DNA of 64,000 bases from Saprospiraceae bacterium. Its GTDB lineage: Bacteria > Bacteroidota > Bacteroidia > Chitinophagales > Saprospiraceae. Both the position numbers and the translations under genes were made by a program. The notes below the pieces were generated by a model. It had not been told where the DNA came from and ran no database searches. It was given only the letters and a program-made list of their open reading frames with translations. Positions 1 through 64,000 of this stretch are shown here, piece after piece (the first letter of the stretch is position 1; each line of letters begins with the position of its first letter). Location: assembly GCA_020627535.1 (NCBI GenBank), contig JAHDGU010000001.1, positions 164,670-228,669 of the forward strand, in the 5' to 3' direction.

Positions 1-3000
1 AACCCTTGATCATCATAACAATCCAGGAGGGACTCGGCTTGATCCGATTGAAAGCTTGCTGTGCCTTGGATTGTATCTCCACAGCTCACACGTGTAGCAG
101 TCTTACACTCTGACCCGGAGAGCTCGTAGGCACCGATATCCACATACTGATCCATGATGCGGAATGAACCTTGGAGGTCCGTCTCTACGTCTGACGGAAT
201 CGCATCATTGTTGCCCTGATTGATGGCAGGTGAGCCTGTGGAGAGGCGAAGATCTCCTGTGAGCGTATCTAAGAAGAGTGGATCAGCGTCAAGATTATTC
301 CCGCCGTCAGTGACATTGGGAGGCATGATGACCATTCCATCTTCTGTGTCATCTTCCAAGATGGAATATGCTATGGTGACACTTTCTGATGATGTACTAG
401 CGATCTGAGCTCCAGAACTATTTGGGGCAGTATTTCCCCAGAAAATTGATCCCTGAATATCCAAGGAGCTCATACCTTCAGAACTAATGGCACCTCCTTG
501 TTGAGAGGCCATGTTTTGTGAAAAACTACAGTTGATAATTTCGTGATCATTCTGGCCTACGCTTCCTGTACTAAATATTGCTCCACCGTTGGCACAACTA
601 TTTTTGTAAAAAGCACAGTTGATCATCTCCGTAGAGCAACTTCCTGTGGAGCCCCAGTTATATATAGCAGCTCCTGCCAGGCTTGTTTCGTTTTTTGTGA
701 ATGCACAATTCAAAATTCTTGTGCTATTATTCCCCAAAGAAGCTCCATCGTTGAAAATACCAGCGCCAAAGATTCCAGAATTGCTGCTGAAAGAACAATT
801 GGAAATCGTGGGACTGCAAATGTTTCCTCCTTCTCTACCTCTCGTGTGGATGCCTCCCCCGGCACTTTCCGGGAAGGGGCCATCGCAATTCCCTCCTCTA
901 AAGCTGAAGCCATCCACCACGCAGCTCGAGTCTATATTTCCACGCACACTTTCACCATGGATGATCATGATGTGATAGCTATTGTCAGTGCTATCCCCGG
1001 TGACACCTATATCTCCTGAGAGTATGGTCTCATGTGCACGGAAGTCTCGATCTGCCCGAGCTGTCTCTGATCCATCAAAGCCTCCATAGATGGCAAGATT
1101 CTTTGGGATATAAAAAGTCTTGTGTCTGTCACTGGCAGGTAGAATTCCCAAACTCACGGTATCCGTCGGAAGATATGTCCCCTCTGCCACCCATATCTCC
1201 CCTGCGAGACTATCACACTCACAGGCGAGGTCGATAGCGTCTTGCAGATCTCTGAATGCACCAGACCAGATATTGCCGTGCTCAGGACCAGTCGCATCGA
1301 TATCTACGAGCAGGGCATTTTGCGCGCCGGGACAGAGATTTTCGTATGCACCCATGTCTACGGTATCTCGTATGATCCGAGGACTGCCTGCAAGATCGGT
1401 CGTGATGCCATCTGGAATGCTATCATTGTTCCCTGCATTGATGGCAGGGCTACCTAGCGTCAGACGCAGATCGGTGCTGTCTCGGAAGAGCGGGTCGCTA
1501 TCTAGATTGTTACCGCCGTCGATGACATCAGTCGGGACTCCACCTCCTATGATGGAGTGGCTGAGAGTGGTATGGTTGAGTGATGAGCTCTCATAGATTT
1601 CGTTTTCTAGGTTGGCTTCATTCTCCCAGAAGATGCAATTGCTGATAGTGATTGAATCTGTTACAGAATTGTAAATAGCCCCTCCATTAATGACAGCCAG
1701 ATTTTTTGAAAAACTACAATTGGTGATTGAGGCGTAGCATGCATTATTATATATCGCTCCACCAATATTGGCCTTGTTATTCAAAAAGACAGAGTTGCTC
1801 AATTCATATCTGGTAGAAGCTGTATTCCAGGCGTAGATTGCGCCGCCATCATTTGAGACTTCATTCTTCAAGAATGAGCAGTTAGCGATCTTGGCAGAAG
1901 TTTCACCTAATCTGCCATCTAGAAAGATTGCACCGGCATACCGGCCTTGATTTTCTCTAAATGTACAGTTGGCAATGGTCGGATTACAGACATTCCCTGC
2001 ATTTCGTCCTCGCACATATATCGCTCCTCCAGCATAGGCAGGATTGGTGCCATTACATAGGCCATGCTCAAATATAAATCCGTCGATCTCACAGCTCCTA
2101 TCGATATTGCCTCGCTCCAGCTCCCCATGGATCAGCATGATATGATAGCTATTGTCAGTGCTATCCCCAGTGACGCCGATGTCTCCCGAGAGTATGGTCT
2201 CATGCTCTCTCCAGTCTCTCTGAGATCTGGCATACTCTGTCCCGTCAAATCCACCAAATAGCTTGACATTCTTTGGGATGTAAAATGTCTTGTCTCGGTC
2301 TGTAGCAGCGACATCTGGATTGAAAGTGAGCGTCGGCAGATAGGTGCCTTCTGCCACCCAGATCTCACCCACCAGAATATCACAGTCGCAGGCGAGCTCT
2401 ATGGCGTCTTGTAGGTCTGTGATGGCATCGGACCATCGAAGGCCATCGTCATTACCTGTGGCATCTATATCTACCAATAGCCTTGAACCAGTGCCAAGTG
2501 GACAGAAAAACTCATAAGCACCCATGTCTTGTACTTCGTTGATCATTCTTTTTCTTCCTCGGATGTCTGTGGGCTCAGATTGATCTATATTGGTCCCAGT
2601 GTTGAGACAAGGACTTATGTACTGCAGGCTGTAATCACCTCCTCCGACAAATCGTGGATTCTCAGAAATATTTCCGTTGCTACCATTGGTCAGACCGCTC
2701 CCAGTATATTCTTCTAGGCTATTATGATGGCCCACTGTTATATTGCCTCCACCCGCGATATCTGAGGGCGTGCCATTGTCAAGGTTGTTATAAAAGATGC
2801 AGTTGATCAGTGAGTCAATATTGGCGGCTTTTTCTAGGGCTCCACCCGTTCCATTGGACTCATTATCGGCGAAAGTGCAGTTGAATATATCCATGCTTCC
2901 CACCTCATGTGCCAGTGCTCCAGCTGTGGTGCCAGATGTATTCCCAACAAATAGACAGTTGGTAATACGATTGCTATCTGCACGGCTATTGACTGCACCA

Positions 3001-3530
3001 CCGACGATGGCTGATCTATTGCCCCGGAAGCTGCATCGGTTCATGAACAGCTCTGTGCCCTCGTTGAGTCGGATGGCTCCTGCGAGGAATGAGGAGTTAT
3101 TCTCGAAGTTGCAGTCCTTGAGTATGAGAGCGTCCGCTCCAGTGGTAATTATCGCCCCTCCAAATCCTGTCGCAAGGCTTGTATCACCGCCATTAGAAAA
3201 GGAAATTCCAGTGAGTCGTAACTCTCCGCCAATATGATTGATAAATCTGCTGTCACGATCGACATCCTGCGAACCATCGACGAATGTGAGTCCTGGTCCA
3301 TTGCCCAATATAACCAGACTCCGGTTGATGGTGATCTGACCACTCGTCAAGAAGATGGTGTCCCCATCCAGAGATGTATCAAATCGTATGGTGTCTCCAC
3401 TACTTGCAGAATTGATGACATCTCGTAGACTACCAGTGCCACTGTCATTGAGATTGATGACTGTATCCGCTTGCGCGAAAATGCAAAGTGCGGTGAGGCT
3501 AAGTGCTAGGGTGAAAATGGTCCTTTTCAT
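1..3530 (-). CDS. Giant secreted right-handed parallel beta-helix repeat surface protein. 5' partial: the start ATG is at 3530 and the C-terminus lies beyond the window start.
   Basis: I translated the minus strand myself. The open frame runs from 3530 down to position 1 with no stop, which is why it is absent from the ORF track. The N-terminal signal peptide reads MKRTIFTLALSLTALCIFAQA. There are dozens of NxxFxxN / GGAIY / NCxF beta-helix rungs. Two about 390-aa modules are internally duplicated: DIDATG...EIWVAEGTYLPT...TFYIPKN...HETILSGDIGVTGDSTDNSYHIM(L/I)IHGE, encoded at roughly 950-1250 and 2130-2430. Confidence 0.7.
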   Translation of the reverse strand, partial: MKRTIFTLALSLTALCIFAQADTVINLNDSGTGSLRDVINSASSGDTIRFDTSLDGDTIFLTSGQITINRSLVILGNGPGLTFVDGSQDVDRDSRFINHIGGELRLTGISFSNGGDTSLATGFGGAIITTGADALILKDCNFENNSSFLAGAIRLNEGTELFMNRCSFRGNRSAIVGGAVNSRADSNRITNCLFVGNTSGTTAGALAHEVGSMDIFNCTFADNESNGTGGALEKAANIDSLINCIFYNNLDNGTPSDIAGGGNITVGHHNSLEEYTGSGLTNGSNGNISENPRFVGGGDYSLQYISPCLNTGTNIDQSEPTDIRGRKRMINEVQDMGAYEFFCPLGTGSRLLVDIDATGNDDGLRWSDAITDLQDAIELACDCDILVGEIWVAEGTYLPTLTFNPDVAATDRDKTFYIPKNVKLFGGFDGTEYARSQRDWREHETILSGDIGVTGDSTDNSYHIMLIHGELERGNIDRSCEIDGFIFEHGLCNGTNPAYAGGAIYVRGRNAGNVCNPTIANCTFRENQGRYAGAIFLDGRLGETSAKIANCSFLKNEVSNDGGAIYAWNTASTRYELSNSVFLNNKANIGGAIYNNACYASITNCSFSKNLAVINGGAIYNSVTDSITISNCIFWENEANLENEIYESSSLNHTTLSHSIIGGGVPTDVIDGGNNLDSDPLFRDSTDLRLTLGSPAINAGNNDSIPDGITTDLAGSPRIIRDTVDMGAYENLCPGAQNALLVDIDATGPEHGNIWSGAFRDLQDAIDLACECDSLAGEIWVAEGTYLPTDTVSLGILPASDRHKTFYIPKNLAIYGGFDGSETARADRDFRAHETILSGDIGVTGDSTDNSYHIMIIHGESVRGNIDSSCVVDGFSFRGGNCDGPFPESAGGGIHTRGREGGNICSPTISNCSFSSNSGIFGAGIFNDGASLGNNSTRILNCAFTKNETSLAGAAIYNWGSTGSCSTEMINCAFYKNSCANGGAIFSTGSVGQNDHEIINCSFSQNMASQQGGAISSEGMSSLDIQGSIFWGNTAPNSSGAQIASTSSESVTIAYSILEDDTEDGMVIMPPNVTDGGNNLDADPLFLDTLTGDLRLSTGSPAINQGNNDAIPSDVETDLQGSFRIMDQYVDIGAYELSGSECKTATRVSCGDTIQGTASFQSDQAESLLDCYDDQG

Positions 3531-3607
3531 GAGGGTATTTTATGATTGTTACAAAGTTGGAATCGTGAAGGAGTCATGTCAACTACATGATGATGTGGTG
3601 GTTGATG

Positions 3608-3649
3608 GTTCGTAGTTCAGAGTTCGTAGTTCAGAGTTCAGAGTTTCTC
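3608..3649. repeat. Tandem heptamer array GTTCGTA GTTCAGA GTTCGTA GTTCAGA GTTCAGA GTTTCTC
   Basis: Read directly. It lies in the divergent intergenic region between the beta-helix gene start (3530) and the response-regulator start (3784). Confidence 0.8.
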
Positions 3650-3729
3650 CATGCCTGAAATACGTTGACCTTAATGGAAAATGGCTGATGAGACTTTGGA
3701 AAGAAACTCAATCACACAATCAGTCGCCG

Positions 3730-3747
3730 ACTACATGATCATGTAGT
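3730..3747. promoter_or_regulatory. Perfect 18-bp palindrome ACTACATGATCATGTAGT (CTACAT-N4-ATGTAG), 37 bp upstream of the response-regulator start
   Basis: Read directly. Related copies lie at 3583-3598 (CTACATGATGATGTGG) and 7139-7154 (CTACATGATGATGTAG). Positions 3579-3596 and 7136-7153 share an identical 18-mer, TCAACTACATGATGATGT. Confidence 0.6.
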
Positions 3748-3783
3748 TGCAGCTCGACTTGAAGCGCTGTACCTTGGTACTTC

Positions 3784-4425
3784 ATGGAAGAGATAGCCGT
3801 TGCCATTATAGAAGATGATCCCGTGATCAGAGCCAGCTTGGTCAAGAGTGTGGAAATGTATCCTGCGATGAATCTGGTCTTTGCCGCTGGAAGTGTAGAG
3901 GATGCCCTTGACCATTTGGATGACAATCCTTCTGACATCCCAGATGTGGTCATGATGGATATAGGTCTGCCTGGCATGGATGGCATCTCTGGGATACCAC
4001 AGGTCAAGGAACGTCTGGAGAAAACCAATATCATCATGCTCACCACCTATGAAGAGCAAGAAAAGATATTCGCGGCGCTCTGCGCTGGCGCCTGCTCCTA
4101 TATTTCTAAGCGTACATCTCTCAAGCAGATCATGGATGCCATCTTCACCGTGTATCGCGGAGGTAGTTACATGTCACCTTCTATAGCGCGCAAAGTCGTC
4201 GAGCACTTCAAGCCGATCCAAGCCGTCAATCATACGGAGAAGCTGTCAGATCGGCAACTTCAGATCGTCGAGCATCTCAGTGATGGCAAGAGCTACAAGG
4301 CGATCGCTGATGTGCTTAAGATCAGTATCGATACGGTAAGATTTCACATCAAGAAGATCTATAAGCTCCTTGAGGTCAACACCAAGCTGGATGTCATCAA
4401 TCTGTATCGAGATGGTAAGCTCTAG
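3784..4425 (+). CDS. NarL/FixJ-family response regulator (REC domain plus LuxR-type HTH)
   Basis: It has an N-terminal receiver domain (DD...D54-like MMDIGLPGMDG, then ...T...K) and a C-terminal LuxR HTH (LSDRQLQIVEHLSDGKSYKAIADVLKISIDTVRFHIKKIYKKL). Confidence 0.9.
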   Translation: MEEIAVAIIEDDPVIRASLVKSVEMYPAMNLVFAAGSVEDALDHLDDNPSDIPDVVMMDIGLPGMDGISGIPQVKERLEKTNIIMLTTYEEQEKIFAALCAGACSYISKRTSLKQIMDAIFTVYRGGSYMSPSIARKVVEHFKPIQAVNHTEKLSDRQLQIVEHLSDGKSYKAIADVLKISIDTVRFHIKKIYKLLEVNTKLDVINLYRDGKL

Positions 4426-6755
4426 GGATTGACCAAGAAGCTAGCGGAGATTTTAAATCCTCCATCCATCTTATATTCAAAAGATCCACCGCACTCTTCG
4501 GCTCGTTGACGCATGCTTTGAAGACCAAGTCCAGAGGTCTTGATTTGTTGTGGATCTGGCTTGCCATTGTCTTGGATGGTCAGGTGTAGCATAGCACCTT
4601 CATCCTTGATTATGGCCTTGATTTCCGATCCGCCGCTGTGCTTAAGTGCATTGGTGATGGCTTCCTTGTAAACTAGATAGACGTTTTGTCGAGTCTTGGG
4701 ATGGATTTTCCTATGCTCTTTGAGCTTGCTTCTCAGGCTGATACTCTGATGGCTGAGATTGTCGCTCTCCGCGGTAAAGTCTCTCATGCGATCGATGAGA
4801 TCCGAGGTGTTGTCTTTGCGAGAGTCAATCGCCCAGACTGTGTCTCGCATGCTTTGCATGGCTTGACGGCTCATCTTGGCCAAGTTTTCTGTGGCTGCCT
4901 TGTCTTTTTCACTACTGAAGTCGTTGAGCAACTCTGACTGCATGGCTAGACCTGTCAGCGTGGAGCCGACCTCATCATGCAAGTCACGCGAGAGCTGAGA
5001 TCTGAACTGCTCTCTCTCTGATGCTCGTTGCTTATTGATGCGCTGTCTTTGGAGTTGATTTCCGAGATAAACCAGCAGCCCAAAGAATATCAGGGTGGCG
5101 ATCGTCAGCCAGCGCCATAGGCGTTTTTGACTACTTTCTTTTTGGCTCTGGAGCTCAAGACTGAGGATCTCCTTATCTTGCTCCGCGGTCTTATATTTGG
5201 TCTCCCACTCAGTGATGGCTTGCGTGCGCTCAGATCGATACATGCTATCGCGGAGTATAGCATAGTCTTCTAATGCTTGAGATTGGGCTCTGGGATTGTC
5301 ATAGCGCTTGTAGAAGCTACGCATAGTCTTGAGAGCGAGTAGCTGATTTTCCACATTGCCTTGCTCCTTGCTCATCGCATATGCCTGCTGCAGCTGCGCT
5401 TCGATTTCTGCCAGTGAGACAGGTACATTTTCAGTCTTGGCACTTTTATCACCGTCGCTTTGGTCGTATAGATCTGCGTAAAGCTCAGCCAGATTGATGA
5501 GGATCGCAGCTTGCTCGGGCTTCAGGCTAAGCTCGATGGAGGATGCCAGTGCATCTTGCAAGATCACATATGCTTCTTGGTGTCTCTCAAGAGAGATGAG
5601 ATCTTGACCAATTGCTTGATTGATTTCTAGAACGAGCTTTTTTTGCTGGAGTGGAGTTGCAAGTTTTTTGGCCTTGAGGTGAGATTGGAGTGCTTCGCTG
5701 TGTGCTGTCTGCGCCCGATGACAGTTGCCGATGCGTAGAGCATTGTATGCTTGTAAGAATTCATACGAGAGCTCTTCGGCTATTGCATTTGATAGACCAA
5801 AGCTCTCCATGGCCGACGGATAATCCTCCAGATCATACTTCACAGCGCCAATATTGTGATGCGCTAGCGCTGCACTACGTCGATTGCCTAGTCGCTCCTT
5901 GATCTCGAGGGACTGATAGTAGTACTGAAGTGCCTGGTCATACAGGCCTTGAGTGTGAGCTATATTCCCCAGATTATTAGTGACGACGGCAATCTGTGTT
6001 TCGTGATCGACCAGCATTGCAAGATCCAGTGCCTGGCGATAAGACTCGTATGCTTCTTCATATCTGCCAGCACTTCGATGGAGTCGCCCTTGTGTGCTGT
6101 ATGCTGAAGAGACCGCGGTAGTCATCTCATGCGACATCTCATTTGCACGAAAGTGCAGTGCTCGATCCAGTACCCCAAGTGCAGAATCAGGCTTACCATC
6201 ATCTCTGAGTTGCTGTGCTTGCTCTACAAGTGTGTAAATGATATTGGCGCTATCGTTAGTATTCCGATAGATCATTAAGGCAGAATCTGTCAGGCTTTGA
6301 GCCAAGGAGTGTTCTCCGCGCTCCTTGGCGAGCTCGCCAAGGCCCAAGAGAGCTTTGCCTTGGAATACTGTCAAGCCACTAGTACTTGCCATGTCGAACA
6401 AGACATAATACATCGACCCCGCCATCTCGACTTCTCCAAGCTGCACCAGTCGACCTGCCGAGAGGTGAGTCAATCTATGGGTACAGCTATCTCCCGTACA
6501 TTTTTTTCGGGCTTCCGCCAAAATGACCTCAAGGTCCTCTGGAAATCGAGTCTTGCCAATGAGTCTCGTGAGGGACTCTTCCACATTGACCACTTCTTCA
6601 TCTTGATATGCTGCCCAGTGATCCTTAAATGTGATTTGTCCTGGAGGCGCTTGTGCGTGAGTCACAGCCAGAAAAAACACCTGACAAAAAATGACGACAA
6701 CAAGATGCGCTGGTCGGAAGAGGGGTAATAGGAGAGTGACTTTTCTCCTGATCAT
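4422..6755 (-). CDS. TPR-repeat sensor histidine kinase (HisKA_3 plus HATPase_c, NarL-partner class)
   Basis: A signal peptide is followed by a long TPR-like region, one transmembrane segment (WRWLTIATLIFFGLLVYLG), an H-box (LHDEVGSTLTGLAMQSE) and a C-terminal ATPase domain. It converges on the response-regulator gene with a 4-nt tail-to-tail overlap. Confidence 0.85.
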   Translation of the reverse strand: MIRRKVTLLLPLFRPAHLVVVIFCQVFFLAVTHAQAPPGQITFKDHWAAYQDEEVVNVEESLTRLIGKTRFPEDLEVILAEARKKCTGDSCTHRLTHLSAGRLVQLGEVEMAGSMYYVLFDMASTSGLTVFQGKALLGLGELAKERGEHSLAQSLTDSALMIYRNTNDSANIIYTLVEQAQQLRDDGKPDSALGVLDRALHFRANEMSHEMTTAVSSAYSTQGRLHRSAGRYEEAYESYRQALDLAMLVDHETQIAVVTNNLGNIAHTQGLYDQALQYYYQSLEIKERLGNRRSAALAHHNIGAVKYDLEDYPSAMESFGLSNAIAEELSYEFLQAYNALRIGNCHRAQTAHSEALQSHLKAKKLATPLQQKKLVLEINQAIGQDLISLERHQEAYVILQDALASSIELSLKPEQAAILINLAELYADLYDQSDGDKSAKTENVPVSLAEIEAQLQQAYAMSKEQGNVENQLLALKTMRSFYKRYDNPRAQSQALEDYAILRDSMYRSERTQAITEWETKYKTAEQDKEILSLELQSQKESSQKRLWRWLTIATLIFFGLLVYLGNQLQRQRINKQRASEREQFRSQLSRDLHDEVGSTLTGLAMQSELLNDFSSEKDKAATENLAKMSRQAMQSMRDTVWAIDSRKDNTSDLIDRMRDFTAESDNLSHQSISLRSKLKEHRKIHPKTRQNVYLVYKEAITNALKHSGGSEIKAIIKDEGAMLHLTIQDNGKPDPQQIKTSGLGLQSMRQRAEECGGSFEYKMDGGFKISASFLVNP

Positions 6756-6852
6756 AGGACTACTGGTTCAGACCTACAAGATAGTTTTATTATTTGGAGT
6801 GCGAAACGGTGTTCTTATTCCTCAATTGGCCAGCCCGATCCTGCGAAGGCGA

Positions 6853-7086
6853 CTATGAAGCCAAAGAATACTTCGCCAATAGATTTTGTAAAAGGGCTTC
6901 GCGTACGATGCCTGCCACATTGCGTACCTGTAGTTTTTGCATGATCTTCTTGCGATGCGACTTGACGGTCTCGTCACTGATGTAGAGTCTCTGTGCGATT
7001 TCCTTGGTGCTACACTCTTGGACAATGAGCTCAATCACCTCTGATTCTCTTGTGCTTAGGCGGGTTTCGTGATTTTGAATTCTCAT
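6853..7086 (-). CDS. Stand-alone LuxR-family HTH transcriptional regulator (77 aa)
   Basis: The protein carries the LuxR HTH motif LSTRESEVIELIVQECSTKEIAQRLYISDETVKSHRKKIMQKL. It lies immediately upstream of the TPR kinase on the same strand. Confidence 0.75.
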   Translation of the reverse strand: MRIQNHETRLSTRESEVIELIVQECSTKEIAQRLYISDETVKSHRKKIMQKLQVRNVAGIVREALLQNLLAKYSLAS

Positions 7087-7138
7087 GGTGATTTTCTTTT
7101 CTCAGGATAAAGGTTTGATTCTCTGACTTGTCAATCAA

Positions 7139-7154
7139 CTACATGATGATGTAG
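7139..7154. promoter_or_regulatory. CTACAT-GATG-ATGTAG inverted repeat about 50-60 bp upstream of the orphan LuxR gene start (7086, minus strand)
   Basis: Same motif family as 3730-3747. It lies in the promoter region of the LuxR-then-TPR-kinase transcription unit. Confidence 0.55.
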
Positions 7155-7518
7155 CGAGCGCATCAGTCCTTGACGCATCTGACGCTGAAGTCTGCCCGAA
7201 GTGCGGTTGGGAAAAACTGTCTAATGTCAATCGTGTTGAAAACGGCGAATGGTGCAAGATAGATAGCACCAGGAGCATAGGTATGCCAATAGGACGCTAG
7301 TAAGAGATCTCCAAAGAGTCCTGAAACCTCCATCTCGGGTTATAAATCCAGAAGAGTCTGTTGCATTAGTTCTGGAATAGATTTGTCCAAAACTATCCTA
7401 GCCAAGTTCAGTTCATAAGAGCTTCTGATGCATCGATTCTCATGGTCAGACCGACGGTTTTTGAAGCATACATTTTATCCCCATCTATGTCTGTAGAGAG
7501 TCAAGAAAAAGCGGCATC

Positions 7519-10068
7519 TTGATGCTATCTTTAGAAGTAATGAGATACGCTATTGTTGCTATTTTTCTTGCCTATTTTTCTGACCTCAGTGCTCAAGAAG
7601 AACTGCTTGTTCATCGACTCAATCAAGAGCTTGCTTCAGGAGTTTGCTCAGATTTGCAGTTTGAAGTTTCTTCCTATTACCAGAATTCCAAGAGCAAGAT
7701 CCAATACTTGTATGCCTATCCCTTTATTCAGGGCATACGAATTGCCAATCACCAAGTCCAGTTGGTCGCTGACGAAAAAGGGCAGTTGATTCACAGTCAT
7801 CTTCTCACGTGTGATTGGGATGATTCTCAGTCAGAGCATCTGAGAGGTATGGAAGAGTCTCTGTGGCAATATATCCAGTCGAAAGAGTATGATGTCGATC
7901 TGAGCGCGTATTCAGCTCAGCTTTCACAGGCCAAGTGGGAAGTTGAGAATCCCTCGGAGATCCTAGAGGAGATGCAGGCAGAAAAGGTCTATTATTTGAC
8001 ATCGACAGAAGTACGAGACTCAGACGGGTCTAGTTCTTTGCAATTTTCATTGAGAGCGGCCTACGAAATCCATATTCGTGAAAGCTCAGGAAATCACTGG
8101 TGGAACGCGATCGTGAGTGCTAGCGATGACGAAATTCTGCAAGATCAAGATCTTGTCTTGCACTGTGAGTTTCATCATGTCAAGGCTCCGAATCATGATT
8201 GTGGCCATGATCATTCAGAAAATCTTCAGGCGACGATCCCCAATTCATACAGAGTTCTACCCCTATATGTGGAATCACCATCACACGGTGATTTTACCTT
8301 GGAGGTGGATCCAGCAGATTTGGACGTAAGTCCCCTAGGATGGCATGATGACGGTACGACGAGCTACACGGATACACGGGGCAACAATGTGGACGCCTAC
8401 GAAGATCGAGATGCCAACAATGCTCCTGGATACAGACCAGATGGTGGAGCAGACCTTGAGTTTGATTTCTCTTTTGATCCCAATAGCCCTCCGATCAACA
8501 GTGAGGATGCGATTATCACCAATCTCTTTTATTGGAACAATCTGATGCATGATGTATGGTATCGATATGGTTTTGATGAGGCATCAGGAAACTTCCAAGA
8601 GGACAATTTCGGCAATGGCGGGATAGCAGGAGACTATGTAAGAGCAGAAGCTCAAGATGGATCCGGTACCAATAATGCCAACTTCAGCACACCGACAGAT
8701 GGTGGCAATCCTAGGATGCAGATGTTCCTCTGGACTGGCGTGGCCCAGCTCGAGATTACCAATCCTTCGAGCAGTGCAGGATTCTACAACTACAGCGCAG
8801 CAGGATTTGGCCCGTCAATCAATAGCAATATATCTGGTAACATCATCCTAGCATATGATGCCAATCCGGACAGTTCGCAAGCTTGTGGTGCAATTGTAAA
8901 TAGCGCGGAGGTCAATGGAAATATCGCCTTGGTAGATCGTGGAGCCTGCTTTTTCGAGACCAAGGTCAACAATTGTGAAGCTGCTGGTGCGATCGCTGTC
9001 ATTGTATGTAATAATCAGCCGGGTGCAGGGACATTCGGTATGGGAGGTGTGGATACGATACCTGACCCAGGCATTCCGTCTATAATGATCAGCTACGAGG
9101 ATTGTCAGACTATCCGGATGGATCTTGACAATGGACTGGCCGGGACGATTGAGAGTGAATCCATTGCTTTTGACTCGGATCTAGACAATGGGATTATCTG
9201 CCACGAATACGGGCATGGCATCAGTATACGTTTGACGGGTGGTGCGGGGACCAATAGCTGTCTAGGCTCTGCCGAGCAAATGGGTGAAGGCTGGTCAGAT
9301 TACTTCGGTCTTGTGATGTCCCAAAAGCCTGGTCATACTCACGATCTGCCTCGTGGTATCGGTACCTATGTGCTCGGGCAGGATACACTGGGATCTGGAA
9401 TCAGGCCGGCAGAGTACTGTACGGATTTTGCAGTGAATGACTTTACCTACGACGATATCGACCAGGTCTCTCAGCCACATGGTGTAGGATTTGTCTGGTG
9501 TACCATGATCTGGGATATGACATGGGCACTAGAGAACCACTACGGCTATGAGCCCGATATCTTCAATGATTCTAGTAGTGCTGGGAATATTGTTGCTTAT
9601 CACCTAGTAATGGAAGGACTAAGACTACAGGCATGCAATCCTGGATTTGTGGATGGAAGAGACGCTATATTGATGGCAGATTCGATTCTCTACAACAAGG
9701 AACACGAATGCATCATATGGAATGCGTTTGCACGACGTGGACTAGGCTTTAGTGCAGATCAAGGCTCAGCGAATAATCGGAGCGACGGGGCGGAAGCTTT
9801 TGACCTGCCAACTGGCTGTGATGCTTTGAGCTATGAGGAGCTATTTGTCATTGGTCCCAATCCTTGTGATGGCGACAATCTAGTAATTGAAGATCCCATC
9901 ACGATGGATTCTACTTACAGAGCCAAGTTTTTGATAGAGAGTAATGCCACCATCGGCTCTGGTCTAGATATTATCTATCAAGCTGGGCAGTCGATAGAGC
10001 TAGATACCAATTTTACGGTAACTACTGGTGCCTTGTTTGAGGCGAGGATCGATCCTTGTCAGGATTGA
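7519..10068 (+). CDS. Secreted M36 (fungalysin-family) zinc metalloprotease with FTP propeptide, PA-domain insert and a probable T9SS C-terminal domain
   Basis: The signal peptide MRYAIVAIFLAYFSDLSAQ is present. The zinc motif HEYGHGISIRLTGG...MGEGWSD matches the fungalysin HEYTHG...RLTGG...GEGWSD pattern. A PA-like segment reads NGNIALVDRGACFFETKVNNCEAAGAIAVIVCNN. The last about 80 aa look like a Por secretion tail. Confidence 0.85.
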   Translation: MMLSLEVMRYAIVAIFLAYFSDLSAQEELLVHRLNQELASGVCSDLQFEVSSYYQNSKSKIQYLYAYPFIQGIRIANHQVQLVADEKGQLIHSHLLTCDWDDSQSEHLRGMEESLWQYIQSKEYDVDLSAYSAQLSQAKWEVENPSEILEEMQAEKVYYLTSTEVRDSDGSSSLQFSLRAAYEIHIRESSGNHWWNAIVSASDDEILQDQDLVLHCEFHHVKAPNHDCGHDHSENLQATIPNSYRVLPLYVESPSHGDFTLEVDPADLDVSPLGWHDDGTTSYTDTRGNNVDAYEDRDANNAPGYRPDGGADLEFDFSFDPNSPPINSEDAIITNLFYWNNLMHDVWYRYGFDEASGNFQEDNFGNGGIAGDYVRAEAQDGSGTNNANFSTPTDGGNPRMQMFLWTGVAQLEITNPSSSAGFYNYSAAGFGPSINSNISGNIILAYDANPDSSQACGAIVNSAEVNGNIALVDRGACFFETKVNNCEAAGAIAVIVCNNQPGAGTFGMGGVDTIPDPGIPSIMISYEDCQTIRMDLDNGLAGTIESESIAFDSDLDNGIICHEYGHGISIRLTGGAGTNSCLGSAEQMGEGWSDYFGLVMSQKPGHTHDLPRGIGTYVLGQDTLGSGIRPAEYCTDFAVNDFTYDDIDQVSQPHGVGFVWCTMIWDMTWALENHYGYEPDIFNDSSSAGNIVAYHLVMEGLRLQACNPGFVDGRDAILMADSILYNKEHECIIWNAFARRGLGFSADQGSANNRSDGAEAFDLPTGCDALSYEELFVIGPNPCDGDNLVIEDPITMDSTYRAKFLIESNATIGSGLDIIYQAGQSIELDTNFTVTTGALFEARIDPCQD

Positions 10069-10073
10069 GTATA

Positions 10074-10991
10074 TTATCTATAGAGTTCGAAAATACTCGC
10101 ATCCACCCAGTACAGATCTTGATCACTCGTGTAAAAAAAGTACTTACCATCCGGTGTCACGTAAGGACATAGTTCATGCTTGCTTGTATTGATGAGAGGA
10201 CCCATCGAAACGGCTTCAGACCAGAGGCGATCTTCATTTCTGAAGCTGATGTAGAGATCGCCTTGACCAGAGCCATCTCTCCGTATCGAGCAAAATATGA
10301 GATATGATTCATCAGGTGCCACAAACACATCTGCCTCATACCGCGCTGTATTGATACTGTCGCTCAGTCTCTCAGGTTTTAAAAACTTGTGTCCGTCCCA
10401 CTGGGAGCGATAAATATCCATCGCATAGCTGGGAGCCTCAGGTGCTAGATCTCGAGACGAAAAGTATAGGCTGCCATCACTGGTAAAAGAGCTGTAGTAT
10501 TGGTCAAGATGATTGTTGATAGGAGCACCAAGATTGATGGGATCGGACCAGTGATCTCCTTCTCTGGTAGCGTACCATAGATCGATATCACTTTGCCCCT
10601 CCTTGGCTTCCTTTGGACGATTAGAGATGAAATATAGCCGATCTTCTTGAGGAGAGAGCATCGGGTCATTGTGCCCAAAATTTTCCAGAGCAAAAAGCTG
10701 AGTTTCTTCAGACCAACTGCCTTGAGAAAATCTCCGATGATATATTTCAGTCACACCGTTATTGTCTACGCCGAAGTAGAGGTCTTCTCCATTTTTCGAA
10801 ATGGTGCAGCCAAATTCATATCGATCAGGTAACGAGATGATTCCTGGGGCAAATATCATAGGGGTATCACGTGGAGCAATTTGACCTAAGTATTTTACCT
10901 TCTCTGTTTTGTTATTTTGCTGGACTTGATCTTGACAGCACAATGTTGCTATCATGCCTAGAATTAAAAGAAGGAATAGAGCAACTCTCAT
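10074..10991 (-). CDS. Secreted or lipoprotein TolB-like (PD40/WD40-like) beta-propeller repeat protein
   Basis: The signal peptide is MRVALFLLLILGMIATLCC. Propeller blades repeat as ...YF(S/T)S.RDG..DLY.... Confidence 0.55.
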   Translation of the reverse strand: MRVALFLLLILGMIATLCCQDQVQQNNKTEKVKYLGQIAPRDTPMIFAPGIISLPDRYEFGCTISKNGEDLYFGVDNNGVTEIYHRRFSQGSWSEETQLFALENFGHNDPMLSPQEDRLYFISNRPKEAKEGQSDIDLWYATREGDHWSDPINLGAPINNHLDQYYSSFTSDGSLYFSSRDLAPEAPSYAMDIYRSQWDGHKFLKPERLSDSINTARYEADVFVAPDESYLIFCSIRRDGSGQGDLYISFRNEDRLWSEAVSMGPLINTSKHELCPYVTPDGKYFFYTSDQDLYWVDASIFELYR

Positions 10992-11003
10992 CTTGGTTTT
11001 GAT

Positions 11004-12164
11004 TTATATTGCAGCAAAGCCCCTCTCCAAATCCTCAATAATCACCTTCACATCCTCCAGCCCAATACTCAAGCGATACAGATTCCAAGGATGCTGCTCC
11101 TCTGCTGGTGCAGACGCATCCCAGAAGGTCACCAGCGGTATGATCAAGGATTCATATCCTCCCCAGCTCACAGCAATCCGAATGTGCTCGAGGGCATCAG
11201 CAAATGCTTCTGCCTCCTCTCGCGTGCCTAGTTGAAGCTCAAAGCTGAAGAGTCCTGTGCTTCCAGACATTTGCTGGCAGGCGAGATCATACTGAGGATG
11301 AGAGGAATGTCCTAGATGGTGCACCGCAGATACCTTCTCATGAGATACAAGGTAGTCTACCACCTTCTCAGTTGTTTCTTGTATCCTTTTCATACGCACA
11401 GGCAAGGTCCTGAGTCCTCTCAGGATCAGACTCGCGTCATGAGGCGACATCACTGCACCAAATGTCATATAGCCCTTGTAGAAGATGTGATCAATGAGCT
11501 CCTTGGATCCCATCACTGCTCCAGCGACCACATCGCTATGACCTGCAATGTACTTGCTGATGCTATGCGTCACAAGATCCACGCCAAGCTCTGCAGGATT
11601 TTGGAAGAGTGGAGTAGCATAGCTATTATCGAGCGTAGTGAGAATGTCATTTTTTTTGGCCCAGTCACAGGCAGCCTTGATGTCTTGCAGATGGAAGTAC
11701 ATGCTATTGGGGCTCTCGAGGATCAGCATGCGTGTGTGATCAGTCTTCGCCGCCATGATTTCTTCCATAGATCGGCCATCGACGAAGCTATGGCTTACGC
11801 CAAAATCCTCAAGAATATTGATCAATAGCTTATTGGTCCATGAGTATGCTCCTTTGACACAAATCACATGGTCACCCGCCTTCAGAAAACTGCAAATCGT
11901 CGCACTGATCGCAGCGATTCCACTGCTGAAGACTAGACAGGACTCCGTCTTCTCCAGAGCGGCAAGTTTTTGACACAATAGCACCTGACTGGGATTGTTC
12001 CCTCTGGTGTAGAGTGTACTATCCGCTTCCGCTAAAAAAGCCAGTCGAAAACTCTCGACACTGTCAAAAGCAAAGTTGCTCGTCTGGTAGATTGGCGGTA
12101 CGATGCTGCCATACGGATCAAGTGCATTTTCCTTAGGATCAAAGAGGCCGGACATAAGATTCAT
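11004..12164 (-). CDS. Cys/Met-metabolism PLP-dependent enzyme (cystathionine gamma-synthase / beta-lyase / Met gamma-lyase family)
   Basis: The N-terminal motif PPIYQTSNFAF and the PLP-lysine motif SISKYIAGHSDVVAGAV are both present. Length is 386 aa. Confidence 0.85.
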   Translation of the reverse strand: MNLMSGLFDPKENALDPYGSIVPPIYQTSNFAFDSVESFRLAFLAEADSTLYTRGNNPSQVLLCQKLAALEKTESCLVFSSGIAAISATICSFLKAGDHVICVKGAYSWTNKLLINILEDFGVSHSFVDGRSMEEIMAAKTDHTRMLILESPNSMYFHLQDIKAACDWAKKNDILTTLDNSYATPLFQNPAELGVDLVTHSISKYIAGHSDVVAGAVMGSKELIDHIFYKGYMTFGAVMSPHDASLILRGLRTLPVRMKRIQETTEKVVDYLVSHEKVSAVHHLGHSSHPQYDLACQQMSGSTGLFSFELQLGTREEAEAFADALEHIRIAVSWGGYESLIIPLVTFWDASAPAEEQHPWNLYRLSIGLEDVKVIIEDLERGFAAI

Positions 12165-12239
12165 ATTGTGGAACCTAAATCTAGCAGATTCTCAGGGAAG
12201 GGGTGTTGGTTGATAGTTAAGGGTTTCGTGAACCGAGGA

Positions 12240-12587
12240 CCGTGAACCGTGGACCGAAGTGATGTTTGCTGAGCGCGCCCGCCTGCCTTTGGTAGGTCTC
12301 GCTAGAGCTTTATGCGTCCTCGTACTGAGAAGGATGAACTGGAGTTGGAACTTGGGACAAACCGTTTCTCGAGTGAGCTAGTCAATCGATGCACAAATTC
12401 ATAAAAGCAATGAATCTCTGCAAAAGCCCTAGAATTCAACGAAGCCAAAGCCCAGCGTATAGCATGCAAGAGGTACGATCAAAAAGCTGCTCTGCGAACG
12501 AACAATCGTGGCACGAATAATAAACAACTGTCACCTGTCAACTATCAACTGTCAACCGCTCGACGGTTTACGGTCCACGGTTCACGG
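12240..12587. repeat. Perfect 17-bp inverted repeats (CCGTGAACCGTGGACCG at 12240-12256; reverse complement at 12571-12587) bracketing a 314-bp non-coding segment
   Basis: Read directly from the sequence. Each inverted repeat lies inside a longer heptad-periodic array (12203-12258 and 12528-12593). Confidence 0.8.
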
Positions 12588-12597
12588 TAAACCTCCC

Positions 12598-15264
12598 TCA
12601 CTCCACCTTCACGATCTTCTGCACACAAAGTGCACTATTGCCAGGGTCATACACCTTCACGAAGAACAATCCATTGCCCAGTAGTTCTGTATTGATATTG
12701 ACCTCTGTTCCTACATTGGGGAGCTCTTGGATGAGTGTACCACTCGCATCCAGTATTTGAAGTCGATATGATGGAAGATCTCCTTGGATCCTGAAGTAGT
12801 TGTCCACAGGATTGGGGAAGACTTCGATGCAGCTAATTGTCGCCTCTATCTGTCTCGAACTGGTAGCAACTTCACTGCAATCATAATCTCCACTGAGTGC
12901 ACCGTAGACGACAGCTGCTGTGACACTGTTTTGGTTGATGGTAAACTCGCCGGTGAGAGGACTTGGGCGCTGTTCGAAGAATCGCTCATGTCCTGGCCAC
13001 TCTTCGATGGCAGGATATACATTTTGATCAGGCCAGTGATGCTCCCAGGGACCGACATTGAAGAGTCCTCCACGTCTCCATGGACCATATGGTACAATAC
13101 CGGCTTTGATTTCGCCTTCTCCCGTAGCCCAGCTATCGAGATGCAGCAGACCTTGAGGGCTTTTTTCGCCGATACCAGTGATCCAAGTCATACCTAGAGG
13201 ATTGGTCCCGAGGAAGTAGTCTGCCGTAGTGTGTATGTACTTGAGGTAGTCAGCTGCCTTGGTAGGATCAGTGCCTTGCAGTATGGCGGACATAAACACT
13301 GCTTCCGCGACAAATGGCGTCGTGCCGTGCCCTACGAGCATAGGGAAGTAGTGGTTCCCTCCCCAGCGACAAGCGCGGAGATCAACATTGTCAAGAATAA
13401 GGAAATCCGCAGTCTGTATCATTTTGTCGCTGACGATCGTGCGTTGACTGGCATCTTGGTTGTCTGCATCGGTCATGAGGTAGATCAGAGCACCGTAGGC
13501 CTGCTCACCTTGGACATTTTCCCAAAACTCGAGCCCCGCCTGATCCCAGCTCTGCTCAAAATCTTGCTGATAGAAATCATTTTCTGTGAGTCTGTAGAGA
13601 GCCGCGGAGGCGAAGCTTCGCTGCCAGATCATCTCGTAGATATGACAAGCAAAGTCAGGGTCATATTGCGCATTGGCCCAGGCATATGCATCGATGGCTT
13701 CTTGCTCCCAGTCGATCTCCTCCGGATCAGTCCAGCCATTAGTCTCTAGGAGGTAGGCGATCTGCGCGGCCACGCCTGCGTAGTAGTAGCTCATGATCGG
13801 ATCAGGAGCGGATACGACCCAGATGCGATCTGTATCTTCCCAGCTGCCTCGGATAATATCATCATCGCCGAGATCGTAGCCCCAGAGATCACCAAATATC
13901 CGTCCACCTGGCACACCTCCTGTCGTGTAGCCTTTCTCCTCTGTTTCTTGCTTGAGATGATAGTAGAATCTCGGCAACCATCTCGCTTCATCAAAGACAT
14001 CTGGTAGTCCATTGCCACTCTCTGCGATCTGTAGCTGGCCATCGACGAAGTTGTCTCCGTACAACTCTAGCAGTATCAGTAGCTCCACAGGGACTTCCAT
14101 ATGTCTGATGTACGCGTCCCAGTCGCCAGCGTCCTGGTACCACCCAGCAGTCTCGATATCTCCGAGGATGCCAGCATCCCAAGTGGCCTTGTCATCCTCT
14201 GAGGCATCCTCGTCTGTCACATCGCAGATAGATACGTCACTATACTTCAGCTGCCCTGCAAATCCGGGTGTCACAGCAGGATTGTGTGGCGCTGGACGTG
14301 TGGCTTCCGTGTGCGGATGATCCAGAGCAATTCCACTGCGCTGATTGTAGAGGCCCTTCATCACCAGTTCGAATGCAGGCCTGAGACCATTGCAAGCAAG
14401 GTCAAACTCATGAGATCTGCCGATACCATCAACCACGAGGTAGTAGGATCCAGGCGTATTGTAAGCACTAAAATCACACTCGTATACCTCAGCACTATTG
14501 AAATTTTGATTCGGGGTTTCATCGCTATCATCGACAAATGTCTCTTGCGTCATCTCATCCTTGCGAAAAGTCAGATTTCCTGTGAAGACTGCATCGCCTG
14601 ATGTCGCATCGATAAGACGAAATTCATTGCCAGCGTAGCTGCTAAGATCCAACTTGCCGCCGTCTCCCATCCAATGATATACGTAGGCATACTTGAGCTC
14701 TGCATTGGTAGAGTAGGCTAGATTGTTGACGTGTATAGCAGGAGAAAGGAAGCTGTTTTCATCATATTTTAAGATCCATTCTGTCTGATCTGGACTGATG
14801 GCTTGATCTATGTTGATCTCGTAGGTCTTACCCGGTTCTAGTGCAATAGGTAGCTCCAGATACAGCCAGTGTTCCTTGGCATGATCAGGCTCTTGATTGG
14901 CACATCCCCAGACACCATAGTAGTCCAGGAGCTCCCAGCCTTGACACACATCTAGGAATTCTGTAGGCTTGCTTTTTCGCGAAAGCGATACTGGACTCTC
15001 CCCACTGCCATAAGCTGCATCATCAGGCGAACTGATCATGTAATTGTTGAGGTCTTCGGCAATGGGTATATCCAGCAGATCTACGAAGATCTCTCCACTA
15101 TTTTTAGGTTCACCGGCTTTGGGCTGTAACACATAGCCTTCATCGACATGGATCAAGAGGATCTTATCTGTGAGCATGGTCAGCTCCACCTCACTTTGGG
15201 CCATGATCTGGTCGGTCAGGCAGGTCAATAGGATAAGGACTAGAGCAGATTGTAGGACTTTCAT
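12598..15264 (-). CDS. Glycoside hydrolase family 9-like enzyme with N-terminal Ig-like (CelD_N) domain and T9SS C-terminal sorting domain
   Basis: A signal peptide is present. The Ig-like segment reads YYLVVDGIGRSHEFDL. The GH9-type motif is AGWYQDAGDWD. The C-terminus VFPNPVDNYFRIQ...GLFFVKVYD...VQKIVKVE has the Por_Secre_tail pattern. The ORF-track start at 15294 is probably an N-terminal over-extension; MKVLQSALVLILL is the likelier start. Confidence 0.6.
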   Translation of the reverse strand: MKVLQSALVLILLTCLTDQIMAQSEVELTMLTDKILLIHVDEGYVLQPKAGEPKNSGEIFVDLLDIPIAEDLNNYMISSPDDAAYGSGESPVSLSRKSKPTEFLDVCQGWELLDYYGVWGCANQEPDHAKEHWLYLELPIALEPGKTYEINIDQAISPDQTEWILKYDENSFLSPAIHVNNLAYSTNAELKYAYVYHWMGDGGKLDLSSYAGNEFRLIDATSGDAVFTGNLTFRKDEMTQETFVDDSDETPNQNFNSAEVYECDFSAYNTPGSYYLVVDGIGRSHEFDLACNGLRPAFELVMKGLYNQRSGIALDHPHTEATRPAPHNPAVTPGFAGQLKYSDVSICDVTDEDASEDDKATWDAGILGDIETAGWYQDAGDWDAYIRHMEVPVELLILLELYGDNFVDGQLQIAESGNGLPDVFDEARWLPRFYYHLKQETEEKGYTTGGVPGGRIFGDLWGYDLGDDDIIRGSWEDTDRIWVVSAPDPIMSYYYAGVAAQIAYLLETNGWTDPEEIDWEQEAIDAYAWANAQYDPDFACHIYEMIWQRSFASAALYRLTENDFYQQDFEQSWDQAGLEFWENVQGEQAYGALIYLMTDADNQDASQRTIVSDKMIQTADFLILDNVDLRACRWGGNHYFPMLVGHGTTPFVAEAVFMSAILQGTDPTKAADYLKYIHTTADYFLGTNPLGMTWITGIGEKSPQGLLHLDSWATGEGEIKAGIVPYGPWRRGGLFNVGPWEHHWPDQNVYPAIEEWPGHERFFEQRPSPLTGEFTINQNSVTAAVVYGALSGDYDCSEVATSSRQIEATISCIEVFPNPVDNYFRIQGDLPSYRLQILDASGTLIQELPNVGTEVNINTELLGNGLFFVKVYDPGNSALCVQKIVKVE

Positions 15265-15406
15265 TGTTGCAAATGATTTGAACTTCACTTGCATGACGCA
15301 TTGCTCAGATCATACCCTACGACAAGTCAGGAAAGATTTATTTTTTGATGGAGACCTTGCCTCAAGGATTGATCTAGGCAAAGTAAAACTGCGAAAATGC
15401 TCTGGG

Positions 15407-15955
15407 TTATTTTCCGTGATTCGCCTGCCAGTCTTTGACAATCTGTGGTGGCTCTTCTCCTTCCGCGACAAAGATGAGTGACGCAGAATTCATACAGTAT
15501 CTCAAGCCTGTGGGCTCTGGCCCATCTTTGAAGACATGCCCCAGATGAGATCCACTTCCGCTATCCACTACTTCTATCCTGACCATACCGTAGCTTTTAT
15601 CGACGACCTCGACTACGGCATCTTCCTCAATCGGCTCGTAAAAACTTGGCCAACCAGTACCTGAGCGAAATTTCGTCTCTGAGCTGAATAAGGGCTGACC
15701 AGTGGCAGCAGAGTAGTAAATGCCTTTCTTCTTATTGTCCCAATACTCACCTGTGAATGCACGCTCAGTACCATGCTTGCGCAAAATGTAAAACTGCTCA
15801 TCCGTCAGCTGTTGCTTCCACTCTTCATCCGTCTTTTGGACTGGGTAGTTTGTATGATCATCAGACGAAGTGCTTTTTGTCTGACAAGACACGGGTAAGA
15901 ATGCAAGACAAAGACCAAGAACCAGTGAAAATCTCATAATACGCTTGTTTGACAT
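15407..15955 (-). CDS. msrB: Peptide-methionine (R)-S-oxide reductase MsrB, lipoprotein form
   Basis: The SelR motifs RYCMNSASL and GHVFKDGP are present. The lipoprotein-type signal is [26 protein letters not shown] trimmed the ORF-track start at 16039 to the internal Met. Confidence 0.8.
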
Positions 15956-16060
15956 CATAATTCGAAAAACCAAGTTTTTGTTGTCCAGTCCCATGGTAGC
16001 ACCAAGACAAAGTCTCCAATCTATCCATGCTTCGGTCAACGTATTTCAGGTATGGAGAAA

Positions 16061-16125
16061 CTATCAACTATCAACCAACAACCAACAACCAGTCCACGGT
16101 CTACGGTCCTCGGTTGACGAAACCA
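16061..16125 (+). repeat. Heptanucleotide-periodic repeat element: CTATCAA x2, CCAACAA x2, CCAGTCC, ACGGTCT, ACGGTCC, TCGGTTG, ending ...ACGAAACC
   Basis: The 7-nt periodicity is continuous over 65 bp. It is homologous to 12528-12593, 18677-18767 and, inverted, 12203-12258. Confidence 0.8.
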
Positions 16126-16196
16126 AATACCGAACTCGGGGGATTGCGCCCATCTGATTCCACTCAGTTCTTTGCGTCATAAATCAAAGCTACACT

Positions 16197-18485
16197 ATGA
16201 TGTATTCTAGATTCAATCTCATTCTTGCCTTATCACTCTTGACCATTGGCCTTTCTGCACAGGCTATCGACGACGCTGAGATCCGTGGTGACGGTATCGT
16301 CGTGCCTGCTGTGGATCGGCTGGCGGTCGTTGCCCCATCCACTGGTCAGCTCGTCTTCGATGTCAATACGCTCAGCTACTGGATGCACGATGGTAATGTG
16401 TGGCGGGCTGTAGGAGACAATATTGTCGGTAACATGATTCAAGACGCGGATGGAAGCACCAGTGTGCAGACAGAACCTGGCGGACTAGAGCAAGTCCTGA
16501 TCGAGGTCGATGGTCGAGATCGGTGGAGGTTTTTGGGACATGCGCTAGAGCCTCTCATTCCCAGTAGTTCCATATTCATGGGACAGTCAGCAGGTGCCGC
16601 TAGTTCTGATACAGCTTACAACAATGTCGGCATCGGAAATTTCTCGCTGATCTCGGTCAGCTCAGGAAGATGGAATGTAGGCATCGGCCATAATGCCCTG
16701 AGCGACAATACATCAGGAGAAAAAAATGTTGCCATCGGTTCTTCCGCAATGCTTGGCAACAAGGCGAGCTCCGACAATGTCGCCATAGGTAATAGTGCAT
16801 TACTCTCGGTCGACTCCTCACAGTTCAATGTCGCTATCGGCTCTTATGGACTCCATAGCCTAGACAAAGGTCTTCGCAATGTAGCCATCGGAACCTCTAG
16901 CCTCTATGAATCCGAGACAGGAAAGCTCAACACCTCCATCGGCTATGCTGCAGGACACAATACCCTCGGAGATGGCAATGTATTTCTCGGCCACGAGGCT
17001 GGTTTCAATGAACTAGGAAGTAACAAACTCTACATCGCCAACTCCAATGCCGATAGCGCCGATGCGCTGATCTACGGTGACTTTTCCAGTTCTGAACTCT
17101 ACATCAATGGAGATCTGCAGTCTGATCAGTTCACCACAGATCAGATCACGACCACTACCATAGACGTCGACGACAAACTCACCGTCAAGAGCGACTCTCG
17201 CCTGTTTGGTCATCTCTTTCTACACGCCCTCCAGGGCCTAGGGCAAAGTGGCACAGCCTATATCCAAGCCAGAGATCACACTGCTGCTACGAGTGTTGGT
17301 CTACAGTTTCGCGTGACGGACAATGGTGTGGTTGATGACGCCCTCGCGATCAATAAAGATGGTCAAGTCCTGTTTCAGAACAAGGAGATCTACTTCGGTA
17401 CGAGTCTCTTGATTCACACCACAGGTAGCAACAACTTCTTTGCAGGATTTGCTGCTGCCCCTTCAGCCTCGGGTTCCTCCAATACAGCGGTCGGTTCGCA
17501 AGCAGCTCAGAGCCTTTCTACGGGCTCTCAGAATTCAGCAATCGGCCGGCTTGCAGGTCAGGACCTCTCCAGCGGATTTGGAAATACACTATTGGGTTTT
17601 TCTGCGGGTAAAGACTTGACGACCACGACTGGCAACACCATGATCGGTAACAATGCAGGTGCTTCGATCAATAACGGGGGCTCCAATACCATCATCGGTA
17701 GCCAAGCAGGATGGAACACCAGCTTTTCGTCAAGCAACACCTTCATAGGATTTGATGCGGGCAGGTACACCGCTGGAAGCAAAAACACATTCCTTGGGAC
17801 CAATGCTGGTGAGACCACTTCTGGTGGTCCCAGCTACGATAATAGCATAGCTATCGGATACAGTGCTGTGGCCAATTGCCATAACTGTGCAGTGATCGGC
17901 AATGATGGATCAGAGGATGTTAATCTCGGTATCGGTATCTCGGCTCCTCAGTCCGTCATCCATGTCAAGCAGCGCAACTCAGGCACAGATCGCGGTATCC
18001 GTATAGAAGACACCGATGGGACATACTGGAATACCTACATCGACGCATCTAATGATTACAACTTCGCTCACGACGGCACACTTCGTGCTTACATACAGGA
18101 TGGTGCTGGTGCCTTTGTCATCACTTCTGATCGCAGCGTCAAGACAGCCATCAGCTCTGTCGGAGACGTATTGCCACGGGTGATGGGGCTTTCGCCCAAA
18201 TGGTACAGATACAACAACATGTCACCCGATCAACCCAAGGTCATGGGCTTCATCGCACAAGAAGTGGAGGAGCAGTTTCCTGGCATCGTACGCCAAAAAG
18301 GAAAGCTCAAGACCCTCGCATACGATGACTTTGCCATCATCAGCATCAAAGCCATCCAAGAACTCAATGACAAGGTCAACGAAAAGGATTCAAGGATCAC
18401 AGAACTAGAAGAGCAAAATGAGGAATTGGCCAAGCGACTAGAGAGATTGGAAGCGTTGGTACTCAGTGATCCATTGACTGACTAA
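16197..18485 (+). CDS. Secreted tail-fiber-like protein: YadA/Hep_Hag-like NxAIG repeat region plus a C-terminal peptidase S74 intramolecular-chaperone auto-processing domain
   Basis: The Sec signal peptide is MMYSRFNLILALSLLTIGLSAQA. There are more than 20 repeats of N(V/T)AIG..AL. The C-terminal SDRSVKTAISSVGDVLPRVMGLSPKWYRY...VMGFIAQEVEEQFPGIV...LAYDDFAIISIKAIQELNDKV...ELEEQN matches the endosialidase / tail-spike CIMCD pattern, including the Ser-x4-Lys dyad. Confidence 0.7.
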   Translation: MMYSRFNLILALSLLTIGLSAQAIDDAEIRGDGIVVPAVDRLAVVAPSTGQLVFDVNTLSYWMHDGNVWRAVGDNIVGNMIQDADGSTSVQTEPGGLEQVLIEVDGRDRWRFLGHALEPLIPSSSIFMGQSAGAASSDTAYNNVGIGNFSLISVSSGRWNVGIGHNALSDNTSGEKNVAIGSSAMLGNKASSDNVAIGNSALLSVDSSQFNVAIGSYGLHSLDKGLRNVAIGTSSLYESETGKLNTSIGYAAGHNTLGDGNVFLGHEAGFNELGSNKLYIANSNADSADALIYGDFSSSELYINGDLQSDQFTTDQITTTTIDVDDKLTVKSDSRLFGHLFLHALQGLGQSGTAYIQARDHTAATSVGLQFRVTDNGVVDDALAINKDGQVLFQNKEIYFGTSLLIHTTGSNNFFAGFAAAPSASGSSNTAVGSQAAQSLSTGSQNSAIGRLAGQDLSSGFGNTLLGFSAGKDLTTTTGNTMIGNNAGASINNGGSNTIIGSQAGWNTSFSSSNTFIGFDAGRYTAGSKNTFLGTNAGETTSGGPSYDNSIAIGYSAVANCHNCAVIGNDGSEDVNLGIGISAPQSVIHVKQRNSGTDRGIRIEDTDGTYWNTYIDASNDYNFAHDGTLRAYIQDGAGAFVITSDRSVKTAISSVGDVLPRVMGLSPKWYRYNNMSPDQPKVMGFIAQEVEEQFPGIVRQKGKLKTLAYDDFAIISIKAIQELNDKVNEKDSRITELEEQNEELAKRLERLEALVLSDPLTD

Positions 18486-18676
18486 GTGATACTTCTCGCG
18501 CGCGTTCCTTTTTTCTTGCTGTGCCTGTCTACCTCTGGCAGGCGCGTCCCCGCGCCAGCCACTGCGAGGCAAGTCCCTCATGTCAAGAGGGATTTAGGGA
18601 GTTCTCACTACACAGTTTTCAGCCAGCAAGGAACCCACCCAAACGCCCTCAAGAAAAAGGGCTTACACCAATTTTT

Positions 18677-18767
18677 CTATCAACGCCCAACTCCCAATCA
18701 GTCCTGAATTCACGGTCCACGGTTCTCGGTCCACGGCTCACGTCCTCGCTCTCCAGTCCACAGTCTT
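18677..18767 (+). repeat. Heptanucleotide-periodic repeat element: CTATCAA, CGCCCAA, CTCCCAA, TCAGTCC, ..., ACGGTCC, ACGGTTC, TCGGTCC, ACGGCTC ...
   Basis: Thirteen consecutive heptads in the same orientation as the 16061 copy. The two copies flank the tail-fiber-like gene. Confidence 0.75.
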
Positions 18768-18804
18768 GATAGCTATCGGGAACGATTTACGACCGTCAGC
18801 CATG

Positions 18805-21800
18805 TCATTCATCCAAAGGCATTACTAGTCTTATACGATAACCATCTTCTCGGTCAATCTTCAGAGTGCCTCGGATCTGCTCAGCGCGCAAGCGCATATT
18901 GCTGATGCCGAGACCATCTGTGCTGAGAAGTTCGTGCTTGGAGCCATTGTCATGGACAGTATAGGATAGTCGAGGGCCTTCTGCTACTAGACGGATGGCT
19001 ACTGCATTTCCGTCTGAGTGCTTCTGGATGTTGGTGATGGCTTCTTTGTGGATGAGATAGAGCTGCTGCCGCAGGGTGGGGCTCATGCTTTTTGAGCTAT
19101 CGATACCTGTGACCTGAAAGTCTACGGCCCAGCGCTGTTCTGGCAGTCGCTTTTGGGCGAAAGCTCGCATCCGATCGATGAGATTCTCGTACTTGTCTTT
19201 GCGAGAATCTATGAGCCAAACGGTATCGCGCATCCTCTCCATCGCATCACGACTCATCTCATTCATCTCGGCGAGTGATTCCTTGTCTTCTTCTTTGGCC
19301 GTCATGCTCATGATCTCGGACTGCATGGCCAGACCTGATAAGATGCTACCTACATCATCATGCAGATCACTGCTGACTTTGACGCGCCACTGATTGAGCG
19401 CTTTTTCCTTATTCACTTTTGCGCGAAAGCGCGCATAAAATACACCAAATACGATCCCACAAGCAAGTAGCAAGCCCAGCGCCTGTACCCAGCGACGATG
19501 ATACCAGACTGCAGGTCGATAAAAATCAATATGATGCTCAGCGTACTGCTCACCCTGTGGATCTGCACTGGCTCTGAGATGCACAGTGAATGCCCCTGTA
19601 GGTAGTGAGATCAATTCCAGCTCCGATCTCGTATCGTATCGACTCCAGCTGCCTTCTTCGCCATTGAGACTGTAAGCGTACCAGCGATCGTCAGTGATGC
19701 TGGGAGAGCTGTACCTCATGGTCAAGAGTTCGTCAGATGGGAGTAGTTTGATGGGCTCAGTCCGAGACATGAGATCCGAAAATACACTGCGGTACTCATC
19801 GAACTTACTGTTGTAGATACTCACATTGTGCACAAATAGATCGGATATACTTTCCTTCGGCGAGGCAAAAGGCAATATATCTGGATTGATGCGGAAGAGC
19901 CCCTCTACGCTCCCAAGATACGTATGTCCATCGCTTGCGCTAAAATGTGCATTGCGATTATATTCTACTTGACTGAGAGGATGACCATCGGGAAGTCGCT
20001 CGATGAGACCAGTGTCCATGCGATAGATCAATAGTCCTTGCCCCGTACCAAGTAGCAGCCTAGAGTCTGCCAAAGGATGGATGAAATAAATGGCGTCGTG
20101 TACATCTTCACCGTCCTGCTTACGGGCAAATCCCGGCAGGAGCTCACCTTGATTTTCTCCTTCTCGGATGACAGCTAGGCCAAAGTGTGTACCGTAATAC
20201 AGATCACCTTTAGCTTGATGCAGGGAGGTGACAATCGTATTTTTTCTGGTCAGCCCTAAGTCCTCTCTGATCATTTGCTTGGTCATATGTCCACGACGAT
20301 CTAGCCAGTGGATCCCTCGCAGGTCTGTAGCTAGTATGAAGGCGCTCTCGCTTTGATCCTGATTGCGAATGAGTGCATTCCCTATGATCGGTTTGTCAAA
20401 GAGGGCTTCTTGGATAATGGTATCCCTCATACTCTCGAGCTGTGTCTTGAATATCCTGGCATTGCGATCATAGGTCCAGAGAGTGTCCTTTTCGTGGAGA
20501 TGAAGGCTCATAGACTTCTTGAGAGACCCAGGGAGGCGACTCAGCTGGAGGTCGCTGAGTCGATACCTGTAGTTGTCCCAGATGAGATGTGTCGCAGAAG
20601 TCGACAGGCTAAAGGCTTCATTGTAGGTGTTCTGAGGATTCAGACGCAGTGACCTAAAGCTCTCTGTGCCAGCTTCGCATACGCTGACATCGGTATAGTA
20701 GCTCACATATACATTTCCCTCGGAGTCCTCACATATCTGTCGCACGCTCGGATATGGCTCTGTCTGCGATACTGGAACTCGCCAGTCATCTAGAGAAGCT
20801 GCCACTGGCTCTGCCAGATATAAGGTACTATTGAAGACTAGAATGTAGGAATCAGCACCATAGCTGATGACCTGCTGCAAGGTCTCATTCCTTTTTTTGA
20901 GATCAAAGCGATCATTGAGTTCCGCGAGCTCAGATGTATAGTCCTCTGTGGTTTTTGTAGTGCTATTGTACAGCCAGACGCGCTGTTTGAAGTCACTGAG
21001 CCAGACCTCTTGTGGAAAAGTGAATGTGTTGTAGCTGCTTCCTTCAAATTCAGCGTTTTTGATCTCGATAGGTTTGACGATTTGGCGGATCGGATCTACA
21101 CTGAGGCTCTTTTCTTCGCTCGCGCGCATGATGTGCAAGCCGGGTTGATTGGTCAATTCAAAGCTGCCATAAGCTGGCAACGTCATCAGCTCGTTGCCCA
21201 TGCGATCTAGAGCGATCAAGGAGAGATCCTTGAAGATCCAAATAGTGTCCTGGAGGACTCTCGGTGGAGAGGAACTTCCAACTGGTAACTTCGTCTTGAA
21301 GAGTAGCGAGGTATCCTCAGTCATCTCATATACATGGCCAAGGTCGGACTTCCTATGACGGGCAATGAAATAGGATTTTCTTGTGGCAATATCCTGGCAC
21401 AAATAAAGCAGAGCGAATTTGTCCTCCAATCTTATTTCCTTCATCACCTGCCGTCGATCTGTGTCCCAAAGACAGAGCTTGTAGTGGAAGTTGATGTTGT
21501 CAAAGAAGATCAGCCATATCCTTGAGCTATCAAGGCCTGCCATCGACAAGAATCCATAGCCGTCTTGATTGATTTGCAAGGTGTCGCCTGCTGCCGTGAA
21601 GTTGTATCTCGTCGCTCGCTGACCGTCAAAGCAGATAAGATTTTCTTGTGCAGCATACCACAGGAAACCATGACGGTCCCAGTGTGGAGGATTGGACGAG
21701 ACGATCCAGAGACCTTCATCCTCAGGACTACTGAGTAGGCTGATATTATAACTGAGCTCTTCATCATTCTGCGCGTGTGCAATCTCTGGGATCAGAGACA

Positions 21801-21876
21801 AGACAAGTAGGATCAAGATGTAAGGACTGAGTCTCATGCTGTAAGAAGCGGTGTGAAGATATAGTGCAGTTCCCAA
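18805..21876 (-). CDS. Sensor histidine kinase with large periplasmic beta-propeller / Y_Y_Y-type sensor domain (HisKA_3 plus HATPase_c)
   Basis: A signal peptide is followed by about 750 aa of propeller-like repeats, a transmembrane segment (VQALGLLLACGIVFGVFYA), an H-box (LHDDVGSILSGLAMQSE) and an ATPase domain. The C-terminus is paralogous to the kinase at 4422..6755. Confidence 0.8.
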   Translation of the reverse strand: MGTALYLHTASYSMRLSPYILILLVLSLIPEIAHAQNDEELSYNISLLSSPEDEGLWIVSSNPPHWDRHGFLWYAAQENLICFDGQRATRYNFTAAGDTLQINQDGYGFLSMAGLDSSRIWLIFFDNINFHYKLCLWDTDRRQVMKEIRLEDKFALLYLCQDIATRKSYFIARHRKSDLGHVYEMTEDTSLLFKTKLPVGSSSPPRVLQDTIWIFKDLSLIALDRMGNELMTLPAYGSFELTNQPGLHIMRASEEKSLSVDPIRQIVKPIEIKNAEFEGSSYNTFTFPQEVWLSDFKQRVWLYNSTTKTTEDYTSELAELNDRFDLKKRNETLQQVISYGADSYILVFNSTLYLAEPVAASLDDWRVPVSQTEPYPSVRQICEDSEGNVYVSYYTDVSVCEAGTESFRSLRLNPQNTYNEAFSLSTSATHLIWDNYRYRLSDLQLSRLPGSLKKSMSLHLHEKDTLWTYDRNARIFKTQLESMRDTIIQEALFDKPIIGNALIRNQDQSESAFILATDLRGIHWLDRRGHMTKQMIREDLGLTRKNTIVTSLHQAKGDLYYGTHFGLAVIREGENQGELLPGFARKQDGEDVHDAIYFIHPLADSRLLLGTGQGLLIYRMDTGLIERLPDGHPLSQVEYNRNAHFSASDGHTYLGSVEGLFRINPDILPFASPKESISDLFVHNVSIYNSKFDEYRSVFSDLMSRTEPIKLLPSDELLTMRYSSPSITDDRWYAYSLNGEEGSWSRYDTRSELELISLPTGAFTVHLRASADPQGEQYAEHHIDFYRPAVWYHRRWVQALGLLLACGIVFGVFYARFRAKVNKEKALNQWRVKVSSDLHDDVGSILSGLAMQSEIMSMTAKEEDKESLAEMNEMSRDAMERMRDTVWLIDSRKDKYENLIDRMRAFAQKRLPEQRWAVDFQVTGIDSSKSMSPTLRQQLYLIHKEAITNIQKHSDGNAVAIRLVAEGPRLSYTVHDNGSKHELLSTDGLGISNMRLRAEQIRGTLKIDREDGYRIRLVMPLDE

Positions 21877-21940
21877 TCACCCCATCTCGGTATGGTGTCC
21901 GCGCTAGAGAAGCTCTACATTTGAAACTGAATATCTCCAG

Positions 21941-22570
21941 ATGAAGCTACACATCATAGAAGACAATCTCAAGATCAGAGCTCACCTCGAGACCTTTCTT
22001 GGCCATCAAGAGGATATCGCCTGTGTGCAAAGCCACACAAGTGTAGAGTTTTTCTTGAGTGCTGTGGATTCTGGTCAAGCCAAGCCAGATGTGATTCTAT
22101 TGGATATCGGGCTTCCTGGGATGTCTGGTGTAGAAGGTATCCCGGAGATCACTCAGCGACTTCCCGAGACAGATATCATCATGCTCACCACCTATGAGGA
22201 GGAAGAAGTCATACTCAATGCGCTCTGTGCCGGTGCTCATGCCTATCTCAGCAAGAAGAGTAGTCTGCAAGAGATCCATACTGCGATCAAGGTGGTACGG
22301 GCTGGAGGAAGCTATATGTCGCCCAATATTGCTCGCCAGATCGTGAGACATTTTGGCGGAAGCCGTACACCTAAAAAAGCCGAAATCCTCACCGAACGCC
22401 AGCTCAAAGTCCTCAAACTACTTGTGGATGGATTGACCTACGGAGCGATTGCCAAAGAGCTTTTTATTTCTGCAGAGACGGTCAAGACGCATGTCAAGAA
22501 CATCTACAAGAGTCTCCACGTGAGCAACAAGGCCGAAGCCATCCAGAAGTATATGCGAGGAGAGATCTAG
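21941..22570 (+). CDS. NarL/FixJ-family response regulator (REC plus LuxR HTH), paralogous to the regulator at 3784..4425
   Basis: The receiver motif LLDIGLPGMSG...IIMLTTYEE and the HTH TERQLKVLKLLVDGLTYGAIAKELFISAETVKTHVKNIYKSL are present. It is divergent from the kinase at 18805..21876. Confidence 0.9.
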   Translation: MKLHIIEDNLKIRAHLETFLGHQEDIACVQSHTSVEFFLSAVDSGQAKPDVILLDIGLPGMSGVEGIPEITQRLPETDIIMLTTYEEEEVILNALCAGAHAYLSKKSSLQEIHTAIKVVRAGGSYMSPNIARQIVRHFGGSRTPKKAEILTERQLKVLKLLVDGLTYGAIAKELFISAETVKTHVKNIYKSLHVSNKAEAIQKYMRGEI

Positions 22571-23346
22571 AGGTAAATCGTACCCTCTAGATACTTCTGA
22601 CATCGTCCACTGATCAAGACACGATCTCCGAGGAACGTGCTTGTGAATTCCGCGCCTCTCGTAGAGAGCTGTCTGGAACTGAGTCGATCCTTGCCCAGTC
22701 GATCACTCCAATAAGGCACCAATGGTGTCTGCGCGGATCCAGTTGCTGGGTCCTCATCGATACCAGCCTGCGGGAAGAATCCACGATAGACAAAGTCGCT
22801 CTCCCTACCAGGCGCAGTGGCCAAAAATCCACGTCCATCCGCAGAGCGAAGTGCTGAGAAATCGGGAGACAGATCGGCTACAGTCTCTTCTGTCTCATAG
22901 ATGAGCAAATAGTCATCTCTGCCCGTCCATATCTCGATTGGCGGAGTGCCAAGTGCCTCGATGAAGTGCTCATCAAGTGATGATCTAGATGGCGGATCAG
23001 CCGGAAAATTTAGCTGAATATCGTCACTCTTGATGTCCACACTGAGCTTACCACTCAAGCTGTCCATCTCTATGTGTCGCTCGCCAGTCTTCTCTTGGAT
23101 CATATAGGCACTCGCTAGGGTAGCGTGGCCACAAAGCCTTACCTCCACCGCAGGTGTAAACCATCTGATGTGCCAGTGATCTTCTTTGCGTACCAAGTAG
23201 GCGGTCTCAGATAGATTGTGCTGCTCTGCAATCTGCTGTAGTCGTTGATCGTCTAGCCAGCTCTCTAGTAAGATGACGGCAGCCGGATTACCACTGAATG
23301 CATGATCAGTGACGAAGGCATTGACGATGTCAACATGTAGCATCAT
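22567..23346 (-). CDS. PhzF-family phenazine-biosynthesis-like isomerase
   Basis: The N-terminal motif VDAFTDHAFSGNPAAVILL and the LCGHATLA motif are both present. Confidence 0.8.
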   Translation of the reverse strand: MMLHVDIVNAFVTDHAFSGNPAAVILLESWLDDQRLQQIAEQHNLSETAYLVRKEDHWHIRWFTPAVEVRLCGHATLASAYMIQEKTGERHIEMDSLSGKLSVDIKSDDIQLNFPADPPSRSSLDEHFIEALGTPPIEIWTGRDDYLLIYETEETVADLSPDFSALRSADGRGFLATAPGRESDFVYRGFFPQAGIDEDPATGSAQTPLVPYWSDRLGKDRLSSRQLSTRGAEFTSTFLGDRVLISGRCQKYLEGTIYL

Positions 23347-24644
23347 TAGTCTTTGATGACCAAGAGATACTTATTTTTCTTGCCATTTTCTATCATGATA
23401 TACTTGTTGTGTATCAGATCAGTGGACTCGATCAGGCGATCCGGATCTAGCGTCTTGACCTTGTTGATAGAGATGGCATTGCCCTTGAGAGCACGCCGAG
23501 CCTCGCTACCGCTACTGGTGATATCCGTGGCTTCCGCCAAAATGTCTACGATGTTTTTTCCGATCATCTGATCTGATGACATCTCGTAGTGTTGGATCTC
23601 GAGCTTGATGATTTTGAATGAGTCTACACTCAATTCTCTGAGTTGCTCTTCGCTGCTTTTTCTACTAAACAATAGAGACGTCGCATCCATGGCCGATTTT
23701 GTCTCATCAGCGCTATGTACCTGAGTAGTGATCTCCTCGGCAAATTGCTTCTTGATTCCAGCAGGATCATTCTCTAGCTCAGCGATCATCTCCTCCATCT
23801 CAGATCTGCTTCGATCGGAGAAGTATTTGATAAATTTTGGGATGTCCGCATCCGCTGCGTTGATCCAGTATTGGTAAAACTTGTACGGACTTGTCAAGCT
23901 TGGATCAAGCCAGATATTTCCTTCTGTAGATTTGCCAAATTTGCTACCATCTGCCTTGGTCAGCAATGGGGTAGTCACAGCGTAGGCCTTGCCTTCATTC
24001 ATCTTTCGCACGAGCTCGGTACCACTCGTGATATTGCCCCACTGATCCGATCCACCCATTTGGAAGCAGCAGTCATATCCTTTGTGAAGACAGACGTAGT
24101 CATAGGCCTGTAACAGCTGGTAGGAGAATTCTGTGTAGGATATTCCGGTCTCGAGACGAGTCTTCACCGAGTCCTTGGCCATCATGTAGTTGACCGTGAT
24201 ATTCTTGCCTACGTCGCGGAGAAATTCCAGCGCACCAAGGCCTTTGTAGAAGTCATAGTTGTTGATCAGCAACGCTGCATTCTTACCGCTATCAAAGTTG
24301 AGATACTTGGATGCTTGTGCTGCTTGATGCTTGAGATTGTGGTCTAGATCCTCATAACTCAATAGAGATCTTTCTTTGTCTTTGCCACTAGGATCTCCGA
24401 TGCGACCGGTGGCTCCACCCATCAGCACGATCGGTCGATGTCCATGCTGCTGAAAGAGCTTTAGGATCCTGAGCTGCACATAGTTACCTATGGTCAAAGA
24501 AGGCGCTGTAGGATCGAAACCTATGTAACCCGTCTGCATCCCTGATGCCAACTTCTCCTCCGCTCCAGGAGACTTGTCGAAGAGCATTCCTCTCCACTCT
24601 AGTTCTTCTATAAACCCCATGTGATTGACTGCGCTTTCGCGCAA
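23346..24644 (-). CDS. tyrS: Tyrosine--tRNA ligase
   Basis: The class I HIGH-region variant (TIGNYVQL), the KMSKS-type KFGKS motif and a C-terminal S4 domain are all present. Confidence 0.95.
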   Translation of the reverse strand: MRESAVNHMGFIEELEWRGMLFDKSPGAEEKLASGMQTGYIGFDPTAPSLTIGNYVQLRILKLFQQHGHRPIVLMGGATGRIGDPSGKDKERSLLSYEDLDHNLKHQAAQASKYLNFDSGKNAALLINNYDFYKGLGALEFLRDVGKNITVNYMMAKDSVKTRLETGISYTEFSYQLLQAYDYVCLHKGYDCCFQMGGSDQWGNITSGTELVRKMNEGKAYAVTTPLLTKADGSKFGKSTEGNIWLDPSLTSPYKFYQYWINAADADIPKFIKYFSDRSRSEMEEMIAELENDPAGIKKQFAEEITTQVHSADETKSAMDATSLLFSRKSSEEQLRELSVDSFKIIKLEIQHYEMSSDQMIGKNIVDILAEATDITSSGSEARRALKGNAISINKVKTLDPDRLIESTDLIHNKYIMIENGKKNKYLLVIKD

Positions 24645-24693
24645 AAGTAGAGCTTCTTCTAGATCAGATCGAGAATTGGGGTGCTCAAGTGAT

Positions 24694-26025
24694 ATGATTC
24701 ATTCTGCTACCACTTCCACGTATCTTCACATCGTGAATCTACCTGCATTTATCGCGAGACGTACCATCTTCCCTAAGGGAAAAAGTTTTGCAGGTTTCAT
24801 CATGCGCCTGGCCATCATCGCATATGCCCTGAGTATCGCTGTGATGATCATTGCAAGTGCACTCATTCGAGGGTTCAAGAAGGAGATTAGCCAAAAGATG
24901 TTTGGCTGTTGGGGACACATTCATATCGTCAAGACGACCAGCAATCGCAACTTTGAACAAGACCCTATCAAGCTCGACGATGCTTTTTATCCATCTCTTG
25001 AAGAGACAGAGTCTGTGAGATATGCGGAGGTCATCGAGGATGACCTCGAAGCTGATCCCATCTGGCGAGAGACCAAAGGAGGCATTCGAAAGATCCAGGT
25101 CTTCACCAATCTTCCAGGAATTATCGTCAGGGGTGATCAGTTTGAAGGTATGATCTTGAAGGGCGTGGACCGTGACTATGACTGGGAATATTTTGAGCGA
25201 CAGCTAGTCCATGGGTCTACTCTTGAGCTGCCTCGAGATAGCCTTACAGATCAGTTGATGATCAGTAAGACCACGAGCGATCGGATGCAAATCGACACGG
25301 GAGATGCTGTTGTCGTACACTTCATTCGCAATCGCAAAGAAGTCAGGAAACGCTTTCGAGTATGCGGCGTCTACAGCACAGGTCTCTCAGATTTTGACAG
25401 CAAGTTTGCCTTGATCGATATGCGCAAGGCAAGAGAGATTTTGCAGTGGGAAGACAATTGGATCGGTGGATATGAGGTTTTTGTAGATCACCTTGAAGAT
25501 GTCGAGCCGATCAATGACTACATCTATGGTGATGTCATACCTCATGATCTGTACTCGGAGAGTATCAAGACGAAGTTTCCCAATATTTTTGATTGGCTAG
25601 AGCTGCAAGACATCAATGAGTGGGTCATCATGGGCCTCATGCTCATCGTAGCCATGATCAATCTGGTCATCATGCTGCTCATCATTATCCTAGAGCGCAC
25701 ACAGATGATCGGTGTGATGAAGTCGCTAGGTGCACGGGACACAAGTCTGAGACGAGTTTTCCTGTACAAGGCTGCCATTATCATGGTGATAGGTACACTC
25801 CTAGGTAATGTGATCGGTATCGGTCTTTGCAAGATTCAGCAGTGGACCAAGTGGATCAGCTTGAATGAAGAGAATTACTTTTTGGATTATGCACCAATTT
25901 ATCTTGATCCCTGGATCATCTTGCTGATCAATGTGGGAGCCATGATACTCTGTTTGTTGATTTTGATCATACCGAGCACGTTGATTTCGCGGTTGACACC
26001 GAGTAAGGTGCTGAGATTTCGGTGA
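24694..26025 (+). CDS. FtsX-family ABC transporter permease (LolC/LolE-like)
   Basis: The N-terminal NLPAFIARRTIFPKGKSFAGFIMRLAIIAYALSIAV matches LolE-type N-termini. The C-terminal FtsX domain has four transmembrane segments. The real start is probably the ATG at 24694 or the GTG at 24733; the ORF-track start at 24625 overlaps the tyrS start. No ATPase partner gene is adjacent. Confidence 0.75.
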   Translation: MIHSATTSTYLHIVNLPAFIARRTIFPKGKSFAGFIMRLAIIAYALSIAVMIIASALIRGFKKEISQKMFGCWGHIHIVKTTSNRNFEQDPIKLDDAFYPSLEETESVRYAEVIEDDLEADPIWRETKGGIRKIQVFTNLPGIIVRGDQFEGMILKGVDRDYDWEYFERQLVHGSTLELPRDSLTDQLMISKTTSDRMQIDTGDAVVVHFIRNRKEVRKRFRVCGVYSTGLSDFDSKFALIDMRKAREILQWEDNWIGGYEVFVDHLEDVEPINDYIYGDVIPHDLYSESIKTKFPNIFDWLELQDINEWVIMGLMLIVAMINLVIMLLIIILERTQMIGVMKSLGARDTSLRRVFLYKAAIIMVIGTLLGNVIGIGLCKIQQWTKWISLNEENYFLDYAPIYLDPWIILLINVGAMILCLLILIIPSTLISRLTPSKVLRFR

Positions 26026-26153
26026 GATTCTACTCTAAGTTATGTGTCTGTCAGACTTGCATGACGACTTTGTATAAGGTCTGATGAGGTATTTAACAGA
26101 ACCTTTCGAAGGTCATATATTAATCGATGGCCCAATCATGATTAACTTGGTCA

Positions 26154-26843
26154 ATGGTGACTAGAATTTTCTTACTGCTGTCTTTTTTGCTTGTATCCGG
26201 ATTTGCTAATTGCCAATCTTCTATCGAGGCATCAGTTTCAATTTGGTGTGAGATCATGAATCCTTCTTTTGAAGAGGCAGGTAGCGACTCAGGTCAATTT
26301 AATATGACTGGGAAGTCAGGTGAGTTTGGTCATCTCTCAAGCTGGACAAACTGTGGAGATGTCAATCAGTCACCTCCTACCTTGCATACATCTGAGGACG
26401 GGATATTTAATGTAAAGACTACTGCAAGTCACGGAGACCACTTTTTATCTATGGTTGTGCGTGATATAGAGAGCGTAGAGCGAATTTCTCAAAAGCTGAT
26501 AAAGCCGCTTGAGGCGCAGATGAGCTACTATCTAGAGCTAGATCTGGCCATGGCCGCTAAAATGAAGAGTGCAACAACCAGATCACAAGGCAAGGAACTT
26601 TCTTTTGATAGAGCCTGCATACTCAGGGTCTATTGTGGTATGAGTGATTGTGATAAAGCAGAACTACTGACACAGACCAGTTTGATTGAGCAAGAAGATT
26701 GGACAAGGGTACGGTTGGAATGGAGCGCAAAACAGGCGTGCTCACATCTTATTTTTGAAGTCTTCTACGACATCCCAGTCCTCCAAGGCTACAACGGAAA
26801 TATGCTCATCGACAATTTGAGTCCGATTTATGTCATTGAGTAG
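26154..26843 (+). CDS. Hypothetical secreted protein, possibly with a CBM4_9 / galactose-binding-like fold
   Basis: The signal peptide is MVTRIFLLLSFLLVSGFANCQS. An NPSFEEAG...W motif is reminiscent of CBM4/9 N-termini. The gene sits in an AT-rich islet. Confidence 0.45.
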   Translation: MVTRIFLLLSFLLVSGFANCQSSIEASVSIWCEIMNPSFEEAGSDSGQFNMTGKSGEFGHLSSWTNCGDVNQSPPTLHTSEDGIFNVKTTASHGDHFLSMVVRDIESVERISQKLIKPLEAQMSYYLELDLAMAAKMKSATTRSQGKELSFDRACILRVYCGMSDCDKAELLTQTSLIEQEDWTRVRLEWSAKQACSHLIFEVFYDIPVLQGYNGNMLIDNLSPIYVIE

Positions 26844-26858
26844 CAGGACTAGCGAGCA

Positions 26859-27416
26859 TTACTCTTCACAGTCTCCATAGCACTGATCATAGATGGAGCA
26901 ATAGCAGATTTCGATATTTCCCAATAGCTCCGCAAATACTTCATGTGGTATGGGGACGGGTAGTTCAAGTTTAAGAATATCGAAGCTCTCTTGAGGTGCC
27001 ATCACCCTGTTGGAAGCATCACCGAAGGAAAGATTTTCTGGTTGATACTCTACGAGTTTTTGCAATAGCGTCTTGTAGTCCGATAGAACGACCCCTTCCG
27101 AGATGATATTGCAGCTTTTGATTTTGGCTGGGCCAACGCCCTTGTTTTCGATGGCAATATGGATCTCTTGTCTCCCATTTTTGGTAATGAGTCTGGTGGC
27201 TGTAGTGACATGTGGCCACACAGATCCCTCCTGCTGAGAGGCCATGATCTCTTGCTGTGACTTCAATATCTGCGTCTGCTTGACTGCAATGATCACAGCA
27301 CCGAGACTCATGAGCAAGGCCATGAAAGCTATGAGATCTGATCTGCTAATTCCTTTCTGATTTGTCATGATCAAATAATATGAAATGTGCCTCTCTTGTT
27401 TGCAGATTGTCAACAA
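26859..27416 (-). CDS. Hypothetical single-pass membrane protein
   Basis: One transmembrane segment (LIAFMALLMSLGAVIIAV) is present. Homology is unknown. The gene is AT-rich. Confidence 0.4.
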   Translation of the reverse strand: MLTICKQERHISYYLIMTNQKGISRSDLIAFMALLMSLGAVIIAVKQTQILKSQQEIMASQQEGSVWPHVTTATRLITKNGRQEIHIAIENKGVGPAKIKSCNIISEGVVLSDYKTLLQKLVEYQPENLSFGDASNRVMAPQESFDILKLELPVPIPHEVFAELLGNIEICYCSIYDQCYGDCEE

Positions 27417-27419
27417 ACA

Positions 27420-27847
27420 CTATGCAAGTAGACCATCTCTTTGATAGAGTTTAATGGCCTTTTCAATCATACTCTTGATCTCAGAATGCAAGGCATCATC
27501 CAAGTACTTGATATGAAAGCAAGACTTGCCTTTCTTCATTTTGCTGAGTTCACTGGATAGATTTTCAAAGCTATCTGGATTTGTATAACTCGGGTAGAAG
27601 TAAAATCTTACATCCTTCTCCTTTGGCACGAGATTGGAAAATAAATACCCTCAACCATTTTCTTACCCTGTGGAGCCTCTATGGTGCCATGCACTTCAAA
27701 ATTTGTGGGCTTATCTACTCTCACTCTGAGGCTACTGGGATGGCTCAATAGCATCGCTTTGAGGGCCTCGCGTATCTCTTGCAGATCTTTTGTCATACGA
27801 CGAATATAGCCCCAAAAGTCTTGAAGCTTACTGACAGCCCAGATCAC
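27420..27847 (-). pseudogene. DUF1801 (YdhG-like)-type small protein split by a single-nucleotide frameshift at a T4 run
   Basis: Two overlapping ORFs (27608..27847 and 27420..27629) in different frames together give about 145 aa. The N-terminal part LQEIREALKAMLLSHPSSL...HGTIEAPQGKKMVEGIYF and the C-terminal part VRFYFYPSYTNPDSFENL...KKGKSCFHIKYLDD...IEKAIKLY fit the DUF1801 profile. The frames join across ATTTATTTTCC (around 27637-27647). Confidence 0.4.
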
Positions 27848-29162
27848 TCAGACTCTGGAAGTCTGCATTGGGGAAGCAGTTGCCACTTGGAAGCTCCTCT
27901 GGTACAAATCTGTCTAGCTCGTGATCGTAGAGTGCTTTCTCTATGAATGTCGTGAGATCACTGATCTCTGACTCTGTCAATCCAAGAGGTGTAAAAAATG
28001 GACTGACATGATCAGATGGTACACGATCATTGTCTATCTCGGCATCATTGAAGTAACGTACCACACTTTCTATATCTGGGTGACTTGCGCCATGAAAGAA
28101 ATGGTCATTACCAAACAGGTTGTAGAGTTGTGGAACACGAAACTTGAACATGTCCTCCGCTCTGCCAGTGAATCCTCCTCTACCGAGGTTCTTTTTGTCA
28201 TCAGCATCTGTGAAAAGTGCGTCAGAGTTTTGCCAGAGATCATTGACTCCTAGCGCGTGGAAGCCATCGCTTCCGAGATTGGGCCCATTGTGGCATCGTG
28301 CACATCCCGCCTTTCCAAAGAATAGGGTGGCACCTGCTATTTCCGTCTCTGTCATGGCATCTTCGTCACCTCGAAGATATTGTTGAAAGCCTGCCCTTGA
28401 TGTGGTGAGACTTCTGATATATGCACTGAGTGCATGACTCAAGCTAAGATTGTCATATCGCTCACTCACGGGTACATCAGCAAAGGCCAAGTCAAATAAC
28501 TCCTTGTAACCAAGTTCTGTGATAAGCTCTTCATCAATGCTCATTCTATGCAACTTGATGCCTTCAATATTTTGAGACTCTATGGCTTCAAAGCCAAGAT
28601 CATTCACCTGTGTCTCTTCAAACTGTCTCCAGACATCTTCGAGTCCTGTGTTCACACCGCCACTGCCAAATTGTCCATTCCAAAGGGTGTTGCTCACAAA
28701 GGCACTATTCAGCACTGAGAGTGGTCTGATGCCTTGTGCATCGATCTGATTTTCAGCGTAACCGCCATTGAGCACTCGACCGTCTCCGTCATCACCAAAT
28801 CCTAGTCCTCCATCGGCAATTCCTTGTGCTCGACCAGGTCTGAAACCCTTATTGGCCACATGACAGCTAGCACAGCTGTATGTATTGAGACCAGCGGTGT
28901 GAAATGCTTCTCCTCCTATACCAGTTTCATGGAACAGCATCATGCCGAGTTCTACCTTCGCAGCATTGAGCGGATTCCGGTCATCTGCAGGGATGGCTGA
29001 GAGATCGACGTGATCTGGAAGGATATAATCATGATAATCACCGCTTGGAGCGGTCGATGCGATGAGGGCAAGTAAGCTGTCATCTTGTACAGACACCGAT
29101 TCATGGGTGCATGAGGATAACAAGAGCAGACTTGCAAGTGTGCTTAAGGTCAGATATTTCAT
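27828..29162 (-). CDS. Di-heme cytochrome c peroxidase (CCP/MauG family), lipoprotein
   Basis: Two CxxCH heme motifs (CASCHVANKG and CARCHNGPNLG) are present. The lipoprotein signal is MKYLTLSTLASLLLLSSC. Confidence 0.85.
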   Translation of the reverse strand: MKYLTLSTLASLLLLSSCTHESVSVQDDSLLALIASTAPSGDYHDYILPDHVDLSAIPADDRNPLNAAKVELGMMLFHETGIGGEAFHTAGLNTYSCASCHVANKGFRPGRAQGIADGGLGFGDDGDGRVLNGGYAENQIDAQGIRPLSVLNSAFVSNTLWNGQFGSGGVNTGLEDVWRQFEETQVNDLGFEAIESQNIEGIKLHRMSIDEELITELGYKELFDLAFADVPVSERYDNLSLSHALSAYIRSLTTSRAGFQQYLRGDEDAMTETEIAGATLFFGKAGCARCHNGPNLGSDGFHALGVNDLWQNSDALFTDADDKKNLGRGGFTGRAEDMFKFRVPQLYNLFGNDHFFHGASHPDIESVVRYFNDAEIDNDRVPSDHVSPFFTPLGLTESEISDLTTFIEKALYDHELDRFVPEELPSGNCFPNADFQSLSDLGCQ

Positions 29163-29205
29163 GGTCAAGACTAAACGTCCTAACGACAAAATTAAGACCA
29201 AAAAT

Positions 29206-30474
29206 CTACGCGTCGAATTTTAATAGCACTTTTTCTATAATATCGCAGCACTCATGCAATTGCTCTTCCGTCATCACGAGCGGTGGTGCAAATCGTATGA
29301 TATTCCCATGAGTAGGTTTGGCCAGGAGGCCTTGATCTCTCAAGGCTATACAAATATTCCAGGCAGTCTTGCTCTCAGGGGAGTCATTGATTACCACAGC
29401 ATTGAGCAAACCTTTGCCCCTGGTCAGCGAGGCAATATTGGTCTTGTTCACTACCCCTTGCATCCTAGCACGGAAGATTTCACCTAGACGCTGTGCATTT
29501 TCTGCGAGTGCTTCATCTCTTACGACTTCAAGCGCTTCTTTGGCTACTGCACAGGCTAGTGGGTTTCCACCAAATGTGCTGCCGTGCTCTCCGGGCTTGA
29601 TGCACATCATAATATGATCATCTGCTAATACAGCACTCACGGGCATCATGCCACCGCTCAAGGCCTTGCCCAAGATCAAGATGTCTGCTTTGACTTCGGG
29701 GCGCTTTTCGCAGCTCTTGTTACAGTCGCAATTGCCACAAGTGGCTAGTAGCTTGCCGGTTCTTGCGATTCCTGTCTGAACCTCATCTGCGATGAATAGA
29801 GCATTGGCTTCTTCGCAGAGCTTTTTGGCGGAAGCCAGATAGCCCTCATCAGGGACGACCACACCAGCTTCTCCCTGTATCGGCTCCACAAGAAATCCTG
29901 CGATATGAGGATCTTGCAGCGCAGTGCGCAATGCTTCAATATCATTGTAAGGCACGAGCTCGATCCCTGGCATGTAAGGACCGTACTCATTGCGTGCATC
30001 TGGATCGACGCTTGCACTGATCACTGCCAGGGTGCGGCCATGGAAGTTTTGCTCGGCAAAGATGATCTTGGCGCTGTGCTCAGGGATGCCTTTCTTTTGG
30101 TAAGCCCATTTGCGGCATAGCTTCATAGCGGTCTCTACAGCTTCGACACCAGTATTCATCGGAAGAATCTTGTCATAACCAAAGTACTCGCTCATATACT
30201 TCTCATACTCACCTAGCTGATCATTGTAAAATGCTCTGGAGGTGAGTGTCAGAGTTTCCATCTGTCCCTTCATGGCTGAGACGAGTCGAGGATGACAATG
30301 CCCTTGATTGACGGCCGAGTAAGAGGACAAGAAATCAAAGTACCTCTTGCCTTCTACATCCCAGACATAGACGCCTTCTCCACGGGATAGGACGACTGGA
30401 AGTGGGTGATAGTTGTGCGCTCCGTACTTGTCTTCGAGCTGCATCAGTTCTTGGGAAGTCTTGGTCTCAATCAT
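29206..30474 (-). CDS. rocD: Ornithine aminotransferase (class III PLP aminotransferase)
   Basis: The N-terminal MIETKTSQELMQLEDKYGAHNYHPLPVVLSRGEGVYVWDVEGKRYFDFLSSYSAVNQGHCHP is canonical for ornithine aminotransferase. The motifs ILGKALSGG and STFGGNPLACAV are present. It contains an unusual Cys-rich insertion (see findings). Confidence 0.9.
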   Translation of the reverse strand: MIETKTSQELMQLEDKYGAHNYHPLPVVLSRGEGVYVWDVEGKRYFDFLSSYSAVNQGHCHPRLVSAMKGQMETLTLTSRAFYNDQLGEYEKYMSEYFGYDKILPMNTGVEAVETAMKLCRKWAYQKKGIPEHSAKIIFAEQNFHGRTLAVISASVDPDARNEYGPYMPGIELVPYNDIEALRTALQDPHIAGFLVEPIQGEAGVVVPDEGYLASAKKLCEEANALFIADEVQTGIARTGKLLATCGNCDCNKSCEKRPEVKADILILGKALSGGMMPVSAVLADDHIMMCIKPGEHGSTFGGNPLACAVAKEALEVVRDEALAENAQRLGEIFRARMQGVVNKTNIASLTRGKGLLNAVVINDSPESKTAWNICIALRDQGLLAKPTHGNIIRFAPPLVMTEEQLHECCDIIEKVLLKFDA

Positions 30475-30658
30475 AATCTTAAAAGTACAAAGTAGTCTTG
30501 CATACATCCCTGTGAAGTGTATCTTCCTATCAGATTTTTCCTCAACTCGATCAACTACTAGAAATCATCGACCAATCAAGCCATCCGCTGAAACTTAAAA
30601 CCATAGAAATGGCATTGATTTTAGTAATCCTTAACACTTTTTCAAAAAGCTAGAAACC

Positions 30659-31195
30659 ATGACAATCATCGATATTCTCTTTTGGATCTCCATCTTCAGC
30701 GGTGGTTTACTTGTACTGATGCTCTTGCTTTCTATCTTCAGTGGTCTTGATCTCGACATGGATGTTGATCTGGATACAGGTGATGGAGACGTCAGCCCAG
30801 GATTTGGTTTGACCAAATCGATATTGACACTACTCTCTGTCGGTTCCTGGGTCACTAAAATCATGATCGCCAAGGAAATCAATGTCGTAGTTGCACTACT
30901 GATTGGATTGGCGGCCGGTGGTATAGCCATCGTTCTTTTTGTCCTGGTCTTCAAATTTTTCTTGAGCCAAGAAGAGGAAGTGAATTGGGATGTAGCCGAT
31001 GCCATTGGCCAGAGAGCCAAAGTCTATGTCACAGTGCCTGCTGACGGCAAAGGGATCATCCAAGTCATGCTCGGCGGGACTAAGAGAGACCTATCGGCAG
31101 TATCACTTGATCATCAAAGCTTCCCTACAGGCGCAGAGGTCCTCATTGTGGATCGCAATGATGATCAGATGGTCGTCACAAATACAGATTCTTAA
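30659..31195 (+). CDS. NfeD-family membrane protein (OB-fold C-terminus), flotillin partner
   Basis: N-terminal transmembrane helices are followed by a C-terminal beta domain (GQRAKVYVTVPADGKGIIQVMLGGTKRDLSAVS). It lies immediately upstream of the flotillin gene. Confidence 0.7.
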   Translation: MTIIDILFWISIFSGGLLVLMLLLSIFSGLDLDMDVDLDTGDGDVSPGFGLTKSILTLLSVGSWVTKIMIAKEINVVVALLIGLAAGGIAIVLFVLVFKFFLSQEEEVNWDVADAIGQRAKVYVTVPADGKGIIQVMLGGTKRDLSAVSLDHQSFPTGAEVLIVDRNDDQMVVTNTDS

Positions 31196-31225
31196 ATCCT
31201 ATCACTATACCAAAAATCAATCATT

Positions 31226-32776
31226 ATGAACACACAACTGCTCATTCTCTTAGGAGGCGTCCTTTTTCTTTTCCTCCTCGTAGTTATCTTTTTTGTCAGC
31301 AGATACAAGAGATGTCCATCAGATAAAATTCTTGTAGTCTATGGGAAGACCGGAGGTCAGCAAAGCTCTAAGTGCTACGCTGGAGGCGCCAAGCTTGTAT
31401 GGCCAGTGATTCAAGACTACAAGTACTTGGACCTCACGCCTCTGAGTATAGATGTCAATCTGCAGGATGCTCTGTCCAAGCAGAATATCCGGGTAAGCGT
31501 GCCGTCGCAGTTCACAGTCGGTATCAGCACCAAACCGGATCTCATGCAAGCTGCTGCCGAAAGACTTCTCGGCCAAACGAGATCTGATATCTCTAGACTT
31601 GCTCACGATATCATCATGGGACAGATGAGACTCGTCATCGCCAATATGGATATCGAAGAACTCAATACTGATCGCGACAAATTTGTCCACAGTGTGTACG
31701 ATCATGTCGGTGCGGAGCTTCATAAGATCGGTCTGGATCTGATCAATGTCAATGTCACGGACATCCATGACGAATCTGGCTATATCTCAGCTCTCGGAAA
31801 GGAAGCTGCGGCAAAAGCCATCAATGATGCTAAGATCAAGGTCGCCAATGAGGTCAAGATCGGTAGTATCGGAGAAGCTCAAGCCGTACAGGAGCAGCGT
31901 ATCAAAGTCGCAGAAGCGAACACGCAGGCAGAAATTGGTGAAGCCAATGCCGAGCAAGAGCAACGTGTGCAGGTTGCTGGTGCCAATAGTCGAGCTGAAA
32001 TCGGTGAAGCTGATGCCCTGCAGAGCCAGCGTATCCAAGTCGCAGAAGCCAATTCCAAGGCAGAGATCGGAGAAGCAGACGCGAGAGCCAATGCTACGGA
32101 GGGTAAGAACTCTGCAGCCATCAAAATTGCCAACTCTGATGCTGCCCGCGATATTGAGATGGCAGAAGCACAGCGAAAGGCAACGGCTGCACGCAAAGTC
32201 GCTTCAGCAAAGGCGCTTGAGGAGGCCTACAAGGCAGAAGAAGCAGCTGAAGTTGCTCGAGGCTTGAAAGAAAAGGCAAAGCGTGAGGCCGATGAGGTCG
32301 TCATCGCAGACATCGAAAAGCAAAAGGCTGTGATTGCTGCACAGGCAGAAGCGCAGACGCAGAAGGAAATCGCAGAGGGAGAAGCTGCCGCGATCCTCGC
32401 CAAGTTCAAGGCACAAGCAGAGGGTACAGAAGAGCTGCTCCGTAAGCAGGCCGAAGGATTTTCCAAGCTCGTGGAAGCTGCAGGTGGAAGCGCCAAAGAT
32501 GCAGTAGGATTTCTGTTGATCGACAAGCTCACTGAGTTGGCGAGTATCCAGGTAGAGGCCATCAAGGAAGTAGACATCGACAAGGTTGTCGTCTATGACA
32601 ATGGATCTGGAAAGGGTGTCGGCAATTTTGTCCAGGGACTATACTCTATGATGCCACAGCTCAATGACTTCCTTAACCAGGCAGGGATGAGTCTGCCAGA
32701 TGGCTTGATCAAGCAAGCTGAAGAGGCAGAAGAGGACGAAGAGTCTGAGGCAAGTGCACAGACACAGCAAGGATAG
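31226..32776 (+). CDS. Flotillin / SPFH (band-7) family protein
   Basis: An N-terminal transmembrane segment precedes the SPFH domain. The coiled-coil region has about 3.5 tandem 17-aa (51-bp) repeats AEIGEA(N/D)A.Q.QR(I/V)QVA.AN.., at roughly 31860-32100. Confidence 0.85.
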   Translation: MNTQLLILLGGVLFLFLLVVIFFVSRYKRCPSDKILVVYGKTGGQQSSKCYAGGAKLVWPVIQDYKYLDLTPLSIDVNLQDALSKQNIRVSVPSQFTVGISTKPDLMQAAAERLLGQTRSDISRLAHDIIMGQMRLVIANMDIEELNTDRDKFVHSVYDHVGAELHKIGLDLINVNVTDIHDESGYISALGKEAAAKAINDAKIKVANEVKIGSIGEAQAVQEQRIKVAEANTQAEIGEANAEQEQRVQVAGANSRAEIGEADALQSQRIQVAEANSKAEIGEADARANATEGKNSAAIKIANSDAARDIEMAEAQRKATAARKVASAKALEEAYKAEEAAEVARGLKEKAKREADEVVIADIEKQKAVIAAQAEAQTQKEIAEGEAAAILAKFKAQAEGTEELLRKQAEGFSKLVEAAGGSAKDAVGFLLIDKLTELASIQVEAIKEVDIDKVVVYDNGSGKGVGNFVQGLYSMMPQLNDFLNQAGMSLPDGLIKQAEEAEEDEESEASAQTQQG

Positions 32777-32800
32777 AACACAGTCGATGCGGACGTGTGA

Positions 32801-32830
32801 GGTCGGCGCCACTAGGCGTCGGCCTTTTTT
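32801..32830 (+). terminator. Rho-independent terminator for the nfeD-flotillin unit
   Basis: A 10-bp stem (GGTCGGCGCC / GGCGTCGGCC, with two G-U pairs) and an ACTA loop are followed by TTTTTT. The hairpin overlaps the last codons of the convergent coaE. Confidence 0.5.
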
Positions 32831-33411
32831 AGTTGAGTCAAGAGCCACACGTGGCACTCGAGTACCTGCTGGATGAGACCCTGAGTGCCATCATTGTATA
32901 TGACCCAATCAGCAAGTCGATCCTTTTCCTCTTGTGACATTTGTTGGGACATCCTTGCTCTGACCTGCTCTTCTGATAGACCATCTCTCGAGATGACCCT
33001 CTCAAGTCTGACCTGCTCAGGTGCAGACACAGATATGTTGTAATCCATTCGCTCGTGACCGCCTGTCTCAAAGTGCAGGGCTGCTTCATTGATGACATAC
33101 TTCGAGGTCTGGGCTTTCGCCCAAATGTCAAAATCTCTGCGCACAGCTGGATGCACCAGCGCATTAAGCCCTACAAGTAATTCTTGATTGCCAAAGACTT
33201 GCTGTCCAATGTATGCTCGATTCAGCTCTCCATTGTTGTCATAGGCATCGTTTCCCAATAGACCAGTGATCGCTCCTACAAGCTCAAGATCCTTGGTCAT
33301 CAGCCTCTTGGCCTTTTTGTCGGAAAAATAAATGGGTATACCCAATACCTCAAATACTCTGGCAACTGTAGACTTTCCTGCTCCAATACCTCCAGTGAGA
33401 CCTACTCGCAT
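32812..33411 (-). CDS. coaE: Dephospho-CoA kinase
   Basis: The P-loop reads MRVGLTGGIGAGKSTVARVF. Length is 199 aa. Confidence 0.9.
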   Translation of the reverse strand: MRVGLTGGIGAGKSTVARVFEVLGIPIYFSDKKAKRLMTKDLELVGAITGLLGNDAYDNNGELNRAYIGQQVFGNQELLVGLNALVHPAVRRDFDIWAKAQTSKYVINEAALHFETGGHERMDYNISVSAPEQVRLERVISRDGLSEEQVRARMSQQMSQEEKDRLADWVIYNDGTQGLIQQVLECHVWLLTQLKKADA

Positions 33412-33420
33412 ATCAAAAGA

Positions 33421-33888
33421 CTACTGAAATAAGCCGATGATCCCAGCTCCAGCTCCAAATAGTATCATGATGAGAAATGTACCTCCATACAGCGCGAGGA
33501 AAATGATGAGGAGTACGCCTTGAAACTTGAAGTAAGATTTGAGATTTTTGAATGATTCGGTGAGGCTCATATCATCTTCATGCTCTAGTGCCATTCTCAT
33601 CTTGGTAGCAAACTTGTAGAGGTACAGATAAAACCAGATGAAAAGCCCTATGAAAAGCAGCATCGGGATTACCATCAAGATGGGAGCTACACCTAGTCCT
33701 AATTCACTAGCAGCACTGGCCGTGCCCATAATCGCACCGAAAAATAAATAAATGATAGCGATGAGACCGAACAATACAAAGCCCGTAATGGCAATAAACT
33801 TGGACCACTTGGCTGCGGAGTTGAGATATGTGCGTTTTTCTTGGTCGAGAGTCAGCTGTGACTCGTAGGAGGATTCTACGTTTTCCAT
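33421..33888 (-). CDS. Hypothetical multi-pass membrane protein
   Basis: Four predicted transmembrane helices. No recognisable domain. Confidence 0.5.
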   Translation of the reverse strand: MENVESSYESQLTLDQEKRTYLNSAAKWSKFIAITGFVLFGLIAIIYLFFGAIMGTASAASELGLGVAPILMVIPMLLFIGLFIWFYLYLYKFATKMRMALEHEDDMSLTESFKNLKSYFKFQGVLLIIFLALYGGTFLIMILFGAGAGIIGLFQ

Positions 33889-33977
33889 TATTGTTTGTTT
33901 AGTGAATTATCAGTGATGGGACATTAAATCATTGACTTGGACTCGTGCCGCCACACGCAAGGTAAGCAAATCACTCG

Positions 33978-35705
33978 TCAATAGGCAAATATCATTGACT
34001 TGACATCAACCTTCTCTCCATCGATCCAAAGTCCATAGTAGTAAGTACCTGCTCGATTGTAGCCATGCCTAAAAAGGTATTCATTGAGTCCAAGCTTGAG
34101 ATCGAGATAGTCTCGCTTGATCTCTCGACCTGTATGGTCAAATATTCGTAGAAGCGCTTCGTCATGTGGGACTTCTTCTTTGAGAAGTACATTGATGTAA
34201 GTGGCTTCATCAAAGGGGTTAGGAACATTTTGCATCAATTCAATTTTGGACGAAAGTCCTATGAGATCCTCGGTGCTCGTAGTCCTAGCAAATTCCTCTT
34301 GACCAAAGCAACTCTCGACTCCTGCGCTATCCACACTCGCTACACTGATAAATCGTATCCCTCCAGTGCTGAAAGGAAGTAAAACCTCTCGTTCCGTAGT
34401 CTGGATCAATGTGTCCCATTCTGTACCCGTTTGTCTGACACTGACCAAGTAGTTGTCATAGTCTAGACTATCATAGATGCGCAGTAAAATATCAAAATTA
34501 TCCGTCCGGAAAACTTCAAAATCAGGGGTGACCGGAGCACGGCTAATCATGGCAGCTGCATTGGCATTGATCGTAGCATTGCGTCTCAGGTAATTGAAGT
34601 CTACAAAAAAGCTATCCACCATACCGTCTCCATCCAGATCTACACCGGCGACATCTCTGTGCGAATGTTGGCGATCCGTATAGCCGGGTGTGGGATTGGC
34701 ATTGCCGTGCTCATGTGCAGATGTAAATCTGATCGCCGGGAAGCCTCTCCTTCTGAAGGGGATATGATCACCACCACGCCCTGTGCGATCCTCCGCGCTC
34801 ATGATAGAAATATTCATTGGTACCTTGGCCTCGTCGATGAGCATGTCTCCGTACTGCAACTTCACATAGCGCGCCAGTTGCTTGTGGACGGATCCACCAC
34901 CACTAGAGAAAATCCTGACCTGTGTGGAATCAATGAGATTCTCTCCAGGACAAGATGGTGGTGAGCTCGTCGCTCCGCAGATGATGCCACCAATGACATC
35001 ATTGTTCAGAACTGCTTTGATCGGTAAATTGCGCTCTTGAGCATAGAGCGCCATGGCATCTGCTCCGATCAGGCCTTGCTCTTCGCCAGTGGTGCACATA
35101 AATACCATCGTATGCTTGAAGCTCAGTTGACTCATCACACGAGCTAATTCCATGACCAGAGCCGTACCTGTGGCATTATCCTCCACACCTTGCGCTATAC
35201 AGTCTATGTCACAAGGATCCTCACATCGAGAGTCAATATGTCCCTCGATGAGTATGATACCATGCTCTTCTGGCGCATATCCTGGTAGTACTGCAATCAT
35301 ATTGCGATGTGCAGACATACCACAGACGTCGGCATCAAAGTCTACATAGCCTGTAAGCAATCGACCATTCACTCTCCTGGCATAATCGTCAAAGACTGAT
35401 TTGGCCCACCTTCTAGCAGCTCCCATTCCCCAAGTATTGCTCACTGTATCCGCGCCAGTATTTCGGTTGCCAAAACTTGCAATTTCCAAGACGAGCTTCT
35501 TGAGAGTGTCTGCCGATATCTCGTCATTCAACCACTCAGTGATCTCTTGCGGGTCATCGATTCTCATACCTCCGGCATAGTCTTCTGACACGAAGTCTCC
35601 ATCGAGGACTTCGGCCATGATTGGATTTGACAATCGGACATTGGTCTGCGCTGTAAGGGAATTGACCGTGAGAATGAACAGGGTGGAGGCCAATAAGTGT
35701 TTCAT
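33978..35705 (-). CDS. M28-family zinc aminopeptidase with T9SS C-terminal sorting domain
   Basis: A signal peptide is present. The M28 core includes ...HIDSR..., ...DNATG..., ...EEQGLIGA... and ...ND(V/M)IGG.... The C-terminus NVPNPFDEATYINV...YYYGLWIDGEKVDVKSMIF fits the Por secretion tail pattern. Confidence 0.8.
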   Translation of the reverse strand: MKHLLASTLFILTVNSLTAQTNVRLSNPIMAEVLDGDFVSEDYAGGMRIDDPQEITEWLNDEISADTLKKLVLEIASFGNRNTGADTVSNTWGMGAARRWAKSVFDDYARRVNGRLLTGYVDFDADVCGMSAHRNMIAVLPGYAPEEHGIILIEGHIDSRCEDPCDIDCIAQGVEDNATGTALVMELARVMSQLSFKHTMVFMCTTGEEQGLIGADAMALYAQERNLPIKAVLNNDVIGGIICGATSSPPSCPGENLIDSTQVRIFSSGGGSVHKQLARYVKLQYGDMLIDEAKVPMNISIMSAEDRTGRGGDHIPFRRRGFPAIRFTSAHEHGNANPTPGYTDRQHSHRDVAGVDLDGDGMVDSFFVDFNYLRRNATINANAAAMISRAPVTPDFEVFRTDNFDILLRIYDSLDYDNYLVSVRQTGTEWDTLIQTTEREVLLPFSTGGIRFISVASVDSAGVESCFGQEEFARTTSTEDLIGLSSKIELMQNVPNPFDEATYINVLLKEEVPHDEALLRIFDHTGREIKRDYLDLKLGLNEYLFRHGYNRAGTYYYGLWIDGEKVDVKSMIFAY

Positions 35706-35740
35706 GATTGCAATAGCTTTGAGCTCGTAAGTATAGTGCT

Positions 35741-36643
35741 GTGAATCTAAAGAAATCTGTCGGAATTTGGCTATCTGCCTTGAGACTGAGGACGATACCT
35801 CTTGCGATCAGTAGCATTCTGATGGGTAGTTTTCTCGCTGCGCGAACTGGAGATTTTCGCTGGGATGTGATGATCCTGGCTTGCCTGACCGCGATCTTAC
35901 TGCAATTGCTCTCAAATCTCGCCAATGACTATGGAGATAGCATTCACGGTGCGGATAGCGACTTGCGAAAAGGACCATCACGTGCTGTCCAATCAGGCAT
36001 GATCACGGCAGATCGTATGAAAAGAGCAATCTACCTCTTTGCTGCACTGGCGCTCGTCAGTGGTGTGACATTAGTAATCATGGCATCCATTACGGTGAAG
36101 ATGAAGCTCCTTTTCCTTGGGCTCGGTTTAGTTGCTATCGCGGCTGCCTACTACTACACCAATGGGGCTCGACCATACGGATACGCTGGGCTAGGAGATA
36201 TCAGTGTTTTCTTATTTTTTGGACTATTGGGAGTGATGGGTAGTTACTATTTGCACACTGCACGATGGGATCAGGCAGTGATCTTGCCAGCCGTCTCAGT
36301 AGCAGCTTTCTCTGTCGGTGTGCTCAATGTGAATAACATCCGAGATATGATCTCCGATCAGAAAGCTGGGAAGTACAGTGTACCCGTCAGACTAGGCTAT
36401 ACTGGAGCGCGAGTCTATCACTCACTCCTCATATTGACAGGTATATTGGCGGCGATGATCTATAGTGGTGCTGCACAAGGCGTCTGGACTACGTACCTGT
36501 ACGCTGCTCTTTTACCGATATTTTTTCTGCATCTGCGTGCCATTTGGTCGAAAGACCGTGAACAGCTAGATCCACAGCTCAAGCAGCTCGCCTTGCTGAC
36601 TTTCAGTTTTGTCATCTTATTTGGTGTAGGGCTATTAGTCTAG
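35741..36643 (+). CDS. menA: 1,4-dihydroxy-2-naphthoate polyprenyltransferase (UbiA superfamily)
   Basis: The UbiA motif NLANDYGDSIHGADSD is present, with 8-9 transmembrane helices. Confidence 0.85.
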   Translation: MNLKKSVGIWLSALRLRTIPLAISSILMGSFLAARTGDFRWDVMILACLTAILLQLLSNLANDYGDSIHGADSDLRKGPSRAVQSGMITADRMKRAIYLFAALALVSGVTLVIMASITVKMKLLFLGLGLVAIAAAYYYTNGARPYGYAGLGDISVFLFFGLLGVMGSYYLHTARWDQAVILPAVSVAAFSVGVLNVNNIRDMISDQKAGKYSVPVRLGYTGARVYHSLLILTGILAAMIYSGAAQGVWTTYLYAALLPIFFLHLRAIWSKDREQLDPQLKQLALLTFSFVILFGVGLLV

Positions 36644-37845
36644 CCCTTTGTGACTGCAGTGTAGATATACACTCCACAAAATGCTATGCCTGTCACAATG
36701 ATACCCGTGATAAAAATAGTATAGCAGATCCGTAGTCTTGAATACTTGAAGCCAAGACTCTTGCCCAGATAAAATAGATCCATCAAGGCGGCATTGTCCA
36801 AAACGACGTTGTCCTCAAAGATGGAGAGCATACCTTCCTTGAATTTGTTGTAGTCCATACGGAAGAAGTTGCCAAAGAAGAATAGATTGAGATTTTTTTG
36901 TGCCTCTTTAGATATCTCTGATCGCCCTGTCATGGCGATGGGTCGAGTGACCATCGTAGCATAAAACATGGTCGTCAAGCAAGTGAGGGTCAAGGGTATG
37001 ATGCCAAAGAGCAACAGGCTGTTTTCATTGACATCATCTGCCAATATCGGTAGTGCCACCGATAAGATGATGGCATTGATACTGAGCATGATATTTGCCT
37101 TGTTGTCTGCGATGGCGGTAAGATCAATCTGATTGCGCATCGTAGTCTTGAACATCATCTGAGCGCTCTTCTTGTCAAGAATGGCATCTACATCTGTGGC
37201 AGGTTTTTTCGCCATTTTCTTCTTCTTTTTTTTCTTTTTACTGCTGCCATCAAGTTGAGCCTCTTGATTTTGGATCTTGAGCAAGTGCTCGGCCTTTGAA
37301 GGATTGTAGATTTCTTGCGCTGAACGGGTGTAATACTTGTGTCCGAGGAGAAAATTAAGATTAAGCTCTCGCCATCCTTCATCGGTAAACTGATGACCGA
37401 GTGCCGACCACTCTTCGCGGAGGCGATGATTGCATGGGCCAAATCTCTCTGTGCCCAGATGGGACAGGTCAGCATCACACATGATCTGAGATAGGTGATC
37501 TTCCGGCTCTTTGCCCATGCGTGTTGATTCTATGATCTTATGGATCTGCGGTAGTATTGCTGCTTCCAAATGGTGTGACTTGACATAGGCGGTTAAAATA
37601 TTTTTGCTATGTGTCTCGTGATCTTCTGCCTGTACCGTAAATCCTGTGTCATGAAAGAGCACAGCTAGCTCCAGGAGCCTGAGCTGGTCTTCCTGAAGCC
37701 CTTCTTTGGCCGCCAGATTTCTGGCAGCCTCCAGCACATTGGCAGTGTGTCGCCAGTCGTGATAGATGATCGCAGGATCAAGTTGATCACTCAAAAGCTT
37801 TTTGACGTAAGTCTCGGCTTGGGATATGTCCTGCCTTGTCAGCAT
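36640..37845 (-). CDS. HD-domain phosphohydrolase fused through a poly-Lys linker to a C-terminal multi-pass membrane domain
   Basis: The N-terminal HD motif is ...IYHDWRHTANVLEAAR...LAVLFHDTGF.... It is followed by SSKKKKKKKKMAKK and then 3-4 transmembrane helices (IMLSINAIILSVALPIL, LLLFGIIPLTLTCLTTMFYATMV, ICYTIFITGIIVTGIAFCGVYIY). Confidence 0.7.
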   Translation of the reverse strand: MLTRQDISQAETYVKKLLSDQLDPAIIYHDWRHTANVLEAARNLAAKEGLQEDQLRLLELAVLFHDTGFTVQAEDHETHSKNILTAYVKSHHLEAAILPQIHKIIESTRMGKEPEDHLSQIMCDADLSHLGTERFGPCNHRLREEWSALGHQFTDEGWRELNLNFLLGHKYYTRSAQEIYNPSKAEHLLKIQNQEAQLDGSSKKKKKKKKMAKKPATDVDAILDKKSAQMMFKTTMRNQIDLTAIADNKANIMLSINAIILSVALPILADDVNENSLLLFGIIPLTLTCLTTMFYATMVTRPIAMTGRSEISKEAQKNLNLFFFGNFFRMDYNKFKEGMLSIFEDNVVLDNAALMDLFYLGKSLGFKYSRLRICYTIFITGIIVTGIAFCGVYIYTAVTKG

Positions 37846-37903
37846 AGTAGAATAAAGTTAGCTCGTCTGCACTTCACTTCAACAATCTGGCCATACAAGC
37901 ATT

Positions 37904-38422
37904 GTGATAGCTAAAAGTGCCTGCCCTATGATTGAGATTACAAAGAAGTCTGGTATCTATCAGTTGGTTTCGCGTCAAGCTCTCGCGGCTAGTAGAGAAG
38001 AACTTTGGGACTTTTTATCGGATCCGGGAAATCTCAAGGTCATCACACCTGAGCACATGAACTTTGAGATCACCACTGACCCTATAGATCGTGTCTATCC
38101 AGGTGTGATGATCAGTTATCGTGTGAGCCCTCTTCCTGGTCTGAGGACCAACTGGGTCACGGAGATTACCCATGTTCAAGAGGGGCAGTACTTCGTTGAT
38201 GAGCAAAGAGTAGGGCCGTACGTCATGTGGCATCACGAGCATCATATCCTCGAGGAGGATGGCCAGATGTGGATGCATGACATTGTTACCTACAAACTTC
38301 CTATGGGTGCCTTAGGTAATCTTGTTGGAGGTGGATTCGTACAAGGACAACTCCGTCAGGTCTTTCAATACAGAGAGGACCAACTCGAAAAAATATTCAA
38401 CCAAAGAGAGGTGCTAGTCTGA
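37904..38422 (+). CDS. SRPBCC (START / polyketide-cyclase-like) family protein
   Basis: The 172-aa product has the pattern ...WDFLSDPGNL...W...HEHHILEEDG..., typical of SRPBCC ligand-binding proteins. Confidence 0.55.
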   Translation: MIAKSACPMIEITKKSGIYQLVSRQALAASREELWDFLSDPGNLKVITPEHMNFEITTDPIDRVYPGVMISYRVSPLPGLRTNWVTEITHVQEGQYFVDEQRVGPYVMWHHEHHILEEDGQMWMHDIVTYKLPMGALGNLVGGGFVQGQLRQVFQYREDQLEKIFNQREVLV

Positions 38423-38477
38423 GACTCAGTAGTCTTGCTTCTTCGCGAATGGAAGATGTATCGGAGCTCTAGACTTA

Positions 38478-38642
38478 GATTTTATTCGTCGCGACCACGA
38501 AGTAGGTCAGGACAAAGGGTAGTGGTACCCAAAACCATTCTGGCTTGGTAAATAGAAGCCATAAAGTGATTACAAGACTGACCAAAAAGATGACCCAAGG
38601 GATGAGGGTAGATTTGTTTTCTTCTTGCTGTGTACTTGACAT
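38478..38642 (-). CDS. Possible small (54 aa) two-transmembrane-helix membrane protein
   Basis: I translated this myself: MSSTQQEENKSTLIPWVIFLVSLVITLWLLFTKPEWFWVPLPFVLTYFVVATNKI. It is in a different frame from the listed 70-aa ORF (38482..38694), which looks spurious. Confidence 0.25.
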
Positions 38643-38680
38643 GTGTCTGCGTGTTAAGATCTGAGTGCAAAAGTAAGCTT

Positions 38681-39136
38681 TCAGTCCTGATCATCTGGAG
38701 ATATCATATCATGATCTTCGAACATATCATCTTTGAAATCTGATATCGTTCGACGTTCACGCTTGGTTGGCCTTCCGGCTCCTTTCTCCCTGATCTCGGA
38801 TCTGCCTTTACCGACAAACCAGCTCTCATATTTGTTCAATTCTTCTGCGGAGGTAAGGTCGGTGTAGCACTCTTGAGCGAGTGGGGCAGAGACGCGCTTG
38901 GCGATGAGCTTATCCACTTGGATCTCATAGGTAAAGCCATTCTTTTTGACATAGAGTAGATCACCGACTTGTATGAGGTATGAAGGTCTCAAGATCTTGT
39001 CCCCGAGGATCACCTTGTTGGATTTGCAGGCATCTGATGCGATAGATCTTGACTTGAAGATTCTCACGCTCCAGAGCCACTTGTCGACGCGCAATTTTTC
39101 GATCATGACGGAAGCTCCATATCTACGATCGGCCAA
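38681..39136 (-). CDS. S4-domain RNA-binding protein (Hsp15/HslR-like ribosome-associated heat-shock protein)
   Basis: The S4 motif (M)IEKLRVDKWLWSVRIFKSRSIASDACKSNKVILG is present. The basic and acidic C-terminal tail is consistent with this family. Confidence 0.65.
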   Translation of the reverse strand: MADRRYGASVMIEKLRVDKWLWSVRIFKSRSIASDACKSNKVILGDKILRPSYLIQVGDLLYVKKNGFTYEIQVDKLIAKRVSAPLAQECYTDLTSAEELNKYESWFVGKGRSEIREKGAGRPTKRERRTISDFKDDMFEDHDMISPDDQD

Positions 39137-39873
39137 TCTTGAGGTAAAGCTTCCATGGCCTCCAGGACCTTGCTTGCGATGAAGTAATTCCTATACCATC
39201 TCTGGTCTACAGGGGCGATGATCCATGGGATCTCGCTGCGATTGATGGCATCTTCGTAGCACCGGCGATACTCGTTCCAGTGCTTTCTTGCTTCCCAGTC
39301 ACCGACATTGTGTTTCCAGTTTTTTCGCTGCATATCGATGCGCTCTTGGAGCTTTTCTTGTTGGCGCTCTTTGGAAAGGTGTAGATAAAATTTGAGCACG
39401 ATGGTATTTGCGTCTTCTGAGATGAGTCGCTCCCAATCATTGATCGCTCTGATACGACGGAGCGCTTTCTCTTCACTGATCCATCCATGCACCCGCTGGA
39501 TCAACACGTCTTCATAGTGCGATCGTACGAAGATCTTGATCTGCCCCTTACCTGGTGCATTTTTGTGGATGCGCCACAGGAAGTCATGGGCAAACTCTTC
39601 ATCTGTGGGCTTTTTATAGCCTACGGCCGATGCGATCGACGGACTTACTTTCCGAAAGACCTTCTCGGTGGCTCCATCTTTTCCGCTGCTATCCATACCT
39701 TGGAAGACAACCAGTATACTGTGTTCTTTTCTTGCAGCGAGTATCTCCGAGAGCTCAGCGATACGATCTGTGATCCGGTCGAGTTCTATGCTCGCGGTCT
39801 TCTTGTCGAGACCTTCTGGAGCTCGTGTGGATATTTCTGAGAGTTTGATCATGATGTGAGCGCTTTCGCGCAA
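39103..39873 (-). CDS. Polyphosphate kinase 2 (PPK2) family protein
   Basis: The Walker A motif FQGMDSSGKDG and the PPK2 lid motifs (FVRSHYEDVLIQRV...) are present. Length is 256 aa. Confidence 0.85.
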   Translation of the reverse strand: MRESAHIMIKLSEISTRAPEGLDKKTASIELDRITDRIAELSEILAARKEHSILVVFQGMDSSGKDGATEKVFRKVSPSIASAVGYKKPTDEEFAHDFLWRIHKNAPGKGQIKIFVRSHYEDVLIQRVHGWISEEKALRRIRAINDWERLISEDANTIVLKFYLHLSKERQQEKLQERIDMQRKNWKHNVGDWEARKHWNEYRRCYEDAINRSEIPWIIAPVDQRWYRNYFIASKVLEAMEALPQDWPIVDMELPS

Positions 39874-39891
39874 AAGTAACGCTTGATCAGA

Positions 39892-40821
39892 CTATGTTGC
39901 CATCCTGGAACGCTTGACCAAATAGGCTTGCAAGACTTGGTCAAATCCTCGATTGATATCGCAATCCACAAAGTCAATCCGATATTGCAGACACTTGGCT
40001 TTGATCGCATCGAGATAGCCGCTGACTTGTGTCTGGTAGTATTCTTGGATCTGGTTGGCCTGGAGCCTCACCTTGTCCCCAGATTCCAAATCTATCAGCT
40101 CGTAGGGGCGATTCTCAAATTCAAAGTCAAGCTCTAGCTTTTTGTCTGCCACATGAAATACGACGACTTCGTGTTTGTTGTACTTCAGGTGTTGTAGCGC
40201 AGCAAAGAGATTTTCGAGCTCGTAGTTGTCTTGGAACATGTCACTGAAGATCATGACGAGAGATCTCTTGTGCACAGTCTCAGCGATTTGATGCAGTGCC
40301 TCAGCCACACCACTTTTCTTGTTCTCTTGCATTTGCATCACATATTTCTCGATGTGACTCAAAAGAAGACGGTAGTGCGCTGTGCTCGATTTGCACCGCG
40401 TATTGATATGTACTTCCTCATCAAAGAGACTGAGTCCAAAGGCATCTCTTTGTCTGCGAAGCAAATTCATCAATGAAGCAATGGCCAATGCCGAAAATCT
40501 GAGCTTATTGATTTCTGTGTAAGCATCAGATTTGGGAACAGGGAAGTTCATGGAGGAGGAGATGTCTAGGAGCATCTGACAGCGCAGATTGGTCTCTTCC
40601 TCAAACTTCTTGACAAACAACTTGTCCGTACGAGCATAGACCTTCCAGTCGACATTCTTCGTGCTGTCACCTGGATTGTACAGACGGTGCTCAGCAAATT
40701 CTACACTGAATCCATGAAACGGACTTTTGTGGAGTCCAATGATAAATCCCTCAACTACCTGCTTGGCGAGTAGCTCGAGATTATTAAGATTGCGGAGTTC
40801 GTGTTGATCAAAAAAACTCAT
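39892..40821 (-). CDS. DUF58 (vWA-like, MoxR-associated) family protein
   Basis: The DUF58 signature LAKQVVEGFIIGLHKSPFHGFSVEFAEHRLYNPGDSTKNVDWKVYART is present. No MoxR ATPase gene is adjacent. Confidence 0.8.
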   Translation of the reverse strand: MSFFDQHELRNLNNLELLAKQVVEGFIIGLHKSPFHGFSVEFAEHRLYNPGDSTKNVDWKVYARTDKLFVKKFEEETNLRCQMLLDISSSMNFPVPKSDAYTEINKLRFSALAIASLMNLLRRQRDAFGLSLFDEEVHINTRCKSSTAHYRLLLSHIEKYVMQMQENKKSGVAEALHQIAETVHKRSLVMIFSDMFQDNYELENLFAALQHLKYNKHEVVVFHVADKKLELDFEFENRPYELIDLESGDKVRLQANQIQEYYQTQVSGYLDAIKAKCLQYRIDFVDCDINRGFDQVLQAYLVKRSRMAT

Positions 40822-40842
40822 AGATGCTAAAACAACGCAGGA

Positions 40843-40875
40843 GAACCAAGTAGATTATGGTTCTCCTGCGAGACT
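40843..40875 (-). terminator. Rho-independent terminator downstream of trxA
   Basis: A perfect 11-bp stem GCAGGAGAACC...GGTTCTCCTGC has an 11-nt loop. A T-rich tract follows on the minus strand (TTGTTTTAG). Confidence 0.55.
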
Positions 40876-40898
40876 TATTGGCTAAAATAAGTATTCTC

Positions 40899-41219
40899 TT
40901 AGTTGAGTAGGGCGTCGATTTTGCTCGCAAGAGCTTGCTTGCTGGCTGTGCCGACATGCTTGTCCACGACCTCTCCACCTTTCATAAAGAGGATGGTAGG
41001 TATGCTTCTCACACCAAACTGGAGTGATACTTCTGGATTGTGGTCCACATTGACTTTCCCAATGAGTGCTTTCCCTTCGTATTCTGTTGCTAGCTCTTCG
41101 ATGATGGGGCTGATCATTCTGCATGGTCCACACCACTCTGCCCAAAAATCAACGACTGCGACGCCTTCAGTCTCGACTGCTGATTCTTTAAAGTTTGCGT
41201 CTGTAAATTCAAATGCCAT
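40899..41219 (-). CDS. trxA: Thioredoxin
   Basis: The WCGPC active site is present. Length is 106 aa. Confidence 0.95.
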   Translation of the reverse strand: MAFEFTDANFKESAVETEGVAVVDFWAEWCGPCRMISPIIEELATEYEGKALIGKVNVDHNPEVSLQFGVRSIPTILFMKGGEVVDKHVGTASKQALASKIDALLN

Positions 41220-41310
41220 GATGCTTCTTTTGTAGTAATAAATTCAATCTCTATAACTCCAAACAAAGATATAGGTTCCACAAGAGCCTCGACATCGTGA
41301 CATTTGTCTT

Positions 41311-42381
41311 GTGAACGATGTACTGAGATTAATGAAATCTTATCATGGGGTGGTTTTGGCTGCCTTGGTGCTCGCAATATCATCGCTGATAGGACAGGAG
41401 TCTGCCTTGGTTGAGCGATATTATAGTCGAGGATTTTACCTGTATTTGCGTAGGCTATATGATCTGATTGATCCAGTCTTAGTGGTTCCGGGAATCTTGA
41501 TCGCGATTGTGCTGGTCATCATAGTCCCACTATGGCGGGCTTTCGCCCAAAAACGCTCTTGGAAAAGCAAGCTCAAAACGATCGTCAACATCATTGGCTG
41601 GATTGTTTTCCTTTTTTACCTGCTGTGGGGATTTAACTATCAGCGCATCCCATATGTCAAGCAGACCAATCTTGGAATTGTTACACCTAGCGACAGTCTT
41701 CTCCGTGCTGAAGTAGTAGAGACAGTGATGACATTGACTGAATTGCGACACAGAAAGGTGTGGTCGAGAGATTCTGCCATCAATCTGTCCGCTCTTCAAG
41801 GTCTCTTGTCTGATGAGATGGGAGTCTATCTATCTTCCGTAGATTATCCAACAAATTTTGATGTACGAGTCCGGGTATGGAAGCTCAAGGGCTTGCTACT
41901 TAGATTCAGTACGGCAGGAATCTACATCCCTCACAGCTTGGAGGGGAATGTAGATGGTGGCTTACACCCTTTGCAATTGCCATTCACAGGTTCTCATGAG
42001 ATGGTTCATGCCTTTGGCATCACGCATGAAGGAGTCGCCAATCTCTGCGCATACATGGCTTGCTCCAAATCTGAAAATATCTATGTGCGCTACTGTGCCG
42101 AATTGGCATACTTCAGATATCTCCTGACAGATCTCAGACGAAGTGATCAGGCGGCCTGGGAGGAAGTATGGGCGGGGCTAGACCCTCTGATTGTGAAGGA
42201 TCTTCAAGACATCCGACAGCAAATGGATAAATATCCAGATTTCATACCCAAGATCAGGAACAAGGTCTACGACAGTTATCTCAAGCAGCATGGAATGGCA
42301 GATGGCCTGAAGAGCTATAGCCAGATGGTCAAACTTGTCATGAGTGAGAAAGCACGAGCTTCAACCCATTTCGTCCATTAG
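41311..42381 (+). CDS. DUF3810-like membrane protein with an HExxH motif (putative zinc metallopeptidase)
   Basis: N-terminal transmembrane segments are followed by the motif FTGSHEMVHAFGITHEG. Confidence 0.55.
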   Translation: MNDVLRLMKSYHGVVLAALVLAISSLIGQESALVERYYSRGFYLYLRRLYDLIDPVLVVPGILIAIVLVIIVPLWRAFAQKRSWKSKLKTIVNIIGWIVFLFYLLWGFNYQRIPYVKQTNLGIVTPSDSLLRAEVVETVMTLTELRHRKVWSRDSAINLSALQGLLSDEMGVYLSSVDYPTNFDVRVRVWKLKGLLLRFSTAGIYIPHSLEGNVDGGLHPLQLPFTGSHEMVHAFGITHEGVANLCAYMACSKSENIYVRYCAELAYFRYLLTDLRRSDQAAWEEVWAGLDPLIVKDLQDIRQQMDKYPDFIPKIRNKVYDSYLKQHGMADGLKSYSQMVKLVMSEKARASTHFVH

Positions 42382-42635
42382 GACTTATGTGCTCGGATTG
42401 AGCATTCTATTTGTAATTTTTACTTAGGGTAAAATTGATACTTTCCTTTCAAGAAACTGCGGTTTTGGGTTGACTGTGTCAGGTTCTTCGCGCATTGCGT
42501 ATTTCTGCTTCACAATCAAGCACTTCCTCTCCTCGCCATAGATTGCTATGCCTCATCGACTAAGCAGCTGATTCTTTTGCAAGAATCCACTATCCATCGA
42601 AGCCCAATGCAGGAATTGGGTTTAACCAACCAAAA

Positions 42636-42672
42636 AAGCCTGTCTCTCATTGAGAAACAGGCTTTCTAATTT
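42636..42672 (-). terminator. Rho-independent terminator downstream of groEL
   Basis: The hairpin GCCTGTCTC...GAGAAACAGGC is flanked by A/T runs (AAAAAAGCCTG...GGCTTTCTAATTTC), immediately 3' of the groEL stop. Confidence 0.5.
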
Positions 42673-42697
42673 CTAGTTGTCTTGACTTGATGATTGA

Positions 42698-44389
<1,692 letters not shown>

Positions 44390-44659
44390 CTACTCAATGA
44401 TGACGAGGATGTCATCTTCTCTCATGATGAGATAGTCAGCACCTTCGTAATTGAGCTCTTGTCCGCTGTACTTTCCGTAGAGTACGACGTCACCGACATT
44501 TACTGTCATCAGATTGCCGTCTTTTCCAGGTCCCACTGCGATGACCTCACCTCTTTGAGGCTTTTCTTTAGCCGTGTCAGGGATGATGATTCCACCTGCT
44601 GTCTTCTCGTCTGCAGCTGCTGGCTTGACGACGACGCGGTCATTGATTGGTTTGAGCAT
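44390..44659 (-). CDS. groES: Co-chaperonin GroES
   Basis: The 89-aa product reads [13 protein letters not shown]...[13 protein letters not shown]. It lies upstream of groEL on the same strand. Confidence 0.95.
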
Positions 44660-44857
44660 ATTTCCTTTGATTTTGTGTTAGTTAAAATTGGATATGCCTG
44701 CAAGATCATACTCCGTGCCAAGGCATGTTCCATGACATTATTTCCGATCATCAATGACACATGATTCCATTGAGACTCACTTGTCAGCTTTCACTGGACA
44801 ATCTGTCATTGATGGCCTCCGCATTTTGGCGAAAGCCTAGAAATAAAATGAATGATA

Positions 44858-45091
44858 CTAGGACGCGACCACGTGTGTCGTCACGATACAGAGCGCAAAT
44901 AGAAGGACTGCTAGTCCCCAAGTGACCTTTTCGATGAAGTCCGTGCTTCTTGATGCCCCAAACATCTGGTTGGCGCCTTGACCACCGAAAGTTGAATCGA
45001 TACCACCTCCCTTAGGATTTTGGATCAATACGGCTAGAATCAACAAGATGCTGATGAGTGCGATGAGTATGGTAAGTACAGTAATGCCCAT
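44858..45091 (-). CDS. secG: Preprotein translocase subunit SecG
   Basis: The 77-aa product has two transmembrane segments and reads LLILAVLIQNPKGGG...FGGQGANQMFG. Confidence 0.85.
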   Translation of the reverse strand: MGITVLTILIALISILLILAVLIQNPKGGGIDSTFGGQGANQMFGASRSTDFIEKVTWGLAVLLFALCIVTTHVVAS

Positions 45092-45093
45092 GA

Positions 45094-45858
45094 TTATCCT
45101 CGGAGCTTTTGAATTTGGTCTGCAAAGATGGAGCTTTTTTCGGGATTGCGCAATGTGAGCTCCTGATACATTTCTATGGCTTCCTTCTTATAGCCCTGAT
45201 TCGCTAGTAGAGCCGCTAAGGCTTCACTTGCAGGAGCATTGGCGGAGGCTTCATTGCTGATTATAGCTGGCTTCGGACTTATAGACTGAGCTTCTGCTGC
45301 TTGATCCTTAGTAGGACTCTCAGTGGGTATAAGCTGCTGTAGCCAAGATACGAAGCTGTCAAGCTCCTCATCTTCTTTGCTCGGACTTCGCTCAGCATGT
45401 GCCACTTTATCCGGTATGGGACTCGTCATTGCAGCCGTCTCAGTATGGTCGGATTGAGCTTCTGATATGGCTTTTGGCGATTGATCAGACTCCTTTTGGG
45501 CAGCTGCGAGCTCCTCAGTCACTTTGGGACTCGGAGTAGCCTCGCTTTTTGTGGCATCAGTGACGATGTCAAAACCCAGCGTGCTAGCGTCAACATTGTC
45601 TGTGGGAAGGTCTTGAGAGATATCAATATGCTCGTCGATAGATATGGCCTCCAGAGGGACGACCTCTTCAAGAACTTTGTCCTGCTGCATGGATGCTATA
45701 TCATCCGCTGTCTCTGTCATCAGATGATAATAAAGCGGATTTCCACTGAGATCGGCGGCAGAGGGAAGCGTGCCTTGCTTGGCGAGTAGGGCTTTCGCCC
45801 AAATGGAATTTGACTGCTCCTTCAAGATCTTATCAGCCCACTTGTCCTTCTTATCCAT
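45094..45858 (-). CDS. Hypothetical acidic low-complexity protein with a TPR-like C-terminus
   Basis: No assignable domain. It is conserved in position between the lptE-like gene and secG. Confidence 0.45.
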   Translation of the reverse strand: MDKKDKWADKILKEQSNSIWAKALLAKQGTLPSAADLSGNPLYYHLMTETADDIASMQQDKVLEEVVPLEAISIDEHIDISQDLPTDNVDASTLGFDIVTDATKSEATPSPKVTEELAAAQKESDQSPKAISEAQSDHTETAAMTSPIPDKVAHAERSPSKEDEELDSFVSWLQQLIPTESPTKDQAAEAQSISPKPAIISNEASANAPASEALAALLANQGYKKEAIEMYQELTLRNPEKSSIFADQIQKLRG

Positions 45859-45860
45859 GT

Positions 45861-46358
45861 CTACCAGTTTGAAAAAGCCTTGTTAAAGATATCTTCTAAG
45901 ATCTGATCATACACTTCCTCGATGAGCTGATCCTCGACATCTGCTAGGTTGGTGTTGCGATCAAAGTCTGTGTAAAATGTGAAGGTATTCGTCCAGCTGT
46001 CTTCATCAATGACGTTCTCATAGTCTACTTTGACGGCGACCTCAAGACGATTGATGGCACCTCCGAGACCTTGCTGAGGAGCAACTGTCTCGACATCATA
46101 TCTCGTGATGCTACCTGTGAAAGACAGGTGAGGATCTACTTCCTGGTACTCTAGGCGTGTCTCCTGCAATAGTTTGTCCCTCAGACTTTCGCTAAAGATG
46201 ATACCGATAGTCGGTGGGGCCGAGAATGCGTCAATCTCAAATGTCCCGATGTAAAAACTCTTTACTGCAGGTGATATGCTGGTGTTCTTAAATGACACGG
46301 TGCATGATGAGAGTACAATCACGATGCTTAGGAGAAAGTATGAGAGAGGACTTCTCAT
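45861..46358 (-). CDS. Putative lipoprotein (LptE-like)
   Basis: The lipoprotein signal is MRSPLSYFLLSIVIVLSSC. The assignment rests on its position downstream of the sigma-54 activator, as in many Bacteroidetes, and is tentative. Confidence 0.4.
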   Translation of the reverse strand: MRSPLSYFLLSIVIVLSSCTVSFKNTSISPAVKSFYIGTFEIDAFSAPPTIGIIFSESLRDKLLQETRLEYQEVDPHLSFTGSITRYDVETVAPQQGLGGAINRLEVAVKVDYENVIDEDSWTNTFTFYTDFDRNTNLADVEDQLIEEVYDQILEDIFNKAFSNW

Positions 46359-46359
46359 A

Positions 46360-47631
46360 TCAAATGTTGTATTGCTTGATCTTGCGATAGAGCGTGCGCT
46401 CTGAGATACCGAGCTCGGAGGCTGCCTCTTTGCGCCTTCCCTTGTACTTGCTAAGGGCTTTTCCGATCATCTCTTTTTCCATATCTTCTAGGGACAATAT
46501 CTCCTCTACGATCTCGGCATTGCTCAAAGGCTCTGCACTGTGATCGATAGTAAATGACTCTTCTTGTCCGCCATAGAGGAGTGACTCATCCGACGAGTAG
46601 TCTGTTGCTGGCGAGCTGGCGCTGTAGTCTCGATCATTTTGCGGAAGCAGCTCCGTGATGGAGGTAATCTGCGATCCATTTTGAAATGACGGGATATCGA
46701 GATCATTCTTTTGGATCAGCCCAAAGACTAGGCCCTTGAGGTCATTGAGGTCGGACTTCATATCAAAGAGGAGTTTGTACAAGATCTCTCTTTCCTCCAT
46801 GCTTCCAGATGCCTCGCCTTGCTCTGTTTTTGCTGGCAGATTTCTTTTGAGTAAGTAAGGGAAATTGTCAAGAAGGATTTGCGCATCAATCTGCTTTTCT
46901 TCAGACAGAACGCTGAGTTGCTCTACAAGATTTTTGAGTTCACGGATATTTCCTGGCCAAGCATAGTTTTGGATCACAAGTTCCGCTCTCTCATCCAGCC
47001 GGACCGGACTTGTGTTGTACTTTTCAGCAAAGTCAGAGGCAAATTTTCTAAAGAGTACAGTGATGTCTTCTTTTCGTTCTTTGAGAGCAGGTACTTCGAT
47101 TGGCACTGTACTGAGACGGTAGTATAGATCTTCACGGAACTTGCCTTTTTTGATTTTTTCAAGCAGATCTACATTGGTCGCTGCAATGATTCGTACATCT
47201 GTCTTTTGGACTGTGCTCGAGCCGACTTTGATATACTCACCGTTTTCTAGGACTCTGAGAAGATAGGCTTGGGTGTCAAGTGGCATTTCTCCGATCTCGT
47301 CTAAGAAGATCGTCCCCTTATTTGCCACTTCGAAGTAGCCTCGCCGATCCGAGGTGGCTCCGGTAAAGGCTCCTTTTTCGTGACCAAATAACTCAGAATT
47401 GATGGTGCCAGCCGGAATCGCTCCACAATTGATTGCGATGAAGGACTCGTGCTTACGTGCGCTCTGCTGGTGAATGATCCGTGAAAAAACCTCCTTACCT
47501 ACACCGCTCTCTCCCTTGATGAGGACAGTCAGATCTGTAGGCGCCACGCGCACAGCTGTGCTCAGGGCGCGATCTAGTAGCTCAGAGTGACCGATGATGT
47601 TGTGGCGAAGTTTGACGGACTTTAGATTCAT
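46360..47631 (-). CDS. Sigma-54-dependent Fis-family transcriptional activator (no receiver domain)
   Basis: The AAA+ sigma-54 interaction domain has GESGVGKE, GAFTGA and the arginine finger. The C-terminal Fis HTH is ELGISERTLYRKIKQY. Confidence 0.9.
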   Translation of the reverse strand: MNLKSVKLRHNIIGHSELLDRALSTAVRVAPTDLTVLIKGESGVGKEVFSRIIHQQSARKHESFIAINCGAIPAGTINSELFGHEKGAFTGATSDRRGYFEVANKGTIFLDEIGEMPLDTQAYLLRVLENGEYIKVGSSTVQKTDVRIIAATNVDLLEKIKKGKFREDLYYRLSTVPIEVPALKERKEDITVLFRKFASDFAEKYNTSPVRLDERAELVIQNYAWPGNIRELKNLVEQLSVLSEEKQIDAQILLDNFPYLLKRNLPAKTEQGEASGSMEEREILYKLLFDMKSDLNDLKGLVFGLIQKNDLDIPSFQNGSQITSITELLPQNDRDYSASSPATDYSSDESLLYGGQEESFTIDHSAEPLSNAEIVEEILSLEDMEKEMIGKALSKYKGRRKEAASELGISERTLYRKIKQYNI

Positions 47632-47633
47632 AG

Positions 47634-49082
47634 CTAGGCGTGAATCTTCTCTTGTACAAATACCTCTCCGATGAGGGTGACGGAGTTGAAGTCAGTCACT
47701 TTGACATGGCAATAGTCACCTGCGCTGAGACCAGGAAGTTTTGGGAAGACGAGCATCTTGTTCTGGCTATTTCTTCCTTTGAAGTGCTGGGCACTTTTTT
47801 TGGAGTCGCCTTCTATCAATACTTTGAAGACCTTGCCAAGATCGGCCTTATTGTGCTGATAACTGACTTGTTGTTGGATTCGGATGATCTCTGCAAGTCG
47901 ACGTTTCTTTGTCTCCAAGGGGATGTCATCTTCGTACTTTCTAGCTGCAAGCGTTCCGGGTCTTTCGCTGTAGAAAAACATGTAGCTCATGCTATACTTT
48001 GACCACTCGATGATGCTCAGACTGTCTTGATGCTCTTCTTCCGTTTCACTGCAGAATCCGGCAATCATATCAGAGCTGATAGCGCAGTCAGGTAGGATGC
48101 GATAGATGGATTCAACTCTTTCCATATACCACTCCCGATCATAGGTGCGGTTCATCTTTTTGAGGATGCGGCTATTACCTGATTGCACAGGAAGGTGTAT
48201 GTACTTGCAGATATTCTCATAGGCTGCCATCGTGTGCAGCACCTGGTCTGTAATATCCTTAGGATGACTCGTGCTAAATCGCACGCGCAGCTGCGGATCT
48301 ACAAGAGCTACTCGCTCAAGGAGCTCAGCGAAGTTGACCGACTCCCCAGATTCTTCATGACTCCAGTGGTATGAATCCACATTTTGGCCAAGCAATGTGA
48401 CTTCTCTATATCCACGATCAAAGAGATCTGTTGCTTCGGCAACGATGCTGTAAGCATCACGACTCCGCTCTCTCCCTCGTGTAAAAGGGACTACACAAAA
48501 TGAGCACATATTGTCACAGCCACGCATGATACTGATAAATGCTGTGACGCCATTGCTATTGAGTCGGATGGGGGATATGTCAGCGTAGGTTTCTTCACGA
48601 CTGAGGATGACATTGATTCCTTTCTCGCCATCATCGGCTTCTGCGACGAGCTTGGGCAAATCTCGATAGGCGTCTGGTCCTACCACGATGTCTACCAATT
48701 TTTCTTCTTCTAAAAACTTCTTTTTGAGCCTTTCTGCCATGCAGCCCAGCACACCGATGATCGTTCCCGGGTGCTTCAGCTTGATCTTGTCAAATTCTCG
48801 CAGACGCTGACGCACTGTCTCCTCGGCCTTCTCTCTGATGGAGCAAGTATTGATCAAGATGAGATCCGCGATGTCCATATTACCGGTGGAGCTATAGCCG
48901 ATCTCGTGTAAGATGGAAGCAACGATCTCGCTGTCGCTAAAATTCATCTGACATCCATAGCTCTCAATGTAAAAGCGTTTTTTGCCTTCGACTCTTTCCA
49001 TATCCGAGGCATATACCTCGCCTTGTCTTTCTCCGTCGATTTGATGATCGCTGAGGCCTCGTGATTTGCTTTTCTTTAGCAT
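47634..49082 (-). CDS. miaB: tRNA-i6A37 methylthiotransferase MiaB
   Basis: The N-terminal MTTase motif is [10 protein letters not shown]. The radical-SAM motif is [10 protein letters not shown]-terminal TRAM domain is present. Confidence 0.9.
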
Positions 49083-49188
49083 AGTGCAAAGGTAGGCAGG
49101 GTGACAAAATGTCATAGAGACAAACTTGCATCAATTGTCATCTTTGTTTCCCTTCTTTTGTTGAAACCAAAAATGAACAGCTAGCCAC

Positions 49189-50367
49189 TTGAAGACTCAG
49201 CTCAACTTTGAAGATTATCAGACTGCTTTTGCTCATCTGAGCGATTCAGACCTGAGAGCCGCGCATCGGTTGTTTTCCCTGATGAATCAATCATGGCTGG
49301 TCAATCTAGCCAGTCCTCTCGGATTGGCAGCCTTGCGTCTCAGAGTGCCACTGACGCGATACATGATCGAAAAGACCATGTTTCGGCAGTTTTGTGGTGG
49401 GAAGACACTAGATGGCAGCAAGCAGACCATTGCCGGATTGTGGGAAAGTAGAGTCGCCACATTACTTGATTTTGGGATGGAAGGCAAAAATCACGAAGAC
49501 GCCTTCGAAAAGACACTTGCAGAAAATCTCCGTGCCATCGAGTTCGCAGCTTCAGAGCAGTCAGTGCCGGTAGTAGTCACCAAGATCTCTGGGCTAGCAG
49601 CCAATGAGCTGCTCGAAAAGTCAGATCGAGAAGAGGAGCTAAGCGATCAAGAGCTGATCGCCTACGGCAAACTAGAGAACCGACTGCATCTACTGGCCTC
49701 CAAGGCCTCAGAACTAGGGGTGTCATTGTTTATCGATGGAGAAGAGAGTTGGATGCAGAACACGATTGACCGTCTGACAATAGATCTCATGGCGGAGTTC
49801 AACAAAGACCGCGTAGTGGTTTACAATACTTACCAGATCTACAGATGGGATAAGCTCGCTGACCTGAAGTCAGATATCGAAGAAGGGCAAAAGAAGGGAT
49901 ACAAGATCGGCGCAAAACTTGTCAGAGGAGCTTATATGGACAAGGAGCGCAAAAGAGCAGAACTGCTAGCTTATAAGAGTCCTATCCATGCCAATAAGGA
50001 AGCTGTGGATGCCGACTATGATGAGGCCTTGATCTACTGTGCGGATCGCTACGAAGATGTCGCACTCTGCTGTGCATCACACAACGCGAAGAGCAACAAG
50101 TTACTCGCAGACTACATTGTCGAAAAGAAGCTCCCCAAGGATCATCCACATCTCAATTTTTGTCAGTTACAAGGCATGAGCGATAATCTCACATTTAACC
50201 TTGCCTCACAAGGCTACAATGTCGCCAAGTACGTGGTCTATGGTCCTGTCAAAGAAGTATTCCCCTATCTCGTCAGACGTGCAAAGGAGAACAGCTCTGT
50301 CACCGGAGATGTCAGCCGAGAGCTATCAATGATCAGACATGAGATGAAGAGAAGGGATCTCTGCTAG
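49189..50367 (+). CDS. Proline dehydrogenase family protein
   Basis: The C-terminal motif YGPVKEVFPYLVRRAKENSSVTG resembles the PRODH ...L.RRA.EN.S... signature. Confidence 0.7.
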   Translation: MKTQLNFEDYQTAFAHLSDSDLRAAHRLFSLMNQSWLVNLASPLGLAALRLRVPLTRYMIEKTMFRQFCGGKTLDGSKQTIAGLWESRVATLLDFGMEGKNHEDAFEKTLAENLRAIEFAASEQSVPVVVTKISGLAANELLEKSDREEELSDQELIAYGKLENRLHLLASKASELGVSLFIDGEESWMQNTIDRLTIDLMAEFNKDRVVVYNTYQIYRWDKLADLKSDIEEGQKKGYKIGAKLVRGAYMDKERKRAELLAYKSPIHANKEAVDADYDEALIYCADRYEDVALCCASHNAKSNKLLADYIVEKKLPKDHPHLNFCQLQGMSDNLTFNLASQGYNVAKYVVYGPVKEVFPYLVRRAKENSSVTGDVSRELSMIRHEMKRRDLC

Positions 50368-50371
50368 ATTA

Positions 50372-51100
50372 CTATCTGCCAAATAAGATCAACTTATTTC
50401 GACCAGTACATGTGGTTTTGGCCAACTTTCCGAAAGCATATGTCAGTTCGATATTGAACTGAGCCGAAAGCTCCGTAGTCTTAGCGTATTCTGGATATGT
50501 CACAGATGCAGTTTCAGGAACACGAGCGCCTCGGCCATCATCGGCCACCCAATCCGTGAAAGCATAGTGAATCCTCATTCCGAGACTCAATGTCACCACG
50601 TCCGATCCAGCAAGATAAGACCCGAAGCCAAATACTCCAGAGATGTTATCTCGTAGAGCTCCAGAAATATCTATGTCTGTTTGGTTTGCAAAGTCTTGGG
50701 TGGCAGCTGAGACGATGGAGTACTTAGGGCCAAGTTCGATATAGGCACCTCGTCCGCTATATCGATACAATAGCATCAAGTCATGATTTCTCCAGTTGTA
50801 TGCGACTGGCTGATCTCCCACGACAAGATCGGATCTGAATGTAAACTCTTGGTTGGAATTGGCGAAATTGTAGAGAATATGGAAGCCAGAATACTTGCCA
50901 TTATTAATTCCCAATTTGACGCCAAATCGCTGACCACTGTTGATTTTATAGTCGAAGTCACTGTCGTTGAGGAGGTTGCTATTCAAGAGGGCCGTAGGAC
51001 CGTACGAGAAGTTCACACCTATGTCAAACCATGTAGACTGCGCATGGGCCGCCGTGCAGATTAGTCCAAGTGCCAGGAGAGTTGTTGTAATTCTTTTCAT
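50372..51100 (-). CDS. Outer-membrane beta-barrel (porin-like) protein
   Basis: The signal peptide is MKRITTTLLALGLICTAAHAQS. Amphipathic beta strands alternate through the protein, and the C-terminus is aromatic (ELTYAFG...). Confidence 0.55.
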   Translation of the reverse strand: MKRITTTLLALGLICTAAHAQSTWFDIGVNFSYGPTALLNSNLLNDSDFDYKINSGQRFGVKLGINNGKYSGFHILYNFANSNQEFTFRSDLVVGDQPVAYNWRNHDLMLLYRYSGRGAYIELGPKYSIVSAATQDFANQTDIDISGALRDNISGVFGFGSYLAGSDVVTLSLGMRIHYAFTDWVADDGRGARVPETASVTYPEYAKTTELSAQFNIELTYAFGKLAKTTCTGRNKLILFGR

Positions 51101-51163
51101 ATGATCTAAGTAGTGTTAATCATCATTTAAGACCGAAGGTATAGGCTTTTTGTTGTACTCTCG

Positions 51164-53071
51164 TCAAGGACTCATGTATTCCCATGCCGATCTGTAAGCA
51201 TTGACTGACTCAGCGAGATCGAGCAATTTGTCATAGGGGTAGTGTCTGCCAAGAGTGGAGAAGTCACCAATGACGACAAGTTTTTTCTTCGCTCTTGTCA
51301 ATGCAACATTGATCCTGCGGGCATCAGAAAGAAATCCTATCTCACCCTTGTCATTGGACCTGACGAGGCTGAGATAAATGACATCGCGCTCTTGACCTTG
51401 AAATCCATCAATACTATTGGCCGTGACATCTATGCCGCGAAAGAGATCCTCGGATTCGAGCTTTTCTCTGATCAGTTTTACTTGACTCACATAAGGGCTG
51501 ATGATTCCGATATCTTGCTCCTCGTATTTTGAGATATTTTGACGGAAGTGCTCTTCAAGGATAAAGTACTCTCCTGGATTGTGGCTACTTGTGCTATCAT
51601 AGTGCCGTGCCTCGTCAAATCCACATCCACTGGTATCGATCACCACCAAGGGTTGATCATCCAGAGAGCGCTCCGCGACAGATGTGTCAGAGACCAACTT
51701 TCCTTCATAAAACTCTCGATTGCTAAAGGCTAAGATCTGGTCATGCATACGATACTGCGTGGTCAACAAGTGACTCTTTGAGATGCGTCCCATGAGGAGA
51801 TCGAGCATCGTGACACCGAGCCCTAGCTTCTGAGCTTCAGCTGATTTGACCGTAGGAGGCAACTGTTTGTGATCTCCTGCAAGGATGATGCGCTCGGCTC
51901 GCAGCATAGCATTCCAGCTTTCTGCTTGCAGTGCCTGAGATGCTTCATCGATAACCACTGTACGAAATCTCATGTCTGACACATCTGGATGGCTCAAGCC
52001 AATGAGCGTGCTACAAATAACTTGTGCACCGTCAAGCACAGACTGCGTGATGCGCCTCTCAAGATCTCTCGCCCATTTATTGAGTTCTCGGGCTTCTTTG
52101 TGCAGCATCTTTCTTTGCTCTCGCTGACTGGGGCCGTATTTCCGTTTGAAGACCTCTGCCTGTCTCTTGGCTTCTGCCGCCTCTATTTTGATCTTTTTGA
52201 TGTGATTCCAGTCTTGGTGCCCACGGGCTCTTTCTGCCAGACTCAGTGAGATGGCACGCTCGCTGACTCTGGTGACATTTCCGACGCGTACGACATCCAG
52301 GCCGATTTCTTGGAGCCTTTCGGCCAAAAGATCCACCGCATTGTTGCTGGCCGCTGTGACCAGGATTTGCTTCTCTTGATGCGAGAGCTCTTTGATGAGC
52401 CTTGCCAGGGTAGTCGTCTTGCCAGTGCCTGGTGGTCCATGTATGATCCCTACGAGTTCGCTATCAAGCATACCTGCTATTGCCTGATTTTGGGAAGGAT
52501 TGAGTCCATAGTGTCCAGAGGATGCAGGAGCCTGTTCTTGATGAGTGATTTCATCAGTTGCTGAGTAAAGCAGTTCTCGGAGACGGGCGGCAGGTCCAGA
52601 TCGCAGAGACATGGCTGTCTCAAGAGCTTCTTTCATGACGCGATAGGGGCGCTCGTCATAGATCCGCTCTACAGATGCTCTCGTTTTCCTGGAGACTTGT
52701 TTAAGATCATAGACTTCTTTGCTAAGGATGATGCCCATAGTGTCCCTTCGGACAAATGAGACTGTGCCACTATACTGTGCTCCGTCTTGATCTAGGAAGC
52801 TCAACTGGCATCCAGTGCCTGTTTTAAAACTATGAGAGCCTTTAATGGCGGGTCTTTGGATGACCACTTCGATCGCTTCTCCCAGTGTGTAGTGTGCCTT
52901 AGTGATCTCTATCGGGTACCAAGCCATACCAGACTCGACCTTTTCCTTTAGACTCTTTTTGGCCGAAAGGCCGCGAAAATACTCGAGCTCTGCAAGCCGC
53001 TCTGCCTCAGTAGCATCGATCAACCTCTGTATAGAATCTGTCATCATGAGCTGCAAAGGTGCATGCAACAA
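51164..53071 (-). CDS. Superfamily-1 DNA/RNA helicase (DNA2/NAM7 / IGHMBP2-like AAA domain protein)
   Basis: Walker A is GPPGTGKTT, Walker B is VIDEASQ. Motifs III to VI are present (TTQYRMH, ...GFQGQERDVIYLSLVRSN). Confidence 0.8.
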   Translation of the reverse strand: MLHAPLQLMMTDSIQRLIDATEAERLAELEYFRGLSAKKSLKEKVESGMAWYPIEITKAHYTLGEAIEVVIQRPAIKGSHSFKTGTGCQLSFLDQDGAQYSGTVSFVRRDTMGIILSKEVYDLKQVSRKTRASVERIYDERPYRVMKEALETAMSLRSGPAARLRELLYSATDEITHQEQAPASSGHYGLNPSQNQAIAGMLDSELVGIIHGPPGTGKTTTLARLIKELSHQEKQILVTAASNNAVDLLAERLQEIGLDVVRVGNVTRVSERAISLSLAERARGHQDWNHIKKIKIEAAEAKRQAEVFKRKYGPSQREQRKMLHKEARELNKWARDLERRITQSVLDGAQVICSTLIGLSHPDVSDMRFRTVVIDEASQALQAESWNAMLRAERIILAGDHKQLPPTVKSAEAQKLGLGVTMLDLLMGRISKSHLLTTQYRMHDQILAFSNREFYEGKLVSDTSVAERSLDDQPLVVIDTSGCGFDEARHYDSTSSHNPGEYFILEEHFRQNISKYEEQDIGIISPYVSQVKLIREKLESEDLFRGIDVTANSIDGFQGQERDVIYLSLVRSNDKGEIGFLSDARRINVALTRAKKKLVVIGDFSTLGRHYPYDKLLDLAESVNAYRSAWEYMSP

Positions 53072-53206
53072 TCGTCAGTATTTAGTCAATCTTCCCAACA
53101 TATACAAGTATTTTTTAATATGTAAGGAATTAATCTGAAATTTGTCTTAAGAAAGTAAGATCTAGCAAACACGGCACGTTACAGCCACATATAAATCGAA
53201 AAACTC

Positions 53207-53908
53207 ATGTATTCTCTCTTCTTTTCTCTCTTTCAAGACGCCACTCCCACACAAGAAGAAGGTGGATTGGCATTTGTCAGTTTATTCCAAATTATCAAGG
53301 ATAGTGGAATCCTTGGTCAGATCATCATTGCCATATTGTTCGTACTGCTTTTGATAGCTCTCTACATCTTCATCGAAAGATATCTCACGATTAAGAAGGC
53401 GGGCAGAATCGATCAGACATTCATGAATCAAATCAGGACAAGTGTGCTCGCGGGCAACATCAAGCATGCAGAAGGCCTCTGTGCTGATGAGGATTCACCG
53501 ATTGCGCGACTTGTAGAGAAAGGAATTCAAAGAATCGGCAAACCGCTAAGAGACATTGATGCAGCTATTGAGAATGTCGGTAATCTTGAGCTCTTCAAAC
53601 TGGAGAAGAGATTGTCCACCTTGGCCAGTATCGCAGGAGCAGCACCTATGATCGGCTTCTTCGGGACGGTCACGGGTATGATCCTTGCATTCTTCCGGAT
53701 GTCTACAGAGCAAAATGTCACGCCACAGGTCCTAGCGGGTGGTATCTTTCAAGCGCTACTGACCACAGCCGCTGGTCTACTCATAGGTATTGTCGCCTTC
53801 ATAGGATACAATTTACTTGTGGCCAATGTCGAGAAGGTCGTCTTTAAGATGGAACGCTCGACGATGGAGTTTATGGATCTCCTGCAGGAGCCCTCTTCAA
53901 AGTCATAG
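53207..53908 (+). CDS. exbB: MotA/TolQ/ExbB proton-channel family protein
   Basis: Three transmembrane segments. The conserved region reads LASIAGAAPMIGFFGTVTGMI. Confidence 0.85.
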   Translation: MYSLFFSLFQDATPTQEEGGLAFVSLFQIIKDSGILGQIIIAILFVLLLIALYIFIERYLTIKKAGRIDQTFMNQIRTSVLAGNIKHAEGLCADEDSPIARLVEKGIQRIGKPLRDIDAAIENVGNLELFKLEKRLSTLASIAGAAPMIGFFGTVTGMILAFFRMSTEQNVTPQVLAGGIFQALLTTAAGLLIGIVAFIGYNLLVANVEKVVFKMERSTMEFMDLLQEPSSKS

Positions 53909-53941
53909 ATCAATCAATCACCAAATCATAAATCGTAAGCC

Positions 53942-54337
53942 ATGGGATTGAAAAAAAGAAATAAAGTCAGTGCAGAGTTCTCGATGTCCTCATTGACTGA
54001 TATCATTTTCCTACTTCTGATTTTCTTCATGTTGACCTCGACGCTCGTGAGTCAAAATGCGCTCAATCTGAAACTGCCAAGTTCTAGTAGCAAAACAGTC
54101 GCTCCTCAGTCCATCGCTGTATCAATCCAAAAGAATGGCCGATACTATCTCAATGGTACCAGGACATCATATGCCAATCTCAAGACCGCTATCAGAAACA
54201 AAGCTCGATCAGAGCCCAATGCGTCTATCACAATTTTGTCAGAGCTTGGCACACCGATCGAGTATGTCGTACAAGTGATGGATATCGCCAATCAGCTCAA
54301 GATTAGTGCCATCTTGGCTACCGAGCCAGTGAAGTGA
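53942..54337 (+). CDS. exbD: ExbD/TolR biopolymer transport protein
   Basis: The N-terminal MSSLTDIIFLLLIFFMLTS and a C-terminal periplasmic domain are present. Confidence 0.85.
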   Translation: MGLKKRNKVSAEFSMSSLTDIIFLLLIFFMLTSTLVSQNALNLKLPSSSSKTVAPQSIAVSIQKNGRYYLNGTRTSYANLKTAIRNKARSEPNASITILSELGTPIEYVVQVMDIANQLKISAILATEPVK

Positions 54338-54411
54338 CCCACCTGTTAAAGATTGAATAAGAGACTTGACAATCTAGCCGTCAGAGGGTAGATTCATACC
54401 AACTACAGATC

Positions 54412-55431
54412 ATGTATACAGATATACTCATATACGAAGAGAAGCACAAGAAGATCGCACGGGTGATCACTGGAATCATTGGCGTCCTCTTGTTGCTATT
54501 TCTTTTTTTGAGGATGATGAGTTATCCTGACCCTCCACTGGAGCAAGAAGGCGTACTTGTGAGTTTTGGGGAGCCAGACAAGGGTAGCGGTCAATCCATG
54601 CCAGATACGCAGCAAGATGAGCCAGTAGAAGAAACCGGTGCCGAAGAAGAGGAAGCCGAGGCAGAAGCTGTCGAAGAGGTCGTCGAAGAAGTGCCAGAAG
54701 AGACAGTAGAAGAAGTCGTTGAGGAAACTGTGGATGCCTCTCCTCCAGAAGAATCAACGCCTACAGAAAGCTCTGAAAAAGAAGTCGTGACCCAAGAAGA
54801 TCCGGCTGAGGTCGCTATGAAAAAAGCAGAGGAGGAAGCCAAGAAGCGAGCACAAGAACAAGCCGAGAAAGAAGCACGAGAAGAAGCAGAACGTGAGGCA
54901 AGAGAAGAGGCTGAGAAAAAAGCAGCCGAGGAAGCCAAGCGGAAAGCGGAGGCCGAAGCCAAGCGAAAGGCAGAAGAGGAGGCCAAGCGTAAAGCCGAAC
55001 AAGAGGCAAAGGAAAAAGCAGAGTACGATGCCAAAAAGAAGCAGTACGGAGATCTCTTTGGCGATGGTAAAGGCGAGACAGACACAGATGGTAATCAAGG
55101 AGACCCTAATGGAGATCCCAATAGCGATATCCTAGAAGGAATCAGCACTGGAAGTGGTAAAGTCGGTGGTGGGCTCTCTGACCGAGGACTCAAATATGAG
55201 CCAGAAGTCAGCGACAATACGCAGAAAACCGGTAAAGTTGTCATGAAAGTCTGTGTAGGTGCCAATGGCAAGGTGATCCCTTCAAGTGTGCAGTACACCC
55301 AGCGTGGTAGCACCACAACAGATTCTCACCTCATCGAGCTGGCCAGAAAGAACGCTCTCAAGTTTGAGTTTGATGGCAGCACGATTGACAAGCAGTGCGG
55401 GACAATTACCTTTGATTTCAAGGTGCAGTAG
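54412..55431 (+). CDS. TonB-like energy transducer with a long charged E/K/A low-complexity linker
   Basis: An N-terminal transmembrane segment is followed by an EEAKKRAQEQAEKEAREEAE... linker and a C-terminal domain resembling TonB_C (GKVVMKVCVGANGKVIPSSVQYTQ...ALKFEFD). It follows exbB-exbD. Confidence 0.55.
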   Translation: MYTDILIYEEKHKKIARVITGIIGVLLLLFLFLRMMSYPDPPLEQEGVLVSFGEPDKGSGQSMPDTQQDEPVEETGAEEEEAEAEAVEEVVEEVPEETVEEVVEETVDASPPEESTPTESSEKEVVTQEDPAEVAMKKAEEEAKKRAQEQAEKEAREEAEREAREEAEKKAAEEAKRKAEAEAKRKAEEEAKRKAEQEAKEKAEYDAKKKQYGDLFGDGKGETDTDGNQGDPNGDPNSDILEGISTGSGKVGGGLSDRGLKYEPEVSDNTQKTGKVVMKVCVGANGKVIPSSVQYTQRGSTTTDSHLIELARKNALKFEFDGSTIDKQCGTITFDFKVQ

Positions 55432-55440
55432 CGATAGGCG

Positions 55441-56736
55441 ATGAGTGCTTTGCAGCGCGAGTATCAAGAGACCATTGATTACCTTTTTAACACGATTCCT
55501 GCTTTTTTCAGAGCTGGAAAGACTGCCGTCAAAAAGGATCTCAGGAATATCAGACTCCTTTGTGATCGTCTAGGCGACCCACAGTCAGATCTTAAGTGCA
55601 TTCATATTGCTGGTACCAATGGAAAGGGCTCCGTGAGCCATATTCTAGCTAGTCTTTATCAAGCCTCAGGGCTCAAAGTAGGGCTCTACACCTCACCGCA
55701 TTATGTAGACTTCAGGGAGCGCATCAAGATCAATGGTGAGTGCTGTGATCAGCAATTTGTGATCGATTTTGTGTCTGCACATCGTGATCTTTTTGAGGAA
55801 ATCATTCCGTCATTTTTTGAAGTGACCGTGGCCATGGCCTTTCAGTATTTTAAAGAGCAATCAGTAGATCTTGCGATCATCGAAACAGGGCTAGGTGGAC
55901 GACTAGATAGCACCAATATCATTGAGAGTCAACAACAGATCATTACCACCATCGGCTTCGATCATATGGATTTTCTAGGAAACACGCTAGAGGAGATCGC
56001 TGGTGAAAAGGCGGGCATCATCAAGACAGGTGGATCAGTGGTCATAGGGGAAACTATCGTGGATAGTGCTCGAGAAGTCATTTTGGCGAAAGCCTCTGAG
56101 AAGAGAGCCGTGGTGGAAGCCACAGAGAGTGTGGTAGATGTGACGCTGAGTGATGCGGGGGAAATCCAGATCTCGACAGGAGGAGTAAGCTGCACTTGCC
56201 CATGTGACCTCTCAGCGAGCTACCAAGCTGATAATTTGAAGACAGCATTGGCAGCCTACATGATAGCCAATGAACCTTGGGAGGAGTCTGTCCTGGTGAG
56301 TATCTTGAGGCGTGGTCTGGCTGACATATCTCGTCGCACAGGCATGATCGGACGCTGGCAGCAGATACAAGATTCTCCTGTGGTGATTGTCGATGGCGCT
56401 CACAACGAACAGGCTTTTGAGCATCTAGTCAAGGAGATCGAGCGCAGAGGCCCCGACCACTGTATCGTCCTCCTCGGCTTCAGTGCCGACAAGGATGTGC
56501 AAGCACTGATTGATATGCTGCCAGCCGTCAAGCGTAAATTATTCACCTCAGCAGCAATGAGTCGTGCCATGAGCAAGGAACAATTTCAGGAGATTTCTGG
56601 CTCAGGAGACTTTGAGATGATAGAGAATTCTTCTCTTGCCTTATCTCAGGCAATTGCTTTAGCCGATGAGGATGATGTTGTTATCTGTAGTGGCAGCATT
56701 TATCTCGTGGGAGAGCTGCTGGCTAGTAGAGTATGA
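55441..56736 (+). CDS. folC: Bifunctional folylpolyglutamate synthase / dihydrofolate synthase
   Basis: The P-loop is IHIAGTNGKGSV. The Mur-ligase middle and C-terminal domains are present. Confidence 0.9.
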   Translation: MSALQREYQETIDYLFNTIPAFFRAGKTAVKKDLRNIRLLCDRLGDPQSDLKCIHIAGTNGKGSVSHILASLYQASGLKVGLYTSPHYVDFRERIKINGECCDQQFVIDFVSAHRDLFEEIIPSFFEVTVAMAFQYFKEQSVDLAIIETGLGGRLDSTNIIESQQQIITTIGFDHMDFLGNTLEEIAGEKAGIIKTGGSVVIGETIVDSAREVILAKASEKRAVVEATESVVDVTLSDAGEIQISTGGVSCTCPCDLSASYQADNLKTALAAYMIANEPWEESVLVSILRRGLADISRRTGMIGRWQQIQDSPVVIVDGAHNEQAFEHLVKEIERRGPDHCIVLLGFSADKDVQALIDMLPAVKRKLFTSAAMSRAMSKEQFQEISGSGDFEMIENSSLALSQAIALADEDDVVICSGSIYLVGELLASRV

Positions 56737-59458
56737 GCGGAAACTGCTGTCGCGTTTCGCCGTCCAGTAATTCAAGAATGTAGTATCCCGAAGGCAAATG
56801 CGCAAGATCTTTCGTAGTCCTGAACATTCTACCTATCTCTGACATCTCTGTCCATCTTTCAAGGCTTCTTCCTTGAAGATCCCAGATTGTCAGTTGCACC
56901 AACTCACTCTTGGCATCAGGATACCGAATTTGAATATACCCTTGTGTTGGATTTGGAAAGGCCGTTAGTCGTTCAAAATTGGGAAATTCCTCTGTATAGA
57001 CTACGTTACTGACCAGGTGCATTCGATCCTCAGCGATACCCTTGATGAAGTAGAAGCTCTCTCCAAAAAGTGGCTTATTGTCTCTGGCGGTTCCTTCGCT
57101 ACCAGAGAATCCATCCAGCGCATCATAGAATTTGAAAGGCTCATCTTTAGGTGCTCTCCAGAGCTCAACCTGAGTGATTCCTACACTAGATCCGATGAGC
57201 TCAAATGGCAGATCAATGTAGGTGTTCTTAACGTCAGCGCTCAGAACGAGACTTCGATCTTCATCGAGCAAGCAATTTGGGTAAATCTCCACTTCATCTA
57301 TGGTAGACAGACCTTGTGGATCTGTCACAGTCAATCTGATGCGATACCAAAATGTCTCGAGATTACAAGGCGTAGGTAAAAGGTCGGCCACTGGTGACGT
57401 CGCTCGGATGACCGGTTCCTCATGAAAGTGAGTATTGTGATGAAAAAAGACTTGCCACTCGTATGTCAGTTCGTCTTCGAGGCTTTGAGCATCTGATACC
57501 TCTGCTCTCAGCTTGTAGAAATGGTCATCATCCTGGTCATAGATGTCTCCGTCGAGAGGAGCGGTAATCCTGACTTGTGGAGGCGAGTTGTCAAGGTGGA
57601 TAGTCGCTGTTGCCGTATCTGAGCGATCAGCACTGTCAGTGACGACCAACTGCACATCTTGTGTCGATGGGCCGTTTGCTGCACTAGTGAAGGTCCTCTG
57701 GAGCGATACCTCGGTCGATCCGCTTCCATCTGGAAGTAGCCACTCATAAGTCAATGGGAGATCTAGAGGATGAGAGCTGCCACTAGCATCAAGATCGATG
57801 GTCAGTGGGCTTTCGCCAAAATGAGTTGAGAGCTTGATCTCTGCTCTTGGAGGCTGATCTGTGCCAAAAGAGATGCGCACGATCGTGTCTTGATAAACCC
57901 TTGTATAGTAAATGTCTTCGGTGATGGGATTGATATTGACCGTGACGACATCTGGCGTAGAAGTGGCGAAGCTGTCAATCTTTGTCACGCGGAATATCTC
58001 ATCCTCTTCTTCAATCACGACTGAGTGGATAAAGCCGTAGAAGTCCGAGAAGATCACGCGCCCTTGATACTCCTCTGGGAGCTTGCTGCCCTGATAGACG
58101 AAGCTAGGGATGCAAGAGAAGCCTGCCATGGTAAAGCCATCAATGATCGCCTCTTCATCCTCGAGATTATAACTGATATCATTGCCATTATCATCGAAAG
58201 AGCCTGCAATGGTTCTCGGCGGATTATTCCAGTTGATATTGGCATAGTTGAACTGAGGTCTAGTATGGATGTGCTTGTACTCCTCTGATATCTCGATTTC
58301 TGGATTGCATTGGTTGGGGAATGCTCTAGGCGAAAAGAGCTTGGGTTGGCGGACGAGTTCATCATAGCTATGAAGGCGCTGTGTACAGGAGGCTCCGTCA
58401 TAGAGTGGGTTGGGCGCAAGGTAATTGGTCGTATCTAGCGAACGGAATGTCCAGCTGAATCCTTGGCCTTCATATTTGGGCCAGCCGAGATTTTCTCCCG
58501 GGCCATGGATGATATTGAATTCTTCATACTGCCAGCTTCCTACATCTCCCATGATGAGAGTACCAGGGCGACCGGCATCGGGATTTGTAGATCCAGTGTT
58601 CGGGATCTTGATGAACTTAAAGGGATTGCGCATGCCCATCGCATACACCTTTGATCTCCATGAGTCTGGCTTTTCTGCGTCATACCAGGGATTGCTAGGA
58701 ATACCCAAGCCAGTTTCTGGATCAAAGCGTAGGATCTTTCCGCTGGGCGAGTCAATATTTTGAGCGCGCCAAGCACCGACATTGAGCTCAGGTTTGAGGA
58801 TGCCATCATCGATTGCCTGCGCATACCAAGTCTCTGGTGAAGAGCCCACATCGCCTGACTGGAAGCTGGCAGCATCTCCTACAGAGAGAAGGAGAGTGCC
58901 ATCAGTCCCAAATACTAGGCTACCCATGCCATGGGATATCATCAGGATGGGGATTTGATCTGTGATCTCTTTACCGAGGATGATTTTGCGACTATTGGGG
59001 ACAAGTGTGCTGAAGTTGGTGGTAGGATCGAGTGTGTATCGTGTGACTCTGCCGATCGTAGCTTCACTGTTTTGATTCACTTCTGGGTCATATTCAGCCG
59101 TACCGAAGTAGAGCAAGTGGTGGCGATCAACGACATAGGCTAGATAGATATCTCCACTTGTCTCAAAGTCTGGAGCAAGGGCCAAACTTGTAAGACCGTG
59201 ATCAGCATAGGCAGCGACCTCTTCCGATATATCCAGGACCGGCTCGGATGTGATCTTTCCATTGAGAGTCATGATGTAGACCTTTCCATCTTTGGAAAAG
59301 ACATAGCCTTGACCATTATGGTCAAATTCGATTCCCAGAGGATTGGAAACCTCATGTTCTATTACCTCATGAAAAAAGCCTTCCGGCAACTCTGGACTTT
59401 GTGACCAAAGACCCCAAGATGAAATGAATAGCGTAGCAATCAGCACATATCGAGACAT
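56723..59458 (-). CDS. Secreted PQQ-dependent sugar-dehydrogenase-like (GSDH beta-propeller) protein with PKD-like domains and a T9SS C-terminal sorting domain
   Basis: The signal peptide is MSRYVLIATLFISSWGLWSQS. The N-terminal GSDH-like region reads LGIEFDHNGQGYVFSKDGKVYIM...GLTSLALAPDF. Two PKD/Ig-like segments sit in the middle. The C-terminus FPNPTQGYIQIRY...SGYYILELLDG...FPLILY has the Por tail pattern. Confidence 0.65.
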   Translation of the reverse strand: MSRYVLIATLFISSWGLWSQSPELPEGFFHEVIEHEVSNPLGIEFDHNGQGYVFSKDGKVYIMTLNGKITSEPVLDISEEVAAYADHGLTSLALAPDFETSGDIYLAYVVDRHHLLYFGTAEYDPEVNQNSEATIGRVTRYTLDPTTNFSTLVPNSRKIILGKEITDQIPILMISHGMGSLVFGTDGTLLLSVGDAASFQSGDVGSSPETWYAQAIDDGILKPELNVGAWRAQNIDSPSGKILRFDPETGLGIPSNPWYDAEKPDSWRSKVYAMGMRNPFKFIKIPNTGSTNPDAGRPGTLIMGDVGSWQYEEFNIIHGPGENLGWPKYEGQGFSWTFRSLDTTNYLAPNPLYDGASCTQRLHSYDELVRQPKLFSPRAFPNQCNPEIEISEEYKHIHTRPQFNYANINWNNPPRTIAGSFDDNGNDISYNLEDEEAIIDGFTMAGFSCIPSFVYQGSKLPEEYQGRVIFSDFYGFIHSVVIEEEDEIFRVTKIDSFATSTPDVVTVNINPITEDIYYTRVYQDTIVRISFGTDQPPRAEIKLSTHFGESPLTIDLDASGSSHPLDLPLTYEWLLPDGSGSTEVSLQRTFTSAANGPSTQDVQLVVTDSADRSDTATATIHLDNSPPQVRITAPLDGDIYDQDDDHFYKLRAEVSDAQSLEDELTYEWQVFFHHNTHFHEEPVIRATSPVADLLPTPCNLETFWYRIRLTVTDPQGLSTIDEVEIYPNCLLDEDRSLVLSADVKNTYIDLPFELIGSSVGITQVELWRAPKDEPFKFYDALDGFSGSEGTARDNKPLFGESFYFIKGIAEDRMHLVSNVVYTEEFPNFERLTAFPNPTQGYIQIRYPDAKSELVQLTIWDLQGRSLERWTEMSEIGRMFRTTKDLAHLPSGYYILELLDGETRQQFPLILY

Positions 59459-59468
59459 GGACTCAAAG

Positions 59469-60410
59469 CTAAGGAGTATCCACATCTTGAGCTACTTCTT
59501 CTGCTTCCATCAGGCGATAAGTGTCTTGGTTGACAATGATGCTGGTATTGAGCTCAAAGCCGATCAGGAGTATCAAGGAATTGAGCTGAAACCACACCAT
59601 GATCAAGACCAGAGATCCGATCGACCCGTAGATCTTATTCCATGCCCCAAATTGATTGGCTATGTAGCTCAGAATCAAAGTGCACAGTATCGACAGTATT
59701 GTGGCGAGTATCGTCCCTGGACTGAAGAAACTCACCTTGCGACGGAAAGATGGCCCCAATTTATAGATGACACTGATGATGCTGTAGAAGAGAAAGAGAA
59801 TGGCCATCCACTTGACCACTGTCAGCATATTCACAGCAAATCGAGAAAGATTGAGCAAGTCAAGGGCAGCCAGTGTCAGTCGATTGCCAAGGAGAATAAG
59901 TATGACGCTGGTTGCACCTAGCAAGAAAAGAAAGAAGGTCAAGAGTATAGCAATACCGCGCTTCTTAAGACCTGATCGACGCTTGAATGAGATCTTGTAC
60001 TCCTTGTTGAAGCCTCGCATCATATTGATCATTCCATTGCTGCTGAAAAATAGTGCCGCCAAAAAACCTATGCTCAGGAGACCACCTCTTTTGATATTAT
60101 TGAGTTCACTGACGAGGTCAGTAATGAATATTTCAAACTCATCAGGGAAAAACTCTAGAAGCTTAAATTCCAAAAAGCTCTCGGCGCTACTATACGGGAT
60201 ATACGTAATCAGAGTGATCCCCACGATGATCAGCGGAAACAGAGAAATGAAAAAACTGAAAGCCATCGAGTTAGCCCTCATCATGACATTGTCCTTTTTG
60301 ATCTCTTGCCAGATGAAGCTCATGACCTCGTAGATGCTTAAGCCTTTGAAGCCAGCAAAACTCCTTGACTTACTCCATTGGATGAGGGCGGATCTGAGAC
60401 TGGATATCAT
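59469..60410 (-). CDS. YihY / virulence factor BrkB family membrane protein
   Basis: Six transmembrane segments and the YihY-like N-terminus (...WQEIKKDNVMMRANSMAFSFFISLFP...) are present. Confidence 0.8.
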   Translation of the reverse strand: MISSLRSALIQWSKSRSFAGFKGLSIYEVMSFIWQEIKKDNVMMRANSMAFSFFISLFPLIIVGITLITYIPYSSAESFLEFKLLEFFPDEFEIFITDLVSELNNIKRGGLLSIGFLAALFFSSNGMINMMRGFNKEYKISFKRRSGLKKRGIAILLTFFLFLLGATSVILILLGNRLTLAALDLLNLSRFAVNMLTVVKWMAILFLFYSIISVIYKLGPSFRRKVSFFSPGTILATILSILCTLILSYIANQFGAWNKIYGSIGSLVLIMVWFQLNSLILLIGFELNTSIIVNQDTYRLMEAEEVAQDVDTP

Positions 60411-60413
60411 GGT

Positions 60414-60839
60414 CTAAGGCGTGAAGTGCCTTCCGATTTTATCGATCACAGCTTGAGGAAGAGTGGTTTTTTTGCGCGAAAGCGCTTCGACATAGCATAG
60501 CCTGACCTTGGCTACACTCAGGAGTTTGTCTGCTTCATTTGTGATTTCAGATCTTACTGAGACCTTCTCATGATCAAATTGTCTGAAGCTAGTCTCGATG
60601 GTCAGTAACTCGTCATATTTGGCTGGGCGGAGATATCGACACTCAAAGTTGAGTACTGGCATGAGGATATCATACTCTTCCTCAAGCTGCCGATAGGAGA
60701 GTCCTACTTCGCGTAATGCCTCTACACGCGCTACTTCGCAGTAGCTGGCATAGTTGCCGTAGTAGACATAGCCCATCTTGTCGGTCTCTGAGTAGCGGAC
60801 CCTGATCTGGGTCTTGAAGCTATTTCGTATTGCTGTCAC
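60414..60839 (-). CDS. Acyl-CoA thioesterase, hot-dog fold (YbgC/4HBT family)
   Basis: The motif VRYSETDKMGYVYYGNYASYCEVARVEALR is present. Confidence 0.85.
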   Translation of the reverse strand: MTAIRNSFKTQIRVRYSETDKMGYVYYGNYASYCEVARVEALREVGLSYRQLEEEYDILMPVLNFECRYLRPAKYDELLTIETSFRQFDHEKVSVRSEITNEADKLLSVAKVRLCYVEALSRKKTTLPQAVIDKIGRHFTP

Positions 60840-60930
60840 AATGCTCTATCTTGGGTACAAAGATCAGTACCTTCTGGAACCACCAAGGATGTTTTGATGT
60901 AAGATTAATTTTGTAGTCGAATCTACACAG

Positions 60931-61620
60931 ATGTCAGGCATACTCAATAAGATGAAAGGTCTCTTTGTCACAGAGACCGGGGGAACCACTTCAAAAAGCA
61001 AATCGACCAAGGACGAAGCTAAGCCTGAAGAGGAAGTTGAACAAGTATCTCCACAGTCACGCCCATCAGAGGTCACACTAGAGATTGCCGATGTAGAAGG
61101 GCAAGTTGATGACAAGTTTCTTGAAATCTTGCTCAATGCGATGAATGAGGCCAATACCCCGGGTTTTGACTACCTCGAGTATAAGAGATCTCTTGTGAGC
61201 TTGCGCGAAATGAACATGGATGAGCCCACTCGCTATAAGGCGGCCTATGCAACAGCAGAAGCGATGGGGGCCAACCCCGCAGCACTACAAAACAGTGCAA
61301 AGTACTATCTCGATATACTCGGCAAAGAAGATGCGAAGTTTCTGGACGCACTCAAGGCTCAGTCGGTAAAGCGGCTATCTGGTGCTCAGGAGGCCATACA
61401 AGATCTTGAATCTGGAATTCAAGATAAGATCTCTCAGATCGAAAGACTCTCTCAGGAGATCGAAGAGGCAAAATCTGAGCTTTCGCTCAAAAAACAAGAG
61501 CTAGAAGCCAGTCAAGAAAAGCTTGGAAGAACCAAAGCAAACTTTGAAGCCTCCTACTCAAATCTCAGAGATCAGATTGCAAGTGATCTCCAAAACATAT
61601 CAAAATACCTCGCCGGCTAA
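60931..61620 (+). CDS. Hypothetical coiled-coil protein
   Basis: A basic and acidic N-terminal tail is followed by a long heptad-rich C-terminal half. No assignable domain. Confidence 0.4.
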   Translation: MSGILNKMKGLFVTETGGTTSKSKSTKDEAKPEEEVEQVSPQSRPSEVTLEIADVEGQVDDKFLEILLNAMNEANTPGFDYLEYKRSLVSLREMNMDEPTRYKAAYATAEAMGANPAALQNSAKYYLDILGKEDAKFLDALKAQSVKRLSGAQEAIQDLESGIQDKISQIERLSQEIEEAKSELSLKKQELEASQEKLGRTKANFEASYSNLRDQIASDLQNISKYLAG

Positions 61621-61625
61621 GGAAT

Positions 61626-62648
61626 ATGGCAGAACAAAAACCTAAGACATTTTGGCGAAAGCCTGAAGGAAAACTGGGAGCTATAGTCCTCGCAGGTCTG
61701 ATCATCGGCGCAGGTGCGATTATCACAGCAAGCCTATCGGCCATAGCTAGTTTCGTAGCGACTACGCTGGGACTAGCGCTAAGTCTGCTTGCTCTCGGTG
61801 TGATCATTTTTGTAGCACTTGATAGCAAGGCACGCAGCCTCATCAGCTATATGTACAAGAGTGTGATGCGATGGATTACTGGACTATTTATCGAGATGGA
61901 TCCTATCGCAATTCTCAGAGGCTATGTCTCTGACCTCAAGGCCAATCTGCGAAAGATGAATCGCCAGGTGACGCAGCTCCGCGGCCAGATGCACAAGCTC
62001 AAAGAGCTGATACTCAACAATCAGAAGCAAATCCAATCCAATCTAGAGCTCGCTTCACAAGCAAAGGACACCAACCAACAGAAGGTCATGATCCTCAAGT
62101 CTAGAAAGGCAGGACGACTCAAAGAGTCGAACATGCGCCTTGAAGATCTCTACAAGAGGATGGAGGTGCTCTACAGAGTGCTCTTCAAAATGTATGAGAA
62201 CTCGGAGATCATGATGGAGGACATCAAGGATCAAGTTGAGGTCAAAGAGCAAGAGCGAAAGGCCATCAGAGCATCACATGGCGCTATGAAGTCAGCGATG
62301 AATATCATCAACGGCAATCAAGACAAGCGCTACATGTTTGATATGGCTCTCGAGGCTATCGCCGATGATGTCAGTCAGAAAGTGGGGGAGATGGAGCGCT
62401 TCATGGATATGAGTGAGGGCTTCATGAATAGCATTGATTTGCAGAATGGTGTCTTTGAAGAAGAAGGCCTGAAGATGCTCGAGAAATGGGAAAAAGAGGG
62501 GACGTCACTCCTGCTCGGAGAAAGCAAAGAGACTCTCTTGCTACAAGCCAATGACGACAGCGACGTCCTTGATCTTGACTCACCTATCGCCAAGCCTGAG
62601 CCCGTCAAAGCACGCGGTGGCAACCAGTACGACACATTTTTTGAATAA
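61626..62648 (+). CDS. Membrane-anchored coiled-coil protein, possibly PspA/IM30-like
   Basis: Two N-terminal transmembrane helices are followed by MDPIAILRGYVSDLKANLRKMNRQVTQLRGQ..., which weakly recalls the PspA helix 1 (EDP...). Tentative. Confidence 0.35.
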   Translation: MAEQKPKTFWRKPEGKLGAIVLAGLIIGAGAIITASLSAIASFVATTLGLALSLLALGVIIFVALDSKARSLISYMYKSVMRWITGLFIEMDPIAILRGYVSDLKANLRKMNRQVTQLRGQMHKLKELILNNQKQIQSNLELASQAKDTNQQKVMILKSRKAGRLKESNMRLEDLYKRMEVLYRVLFKMYENSEIMMEDIKDQVEVKEQERKAIRASHGAMKSAMNIINGNQDKRYMFDMALEAIADDVSQKVGEMERFMDMSEGFMNSIDLQNGVFEEEGLKMLEKWEKEGTSLLLGESKETLLLQANDDSDVLDLDSPIAKPEPVKARGGNQYDTFFE

Positions 62649-62667
62649 GCAAGCATAGCATAAACAA

Positions 62668-64000
62668 ATGGCACGTAGACTCACGACATTCTCCAAACTC
62701 TTGATCACACTTTTGATCTTGGCGCTGATCTTCTTCGGTGGTAGATTTCTCTTGCAGAAGACAGGGCTAGGAGATAGCATCCTCAAAGGCGAACAAACAG
62801 AACAGAGTTCTGGCACATCAAACTCACAAAATGGGAGTAGTTCCGCGACGGGAACCCAAGATAAGAAGGGTGGCGGACTATTCGGAAAGTCGGACAAGGA
62901 AAGTAGCAGCCAGGCTGATGGCAATGCGGTAGGAAGTGACGATACAGACGCTATTGATGTGCATGTTGTAACATGGGGCGGGTTTGCTCCGGGTATCTAC
63001 TTCAATGAAGGTCTCAAGCACAGCGAGTATTCACGCTATTGGAAAGAATATGGTCTCAAGGTCAATTTCGTCTTGATGGATGACATGGTCTCCTCTTGGC
63101 AGGCTTGGAAAGGAGATCAACTCGATATGAGGGCCAATACATTTGATGGGATGCTCCTCGAGTATGAAGGTATGACCAAGGATGAGCCAGTGGTGGTGCT
63201 ACAAACTGACTGGTCACGTGGTGGAGATGTCTTGATAGGGCAACGGGGTATCAATAGTATCAATGATCTGAAAGGTAAGAGAGTGGTACTCACACCGATG
63301 ACGCCTTCTCAGACTTTTTTGATGATGGCGCTAGATGCGGCAGGGATGAGCTTGGATGATATCACAATCATCGAATCTGTAGATAATCCCACAGCAGCGA
63401 CTATCTTCAAAGCCGGAGAGGCGGATGCAGCTGTCGTATGGAGTCCTACACACTTTGAGATCATGGAGACAATGCCTGGTTCCCAAGTGATCCAGTCGAC
63501 CAATGATGCGGCCTACGCCTTGGCGGGTATTCTCTACGCGAAGAAAGACTACGTCGACGCCAATCAGGACAAGGTGCAGAAGTTCTATGAAGGCTGGATG
63601 AAAGCGTCAGCCGAACTCCGCAATGAAGCTAACAAAGAAAAAGCCGCGAAGATCCTAGGTGAGGCCTTTAACCTACCCGTCGAGGCGACAATGGGGATGA
63701 TGTTTGACGCCTACCATGCGACACATGGTGACAATAAGAGCTTCTTTGGCCTGCGCAATGATGGAGCCTTCAGTGGACAAGCACTCTATGACAATGTCAA
63801 TCGACTTTTCACCAAGCAAGGGATCATCAATGAGGCTCTTCCGTCCTACAGAAGTATATTGGCGAGCAGCTCAGTGAGTCGGACCTCGCTCACTGGTGCC
63901 TCTCATGATGGAGAGAAGTCGAAGAAGTTTACAGCGGCCACTACAGAGCAAAAGAAGGCCAAGGCCATGAGTACGAAGCCAGTCTCCATCAATTTCGCGA
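62668..64000 (+). CDS. ABC-transporter substrate-binding protein, NitT/TauT (NMT1-like) family. 3' partial: it runs off the window end.
   Basis: I translated this myself. It starts MARRLTTFSKLLITLLILALIFFGG (signal anchor), then a low-complexity linker and the periplasmic binding fold (...VHVVTWGGFAPGIY...RVVLTPMTPSQTFLMMAL...). There is no stop within the window, so it is absent from the ORF track. Confidence 0.65.
   Translation, partial: MARRLTTFSKLLITLLILALIFFGGRFLLQKTGLGDSILKGEQTEQSSGTSNSQNGSSSATGTQDKKGGGLFGKSDKESSSQADGNAVGSDDTDAIDVHVVTWGGFAPGIYFNEGLKHSEYSRYWKEYGLKVNFVLMDDMVSSWQAWKGDQLDMRANTFDGMLLEYEGMTKDEPVVVLQTDWSRGGDVLIGQRGINSINDLKGKRVVLTPMTPSQTFLMMALDAAGMSLDDITIIESVDNPTAATIFKAGEADAAVVWSPTHFEIMETMPGSQVIQSTNDAAYALAGILYAKKDYVDANQDKVQKFYEGWMKASAELRNEANKEKAAKILGEAFNLPVEATMGMMFDAYHATHGDNKSFFGLRNDGAFSGQALYDNVNRLFTKQGIINEALPSYRSILASSSVSRTSLTGASHDGEKSKKFTAATTEQKKAKAMSTKPVSINFA

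Follow-up and report, generated by a model that had tools for sequence, protein, structure and literature searches.

The output domains of NarL bind, as dimers, inverted heptamers in a 7-2-7 arrangement, and napF and yeaR are activated from 7-2-7 sites located at about -38 to -49 (PMC4549865). In Bacteroidota, the -7 box of sigma-A promoters is TAnnTTTG (PMC9723704). A surface-related signal is described in Porphyromonas gingivalis, where the T9SS cargo-like PorA reports to the PorY kinase as a ligand of PorXY (PMC12152298). The window analysed here (64,000 nucleotides from a Saprospiraceae bacterium) carries two NarL-type two-component systems, TCS1 (RR1 and HK1) and TCS2 (RR2 and HK2), within 18 kb near its left end, and no further NarL-type system in the next 41 kb. 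We consider it reasonably probable that this is a native Saprospiraceae stretch, in which a backbone has been joined by two separately wired modules, each with its own system and surface protein, and not a mobile island. The genes of the stretch are as follows.

3..3530, minus strand: large, secreted beta-helix adhesin-like protein with a signal peptide and Chlam_PMP and choice-of-anchor-Q repeats
3784..4425, plus strand: RR1, NarL/LuxR-family response regulator (REC and GerE domains)
4422..6755, minus strand: HK1, with a signal/anchor segment, a TPR sensor in the periplasm, a single transmembrane segment, and HisKA_3 and HATPase_c domains
6853..7086, minus strand: sLuxR, 77-aa stand-alone GerE/LuxR HTH protein, encoded on the same strand as HK1 and 97 nt ahead of it; not picked up in the preliminary description
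7522..10068, plus strand: metallopeptidase of the M36 fungalysin type, with a PA domain and, at the C-terminus, a 'coathanger' domain; part of the backbone
10074..10991, minus strand: PD40 (TolB-like) beta-propeller protein with a signal peptide
11004..12164, minus strand: cytoplasmic Cys/Met-metabolism PLP enzyme; backbone gene
12598..15294, minus strand: glycoside hydrolase of family GH9, carrying a CelD_N domain and, C-terminally, a T9SS sorting domain; part of the backbone
15407..15958, minus strand: MsrB (SelR) methionine-sulfoxide reductase, a periplasmic repair enzyme with a lipoprotein-like signal peptide
16197..18485, plus strand: secreted trimeric-fibre-like protein with YadA-head-like NVAIG repeats, a coiled coil and a C-terminal Peptidase_S74 intramolecular chaperone domain
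18805..21837, minus strand: HK2, with a signal peptide, an all-beta sensor (about 750 aa), a single transmembrane segment, and HisKA_3 and HATPase_c domains (the open reading frame is 18805..21876, the called start 21837)
21941..22570, plus strand: RR2, NarL/LuxR-family response regulator (REC and GerE domains), divergent from HK2
22567..24644, minus strand: PhzF-family protein and TyrRS, the latter a housekeeping gene of the backbone and, in relatives, the immediate neighbour of GH9

The adhesin-like protein contains an internal duplication of about 390 aa, and its gene continues past the left edge of the window. RR1 and HK1 converge, overlapping by 4 nt, and HK2 and RR2 point away from each other; neither kinase forms an operon with its regulator. 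The HK1 and HK2 cores are 39% identical across 224 aa (E 9e-44) and the two regulators 48% identical across 206 aa (182 bits), which bears out the preliminary description, where paralogous HisKA_3/ATPase cores and regulators about 50% identical had been reported. Its domain calls (beta-helix, M36 with PA, PD40, GH9 with CelD_N and T9SS tail, Peptidase_S74 fibre) were also correct. Each kinase carries a signal or anchor segment at its N-terminus and a second transmembrane segment directly ahead of HisKA_3, so both sensors are extracytoplasmic. These had been called wholly different, and this holds as regards the periplasmic TPR of HK1, whereas the propeller of HK2 is supported only indirectly. 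The Pfam Reg_prop match in the HK2 sensor is sub-threshold, and its AF2 model is of low confidence (pLDDT 52). An exhaustive HMMER search gave 2349 relatives, including proteins of HTCS length (~1350 aa), and the top 15 Foldseek matches of the model were periplasmic domains of Bacteroides BT4663, BT3049 and BT4673, pointing to a putative HTCS-like double propeller plus Y_Y_Y class. A local duplication, as implied by the term paralogous modules, is not supported. RR2 is closer to all 120 foreign regulators listed (at least 223 bits and at least 52% identity) than to RR1; scored against RR1, 93 of these 120 also beat RR2, and kinase cores from elsewhere share 44-45% identity with HK1 or HK2, versus 39% between the two. 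With more than 100 foreign regulators nearer to RR2 than RR1 is, the pairs are members of a family and not sister paralogues.

Every protein of the stretch that was checked is a singleton 90% cluster, and no close relative of the species was present in any collection searched, so that synteny rests mainly on one metagenome-assembled genome at family-level distance (MAG-106, Saprospiraceae, the nearest relative available), whose contigs may be mis-binned. On contig L005 of this assembly FtsX, TyrRS, GH9, PLP, M36 and SMC are contiguous and keep their relative orientations; the gaps do not exceed ~55 bp, amino-acid identity is 53-65% (64% for PLP, 56% for M36), and there is no two-component system from FtsX to SMC. 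TyrRS and GH9 are also adjacent in a second relative (L008). Compared with MAG-106, the extra genes (PhzF-RR2-HK2-fibre-MsrB, PD40 and sLuxR-HK1-RR1-adhesin) all lie inside the stretch; PD40 is not at the matching position there. The backbone is not universally conserved, since three other Saprospiraceae MAGs (L002-L004, GH9 53-54% identical) are without the backbone neighbours. On another contig of MAG-106, L100, fibre, kinase and regulator genes (59, 52 and 71% identity) occur in the window's orientation beside a class-II tRNA synthetase and a TonB_C gene. In L101/L102, L103, L104 and L105 the regulators are 57-58% identical to RR2, the kinases (~1000 aa) 30-36% identical to HK2, and the fibre homologues 27-47% identical in aligned stretches. 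Thus the S74 fibre-HK2-RR2 trio was found in 5/5 genomes sampled with RR2-like regulators at least 56% identical. In three of them the fibre gene lies between kinase and regulator, and it probably shares a transcript with the latter.

Two kinds of operator-like motif were found next to the two systems. The promoter elements and activator positions below were read from sequence alone.

3582..3599: palindrome copy A, ACTACATGATGATGTGGT; on the minus strand it abuts TTG, ~52 nt upstream of the adhesin ATG
3730..3747: palindrome copy B, a perfect ACTACATGATCATGTAGT; TTG comes next, then ~20 nt and a -7-like box, and the distance from the end of the palindrome to the RR1 ATG downstream is 37 nt
7138..7155: palindrome copy C, ACTACATGATGATGTAGC; on the minus strand it abuts TTG, ~52 nt upstream of the sLuxR ATG
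16127..16146, plus strand: TCS2-type motif, imperfect inverted repeat ATACCGAACTCGGGGGATTG, directly adjoining the -33 TTG in the promoter of the fibre gene
21874..21893, minus strand: TCS2-type motif, second copy, ATACCGAGATGGGGTGATTG, between HK2 and RR2; the RR2 -7 box follows 22 nt downstream
21916-21923: RR2 -7 box, TACATTTG, in the HK2-RR2 intergenic region

The TCS1 motif is an 18-bp palindrome (CTACATG-AT-CATGTAG) that shares its 7-2-7-then-TTG geometry with the TCS2 motif and is located upstream of the adhesin gene, RR1 and sLuxR-HK1. Three intergenic copies were observed, versus 0.11 expected, and all three are followed by TTG, ~20 nt and a -7-like box, 37-55 nt ahead of the ATG. In an unbiased scan for a 7-2-7 inverted repeat followed by TTG, they were the top intergenic matches. 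The palindrome is absent from L082, the only relative of this system found (kinase 36% and regulator 56% identical).

The 20-nt TCS2 motif occurs only twice within the window, and for its core, GGGKKATTG, the background rate over 3.4 Mb is 1.9e-5 per position. A promoter block was aligned from the fibre-like genes of the window, L100, L103, L104 and L105 together with the HK2-RR2 spacer of the window. The fibre-gene motif is kept at the equivalent site in L100, L103, L104 and L105 (four of the five trio genomes), and L100 also keeps both the RR2-upstream copy and the -7 box. The core is absent from L101, and in the window and L100 the left half-site makes a poor palindrome. Neither motif was found upstream of M36, PD40, PLP, GH9 or MsrB.

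The same part of the window contains degenerate heptamer arrays, some of which share a 28-nt head.

3601..3670, minus strand: 28-nt head GGTCAACGTATTTCAGGYATGGAGAAAC plus degenerate heptamer array, between palindromes A and B
12201..12590: insert of ~390 bp between GH9 and PLP, edged by two inverted heptamer-array elements (12201-12258 and 12525-12590)
16034..16124, plus strand: 28-nt head plus heptamer arrays, directly upstream of the fibre-gene operator-like motif
18677..18742, plus strand: heptamer-array element in the gap where the fibre gene and HK2 converge at their 3' ends

These arrays are present in the window only at 3.6-18.7 kb, in four of the five large intergenic regions there versus 0/7 elsewhere (Fisher p=0.01), which shows that something is locally special about the region. 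The earlier claim that repeats and palindromes are confined to 22 kb thus stands for the arrays and fails for palindromes in general: short generic ones occur throughout the window, and only the 18-bp TCS1 palindrome is both recurrent and specific. It is unlikely that the palindromes and inverted repeats are themselves small repetitive or mobile DNA (MITE ends, REP-like hairpins) or terminators, with both systems regulating unlinked genes. The same intergenic regions do carry arrays and the common head, in the manner of dispersed repeats; one array pair brackets the ~390-bp insert, which is missing in MAG-106 (gap of at most ~55 bp); and some arrays fold as hairpins, the insert's right-hand one being terminator-like on the GH9 strand. 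However, palindrome copies A-C have in common the palindrome, TTG and -7-like box alone, with different flanks, and they lie upstream of start codons and not downstream of stops. The TCS2 motif is kept at the orthologous promoter position in genomes free of heptamer arrays, and an Rfam search gave no matches.

The preferred reading, a native stretch with two separately wired modules, was weighed against three further explanations. The preliminary description regarded 1-22.5 kb as one co-regulated, possibly horizontally acquired surface-remodelling island between paralogous systems. The presence of two NarL-type systems so close together, the signal peptides in five of the eight intervening genes, the restriction of the arrays to this part and the location of all the extra genes inside it agree with this, but it is highly unlikely, and synteny largely refutes it. 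GH9, PLP and M36 accompany TyrRS in a relative without a two-component system there, and the trio stands alone in other contexts, on another contig in MAG-106, which does not support the block as an evolutionary unit. The operator-like motifs differ by module and five intervening genes have neither, which speaks against coordinate regulation of one 22-kb unit. Composition is native: GC is 0.482 in the stretch versus 0.470 in the rest of the window, with flat profiles, the synonymous-codon correlation between the two is 0.97, and tetranucleotide correlations of 0.83-0.94 reveal no break. No tRNA genes were found, and no integrase or transposase among the Pfam matches. The neighbours, said to be all secreted or surface proteins, include the cytoplasmic PLP enzyme, periplasmic MsrB and GerE-only sLuxR, and a T9SS cargo gene also lies outside (56723..59485). 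Synteny conserved across the genus with no co-regulation, the pattern that the preliminary description had set against its own proposal, is close to what was found: gene order is kept and there is no evidence of co-regulation, in a MAG at family-level distance.

Coupling of the two systems as a hierarchy or by cross-talk, without their being an evolutionary unit (for instance sLuxR or RR1 controlling TCS2, or HK1 phosphorylating RR2), is very unlikely. Their genes are near each other, the identity of the DHp/CA cores and regulators would favour it, and by direct reading the recognition-helix region of sLuxR (TVKSHRKK) resembles that of RR2 (TVKTHVKN) more than that of RR1 (TVRFHIKK). Against this, no motif is common to both modules, each is found independently in other genomes, and insulation is the normal state of paralogous two-component systems. 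The fibre might instead, or besides being an output, belong to the sensing apparatus of TCS2, the fibre or its auto-cleaved S74 chaperone fragment being a ligand or co-sensor of the HK2 propeller that reports surface assembly, much as PorA does for PorY. The linkage in all five trio genomes and the fibre gene's place between kinase and regulator in three favour this. It is nevertheless unlikely: the conserved inverted repeat at the fibre-gene promoter suggests that the fibre is controlled at the level of transcription, a fibre neighbour is missing from two RR2-like systems that are more distant (L106 and L107, 53% identity), and solved HTCS-type sensors so far bind oligosaccharides (BT4663 descriptions).

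Under the native-stretch reading, three layers may be distinguished. The TyrRS-GH9-PLP-M36 backbone, common in order and orientation to another Saprospiraceae genome, would be the older one. The second would be the self-contained S74 fibre, HK2 and RR2 module, found as a unit in unrelated neighbourhoods elsewhere; this trio is the only mildly novel item of the locus. By analogy, the periplasmic domain of HK2 may sense an extracytoplasmic ligand, probably a glycan, and HK2 would then phosphorylate RR2. Because motif position and sequence are conserved, an RR2 dimer bound to the imperfect inverted repeat abutting the -33 TTG is predicted to activate the fibre-gene promoter and its own. The third layer would be a second, independent NarL-type module (adhesin, RR1, HK1 and the LuxR-only protein), in which RR1 and/or sLuxR may act on the 18-bp palindrome for autoregulation and adhesin output. 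The closeness of the two modules may reflect a plastic, insertion-tolerant region peppered with small heptamer-array repeats. TCS1 and TCS2 would be insulated circuits, since their operators differ and the systems are not each other's closest relatives, and the cis-motifs and conserved synteny suggest that each is probably wired to the adjoining large surface-protein gene, TCS1 to the adhesin and TCS2 to the S74 fibre.

The gene map of the window was built from the ORF listing and from Pfam and NCBIfam scans. Its left part contains two two-component systems, TCS1 (kinase HK1, regulator RR1) and TCS2 (kinase HK2, regulator RR2):

Gene map of the left part of the window (coordinates, strand, product)
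3..3530, minus: secreted beta-helix protein (the adhesin) of more than 1176 aa, with Chlam_PMP and choice-of-anchor-Q repeats, running off the window
3784..4425, plus: RR1 (REC and GerE)
4422..6755, minus: HK1 (TPR, HisKA_3 and HATPase_c)
6853..7086, minus: sLuxR, a 77-aa GerE-only regulator, encoded on the strand of HK1, 97 nt upstream of that gene, with a copy of the TCS1 palindrome in front
7522..10068, plus: protease with M36 and PA domains
10074..10991, minus: PD40 protein
11004..12164, minus: Cys/Met PLP enzyme
12598..15294, minus: GH9 enzyme with CelD_N and a T9SS tail
15407..15958, minus: MsrB with a lipoprotein-type signal
16197..18485, plus: secreted fibre-like protein with a C-terminal Peptidase_S74 chaperone domain
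18805..21837, minus: HK2
21941..22570, plus: RR2
22567..24644, minus: PhzF and TyrRS

The sequence from 24 to 64 kb carries housekeeping genes (GroEL, MiaB, CoaE, LptE, a sigma-54 activator and a Mur ligase), and domain scans found no further two-component system there. The preliminary description had taken the genes between the two systems to be secreted or surface proteins throughout; two of them encode cytoplasmic proteins (the PLP enzyme and sLuxR) and another encodes a repair enzyme (MsrB). One of these products, sLuxR, is a third LuxR-type regulator and had been overlooked. Nor is surface cargo a mark of the first 22.5 kb (hereafter the stretch), since a T9SS cargo gene also lies outside it, at 56723..59485.

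Some features of individual genes were recorded as well. Part of the adhesin gene (3-3530, minus strand) is duplicated internally at a period of 1170 nt (900-1138 against 2070-2308, 72% identical), and a Logan contig ends within this duplication, at window position 2005. The M36 protease scored slightly below the cut-off of the 'T9SS-dependent M36' equivalog (824 against 885 bits), and its C-terminus is a GCX_COOH '3-coathanger stack' domain, not a recognised T9SS sorting domain. Amid the housekeeping genes, 36640-37845 (minus strand) encodes an HD domain with a C-terminal PycTM (Pycsar effector-type transmembrane) domain; this protein may be a stand-alone defence-type effector, or the domain hit may be misleading. 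In-frame coding tandem repeats were found at 31868-32076 (66-nt units, in an SPFH/Band_7 protein) and at 54819-55034 (Lys/Glu-rich units of 24 and 48 nt, in an unannotated 339-aa protein).

Both two-component systems belong to the NarL/LuxR family (HisKA_3 class). HisKA_3 (PF07730) is present in HK1 (E 8e-12) and HK2 (E 6e-10); HATPase_c (PF02518) was found above threshold in HK1 (32.9 bits) and at 24.9 bits, against a cut-off of 26.4, in HK2. The H-boxes DLHDEVGS and DLHDDVGS are visible in the alignment of the two cores, where the N and G boxes (KEAITN..KHS and GLG..M) also align. RR1 and RR2 both contain PF00072 and PF00196 and share a conserved DIGLPGM motif. The cores are 39% identical over 224 aa and the regulators 48% identical over 206 aa, which bears out the relatedness of the kinases and the roughly 50% regulator identity first described. 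Of the wholly different sensors ascribed to the kinases, the TPR array of HK1 is supported by domain matches, and the beta-propeller of HK2 corresponds to a sub-threshold Reg_prop match and a low-confidence model. In both kinases a signal or anchor segment is followed by a large extracytoplasmic sensor and one TM segment before HisKA_3. Neither pair forms an operon: the genes of HK1 and RR1 converge and overlap by 4 nt, and those of HK2 and RR2 diverge. Phosphotransfer from kinase to regulator within each pair is putative, and is supported by adjacency, by an HK-RR operon at a locus related to TCS1 (L082) and by the HK2-RR2 linkage, which is kept in seven other loci.

The best NCBIfam matches of the kinases and regulators were the NarL, UhpA/UhpB, MctR/MctS and MadR/MadS families. 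The equivalog cut-offs for named orthologues were not reached (MctR 125 against 300, UhpB 76 against 408 and FimS 54 against 600 bits), and scores so far below them indicate that TCS1 and TCS2 are not orthologues of any named system. As in NarX/NarL, both kinases combine HisKA_3 with HATPase_c and both regulators REC with GerE, and the proposed 16-bp 7-2-7 operators are placed about as the activating NarL sites at napF and yeaR. Unlike NarX/NarL, the four-helix bundle of NarX is replaced by a TPR array or a predicted double propeller, the half-sites differ from TACYYMT, and the kinase and regulator genes are not co-transcribed; no HAMP domain was detected in HK1 or HK2.

Whether a recent duplication at this locus had produced the two regulator-kinase pairs was examined through the relatives of both regulators and kinases. 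The RR2 search returned 1064 relatives, of which the best 120 were compared with RR1. All 120 matches listed are 52-76% identical to RR2 at 223 bits or more, against 48% and 182 bits between RR1 and RR2, and are therefore closer to RR2 than RR1 is; 93 of them are also nearer to RR1 than RR2 is. A recent local duplication was rejected, since foreign regulators are closer.

The stretch had been read as a coordinately regulated and possibly mobile surface-protein island, with deviating GC content or codon usage as one check. It is compositionally native: GC is 0.482 inside and 0.470 outside with flat profiles, synonymous-codon fractions inside and outside show a correlation of 0.97, and 8-kb profiles show no tetranucleotide break. 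No tRNA or tmRNA gene was found in the window, no integrase or transposase domain in any Pfam scan of its ORFs, and no long direct repeats bounding the stretch within the window, beyond which its left boundary lies. Exact-sequence look-ups retrieved only Logan contigs 100% identical to the window, with no further left flank and no variation in repeat number.

Since the one-genome-per-species collection lacks the source species, synteny was compared at about family distance; each island protein tested forms a singleton 90% cluster, and the nearest GH9 relatives come from Saprospiraceae and Chitinophagales MAGs (47-54% identity). In Saprospiraceae MAG-106 (locus L005, JAHDBH010000066) the genes for FtsX, TyrRS, GH9, PLP, M36 and SMC follow one another directly, no gap exceeding ~55 bp; they keep the window's relative orientations and are 53-65% identical. 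Against this backbone the window has PhzF-RR2-HK2-fibre-MsrB inserted between TyrRS and GH9, the PD40 gene in the PLP/M36 interval, and sLuxR-HK1-RR1-adhesin in place of the SMC gene of MAG-106. At L008 GH9 directly follows TyrRS, and in three other Saprospiraceae MAGs (L002-L004) the neighbours of GH9 differ. The region is thus fluid overall, and GH9, PLP and M36 group with the housekeeping TyrRS, not with the two-component genes. GH9 and the Cys/Met PLP enzyme are adjacent and co-directional near TyrRS in both the window (11004-15294) and L005 (2722-6742), with no obvious functional link.

The stretch therefore resembles genomic islands and integrative mobile elements in its lineage-specific genes relative to a relative, its richness in surface proteins and its local repeats, and differs from them in lacking compositional deviation, an integrase or transposase, a tRNA target, bounding repeats and presence or absence as one block; in MAG-106 the backbone is kept and the fibre, HK2 and RR2 genes (the trio) lie on another contig. 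Of the original reading, local control of surface proteins by the nearby two-component systems is likely, and a single co-regulated or mobile 22-kb island is not. The stretch consists of a conserved backbone into which two ordinary NarL-type modules, independent of each other, are set.

The genomic contexts of the best-scoring RR2 matches on long contigs were analysed for the trio, with the following results:

Arrangement of the trio in other genomes (identities to the window proteins)
L100, JAHDBH010000070, same MAG-106 assembly as L005: fibre (plus), HK (minus), RR (plus), as in the window; fibre 59%, HK 47-52%, RR 71%
L101/L102, other genomes: HK (minus), fibre-like (plus), RR (plus); HK 30%, RR 58%
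L103, other genome: HK (minus), fibre-like (plus), RR (plus); HK 34%, RR 58%
L104, other genome: fibre-like, S74, HK and RR, all co-directional; HK 36%, RR 57%
L105, other genome: HK (minus), fibre-like (plus), RR (plus); HK 30%, RR 57%

In L100 the trio adjoins genes for a class-II tRNA synthetase and a TonB_C protein. The fibre-like proteins of the remaining loci in the list are 27-47% identical to the window fibre over the aligned stretches, the longest alignments covering most of the length in L103-L105 and residues ~117-570 in L101/L102. Thus, the trio was present in all five sampled systems with regulators at least 56% identical, in otherwise unrelated neighbourhoods, which indicates that the portable conserved unit is fibre-HK2-RR2 and not the 22-kb block. 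In L106 and L107, where the regulators are 53% identical, the regulator is followed by an HK2-like kinase without a fibre gene. The trio is a provisional grouping, defined by three linked homologous genes, which are present in the window and in L100-L105; the literature searched contained nothing specific on it or on HisKA_3/Y_Y_Y kinases. Unrelated tandem or dispersed repeats also occur beside S74-like fibre genes elsewhere, as three ~95-bp units in L003 (13500-13860) and as GTTTAGAAAGTTTAGAAAAAGTGTGAATTCAAC-type units in the intergenic DNA of L103 (7655-7900).

Comparison of the window with L100 revealed a conserved block in the DNA upstream of the fibre gene (ATACCGA...GGGKGATTGCG), amid otherwise diverged intergenic DNA. 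In the HK-RR spacer the reverse complement of this block is kept together with the TACATTTG -7 box of the regulator gene. By alignment, the fibre-like genes of L103, L104 and L105 are preceded by the same architecture, an imperfect inverted repeat ending in GGGKKA and abutting TTG; ~20 nt further on comes a -7-like box with TTTG, which precedes the ATG by 20-35 nt. The inverted repeat with GGGKKA at a -33 TTG, 55-65 nt before the fibre ATG, is accordingly found in the window, L100, L103, L104 and L105; the region upstream of the L101 fibre gene is without the GGGKKA-TTG element. The core GGGKKATTG has a background of 1.9e-5 per position in 3.4 Mb of fetched loci, so its occurrence in the right 100-nt interval and orientation in four further genomes is very unlikely by chance. 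Within the window the 20-nt TCS2 motif occurs only at 16127-16146 (plus) and 21874-21893 (minus). Promoters of Bacteroides have a -33 TTG element. The -7 box of Bacteroidota sigma-A promoters is TAnnTTTG (PMC9723704), and dimers of NarL output domains recognise 7-2-7 inverted heptamers, which activate napF and yeaR when placed at about -38 to -49 (PMC4549865). From the conserved position of the motif, this NarL precedent and the Bacteroidota promoter elements, we infer that phosphorylated RR2 would activate both the fibre promoter and its own promoter. In the RR2-like system of L106 (Chitinophagaceae, no fibre neighbour) a GGGTGATTG core lies at 7941-7959, ~50 nt upstream of the regulator gene, a position consistent with autoregulation as the ancestral role of the motif.

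The Reg_prop match of HK2 is below the Pfam threshold, and its homologues have Reg_prop and Y_Y_Y. Of the 2349 relatives that an exhaustive search yielded at E <=1e-3, 24 reached E <=1e-30; the best was the L100 orthologue at 47% identity, which a word-indexed search had overlooked and which was reached by the exhaustive search and by the RR2 route; distant relatives include proteins of ~1350 aa, the length of Bacteroides hybrid-type systems (HTCS). The AF2 model of the sensor (11-sequence alignment, pLDDT 52, TM ~0.35) is usable for fold class only, and the top 15 PDB matches of this low-confidence model in Foldseek were the periplasmic domains of BT4663, BT3049 and BT4673 (E 6e-24 to 1e-17). 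The sensor so predicted would work like an HTCS sensor, and HK2 shares with these proteins a signal peptide, a ~750-aa sensor and one TM segment. Unlike them, HK2 is a classical kinase with HisKA_3 instead of HisKA, ending past HATPase_c at residue 1023, with a separate NarL-type regulator and with a fibre protein as its conserved neighbour in place of glycan-utilisation genes. No SusC, SusD, TonB_dep_Rec or Plug domain was found among the window ORFs scanned, and there is no SusC/SusD pair or PUL. HK2 is not an HTCS: its dimerisation domain is HisKA_3, neither a receiver nor an AraC domain is fused to it, and SusC/SusD genes are missing from its surroundings.

For TCS1, an 18-bp palindrome, ACTACATGATSATGTAGT, was found in three intergenic copies (3582, 3730 and 7138) against 0.11 expected; in that order they precede the genes of the adhesin, RR1 and sLuxR (then HK1), at a distance of 37-55 nt from the start codon. 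Each copy is followed by TTG and, after ~20 nt, by a -7-like box. Because their flanks are unlike, the copies are not those of a mobile element. An unbiased scan for a 7-2-7 inverted repeat (at least 6/7) followed by TTG gave eight matches in the window against 2.9±1.6 in shuffled sequences; two of the four intergenic matches are TCS1 sites, and the third palindrome copy scores 5/7. Two further intergenic sites of this form, GACCCTG-AT-CTGGGTC-TTG at 60798-60816 (plus), 133 nt upstream of an unannotated 229-aa ORF (60931..61620), and GATCACA-CT-TTTGATC-TTG at 62703-62721 (plus), may be operators for other HTH dimers. The TCS1 and TCS2 elements have the same geometry and different half-sites (CTACATG against YCACCC), which argues for two insulated regulons. 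Neither motif was found upstream of M36, PD40-PLP, GH9 or MsrB.

In the metagenome scan with HK1 the sole useful relative of TCS1 was L082 (kinase 36%, regulator 56% identical), the others being generic TPR proteins; the word-indexed search was swamped by CHAT/TPR proteins. L082 contains a co-directional HK-RR operon, divergent from a surface protein with CotH, LTD and a T9SS tail. The palindrome is absent from L082 and from every fetched locus besides the window, and it is put forward as a candidate operator from one genome. It resembles a class II lux box, being an 18-20 bp palindrome that overlaps the -35-equivalent element of the putative target promoters, and the GerE-only form of sLuxR is that of Bacillus GerE and cyanobacterial PedR. 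Unlike LuxR, there is no autoinducer-binding domain, the binder at the candidate operators is putative, and the promoters are of the Bacteroidota -33 TTG/-7 TAnnTTTG type. A 46% identical homologue of sLuxR lies in L003 (12884-13087) between GH9 and an S74-domain protein, a neighbourhood without the TCS1 palindrome and the TCS2 motif.

HK1 also recalls P. gingivalis FimS/FimR, in which a TPR-sensor kinase controls fimbrial adhesins: its periplasmic TPR array is flanked by an N-terminal anchor and a TM segment, its TPR region (residues 139-402) matches the FimS model NF053520, and it adjoins a large adhesin-like gene. Unlike FimS, which it matches at 53.9 bits against a cut-off of 600, HK1 has a HisKA_3 transmitter and a NarL-type partner, FimR being of the OmpR type. 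HK1 is not an orthologue, and the resemblance is a weak, architecture-level analogy only.

The confinement of repeats to the stretch, as first described, holds for degenerate heptamer arrays, (CAACTRT)n and (ACGGTYC)n, which within the window are restricted to 3601-3670, 12201-12258, 12525-12590, 16034-16124 and 18677-18742. They occupy four of the five intergenic regions of at least 200 bp in the stretch, against none of seven in the rest of the window (p=0.010). Two arrays carry a shared 28-nt head, GGTCAACGTATTTCAGGYATGGAGAAAC, and both of these head-plus-array copies abut, just upstream, the operator-like sites of the adhesin and the fibre gene. GH9 and PLP are separated by a ~390-bp insert (12201-12590) that has an array copy at either end, the two in inverted orientation; in L005 the gap is at most ~55 bp. 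This insert has no ORF and, with 12.1-12.65 kb searched at E up to 1, no Rfam match, nor did Rfam match anything in the window. No heptamer array was found in the MAG-106 loci. A uniform family of structured RNAs or terminators was rejected, since significant hairpins were predicted in just two of ten strand/site combinations. They may be REP/MITE-like elements, a regulatory array, a slipped-strand remnant or something local. The arrays do mark the stretch as insertion-tolerant.

The island reading thus gives way to a more precise picture that is open to testing: a pair of NarL-type circuits, insulated from each other and both having a candidate operator and a candidate target, in a conserved, insertion-tolerant backbone; for annotators, clustering of two-component and secreted-protein genes is by itself insufficient for calling an island. 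A tentative proposal, to which we give rather low credence, is that the trio would be a cassette for signalling and adhesion, portable and so far undescribed, in Saprospiraceae, Chitinophagales and related Bacteroidota. An HTCS-like double-propeller sensor, rewired to HisKA_3/NarL output, would switch on a trimeric YadA-head/S74-chaperone fibre via a conserved operator of the 7-2-7 type, joined directly to the -33 element; feedback on the sensor may come from the fibre or from its chaperone fragment once released, and the heptamer arrays could add a lineage-specific regulatory or recombination layer. The two candidate operator sequences are defined finely enough for EMSA, DAP-seq and reporter assays. 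That an HTCS-like sensor kinase is recurrently linked to a tail-fibre-like trimeric surface protein, with a conserved promoter block, offers a lead on how Bacteroidota outside the gut couple extracellular, probably glycan, sensing to adhesion.

Follow-up and report, generated by a model that had tools for sequence, protein, structure and literature searches.

The window analysed here, a stretch of 64,000 nucleotides from a Saprospiraceae bacterium, begins with the 5' part of a gene for a giant secreted beta-helix protein (1-3530, minus strand), which carries PMP repeats and a choice-of-anchor Q domain. Beyond its start lies the gene of a 213-aa response regulator (3784-4425, plus strand), assigned by Pfam a receiver (REC) domain and a GerE/LuxR-type helix-turn-helix (HTH). 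This gene converges with that of a 777-aa sensor histidine kinase (4422-6755, minus strand; Pfam HisKA_3, PF07730, and HATPase_c), which runs from an N-terminal hydrophobic segment through a TPR region of ~500 aa and one more transmembrane segment to HisKA_3 and HATPase. The kinase gene is found 97 nt downstream, on the same strand, of a gene for a stand-alone GerE/LuxR-type HTH protein of 77 aa (6853-7086, minus strand; Pfam GerE, PF00196, 62.8 bits).

The same elements recur in other loci. Convergence of regulator and kinase genes is kept in L023, L026, L029, and L032, and kinase orthologues with 35 to 40% identity adjoin regulator homologues. Searching the genome contigs with the kinase returned nothing beyond distant TPR matches (at most 30% identity), and in the protein database only the kinase itself exceeded 30% identity; since the 35 to 40% identical orthologues exist beside regulator homologues, the protein-database search was insensitive. 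Orthologues of the small GerE protein (54 to 68% identity) head cargo operons in other loci, encoding beta-helix proteins or proteases. The beta-helix protein, 1353 aa long in L019, is homologous (27 to 30% identity over ~770 aa) to the cargo that follows the GerE gene in L023, L032, and L039.

The inverted repeat CTACAT-N4-ATGTAG occurs exactly at 3731-3746 and 7139-7154 and with one mismatch at 3583-3598. The first-pass annotation had described an 18-bp palindrome before the response-regulator start, a second copy near the orphan GerE gene, and a third, imperfect copy facing the beta-helix gene, and all three are present as described. The palindrome ACTACATGATCATGTAGT (3730-3747) is perfect and ends 36 nt ahead of the regulator ATG at 3784. 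The second copy, CTACATGATGATGTAG (7139-7154), is a perfect 6-N4-6 palindrome that begins 52 nt 5' of the GerE-gene ATG at 7086 (minus strand, 77-aa product), and the third, CTACATGATGATGTGG (3583-3598), has one mismatch and begins 52 nt 5' of the beta-helix ATG at 3530 (minus strand). The 18-mer TCAACTACATGATGATGT, also reported as common to the latter two copies, is indeed identical in both and lies at 3579-3596, but its second occurrence is at 7135-7152 and not at 7136-7153, a shift of one position. We designate these sites predicted operator A (CCACATCATCATGTAG read towards the beta-helix gene, 3583-3598, minus strand), predicted operator B (CTACATGATCATGTAG, 3731-3746, plus strand), which is the core of the 18-bp palindrome 3730-3747 in the response-regulator promoter, and predicted operator C (CTACATCATCATGTAG read towards the GerE gene, 7139-7154, minus strand). 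The beta-helix gene is downstream of A, and the GerE gene is the first after C. Operators A and C share both the 52-nt gap to the ATG and the 18-mer, and site A appears to be a duplicate of the site C promoter that moved together with its cargo gene.

All three intergenic sites display one layout, namely, the palindrome, then TTG, then a TAnnTTTG-like -7 box whose first base is 31.5 bp from the palindrome centre. At the regulator promoter, the TTG of the predicted -33 element (3747-3749, plus strand) directly abuts operator B, and the predicted -7 box TACCTTGG (3770-3777, plus strand) begins 31.5 bp away from the centre of operator B. Site alignment places the predicted beta-helix promoter on the minus strand, with its -33 TTG at 3582-3580 and the -7-like box CAACTTTG at 3559-3552, and likewise the predicted GerE promoter, with its -33 TTG at 7138-7136 and the -7-like box AACCTTTA at 7115-7108. 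Over the 21 aligned sites, the -33 column reads TTG or TTT in nearly all, with departures from TTG at, e.g., L037, L042, and the GerE site of L032, and the 31.5-bp offset of the TAnnTTT-like box from the palindrome centre is common to all aligned sites. Every aligned site also shows the series TTG, 20 nt, and TAnCTT(T/G), promoters and start sites being predicted from the Bacteroidota sigma-A consensus (-33 TTG/TTTG and -7 TAnnTTTG, about 20 nt apart); regulator promoters read TAnnTTGG/C, one T fewer than TAnnTTTG. In flavobacteria, the -7 box occupies -12 to -5 (PMC9723704), and combined with the 31.5-bp offset this would put the palindrome centre at about -43.5. Transcription of the regulator gene is predicted to start near 3782, which would give an almost leaderless mRNA.

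The motif is well above chance in the window. Allowing at most one mismatch, four matches were found against ~0.15 expected, a number reached by none of 100 dinucleotide shuffles, and the two exact matches compare with ~0.005 expected. At up to two mismatches, six matches against 2.6 expected were not significant, the pattern being too loose. A weight matrix of 20 columns was built from 20 sites, with the three window sites included in the training set; across the 64 kb, these three scored 26 to 32 bits (A, 32.2 bits, the top window score; B, 28.6 bits; C, 26.3 bits) and were the only matches above 14 bits. Next came a match of 13.5 bits, and nothing else in the window reached 10 bits. This 13.5-bit match (19350-19365, one mismatch) is part of a histidine kinase gene, where it codes for the HisKA_3 H-box LHDDV, and was therefore set aside as coincidental, as were similar matches within kinase genes of other loci, which encode the same H-box. 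A match at 16190 with two mismatches, overlapping the ATG of an S74 gene, scored 8 bits and was treated as chance.

Conservation in orthologous loci, on which the first-pass annotation had made its proposal depend, was found: the palindrome and its promoter register are kept in 11 further distinct loci, whose regulators are 52 to 86% identical to that of the window. Loci were sampled via regulator homologues, so that a regulator is present in each by construction. The palindrome stands 5' of the regulator gene in L021, L023, L026, L029, L032, L035, L036, L037, L039, L041, and L042, in L041 ahead of an open reading frame that just precedes the regulator gene. It also precedes the small GerE orthologue in all four further loci that have one (L023, L029, L032, and L039) and, among the family loci, other secreted-protein genes. 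In the closest relative, L021 (regulator 86% identical), only 5 of 20 spacer bases are shared, but operator, TTG, and -7 box are preserved. Across the family, the consensus reads CCACAT-N4-ATGTGG with TTG after it, and YACAT-N4-ATGTR occurs 22 times in 219 kb of family loci versus 0 times in 278 kb of unrelated control loci. This density and the conserved position support, at the level of sequence, the earlier proposal of a shared operator for the LuxR-type regulators and the giant surface protein.

The response regulator is our proposed binder of this operator. Its REC domain (PF00072, 75.3 bits) has E10, D11, D59, and K109 invariant in 40 family members, and its HTH (PF00196, 44.8 bits) spans residues 153 to 205, with the recognition helix SIDTVRFHIKKIY and with V185, R186, H188, and I189 invariant in the family alignment. 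The closest solved structures are VraR, ChrA, NarL, and DesR. A receiver domain with a phospho-acceptor pocket, a C-terminal GerE-type HTH, and a HisKA_3 kinase nearby place it in the NarL/FixJ family, and a conserved 16-bp inverted repeat covarying with the recognition helix fits the inverted-repeat operator predicted for a NarL/FixJ dimer. Residue 187, the x of TV(K/R)xH, aligns with Val189 of NarL, and the alignments to VraR and LiaR are gap free; in NarL, Val189 touches bases along with Lys188 and Lys192 (PMC10853779). Operator position 2 covaries with this residue, being T where it is Phe (three loci from two lineages) and C where it is Ser, Thr, or Asp (eight loci). Counted by half-sites, T at position 2 is found in 11 of 12 under Phe187 and in none of 34 under Ser, Thr, or Asp. 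The combination of CTACAT and Phe187 is restricted to the source organism and two other sampled loci, the rest of the family having CCACAT. Phe187 regulators form two separate branches in a neighbour-joining tree without support values, and we infer that the covariation may reflect two independent switches. The window encodes another regulator (21941-22570, 48% identical), which was rejected as binder because its helix ETVKTHVKN is different and no site lies nearby.

We propose that the palindrome is probably the operator of the adjacent NarL/FixJ-type regulator, which would activate the beta-helix gene and the GerE(-kinase) unit along with its own gene. According to this model, the TPR histidine kinase (4422-6755) would sense a signal, probably periplasmic, and phosphorylate the regulator that we take as its partner. 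The phosphorylated regulator would dimerise and bind the 16-bp inverted repeat directly 5' of the -33 TTG at three promoters, namely, its own (positive autoregulation), that of the small GerE gene, and that of the giant beta-helix surface protein. Transcription of the GerE gene probably continues into the kinase gene. Binding would most likely activate, by analogy with the NarL dimer at the E. coli yeaR promoter.

The same regulator on the same operator could instead repress, hindering polymerase at -33, with negative autoregulation and a surface protein that stays silent until the regulator is released. Since the palindrome abuts the predicted -33 element, such a site could also repress, and the near-consensus -7 boxes at several promoters of other loci (TATCTTTG and TATTTTTG) might need no activator. 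However, the site ends short of the -33 and -7 elements without covering them, its register is exact, as a polymerase-contacting activator would require, and NarL activates from exactly -43.5 (PMC10853779). The -7 boxes at the cargo and GerE promoters of the window are, moreover, weak, as expected for activator dependence. We therefore regard repression as unlikely.

The palindrome might instead be recognised by the small GerE protein (6853-7086), acting on its own, competing with the regulator, or forming a mixed dimer with it. LuxR-type HTH proteins bind inverted repeats as dimers, and this protein is a bare LuxR-type HTH, conserved within the module (54 to 68% identity), that shares the helix pattern TVKxH(R/I)KK with the regulator and always has the site 5' of its gene. 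Yet its equivalent of residue 187 is Ser in five of five loci, including the CTACAT window, and hence does not covary with the operator; five loci (L026, L035, L037, L041, and L042) have sites and no GerE gene within 10 kb; and the GerE protein and the regulator HTH are only 42% identical over 50 residues. Recognition by the GerE protein in any of these forms appears quite improbable, and the REC-containing regulator is the likely binder rather than the orphan GerE protein, which refines the account of the first-pass annotation. It is scarcely credible that the palindrome binds no protein at all and is instead a hairpin or terminator in RNA, what is left of a mobile element or duplicated promoter, or simply a chance recurrence. 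The 18-mer and the ATG distance common to sites A and C do show local duplication, and site B can form a hairpin of -11.5 kcal/mol (z = -2.2), but the other hairpins do not outdo shuffled sequence (z = -0.2 at A and -0.3 at C), no T run follows any of them, no Rfam match was obtained, and the sites lie upstream of the predicted transcription starts. Maintenance of the palindrome across loci with 52 to 69% identical regulators and diverged flanks excludes recent duplication or chance.

Activation by the REC-containing regulator closely recalls the E. coli NarX/NarL system, which also combines a REC plus LuxR-type HTH regulator with a HisKA_3-type kinase. The 16-bp inverted repeat can be read as a 7-2-7 site (CCACATS-AT-SATGTGG) like that of NarL, and as at yeaR and ogt it lies just 5' of the -35 element (here, -33), with a predicted centre at -43.5, the position from which the NarL dimer activates yeaR (PMC10853779). 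Both recognition helices follow the pattern K/R-x-H-x-K, where x is Val189 in NarL and residue 187 here (PMC10853779). In contrast, the half-site C(C/T)ACAT bears no relation to the NarL heptamer TACYYMT, the regulator scores 94.6 bits against the cut-off of 250 for the NarL equivalog NF007935, and the sensor is a TPR array instead of the periplasmic P-box with HAMP of NarX. The predicted promoter is also of the Bacteroidota type (-33 TTG and -7 TAnnTTTG), and the targets are surface or secreted proteins and not respiratory genes. Within the Bacteroidota, FimS/FimR of Porphyromonas gingivalis likewise has a kinase whose TPR sensor is periplasmic and flanked by two membrane segments; nevertheless, our kinase reaches only 53.9 bits, over the TPR region only, against the cut-off of 600 for the FimS equivalog NF053520, and the cargo is a beta-helix protein or proteases and not fimbrial genes. 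LuxR and TraR, which share the GerE-type HTH, act as dimers on a 16- to 20-bp inverted repeat centred near -42, overlapping the -35 region, and are often autoregulated. Unlike them, neither protein here has an autoinducer-binding domain according to Pfam (the 213-aa protein has only REC and GerE, the 77-aa protein only GerE), and control would pass through a phosphorylatable REC and a histidine kinase. The 77-aa protein, consisting of the GerE HTH domain alone (PF00196), resembles the stand-alone GerE of Bacillus subtilis (~74 aa) by domain only, with no sporulation context here.

No description of this site was retrieved when the full-text literature was searched for the motif and for two-component regulators or operators of the LuxR type in Bacteroidota. 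The type of switch is ordinary; the operator of this regulator family seems to have been undescribed before. Bacteroidota two-component regulators are almost unstudied beyond the sugar systems of gut Bacteroides, and our analysis provides a layout of operator and promoter that can be tested in a regulator family of Saprospiraceae, Lewinellaceae, and Flavobacteriaceae, linked to giant beta-helix adhesin-like, protease, and tail-fibre-like proteins. It also suggests that the -43.5 activation geometry of NarL is used with the differing sigma-A of the Bacteroidota. As a broader and tentative hypothesis, these loci could represent a widespread Bacteroidota surface-cargo switch in which a kinase of the TPR or Reg_prop type and the regulator are combined with the small GerE protein and a giant secreted cargo. 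The REC-less GerE protein of such a switch would feed back on the same operator as a competitor, a mixed-dimer partner, or a phosphorylation-independent keeper of the ON state, and residue 187 would have re-coded operator position 2 (T versus C) at least twice independently. If such re-coding exists, it would insulate paralogous systems inside one cell. The Phe187/T and the Ser, Thr, or Asp/C combinations constitute a natural pair for the study of LuxR-type HTH specificity.

The three CTACAT-N4-ATGTAG palindromes proposed by the first-pass annotation are borne out by the sequence. Site B (3730-3747; ACTACATGATCATGTAGT), a perfect 18-bp palindrome, is separated by 36 nt from the ATG (3784) of the response regulator gene (3784-4425, plus strand; REC plus GerE). 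Site A (3583-3598; CTACATGATGATGTGG), with one mismatch, precedes the gene of a secreted beta-helix protein (5' part at 1-3530, minus strand; 1353 aa in whole, carrying PMP repeats plus a choice-of-anchor Q domain), and site C (7139-7154; CTACATGATGATGTAG) precedes the gene of a 77-aa GerE-only protein (6853-7086, minus strand). The latter lies 97 nt upstream of, and on the same strand as, a kinase gene (4422-6755), whose product has a hydrophobic segment at its N terminus, then a ~500-aa TPR region, another membrane segment, and finally the HisKA_3 and HATPase domains. The 18-mer said to be common to sites A and C, TCAACTACATGATGATGT, does occur at 3579-3596, while its second copy is at 7135-7152, one base away from the coordinate first given. 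Moreover, a minus-strand ATG is found exactly 52 nt downstream from the start of both sites.

Allowing at most one mismatch, the window holds four matches against 0.15 expected, a count reached by none of 100 shuffles; with up to two mismatches, the match count in the window was not significant. The fourth match (19350-19365) was rejected as an operator, as it lies within a kinase gene, where CTnCATGATGATGTn encodes LHDDV of the HisKA_3 H-box. The same coding coincidence was found in kinase genes of other loci (inside contigs L022-L028), and an ORF overlapping site A (3355-3615) likewise translates to QLHDDVV, so that any genome-wide motif count would be contaminated by such matches.

The centres of operators A and B are separated by 148 bp, and the divergent intergenic region between them carries a tandem repeat at 3608-3645 (GTTCGTAGTTCAGA x2.3, or AGTTCAG x4.6). 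On the other side of the locus, operator C lies 365 nt from the start of an M36 protease gene (7519-10068, plus strand). The 432-nt gap between the GerE and protease genes contains a 56-aa ORF (7163-7333, minus strand) ending 9 nt from operator C, for which a family search gave no match and which is also called as a gene in Logan assemblies. T9SS sorting domains are encoded elsewhere in the window and assign the organism to Bacteroidota.

The first-pass annotation had taken the palindrome for a shared operator, and it is indeed conserved in orthologous loci. The regulator has many homologues (52 to 86% identity) with an almost invariant recognition helix, and a palindrome of the same form stands upstream of the regulator gene in every distinct locus fetched, in L041 upstream of an ORF just ahead of that gene and not of the gene directly. 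It also stands ahead of the small GerE orthologue (54 to 68% identical) in L023, L029, L032, and L039, where the operon order is GerE, then a homologous beta-helix/PMP protein or proteases, then kinase; ahead of two S74/YadA-head genes in Winogradskyella (L035, L036); and ahead of an AraC-hydrolase gene in L039 and L042. The sites of L035, a Winogradskyella pulchriflava locus, are at 9926, 10680, and 13860. The family consensus is a-CCACAT-CATC-ATGTGG-TTG, and YACAT-N4-ATGTR was counted 22 times across 219 kb of family loci versus none in 278 kb from unrelated loci, which were taken from a kinase search of genome contigs. For the kinase itself, searches of genome contigs and of the protein database gave no close relatives, and the word-indexed protein search returned no homologue above 33% identity, although orthologues (35 to 40% identity over ~650 residues) adjoin the regulator homologues; negatives of that search for long repeat-rich proteins thus do not equal absence. 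L039 has a fourth good site (TCACATGACCATGTGGTTG, 3605-3620) in the upstream gap of its GerE gene, oriented away from it, for which no convincing downstream gene was found; a 109-aa product called in contig L040 only (3363-4036, plus strand) spans this site.

When the sites are aligned on the palindrome and oriented toward the downstream gene, TTG (or TTT) abuts the downstream end of the palindrome at nearly all of them, and 20 nt further on every site has a TAnCTT(T/G) box beginning 31.5 bp away from the centre of the palindrome, a layout to which the L042 sites also conform. These candidate promoter boxes match the -33 and -7 elements of Bacteroidota. As the -7 box of Flavobacterium psychrophilum lies at -12 to -5 (PMC9723704), the palindrome is predicted to span ~-51 to -36, with its centre at -43.5 relative to predicted transcription starts near 3782 (plus strand), 3547, and 7103 (both minus strand). 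Between the window and the 86%-identical relative L021, operator, TTG, -7 box, and start codon are kept, and only 5 bases of the 20-nt spacer are unchanged, which at the sequence level is a classical phylogenetic footprint. The box form is TAnnTTT(G/A) at the GerE and cargo (beta-helix or protease) promoters. Regulator promoters (3770-3777 in the window; 64-71 in L021; 923-930 in L023; 9978-9985 in L026) carry TAnnTTGG/C, one T shorter than sigma-A TAnnTTTG and resembling motif SM5 (TAnnTTGY) of F. psychrophilum, suspected by its authors to be read by an alternative sigma factor (PMC9723704). If the box covers -12 to -5, transcription of the window's regulator gene would begin ~2 nt before the ATG (3782-3784), giving a nearly leaderless mRNA; the predicted leader is similarly short in L021 and L037 and measures 16 to 25 nt in other loci.

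Residue 187 of the regulator, the x in TV(K/R)xH, corresponds to Val189 of NarL. In NarL, bases are contacted by Lys188, Val189, and Lys192, and the backbone by His190 (PMC10853779). The register is fixed by alignments with VraR and LiaR that contain no gaps. Regulators carrying Phe187 (those of the window, L021, and L042) go with CTACAT half-sites (T at position 2 in 11 of 12), and those with Ser, Thr, or Asp187 go with CCACAT, rarely TGACAT (0 of 34). The Phe187 regulators form two separate branches in a neighbour-joining tree, one nested in the TPR-kinase group and the other having as its sister a Ser-type regulator whose partner is a Reg_prop kinase, which suggests that Phe187 arose by two independent switches. 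The GerE protein has Ser at the equivalent residue in all five loci, and five site-bearing loci have no GerE gene nearby, which together favour the REC-containing regulator as the binder.

We propose that a phosphorylation-dependent dimer of this regulator, bound at -43.5, would activate the three promoters. The predicted layout is that of the yeaR promoter, where NarL activates from a 16-bp 7-2-7 site at -43.5 by a non-canonical class II mechanism (PMC10853779), and the putative -7 boxes of site A (CAACTTTG) and site C (AACCTTTA) are weak, as fits activator dependence. Repression by the regulator from this same position is the converse possibility, which we consider unlikely. A hairpin at sites A and C was rejected, their folding being no better than that of shuffled sequence, and an Rfam search gave no family match. 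While in other loci a single promoter serves GerE, cargo, and kinase together, sites A and C here have the 18-mer and the 52-nt leader geometry in common; hence, the simplest history would be that the cargo gene moved across the regulator gene, taking along a copy of the GerE promoter.

The proteins belong to the NarL/FixJ class; identity as NarL itself (94.6 bits versus a cut-off of 250) or as FimS (53.9 versus 600) was rejected. The nearest functional analogue is FimS/FimR of P. gingivalis, with its periplasmic TPR sensor and a cascade that runs via the leading gene of a cluster for a surface structure. Literature searches did not find a description of the operator. Its reading is well supported by the comparative evidence and is open to direct testing, and the mechanism would be conventional.

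A second two-component system lies within 16197-22570, comprising a HisKA_3 kinase (18805-21876, minus strand) and a REC plus GerE regulator (21941-22570, plus strand), with the gene of an S74 "chaperone of endosialidase" protein (16197-18485) beside it. The two regulators share 48% identity; the second has a different recognition helix (ETVKTHVKN), and no palindrome was found near it in the window. In Winogradskyella, a first-family regulator stands beside the S74 genes with operators ahead of them, whereas the S74 gene of the window accompanies the second two-component system.

Follow-up and report, generated by a model that had tools for sequence, protein, structure and literature searches.

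Heptanucleotide repeats are the commonest class of long simple-sequence repeats (LSSRs) in prokaryotes, and polymerase slippage has been put forward as their cause, as Mrazek, Guo and Shah (2007) are summarized in passages of PMC4679880 and PMC4692102. As far as we have found, LSSRs have not been described so far in the Saprospiraceae. The short tandemly repeated repetitive sequences (STRR) of cyanobacteria were reportedly described by Mazel et al. in 1990. The units of STRR1, STRR2 and STRR3 are CCCCAGT, TTGGTCA and CAACAGT, and these repeats belong to heterocystous cyanobacteria. STRR are 7-bp repeats of unknown function that are capable of forming hairpins, and a contribution to transcript stability has been mentioned (PMC2670836). 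Assemblages of TAACTGA and other heptamers have been described in Beggiatoaceae, Cyanobacteria and five Bacteroidetes (MacGregor 2015, PMC4679880). In H. influenzae, a phase-variable (ATCTTTC)n repeat lies in the 5' UTR of hmw1A and hmw2A (PMC12721329, PMC8262952); it is transcribed, varies in length and forms a hairpin that is cut by RNase III (PMC12721329).

Here we describe five arrays of 7-nt units, designated A to E, in a 64,000-nt stretch (hereafter the window) of a metagenome-assembled genome from the Saprospiraceae (Bacteroidota). We estimate at roughly 70% the probability that they are compound heptanucleotide SSR arrays of the same class as prokaryotic long SSRs and cyanobacterial STRR, generated by slippage, confined to intergenic DNA and not serving as operators. 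The features that place them in this class are tandem 7-nt units beyond chance, a vocabulary of units that recurs at separate loci and a noncoding location. A first-pass annotation of the window had called the family undescribed; heptamer tandem repeats had already been reported as LSSRs, STRR and TAACTGA assemblages (PMC4679880, PMC4692102, PMC2670836).

The likeness to LSSRs, as these are portrayed in passages of PMC4679880 and PMC4692102, extends to tandem 7-nt units, an intergenic excess, a scattered distribution over phyla and units that vary, such as GGGANTN in Xanthomonas; LSSRs also form occasional inverted pairs with stem-loop potential and differ even between closely related species. 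Unlike LSSRs, the arrays reported here are short (55-91 nt) and compound, each combining two or three types of unit in fixed order, and their units are CAACTRT/CAACCAA and YCACGGT. With STRR they share 7-bp tandem repeats at intergenic sites; STRR occupy many such sites and can form hairpins, as between hupS and hupL (PMC2670836). The host phylum differs, however, and 64 kb of genome is seen here. One of our units, CAACTGT (type X, below), is a single base from the STRR3 unit CAACAGT, whereas the other (type Y) is unrelated to the STRR1-3 units, and we know of no STRR counterpart for it. We rejected an assignment to STRR in the strict sense, the host being a member of the Saprospiraceae and the units differing from those of STRR1-3. 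The arrays resemble the MacGregor assemblages in being intergenic direct heptamer repeats (PMC4679880). In Gramella, Aequorivita and Elizabethkingia, as here, several heptamers form compound assemblages, relatives have no such assemblage in the orthologous spacer, and near-identical repeat-bearing intergenic regions occur at more than one locus (PMC4679880); in those Bacteroidetes the relatives lacking the assemblage are close ones. Compared with TAACTGA itself, the arrays have only the AACTG core in common and do not lie immediately upstream of start codons.

Period-7 signal and composition of the arrays

When identities between positions i and i+7 were counted in 49-nt windows, five places, and exactly five, gave 30-38 of 49, against a background of 12.2 +/- 3.3 per 49. 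Among the periods from 4 to 15, period 7 was the sole strong outlier; other periods that are not multiples of 3 reached at most 26/49, with the exception of period 14 (2x7). TRF returned period-7 rows at 12227-12256, 12525-12556, 12563-12588, 16059-16114 and 18709-18742. In addition, the sequence ACGGTNNACGGT, allowing at most one mismatch, occurs 10 times in the 64-kb window against 0.88 expected, and all 10 occurrences fall in arrays A-D. The 7-nt-periodic stretches reported by the first-pass annotation are thus real, and all four that it listed were recovered; it missed a fifth, at approximately 3593-3648, outside its reported range.

The arrays are contiguous head-to-tail direct repeats. 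This agrees with the earlier remark that they are not CRISPR-like, since CRISPR loci consist of 23-50-nt repeats with unique spacers and the 7-nt units here have no spacers. Arrays A-D share two modules, X (units CAACTRT/CAACCAA) and Y (units YCACGGT/CTCGGT). Array B (12525-12593, + strand) runs from X (CAACTGT, CACCTGT, CAACTAT, CAACTGT, CAACCGC) into Y (four units ending in ACGGT). Array C (16059-16125, +) consists of AACTATC twice, AACCAAC twice, AACCAGT, CCACGGT, CTACGGT, CCTCGGT and TGACGAA. The most degenerate of the five, array D (18677-18767, +), contains CTATCAA, CGCCCAA and CTCCCAA and, further on, ACGGTCC, ACGGTTC, TCGGTCC, ACGGCTC and ACGTCCT. The phase from X to Y is identical in B, C and D, and the number of units between the modules differs. 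In array A (12203-12258, - strand), Y (CCACGGT, TCACGGT, CCTCGGT, TCACGAA) is followed by ACCCTT and then by X (AACTATC, AACCAAC). Array A had been described as inverted, a description that is too simple: on its C/A-rich strand Y precedes X, and there is a 1-nt phase offset where the modules meet. Arrays A (-) and C (+) have GGTCCTCGGTTSACGAAACC in common. Array E (3593-3648, +) has about eight units, which on the + strand, here the G/T-rich one, read ATGTGGT, GGTTGAT, GGTTCGT, AGTTCAG, AGTTCGT, AGTTCAG, AGTTCAG and AGTTTCT. The word "strict," applied earlier to the repeat, holds for the period and not for the unit, because the units are heterogeneous, with two or three identical ones in a row at most.

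Placement, paralogous spacers and occurrence elsewhere

By our gene model 92.5% of the window is coding, yet 5/5 arrays are intergenic, and in the public assembly, too, no called gene contains any of them, in agreement with the earlier judgment that they are not coding. Random, independent placement would produce this outcome with a probability of about 0.075^5. Array E occupies the divergent spacer between a large PMP-like gene (start 3530, -) and a response regulator gene (3784-4425, +), and array C that between a SelR/MsrB gene (start 15994, -) and a gene for an S74-domain protein (16197-18485, +). Array A lies 39-94 nt upstream of a gene encoding a Cys/Met PLP enzyme (11004-12164, -). Array B begins 4 nt 3' of the stop codon of a GH9 gene with a T9SS tail (12598-15294, -), and array D lies between two convergent genes, that for the S74-domain protein (end 18485) and one for a histidine kinase (end 18805, -). 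Two of the five (B and D) are therefore located at gene 3' ends. Orientation relative to the flanking genes is inconsistent: the sense strand is rich in C and A at array A but in G and U at array B. In the first 19 kb, arrays are present in 4/6 intergenic regions of at least 100 nt, compared with 0/8 in the remaining 45 kb (Fisher p ~0.015), a clustering that pure neutrality does not predict.

The spacers containing arrays E and C are paralogs for the greater part of their extent, approximately 200 nt, despite unrelated flanking genes. Both contain a GAGACTTTG box, a 29-nt block, an array in register and GATTCCA..CTTTG. The block, AGTTTCTCCATGCCTGAAATACGTTGACC, adjoins array E at 3642-3670 (+) and array C at 16034-16062 (-), and the two copies are identical at 28/29 positions. 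They are the only copies within the 64 kb; arrays A, B and D are without the block, and it was not found in JGI metagenome contigs. Alignment of the two regions shows conserved flanks and differing array units, making the array the least conserved part. The pair is a tidy example of paralogy between intergenic regions, with the array as the part that evolves fast. A 21-codon frame that opens with ATGGAGAAAC runs through array C; we rejected it as a small peptide because the paralogous frame in E ends after four codons.

The first-pass annotation had suggested a look at conservation in related genomes. In the closest relative that we found (locus L123; 64% amino-acid identity), the orthologous spacer between the GH9 and Cys/Met genes measures 64 nt and carries no array; in the window this spacer, which holds arrays A and B, is 433 nt long. 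Period-7 arrays were absent from approximately 35 kb of unique sequence from relatives (L123-L126). Contigs from runs SRR14415275 and SRR14415273, compared as consensus assemblies only, carry arrays that are 100% identical, with no copy-number or length variation between them; the two runs probably represent the same population. Among the matches listed, other Saprospiraceae carry (CCACGGT)6, (AACCGTG)n and (CACGGTT)n, and similar heptamer arrays occur in genome and metagenome contigs from many phyla. Arrays of (CAACNGT)n are present on 40 metagenome contigs, with gaps that are overwhelmingly 5 mod 7. At 56 other loci with GC below 0.55, 27% of array bases lie in ORFs as opposed to 82% of all bases. 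Across loci, inverted pairs of heptamer arrays are approximately 12-fold enriched (17/147 adjacent pairs versus ~1% expected).

Other scans yielded little. Rfam returned no family, either at the gathering threshold for the whole window or at E <= 1 for 3400-19000; a scan of the window for tRNA and tmRNA genes found none; and scans for sigma-70 promoters and intrinsic terminators called none at the arrays, with totals below shuffle expectation. Exact look-ups of the SelR ORF (with a TTG start) and of ORF 61626-62648 found no record.

Less likely alternatives: operators, binding platforms, hairpins and mobile elements

The first-pass annotation had proposed a role for the arrays as multi-site operators, to be bound by local response regulators of the NarL/LuxR (GerE) type. 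Two regulators with Response_reg and GerE domains (3784-4425 and 21941-22570) and an orphan GerE protein (6853-7086) are indeed encoded nearby, the arrays cluster within the 19 kb containing these regulators, and E and C, both in divergent promoter regions, are situated immediately 5' of a conserved promoter-like block. We nonetheless regard the proposal as very improbable. What the arrays have in common with NarL/NarP operators is the number 7 only. Of 66 matches in the window to TACYYMT, the NarL heptamer of E. coli, none falls inside the five arrays, and inverted 7-2-7 pairs (<=2 mismatches) number 5 in the window, against 5.5 expected, and 0 in the arrays. GerE-type helix-turn-helix proteins are dimeric and bind inverted repeats, and 7-bp head-to-tail sites without a spacer are unsuited to them. 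The location of B and D at 3' ends does not match NarL-type promoter placement, the divergent spacer between a histidine kinase gene and its neighboring regulator gene (21838-21940) is without an array, and both the variability of the array within regions E and C and the presence of the same array type in many phyla (among the matches listed) also count against it. Nothing points to the arrays as binding sites of the neighboring NarL-type regulators. A 16-bp palindrome, CTACATGATCATGTAG, lies upstream of regulator genes (3728-3749; variants, 3579-3598 and 7135-7154) and is a much better, likelier candidate for the operator of local LuxR/NarL-type regulators. The arrays might instead be platforms for a protein that binds single-stranded nucleic acid with a heptamer footprint, of the cold-shock or S1-like kind. 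Such a platform has been proposed for the Beggiatoaceae TAACTGA repeats, with CspB as the example of a heptamer footprint (PMC4679880), and AACTG-type cores recur, as TAACTGA and as CAACTGT here and in metagenomes. Our arrays, however, are 39-135 nt from start codons or at 3' ends rather than a few nucleotides upstream, and their heterogeneous units and inconsistent orientation relative to genes likewise make a platform function appear remote.

Transcription of the arrays would allow another kind of function, in which they act as cis-regulatory or contingency elements of the hmw type in a 5' or 3' UTR. One heptamer block would pair with a partly complementary block to form a long imperfect hairpin; this would be processed, as by RNase III in hmw, or would stabilize or terminate the transcript, and gain or loss of units would tune neighboring genes for surface or secreted proteins. 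As in hmw, the arrays are noncoding heptanucleotide repeats beside genes for large proteins of the surface or secreted type (the PMP-like protein, the GH9 protein with its T9SS tail and the S74-domain protein), and pairing with a partly complementary block into an imperfect hairpin is possible; the hmw hairpin cut by RNase III (PMC12721329) and the transcript-stability idea for STRR hairpins (PMC2670836) are precedents, and the enrichment of inverted array pairs is in keeping with them. On the G/U-rich strand, arrays B and C fold as periodic bulged hairpins (-24.6 and -25.8 kcal/mol; z = -2.3 and -2.5), and a U-rich tract follows array B. In a 121-nt context, however, the z-score for B shrinks to -0.4, and the folds of A, D and E are no better than those of shuffles; by our own calculation, any two heptamer arrays have a chance of ~40-65% of 5/7 complementarity in some register. 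Hairpin potential is therefore weak and inconsistent. A canonical Bacteroidetes -7 box, TAGCTTTG (16192-16185, -), would place array C in the SelR 5' UTR, but this is the only TAnnTTTG match near the arrays, approximately the chance frequency for the size of the search. No terminator-like site at the arrays, the inconsistent orientation, heterogeneous units where the hmw repeat is perfect and has at least 11 units, and a constant length in the two runs further make an hmw-type role unlikely. The arrays could also be parts of a small mobile or copied noncoding element, either MITE-like or a promoter cassette, with an internal heptamer array. The duplication of approximately 200 nt between unrelated genes in regions E and C would fit such an element, as would the sequence common to arrays A and C, the direct orientation of C and D on either side of the S74-domain gene, and the expansion of the A+B spacer relative to L123. 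Yet there are no evident terminal inverted repeats or target-site duplications at the arrays and no transposase gene in the immediate neighborhood, and the 29-nt block is limited to its two copies in the 64 kb; we consider this origin quite unlikely. Arrays A and B were tried as terminal inverted repeats around a 270-nt spacer, a reading that we rejected because their modules interleave instead of nesting. On our analysis it also appears rather unlikely that the arrays are functional, hmw-like transcribed hairpins and, more broadly, that a conserved generating enzyme or binding protein lies behind the recurrence of such arrays. Were this so, gain and loss of units together with RNase III-type processing would tune adjacent genes for secreted proteins and T9SS cargo in environmental Saprospiraceae, and the CAACNGT and GAACCGT cores and inverted pairs seen across phyla could reflect an enzyme or protein rather than plain slippage.

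Origin and meaning of the arrays

Most likely, the arrays are lineage-specific heptamer repeats that arise by slippage and are tolerated outside genes only. The evidence essentially favors the alternative that the first-pass annotation held in reserve, a lineage-specific repetitive extragenic element. The arrays probably grow, shrink and diversify by slipped-strand mispairing, one unit at a time; the X-to-Y phase would be kept because each step equals one unit, and arrays would survive outside genes only, 7 not being divisible by 3. We propose that the vocabulary common to neighboring spacers derives from copying between spacers, as for E and C, and not from selection for protein binding. The arrays are most probably not operators of NarL/LuxR-type regulators. 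An effect on the host, if any, would probably be indirect, through the length of divergent-promoter spacers or an imperfect hairpin at a transcript end.

Several observations argue against slippage as the full account. The heterogeneity of the units is too great for efficient slippage today. The X and Y modules at four spacers in 6.5 kb call for a copying process or for selection, and the same applies to CAACNGT- and GAACCGT-type units, which recur in different phyla. Lack of copy-number variation between the two runs and the clustering of arrays in the first 19 kb also weigh against it.

For annotation, the appropriate label for these stretches is heptanucleotide simple-sequence repeat, rather than binding site of a regulator. 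They bear on a decades-old question, namely why 7-nt units, in a few recurrent sequences, dominate long intergenic repeats in distant phyla, and the window contributes one more lineage, the Saprospiraceae, to the record of heptamer repeats.

Anatomy and placement of the heptamer arrays

The window carries compound heptanucleotide simple-sequence repeat (SSR) arrays. The first-pass annotation had described 7-nt-periodic stretches at four sites, and reading of the sequence, TRF and identity counts all confirmed them. Period-7 TRF rows fell at 12227-12256, 12525-12556, 12563-12588, 16059-16114 and 18709-18742, and TRF detected an additional array at 3608-3645, absent from that annotation. We counted identities between positions i and i+p per 49-nt window for p = 4-15; at five places and nowhere else, period 7 gave 30-38 of 49 (background 12.2 ± 3.3), and the only other periods exceeding 26/49 were 14, its double, and the codon-related 9, 12 and 15. 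With at most one mismatch, ACGGTNNACGGT matched 10 times in the window against 0.88 expected, always within the four arrays first reported. Together, these data show that the periodicity is real and far beyond chance. The period does hold at 7, but the description of it as strict needs qualifying: units are heterogeneous, with no more than two to three identical ones in succession.

Read on the C/A-rich strand, the arrays comprise an X module (CAACTAT, CAACTGT, CAACCAA) and a Y module (CCACGGT, TCACGGT, CTACGGT, CCTCGGT). Arrays B (12525-12593), C (16059-16125) and D (18677-18767) run X then Y; in array A (12203-12258) Y precedes X on the minus strand, with the phase shifted by 1 nt; and array E (about 3593-3648) holds X-like units only (minus strand AACTCTG, AACTACG, AACCATC). 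The X-to-Y phase is the same in B, C and D despite differing unit numbers between the modules, which is what gain or loss by whole units would give.

All five arrays are intergenic under a greedy gene model with a coding fraction of 92.5%, and none falls within the genes called in the public assembly, in keeping with the original view that they are non-coding. Array E occupies the divergent spacer between a PMP-like gene and a response regulator gene, A lies 39-94 nt upstream of a Cys/Met PLP enzyme gene, B starts 4 nt past the GH9 stop codon, C sits in the divergent spacer between SelR and S74-domain genes, and D separates the convergent S74-domain and histidine kinase genes. Clustering is modest: among intergenic regions measuring 100 nt or more, 4 of 6 within the first 19 kb contain an array versus 0 of 8 in the other 45 kb (Fisher p about 0.015).

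Arrays C and D, in the same X-to-Y orientation, bracket the S74-domain gene (16197-18485; 762 aa, Peptidase_S74 endosialidase chaperone domain), and as direct repeats they could mediate its gain or loss. Shortly before array D, about 160 nt past the stop codon of that gene, a hairpin (GCCCTCAAGAAAAAGGGC then TTACACCAATTTTTC, 18645-18662), uncalled by a simple scan, is a plausible candidate terminator. Two in-frame tandem repeats are unrelated to the heptamers: 31868-32076 (66-nt period, 3.2 copies, ORF 31226-32776) and 54819-55034 (24/48-nt periods, Lys/Glu/Ala-rich, ORF 54412-55431).

Probable lineage specificity and occurrence elsewhere

The window (GC 47%) encodes a GH9 protein with a Por_Secre_tail (T9SS) domain, and for the Cys/Met enzyme the top named homologues come from Saprospiraceae; together these place the host in that family (Bacteroidota). 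The DNA is 100% identical in contigs of two sequencing runs, which rules out an assembly artefact; array length variation was not seen there. Beyond these identical copies, homologues of the flanking enzyme reach no more than 64% identity. In the nearest relative, L123, GH9 and Cys/Met also lie side by side, with a spacer of 64 nt (5530-5593) and no array, versus 433 nt holding arrays A and B in the window. Because this orthologous spacer is arrayless and about 35 kb of unique relative sequence contains no period-7 array, the arrays are probably lineage-specific additions; the conservation in related genomes raised in the first-pass annotation is not seen at this spacer. The segment of about 270 nt between A and B (12259-12527) has neither a called gene nor an Rfam match.

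Similar arrays occur widely. Scanning a single genome for each species with (CGGTYYN)x3CGGT, we found heptamer arrays, often compound, among the matches listed from Saprospiraceae, Bacteroidales, Flavobacteriia, Chloroflexota, Verrucomicrobiota, Acidobacteriota, Gemmatimonadota, Myxococcota, Actinomycetota and others. Y units of the window are present in other Saprospiraceae as (CCACGGT)6, (AACCGTG)n and (CACGGTT)n, and CAACTGT CAACTAT CAACTAT stands on a rumen Bacteroidales contig. An X..Y composite scan of metagenomes yielded 40 contigs (L127-L166, JGI), mostly (CAACNGT)n; nearly all gaps equal 5 mod 7, so these arrays are truly in phase. Their N changes from unit to unit, and contig GC spans 35-68%. 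The comparison loci were picked with our own patterns and so show occurrence, not frequency. ORFs hold 82% of all bases versus 27% of array bases (56 listed loci, GC below 0.55), and 17 of 147 adjacent array pairs at listed loci are reverse complements, against about 1% expected. Such pairs form long quasi-palindromes in many phyla (L010, L026, L047, L052, L053, L063, L079, L097, L099, L104, L109 and others), for example (GGACGGT)n then (ACCGTCC)n in Chloroflexota; at L047, (GGGTTAA)n faces (TTAACCC)n, a telomere-like heptamer.

Operator and hairpin readings

The suggestion that the arrays are NarL-family operators is not supported. TACYYMT matches 66 times in the window and never in an array, the 7-2-7 arrangement is about as frequent in the window as chance predicts and is missing from the arrays, B and D lie at gene 3' ends, and the divergent histidine kinase/regulator spacer (21838-21940) has no array by period-7 counts. 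Intergenic regions E (3531-3783) and C (15995-16199) are paralogous over about 200 nt, both divergent, with unrelated flanking genes. They have in common a GAGACTTTG box, a 29-nt block AGTTTCTCCATRCCTGAAATACGTTGACC (28/29 identical) and GATTCCA..CTTTG, and the arrays stand in register; what differs is the array units, which is the reverse of the expectation for a conserved operator. The arrays might instead act as RNA hairpins, the main functional rival, albeit a weak one. X resembles the reverse complement of Y (AACTGTC versus AACCGTG), so the G/U-rich strand of B and C can fold into a periodic bulged hairpin (z = -2.3 and -2.5), and the hmw precedent, in which a heptamer repeat is one arm of an RNase III-cut 5' UTR hairpin (PMC12721329), keeps this reading in play. 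However, arrays A, D and E fold no better than shuffles, the signal of B is gone in a 121-nt context, and an arbitrary pair of heptamer arrays has a large chance of 5/7 complementarity in some register. Moreover, array orientation relative to flanking genes is inconsistent, and no array has a called terminator-like site.

Regions E and C also have a similar CTTGGTRCT..ATGG leader, and the E copy has about 74 nt extra, containing the palindrome CTACATGATCATGTAG; the two regions may represent a copied promoter cassette. LuxR/GerE-family operators usually take the form of a palindrome upstream of a gene. CTACATGATCATGTAG (CGACTACATGATCATGTAGTTG; 3728-3749), a perfect 16-bp palindrome, precedes the GerE-type response regulator gene (3784-4425) by 35 nt. 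Of its near-copies, TCAACTACATGATGATGT(G/A)G, one (3579-3598) precedes the large PMP-like gene (start 3530, minus strand) by about 50 nt and another (7135-7154) precedes an orphan 77-aa GerE gene (6853-7086, minus strand) by about 49 nt; a half-copy (24180-24194) is inside a gene. Judged by its form, the palindrome looks like an operator of the lux-box type, a candidate site for the LuxR/NarL-family regulators encoded locally.

A known class of repeats in a Saprospiraceae genome

The arrays are compound SSRs of the LSSR/STRR kind, and published heptamer repeats mean that the class, initially called undescribed, is already described. According to Mrazek et al. 2007, as summarised in PMC4679880 and PMC4692102, most prokaryotic genomes have heptanucleotides as their most abundant long-SSR class, and polymerase slippage was the proposed cause. 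Xanthomonas and Nostoc carry hundreds of intergenic GGGNATC-type arrays that vary between close species and sometimes form inverted pairs (PMC4692102), and the 7-bp cyanobacterial STRR are hairpin-capable and of unknown function (PMC2670836). MacGregor 2015 reported intergenic assemblages of TAACTGA and other heptamers in five Bacteroidetes, missing from the spacers of close relatives and, at two loci, present in intergenic regions that are nearly identical (PMC4679880). The window arrays are likewise intergenic, and two of them (C and E) stand in similar regions.

We propose that slippage by whole units would preserve phase, that arrays would survive only in non-coding DNA, and that array-bearing intergenic segments may be copied between nearby spacers. 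This slippage/copying account does not explain the local clustering, the recurrence of X and Y at four spacers or that of a few heptamer cores across phyla. Any function would be indirect, through spacer length or weak RNA structure. These particular units and their Saprospiraceae host, for which our literature search found no earlier description, join a class of repeats that is already known.

Follow-up and report, generated by a model that had tools for sequence, protein, structure and literature searches.

The 64-kb stretch of Saprospiraceae DNA analysed here (the window) contains a complete open reading frame for a fibre protein precursor, the parts of which are listed in Table 1. An identical protein, P0001, has been recorded with its start placed at the second Met. 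A convergent HisKA_3 kinase and LuxR regulator adjoin the gene, as they do at the locus of its ortholog P0002, and kinases also lie beside two other relatives. A regulatory link to an adjacent two-component system was considered as a general feature and rejected, as only 8 of the 77 family loci contain receiver-domain ORFs (1 per 92 kb), which are no commoner there than in the window. Scanning for promoters and terminators around the gene gave nothing over shuffled expectation; the sigma-70 consensus is in any case unsuited to Bacteroidota.

Table 1 Features of the fibre protein gene and its predicted product
Feature	Position in window	Strand	Residues	Details or basis
Complete ORF, fibre protein precursor	16197..18485	+		762 codons + stop; 80.3 kDa, pI 4.65
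Predicted Sec (SPase I) signal peptide	16197..16265	+	1-23	Sequence inspection and hydropathy
N-terminal all-beta domain (N-domain)	16266..16568	+	24-124	Divergent form of a domain located directly behind the signal peptide of relatives
Beta-solenoid module 1	16569..17114	+	125-306	NxxIG turns of 17 residues (nine), followed by the family cap NKLYIANSNADSADALIYGDFSSSELYINGDL
Inter-module segment	17115..17426	+	307-410	Lineage-specific; low model confidence
Beta-solenoid module 2	17427..17921	+	411-575	Turns of 17 residues (nine to ten); NKLYI cap absent
Predicted distal tip of the mature fibre	17922..18125	+	576-643	Capping-loop motif NLGIGISAPQSVIH at its start (aa 576-589)
Intramolecular chaperone / Peptidase_S74	18126..18482	+	644-762 (119 aa)	Pfam, profile and fold matches
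Catalytic motif S644-D-R-S-V-K649 (SDxxxK)	18126..18143	+	644-649	Family conservation; predicted scissile bond T643-S644

Results

All of the 64 kb around the gene is cellular. All ORFs scanned with Pfam (150 aa or longer) proved to be either cellular or without a family, and the genes of the window include a T9SS-tailed GH9, MsrB, two-component systems, TyrRS, GroEL, MiaB and a FolC-like gene. No phage structural, replication, packaging, lysis or integration families were found among the window ORFs scanned, and the sole viral name, Viral_helicase1, came up as a secondary match, on a superfamily-1 helicase of cellular type. The window has no tRNA genes, and the GC content is level across the fibre gene. 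The locus of the ortholog is likewise cellular and partly syntenic, and four related family loci are also cellular. A chromosomal setting without other phage genes, as proposed in the first-pass annotation, is thus borne out over the whole 64 kb; a prophage origin was rejected after the Pfam scan and the tRNA search of the whole window.

The precursor starts with MMYSRFNLILALSLLTIGLSAQA, followed by IDD, a stretch with a basic n-region, a hydrophobic core (mean Kyte-Doolittle hydropathy of 2.5 over an 11-residue window) and an A-x-A site, with cleavage predicted after A-Q-A. By these sequence rules a Sec-type signal peptide, earlier described as classical, is plausible, and 68 of the 74 relatives that carry the N-domain and start with Met have a comparable hydrophobic N-terminus. 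Inspection of the signal peptide found neither a Cys nor a lipobox, and since it lacks a Cys the protein is not a lipoprotein. No T9SS C-terminal sorting domain (Por_Secre_tail), lipobox or autotransporter barrel was found in the fibre protein by Pfam. Por_Secre_tail is carried by two other proteins in the window, and the relative P0099 has a T9SS sorting domain C-terminal to its chaperone.

The N-domain matches the family profile A5 with 40.9 bits (E = 5e-12), and in the family it is found solely right after the signal peptide. What Pfam models as PF26696 (‘PTL_trimer’) is apparently this same domain directly behind the signal peptide of the relatives, an assignment made because of motif association (71/80 vs 0/40). 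The copy in the fibre protein is divergent, with GIVVPAV where relatives have G-hhh-PR, and apparently lies under the Pfam threshold; the precomputed Pfam record of the protein holds PF13884 alone. Searches with the N-domain gave no fold match in the PDB and no match in any PHROG. It would form a cell-proximal base or anchor that keeps the fibre at the cell envelope.

Downstream of the N-domain, the repeats recur every 17 residues and fall into two blocks, aa 125-277 and aa 411-575. The more than 20 N(V/T)AIG repeats initially reported are an overcount, as the protein has 4 copies of N[VT]AIG and 16 of NxxIG, or approximately 18-19 with degenerate turns. Mean column identity in the module alignment A3 is 52%, and N and G recur there without variation at every 17th column. 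Module 1 has a pLDDT of 84-94 in the AlphaFold2 (AF2) model, with two short strands in each turn, and the solenoid modules are confidently modelled as regular turns. The module is present in all 230 of the 230 top relatives, in up to 25 copies per protein. For the inter-module segment, phmmer matches are limited to the fibre protein itself and the ortholog P0002 (59-63% identical).

Two stretches of the AF2 monomer model (aa 308-386 and 559-640) have low confidence, with pLDDT <50. The second largely overlaps the predicted tip, for which the monomer pLDDT is 31-43, as might be expected of an intertwined trimer. The tip segment is variable across the family and is matched in only 18 of 230 relatives. 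The motif NLGIGISAPQSVIH at its start fits the capping-loop pattern V-G-G/N-pi-x-x-P-x-x-x-L, judged by eye against the list in the supplement of PMC10769870; that pattern was defined for MyRF and for the MAT (mosaic adhesive trimer) fibres of Bdellovibrio bacteriovorus (PMC10769870, suppl. Fig. 18).

At the C-terminus, Peptidase_S74 (PF13884) scores 35.8 bits (E = 1e-8; gathering score 22) over aa 644-698, and the match covers profile positions 1-57 of 58. The first-pass annotation was therefore right about an S74 chaperone domain at the C-terminus but not about its length of 130 aa, which is 119 aa counted from the predicted cleavage site. The motifs that it had pointed to (SDRSVK, GFIAQEV and IKAIQELN) are present, and the family columns for S644, D645, K649, G684, A687, Q688, P695 and Y709 hold the same residue in 74-79 of 79 chaperone domains. 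In the catalytic columns, corresponding to what has been named the SDxxxK motif of the S74 domain (PMC10769870), 78 of the 79 family domains have Ser, 76 have Asp and 79 have Lys (96-100%). In 75 of 78 relatives the chaperone ends at most 44 residues from the C-terminus.

With the whole protein as a single query, the PDB search returned only a spurious match to TCR-alpha; such a search is uninformative here and a profile is needed. The family chaperone profile A2 matches 6f45 (9e-19), 7dc3 (MyRF ICA, 3e-13) and 8jov (1e-12) and, more weakly, 3gud (1e-4) and 8hqz (T5 pb1, 2e-4). A Foldseek comparison of the C-terminal domain with 7dc3 gave a probability of 1.00 and a TM(target) of 0.63 over 141 columns. 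The domain has a pLDDT of 82-94 in the AF2 model, which includes a long terminal helix (aa 709-757) that is predicted to form a trimeric coiled coil. The 3gud chain, which is the released GA-1 chaperone, starts at a Ser that aligns with S644. The fibre protein has both the residues and the fold of a self-cleaving domain, with cleavage itself being predicted.

The resemblance to phage proteins is not confined to the chaperone. PHROG matches extend from aa 112 onward, with the tail spike phrog_4636 matching the 17-mer module at 2e-36 and the tail fibre phrog_5481 covering aa 441-751 (5e-12), and 95 phage records match the module by tblastn. Gp52 of Pelagibacter phage HTVC111P, a tail fibre, aligns nearly end to end, from aa 46 to 729 with the chaperone included, although its N-terminus fails to match the N-domain profile. 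Given that this alignment runs over shaft and chaperone and that the module is common in phage tail fibres, the phage-like unit is the whole fibre. Shaft and chaperone are together phage-fibre-like, the 17-mer module being one that phage tail fibres themselves have, and what is cell-specific is confined to the signal peptide and the N-domain.

The repeats had first been read as YadA-like head repeats, a reading that did not hold up. YadA_head/Hep_Hag (PF05658) has no match in the fibre protein even at E <= 1, so of the two profiles suggested for an HMM search only Peptidase_S74 (E = 1e-8) was recovered. The YadA_head model does pick up genuine copies in the relative P0064, at approximately aa 900-990 and apart from its 17-mer modules (aa 152-820). 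The repeats of the fibre protein have a period of 17 and not the 14-residue repeat that forms a left-handed parallel beta-roll. There is no family match to a YadA-type C-terminal beta-barrel anchor, and the C-terminus consists of the S74 domain and its helix.

Homologues are abundant, with >2,432 matches in a word-indexed search, and an exhaustive search (E <= 0.001) placed the repeat module in 53,787 protein clusters. A whole-protein search of genome contigs found no close relatives. Proteins of this kind bear the NCBI name “tail fiber domain-containing protein”. The N-domain subfamily is expanded in Saprospiraceae, with many paralogs per genome; the 77 family loci hold 119 N-domain ORFs vs 70 chaperone ORFs, and the N-domain is found in up to 4 ORFs per 12-kb family locus. 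The family is thus very large and already named, and the fibre gene is real and not new in kind. Literature searches turned up no experimental study of this family in Bacteroidota, and the earlier remark that such proteins are poorly characterised in Bacteroidetes is a fair one.

Discussion

The product of the gene is probably a fibre precursor; the secreted homotrimer that it forms would resemble a phage tail fibre and serve the cell that makes it. This retains part of the first-pass proposal of a trimeric fibre with a borrowed phage module: a cell-encoded, Sec-exported fibre with a phage-type domain outside a prophage is the best-supported reading, whereas the YadA/S74 chimera is not upheld, given that the whole fibre is phage-like. 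Trimerisation, self-cleavage and a surface location are what we infer for the fibre. As its sequence suggests, the 762-aa precursor would be exported by Sec with loss of the 23-residue signal peptide. Three chains would then join through the C-terminal 119-residue S74 domain, the long terminal helices forming a coiled coil, and the chaperone would template the folding of the upstream tip (aa 576-643) and of the two solenoid modules with their 17-residue NxxIG turns. Once the trimer has formed, a Ser644/Lys649 dyad would cleave the T643-S644 bond, which is predicted to release the chaperone as a 13.5 kDa fragment and to leave a mature fibre of 620 residues, or 64 kDa per chain, with the newly exposed variable tip as its binding end. 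The steps of assembly, folding, cleavage and release are proposed because this mechanism is established in endosialidase K1F, T5 pb1, MyRF and Bdellovibrio Bd3182. By analogy with the Bdellovibrio MAT fibres, the likely role of the fibre is to adhere to other cells or particles or to recognise them, which would fit the many N-domain paralogs per Saprospiraceae genome.

The phage-like shaft and chaperone could also point to a leftover or domesticated phage gene, either a tail fibre left from a prophage that has decayed or a fibre belonging to a tailocin or contractile injection system with its genes elsewhere, in each case assembled in the cytoplasm. The PHROG matches, the number of phage records and the nearly end-to-end alignment with the Pelagibacter phage fibre all speak for such an origin. 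However, phage structural, integrase and packaging genes are all missing from the 64 kb, as are tRNAs, the GC content is level, and a signal peptide is a misfit for cytoplasmic assembly onto a tail. The N-domain is also absent from the PHROGs and from the phage homologue, up to four ORFs carry it within a single 12-kb locus, and both the partly syntenic locus of the ortholog and the further family loci are cellular. We therefore consider a phage gene very unlikely. A trimeric-autotransporter-like adhesin with a YadA-type head stalk is suggested by the likeness of NxAIG to NSVAIG, the motif that Nummelin et al. reportedly described for the YadA head in 2004, by the JGI naming of some relatives as ‘trimeric autotransporter adhesin’ and by the real YadA_head matches in P0064; with a 17-residue period and no PF05658 match in the fibre protein, it is highly improbable.

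Two further alternatives concern the function and the destination of the fibre. The product might be a secreted enzyme of the tailspike kind that breaks down polysaccharides (a depolymerase or lyase), and not an adhesin. Its structural matches of this kind are at 4-14% identity, often with high rmsd, and mix right-handed and left-handed solenoids, which indicates a generic solenoid only; the thin, perfectly regular 17-residue turns lack the long loops or insertions of a catalytic groove, and Pfam found no glycoside-hydrolase or lyase family. An enzyme is accordingly very unlikely. The fibre protein could instead be periplasmic or carried in vesicles, as the Sec signal peptide is the sole export signal found (no T9SS sorting domain, lipobox or barrel), and a short ‘tail fiber domain-containing protein’ is present in the outer membrane vesicle proteome of Tannerella forsythia (PMC10682907). 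That it is never displayed at the surface is nevertheless unlikely, given that the analogous Sec-only MAT fibres of Bdellovibrio do get to the surface (PMC10769870) and that the T9SS sorting domain after the chaperone in some relatives implies an extracellular destination for the family.

For the secreted, cell-encoded fibre that we favour, the annotation changes from a YadA/S74 chimera to a phage-fibre-type secreted fibre with predicted self-cleavage, and the predicted cleavage site and fragments of 64 and 13.5 kDa make this directly testable. The scale of the family adds to its relevance: the repeat module is found in tens of thousands of clusters, the canonical N-domain proteins are concentrated in Saprospiraceae and other Bacteroidota, and experimental work on the architecture comes solely from Bdellovibrio. 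As a short member with two modules, the protein would be convenient for studying the ligand, the surface route and the attachment of the N-domain. More tentatively, and with less than even confidence, the fibre may belong to a Bacteroidota counterpart of the MAT repertoire, in which dozens of tip-variable, self-processing paralogs per Saprospiraceae genome recognise prey, partner filaments or particles and reach the surface by way of the PF26696-type N-domain and not by T9SS, lipidation or an autotransporter barrel.

Comparison with known systems

Within the Bacteroidota PF26696 + PF13884 family, the fibre protein has the N-domain, the modules, the NKLYI...LIYG(D/E)F cap and the chaperone in common with its relatives, but it is short (two modules), with a divergent N-domain and a lineage-specific insert of 100 residues. 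YadA-type adhesins likewise have repetitive N-x-A-I-G-like turns and are presumably comparable as trimeric surface fibres, whereas the fibre protein has no YadA_head, barrel anchor or type Vc secretion and has a period of 17 vs 14. Phage fibres and spikes (K1F endosialidase, T5 pb1 (4uw8/8hqz), the GA-1 neck appendage (3gud) and S16 gp37 (6f45)) share the S74 chaperone with its Ser/Lys motif, and phage tail fibres share the shaft of 17-residue repeats, with HTVC111P gp52 as the closest match over the whole length. They differ in having a tail-attachment N-terminus and no signal peptide, in place of the Sec signal peptide, PF26696-type N-domain and cellular context found here. Structurally, the C-terminal domain comes closest to the ICA of the eukaryotic MYRF / MrfA (7dc3), in which a phage chaperone is also used by a cell, although there cleavage frees a DNA-binding trimer and not a fibre.

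The MAT fibres of B. bacteriovorus, of which the S74 subgroup includes Bd3182 (Caulton et al. 2024, Nat Microbiol, PMC10769870), have this architecture with experimental support. Bd3182 self-cleaves at the Ser of SDxxxK and is blocked by S782A, MAT members are located on the surface of the predator cell and the fibres are Sec-only (PMC10769870). Both systems are cell-encoded, with a signal peptide (predicted here), a conserved beta-rich domain directly after it and a long fibre in which a capping-loop motif precedes a C-terminal S74 domain with SDxxxK. Both are also multigene families with variable tips, and the share of S74-ended members is approximately 60% in each (13/21 in Bdellovibrio; 70 vs 119 ORFs here). 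The MAT N-domain of approximately 130 aa and the all-beta domain of approximately 100 aa described here occupy the same position, neither with a PDB fold match, and are likened by description only (PMC10769870). The differences are that the fibre protein comes from another phylum, that its shaft is built of 17-residue NxxIG modules with an NKLYI...LIYGDF cap, and that approximately 55 residues separate its capping loop from the catalytic Ser, compared with approximately 15-17 in Bd3182 and MyRF. Among the FCB-group (Bacteroidota) members that Table S3 of PMC10769870 already lists are a Saprospiraceae protein and a Dokdonia protein labelled ‘S74-like’.

Results

The open reading frame (ORF) at 16197..18485 (+) encodes 762 aa, exactly as proposed in the first-pass annotation, and the signal peptide proposed there is likewise predicted by sequence rules and hydropathy, with all three Sec/SPase I regions in MMYSRFNLILALSLLTIGLSAQA ahead of IDD (top 11-residue window, mean Kyte-Doolittle 2.5). 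Sequence inspection found no lipobox cysteine in this N-terminus, and a Pfam scan of the protein returned neither a T9SS sorting domain nor a lipobox or barrel.

The only significant Pfam family is Peptidase_S74 (E = 1e-8, aa 644-698, from profile position 1), at 35.8 bits against a gathering score of 22, which bears out the suggested S74 domain. Pfam and NCBIfam otherwise gave only weak matches (to SlyX, prefoldin and the like), every one of them on the terminal helix, where coiled-coil composition explains them. In a set of 79 chaperone domains taken from the best homologues, Lys649 is invariant, Ser644 is found 78 times and Asp645 76 times, and Gly684, Ala687, Gln688, Pro695 and Tyr709 recur in 74-79 domains each. 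The residues S644-D-R-S-V-K649 fit SDxxxK, the catalytic motif named for the S74 family (PMC10769870). Searched against solved structures, a profile (A2) built from 17 of the 79 domains matched the tip of the phage S16 long tail fibre (6f45, 9e-19), the intramolecular chaperone (ICA) domain of MyRF (7dc3, 3e-13), a phage tail fibre (8jov, 1e-12), T5 pb1 (8hqz, 2e-4) and the chaperone released from the GA-1 neck appendage (3gud, 1e-4), whose chain starts at the Ser aligned with the catalytic Ser. In an AlphaFold2 model of the full protein, the chaperone region (pLDDT 82-94, helix at aa 709-757) matches 7dc3 in fold (Foldseek probability 1.00, target TM-score 0.63). Elsewhere in the window, A2 weakly matches an ORF without a Pfam family (60898-61617, +; E = 0.013, 10 bits), probably through mere coiled-coil composition.

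The repeats reported in the first-pass annotation are real, but its count of more than 20 N(V/T)AIG copies is not: 4 fit N[VT]AIG and 16 fit NxxIG. If degenerate turns are counted, the total rises to about 18-19, spread over two blocks (aa 125-277 and aa 411-575) that the model renders as regular beta-solenoid modules. The repeats had also been read as a YadA-like head, and this identity is argued against by their period of 17 residues, whereas that of the YadA head is 14, by YadA_head (Pfam, formerly Hep_Hag) being unmatched even at E <= 1, and by a profile from 16 family copies of module 1, which at E <= 10 found no TAA head and nothing significant in the PDB. The sole weak matches of this profile (mean column identity 52%; N and G invariant, one each per 17 columns) are hexapeptide-repeat left-handed helices. 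One relative, P0064, has true YadA_head matches at about aa 900-990, apart from the 17-mer modules, which it carries at aa 152-820; therefore the two repeat types are distinct building blocks of the family.

Shaft and chaperone jointly resemble a phage tail fibre, since aa 112-487 match the PHROGs tail spike family phrog_4636 (2e-36) and aa 441-751 the tail fibre family phrog_5481 (5e-12), the module occurs in 95 phage records (tblastn), including Pelagibacter, Roseobacter, cyanobacteria, E. coli, Bacillus and Flavobacterium phages, and gp52 of Pelagibacter phage HTVC111P (811 aa, annotated tail fibre) aligns with aa 46 to 729, taking in ...TSDLRDK...GFKAQDI.... By sequence comparison, the part that differs is the cell-type N-terminus: no PHROG covers aa 1-111, and a profile of the N-domain, the all-beta domain behind the signal peptide, does not match the N-terminus of gp52. 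The region aa 23-124 is matched in 80 of the 230 best homologues, and in 39 of 40 near-full-length hits the match begins between residues 22 and 80 of the relative, immediately after its signal peptide. Pfam annotates relatives with PF26696 (PTL_trimer), and we infer that this family models the N-domain, because the N-domain motif G-hhh-PR is found in 71 of 80 annotated proteins versus 0 of 40 unannotated ones. The copy in the window is divergent (GIVVPAV...) and has no PF26696 listing; a profile from eight canonical copies matches it at 40.9 bits. Between the solenoid modules, aa 307-410 (window 17115-17426) have a homologue among the 230 relatives only in the ortholog, and most of this segment (aa 308-386) is modelled at pLDDT < 50.

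Across the 64 kb, all scanned ORFs of >=150 aa are cellular or without a Pfam family, and the window has no tRNA genes and no GC anomaly; the non-phage chromosomal setting first described thus holds, with no sign of a prophage remnant. Two proteins in the window carry T9SS sorting domains, so the host is a T9SS-bearing Bacteroidota. PycTM, found in one further protein, is the domain that acts as transmembrane effector in Pycsar anti-phage systems. The gene for the ortholog P0002 (59-63% identical, MAG contig) also precedes genes for a HisKA_3 kinase and a LuxR regulator (locus L002 7115-10804), and three more distant relatives also sit amid housekeeping genes. A general tie of the family to two-component genes was rejected because just 8 of 77 family loci contain an ORF with a receiver domain.

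Predicted products of the fibre gene and its neighbours in the window
Feature	Position	Strand	Detail
Predicted signal peptide	aa 1-23
Predicted mature fibre	aa 24-643		64.2 kDa
Predicted released chaperone	aa 644-762		13.5 kDa
M36 metallopeptidase, fungalysin-type	7519-10068	+	849 aa, PA domain inserted, E = 3e-137
GH9/CelD_N glycosidase	12598-15294	-	T9SS C-terminal sorting domain
HisKA_3 kinase	18805-21876	-	1,023 aa, convergent with fibre gene
LuxR-type response regulator	21941-22570	+
HD + PycTM protein	36640-37845	-	401 aa, domain match
GSDH + PKD protein	56723-59485	-	T9SS C-terminal sorting domain
Two-component systems			Neighbours
Housekeeping genes			MsrB, PhzF, TyrRS, GroEL, CoaE, MiaB, proline dehydrogenase, ExbB, FolC-like ligase

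A word-indexed search gave >2,432 homologues, and an exhaustive search against representatives at 50% identity found 53,787 at E <= 0.001, 24,126 at <= 1e-10 and 2,615 at <= 1e-30. NCBI labels members 'tail fiber domain-containing protein', and relatives reach about 25 module copies and 5,785 aa. Scanning species-representative genomes for the canonical N-domain yielded 326 candidate stretches, of which 283 were confirmed and 77 loci kept (L006-L082), nearly all from Saprospiraceae, Lewinellaceae or other Bacteroidota. Saprospiraceae MAGs show a strong expansion of the N-domain family, and MAG SRP135972_co1_130 alone gives 12 of the 77 loci. Across the 77 loci there are 119 ORFs with the N-domain (<=4 per 12 kb) and 70 with the chaperone; the fibre gene is the sole family member in the window. 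On one Saprospiraceae chromosome, three family genes stand in tandem (L004 6547-16013). There, a 485-aa ORF annotated with PTL_trimer alone overlaps by 4 nt a 951-aa S74 ORF without PF26696 (P0074), and the two may together represent a single fibre gene that has been split or frameshifted. Next come a 1,575-aa paralog, which YadA_head matches weakly, and a gene in which a T9SS sorting domain is faintly matched.

Discussion

What stands of the first-pass annotation is the ORF, its S74 domain and its cellular context, but not the repeat count or the YadA head; its observation is confirmed in part, and its interpretation is supported in part. If the protein follows established S74 behaviour, the trimer would nucleate from the C-terminus, the bond between T643 and S644 would be cleaved, the chaperone would be released and the variable tip (aa 576-643, common to only 18 of 230 relatives) would become exposed. 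A few relatives, P0099 (L005 8001-10283) and two others, have a T9SS C-terminal sorting domain after the chaperone; there, self-cleavage would shed chaperone and secretion tag together, which calls into question when folding, export and cleavage take place relative to one another. The gene itself is of modest interest, the family somewhat more, as a very large, unstudied set of predicted self-processing Bacteroidota fibres. Our literature search turned up no experimental work on this family in Bacteroidota; its sole trace is one entry in a Tannerella OMV proteome listing, named 'tail fiber domain-containing protein' and short (PMC10682907).

Among the closest known systems are the 21 mosaic adhesive trimer (MAT) fibres described in Bdellovibrio bacteriovorus by Caulton et al. 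2024 (PMC10769870), each with a signal peptide, a conserved beta-rich domain at the N-terminus (about 130 aa, without PDB homologue) and a long trimeric fibre. Thirteen of the 21 end in an S74 domain with SDxxxK, close to the proportion here, with chaperone ORFs for about 60% of N-domain ORFs. The stretch matching the capping-loop motif that the same study defined as common to MATs and MyRF is NLGIGISAPQSVIH (aa 576-589). Bd3182 cuts itself at S782, the S782A mutation abolishes this, and MAT members were found on the surface of the predator cell (PMC10769870); by analogy, the fibre may be displayed on the surface with an adhesive or recognition role. Among the FCB-group examples in Table S3 of that study are a protein from Saprospiraceae and an 'S74-like' one from Dokdonia (PMC10769870). 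Hence, the concept put forward in the first-pass annotation was already experimentally established in the MATs, and noted for this phylum.
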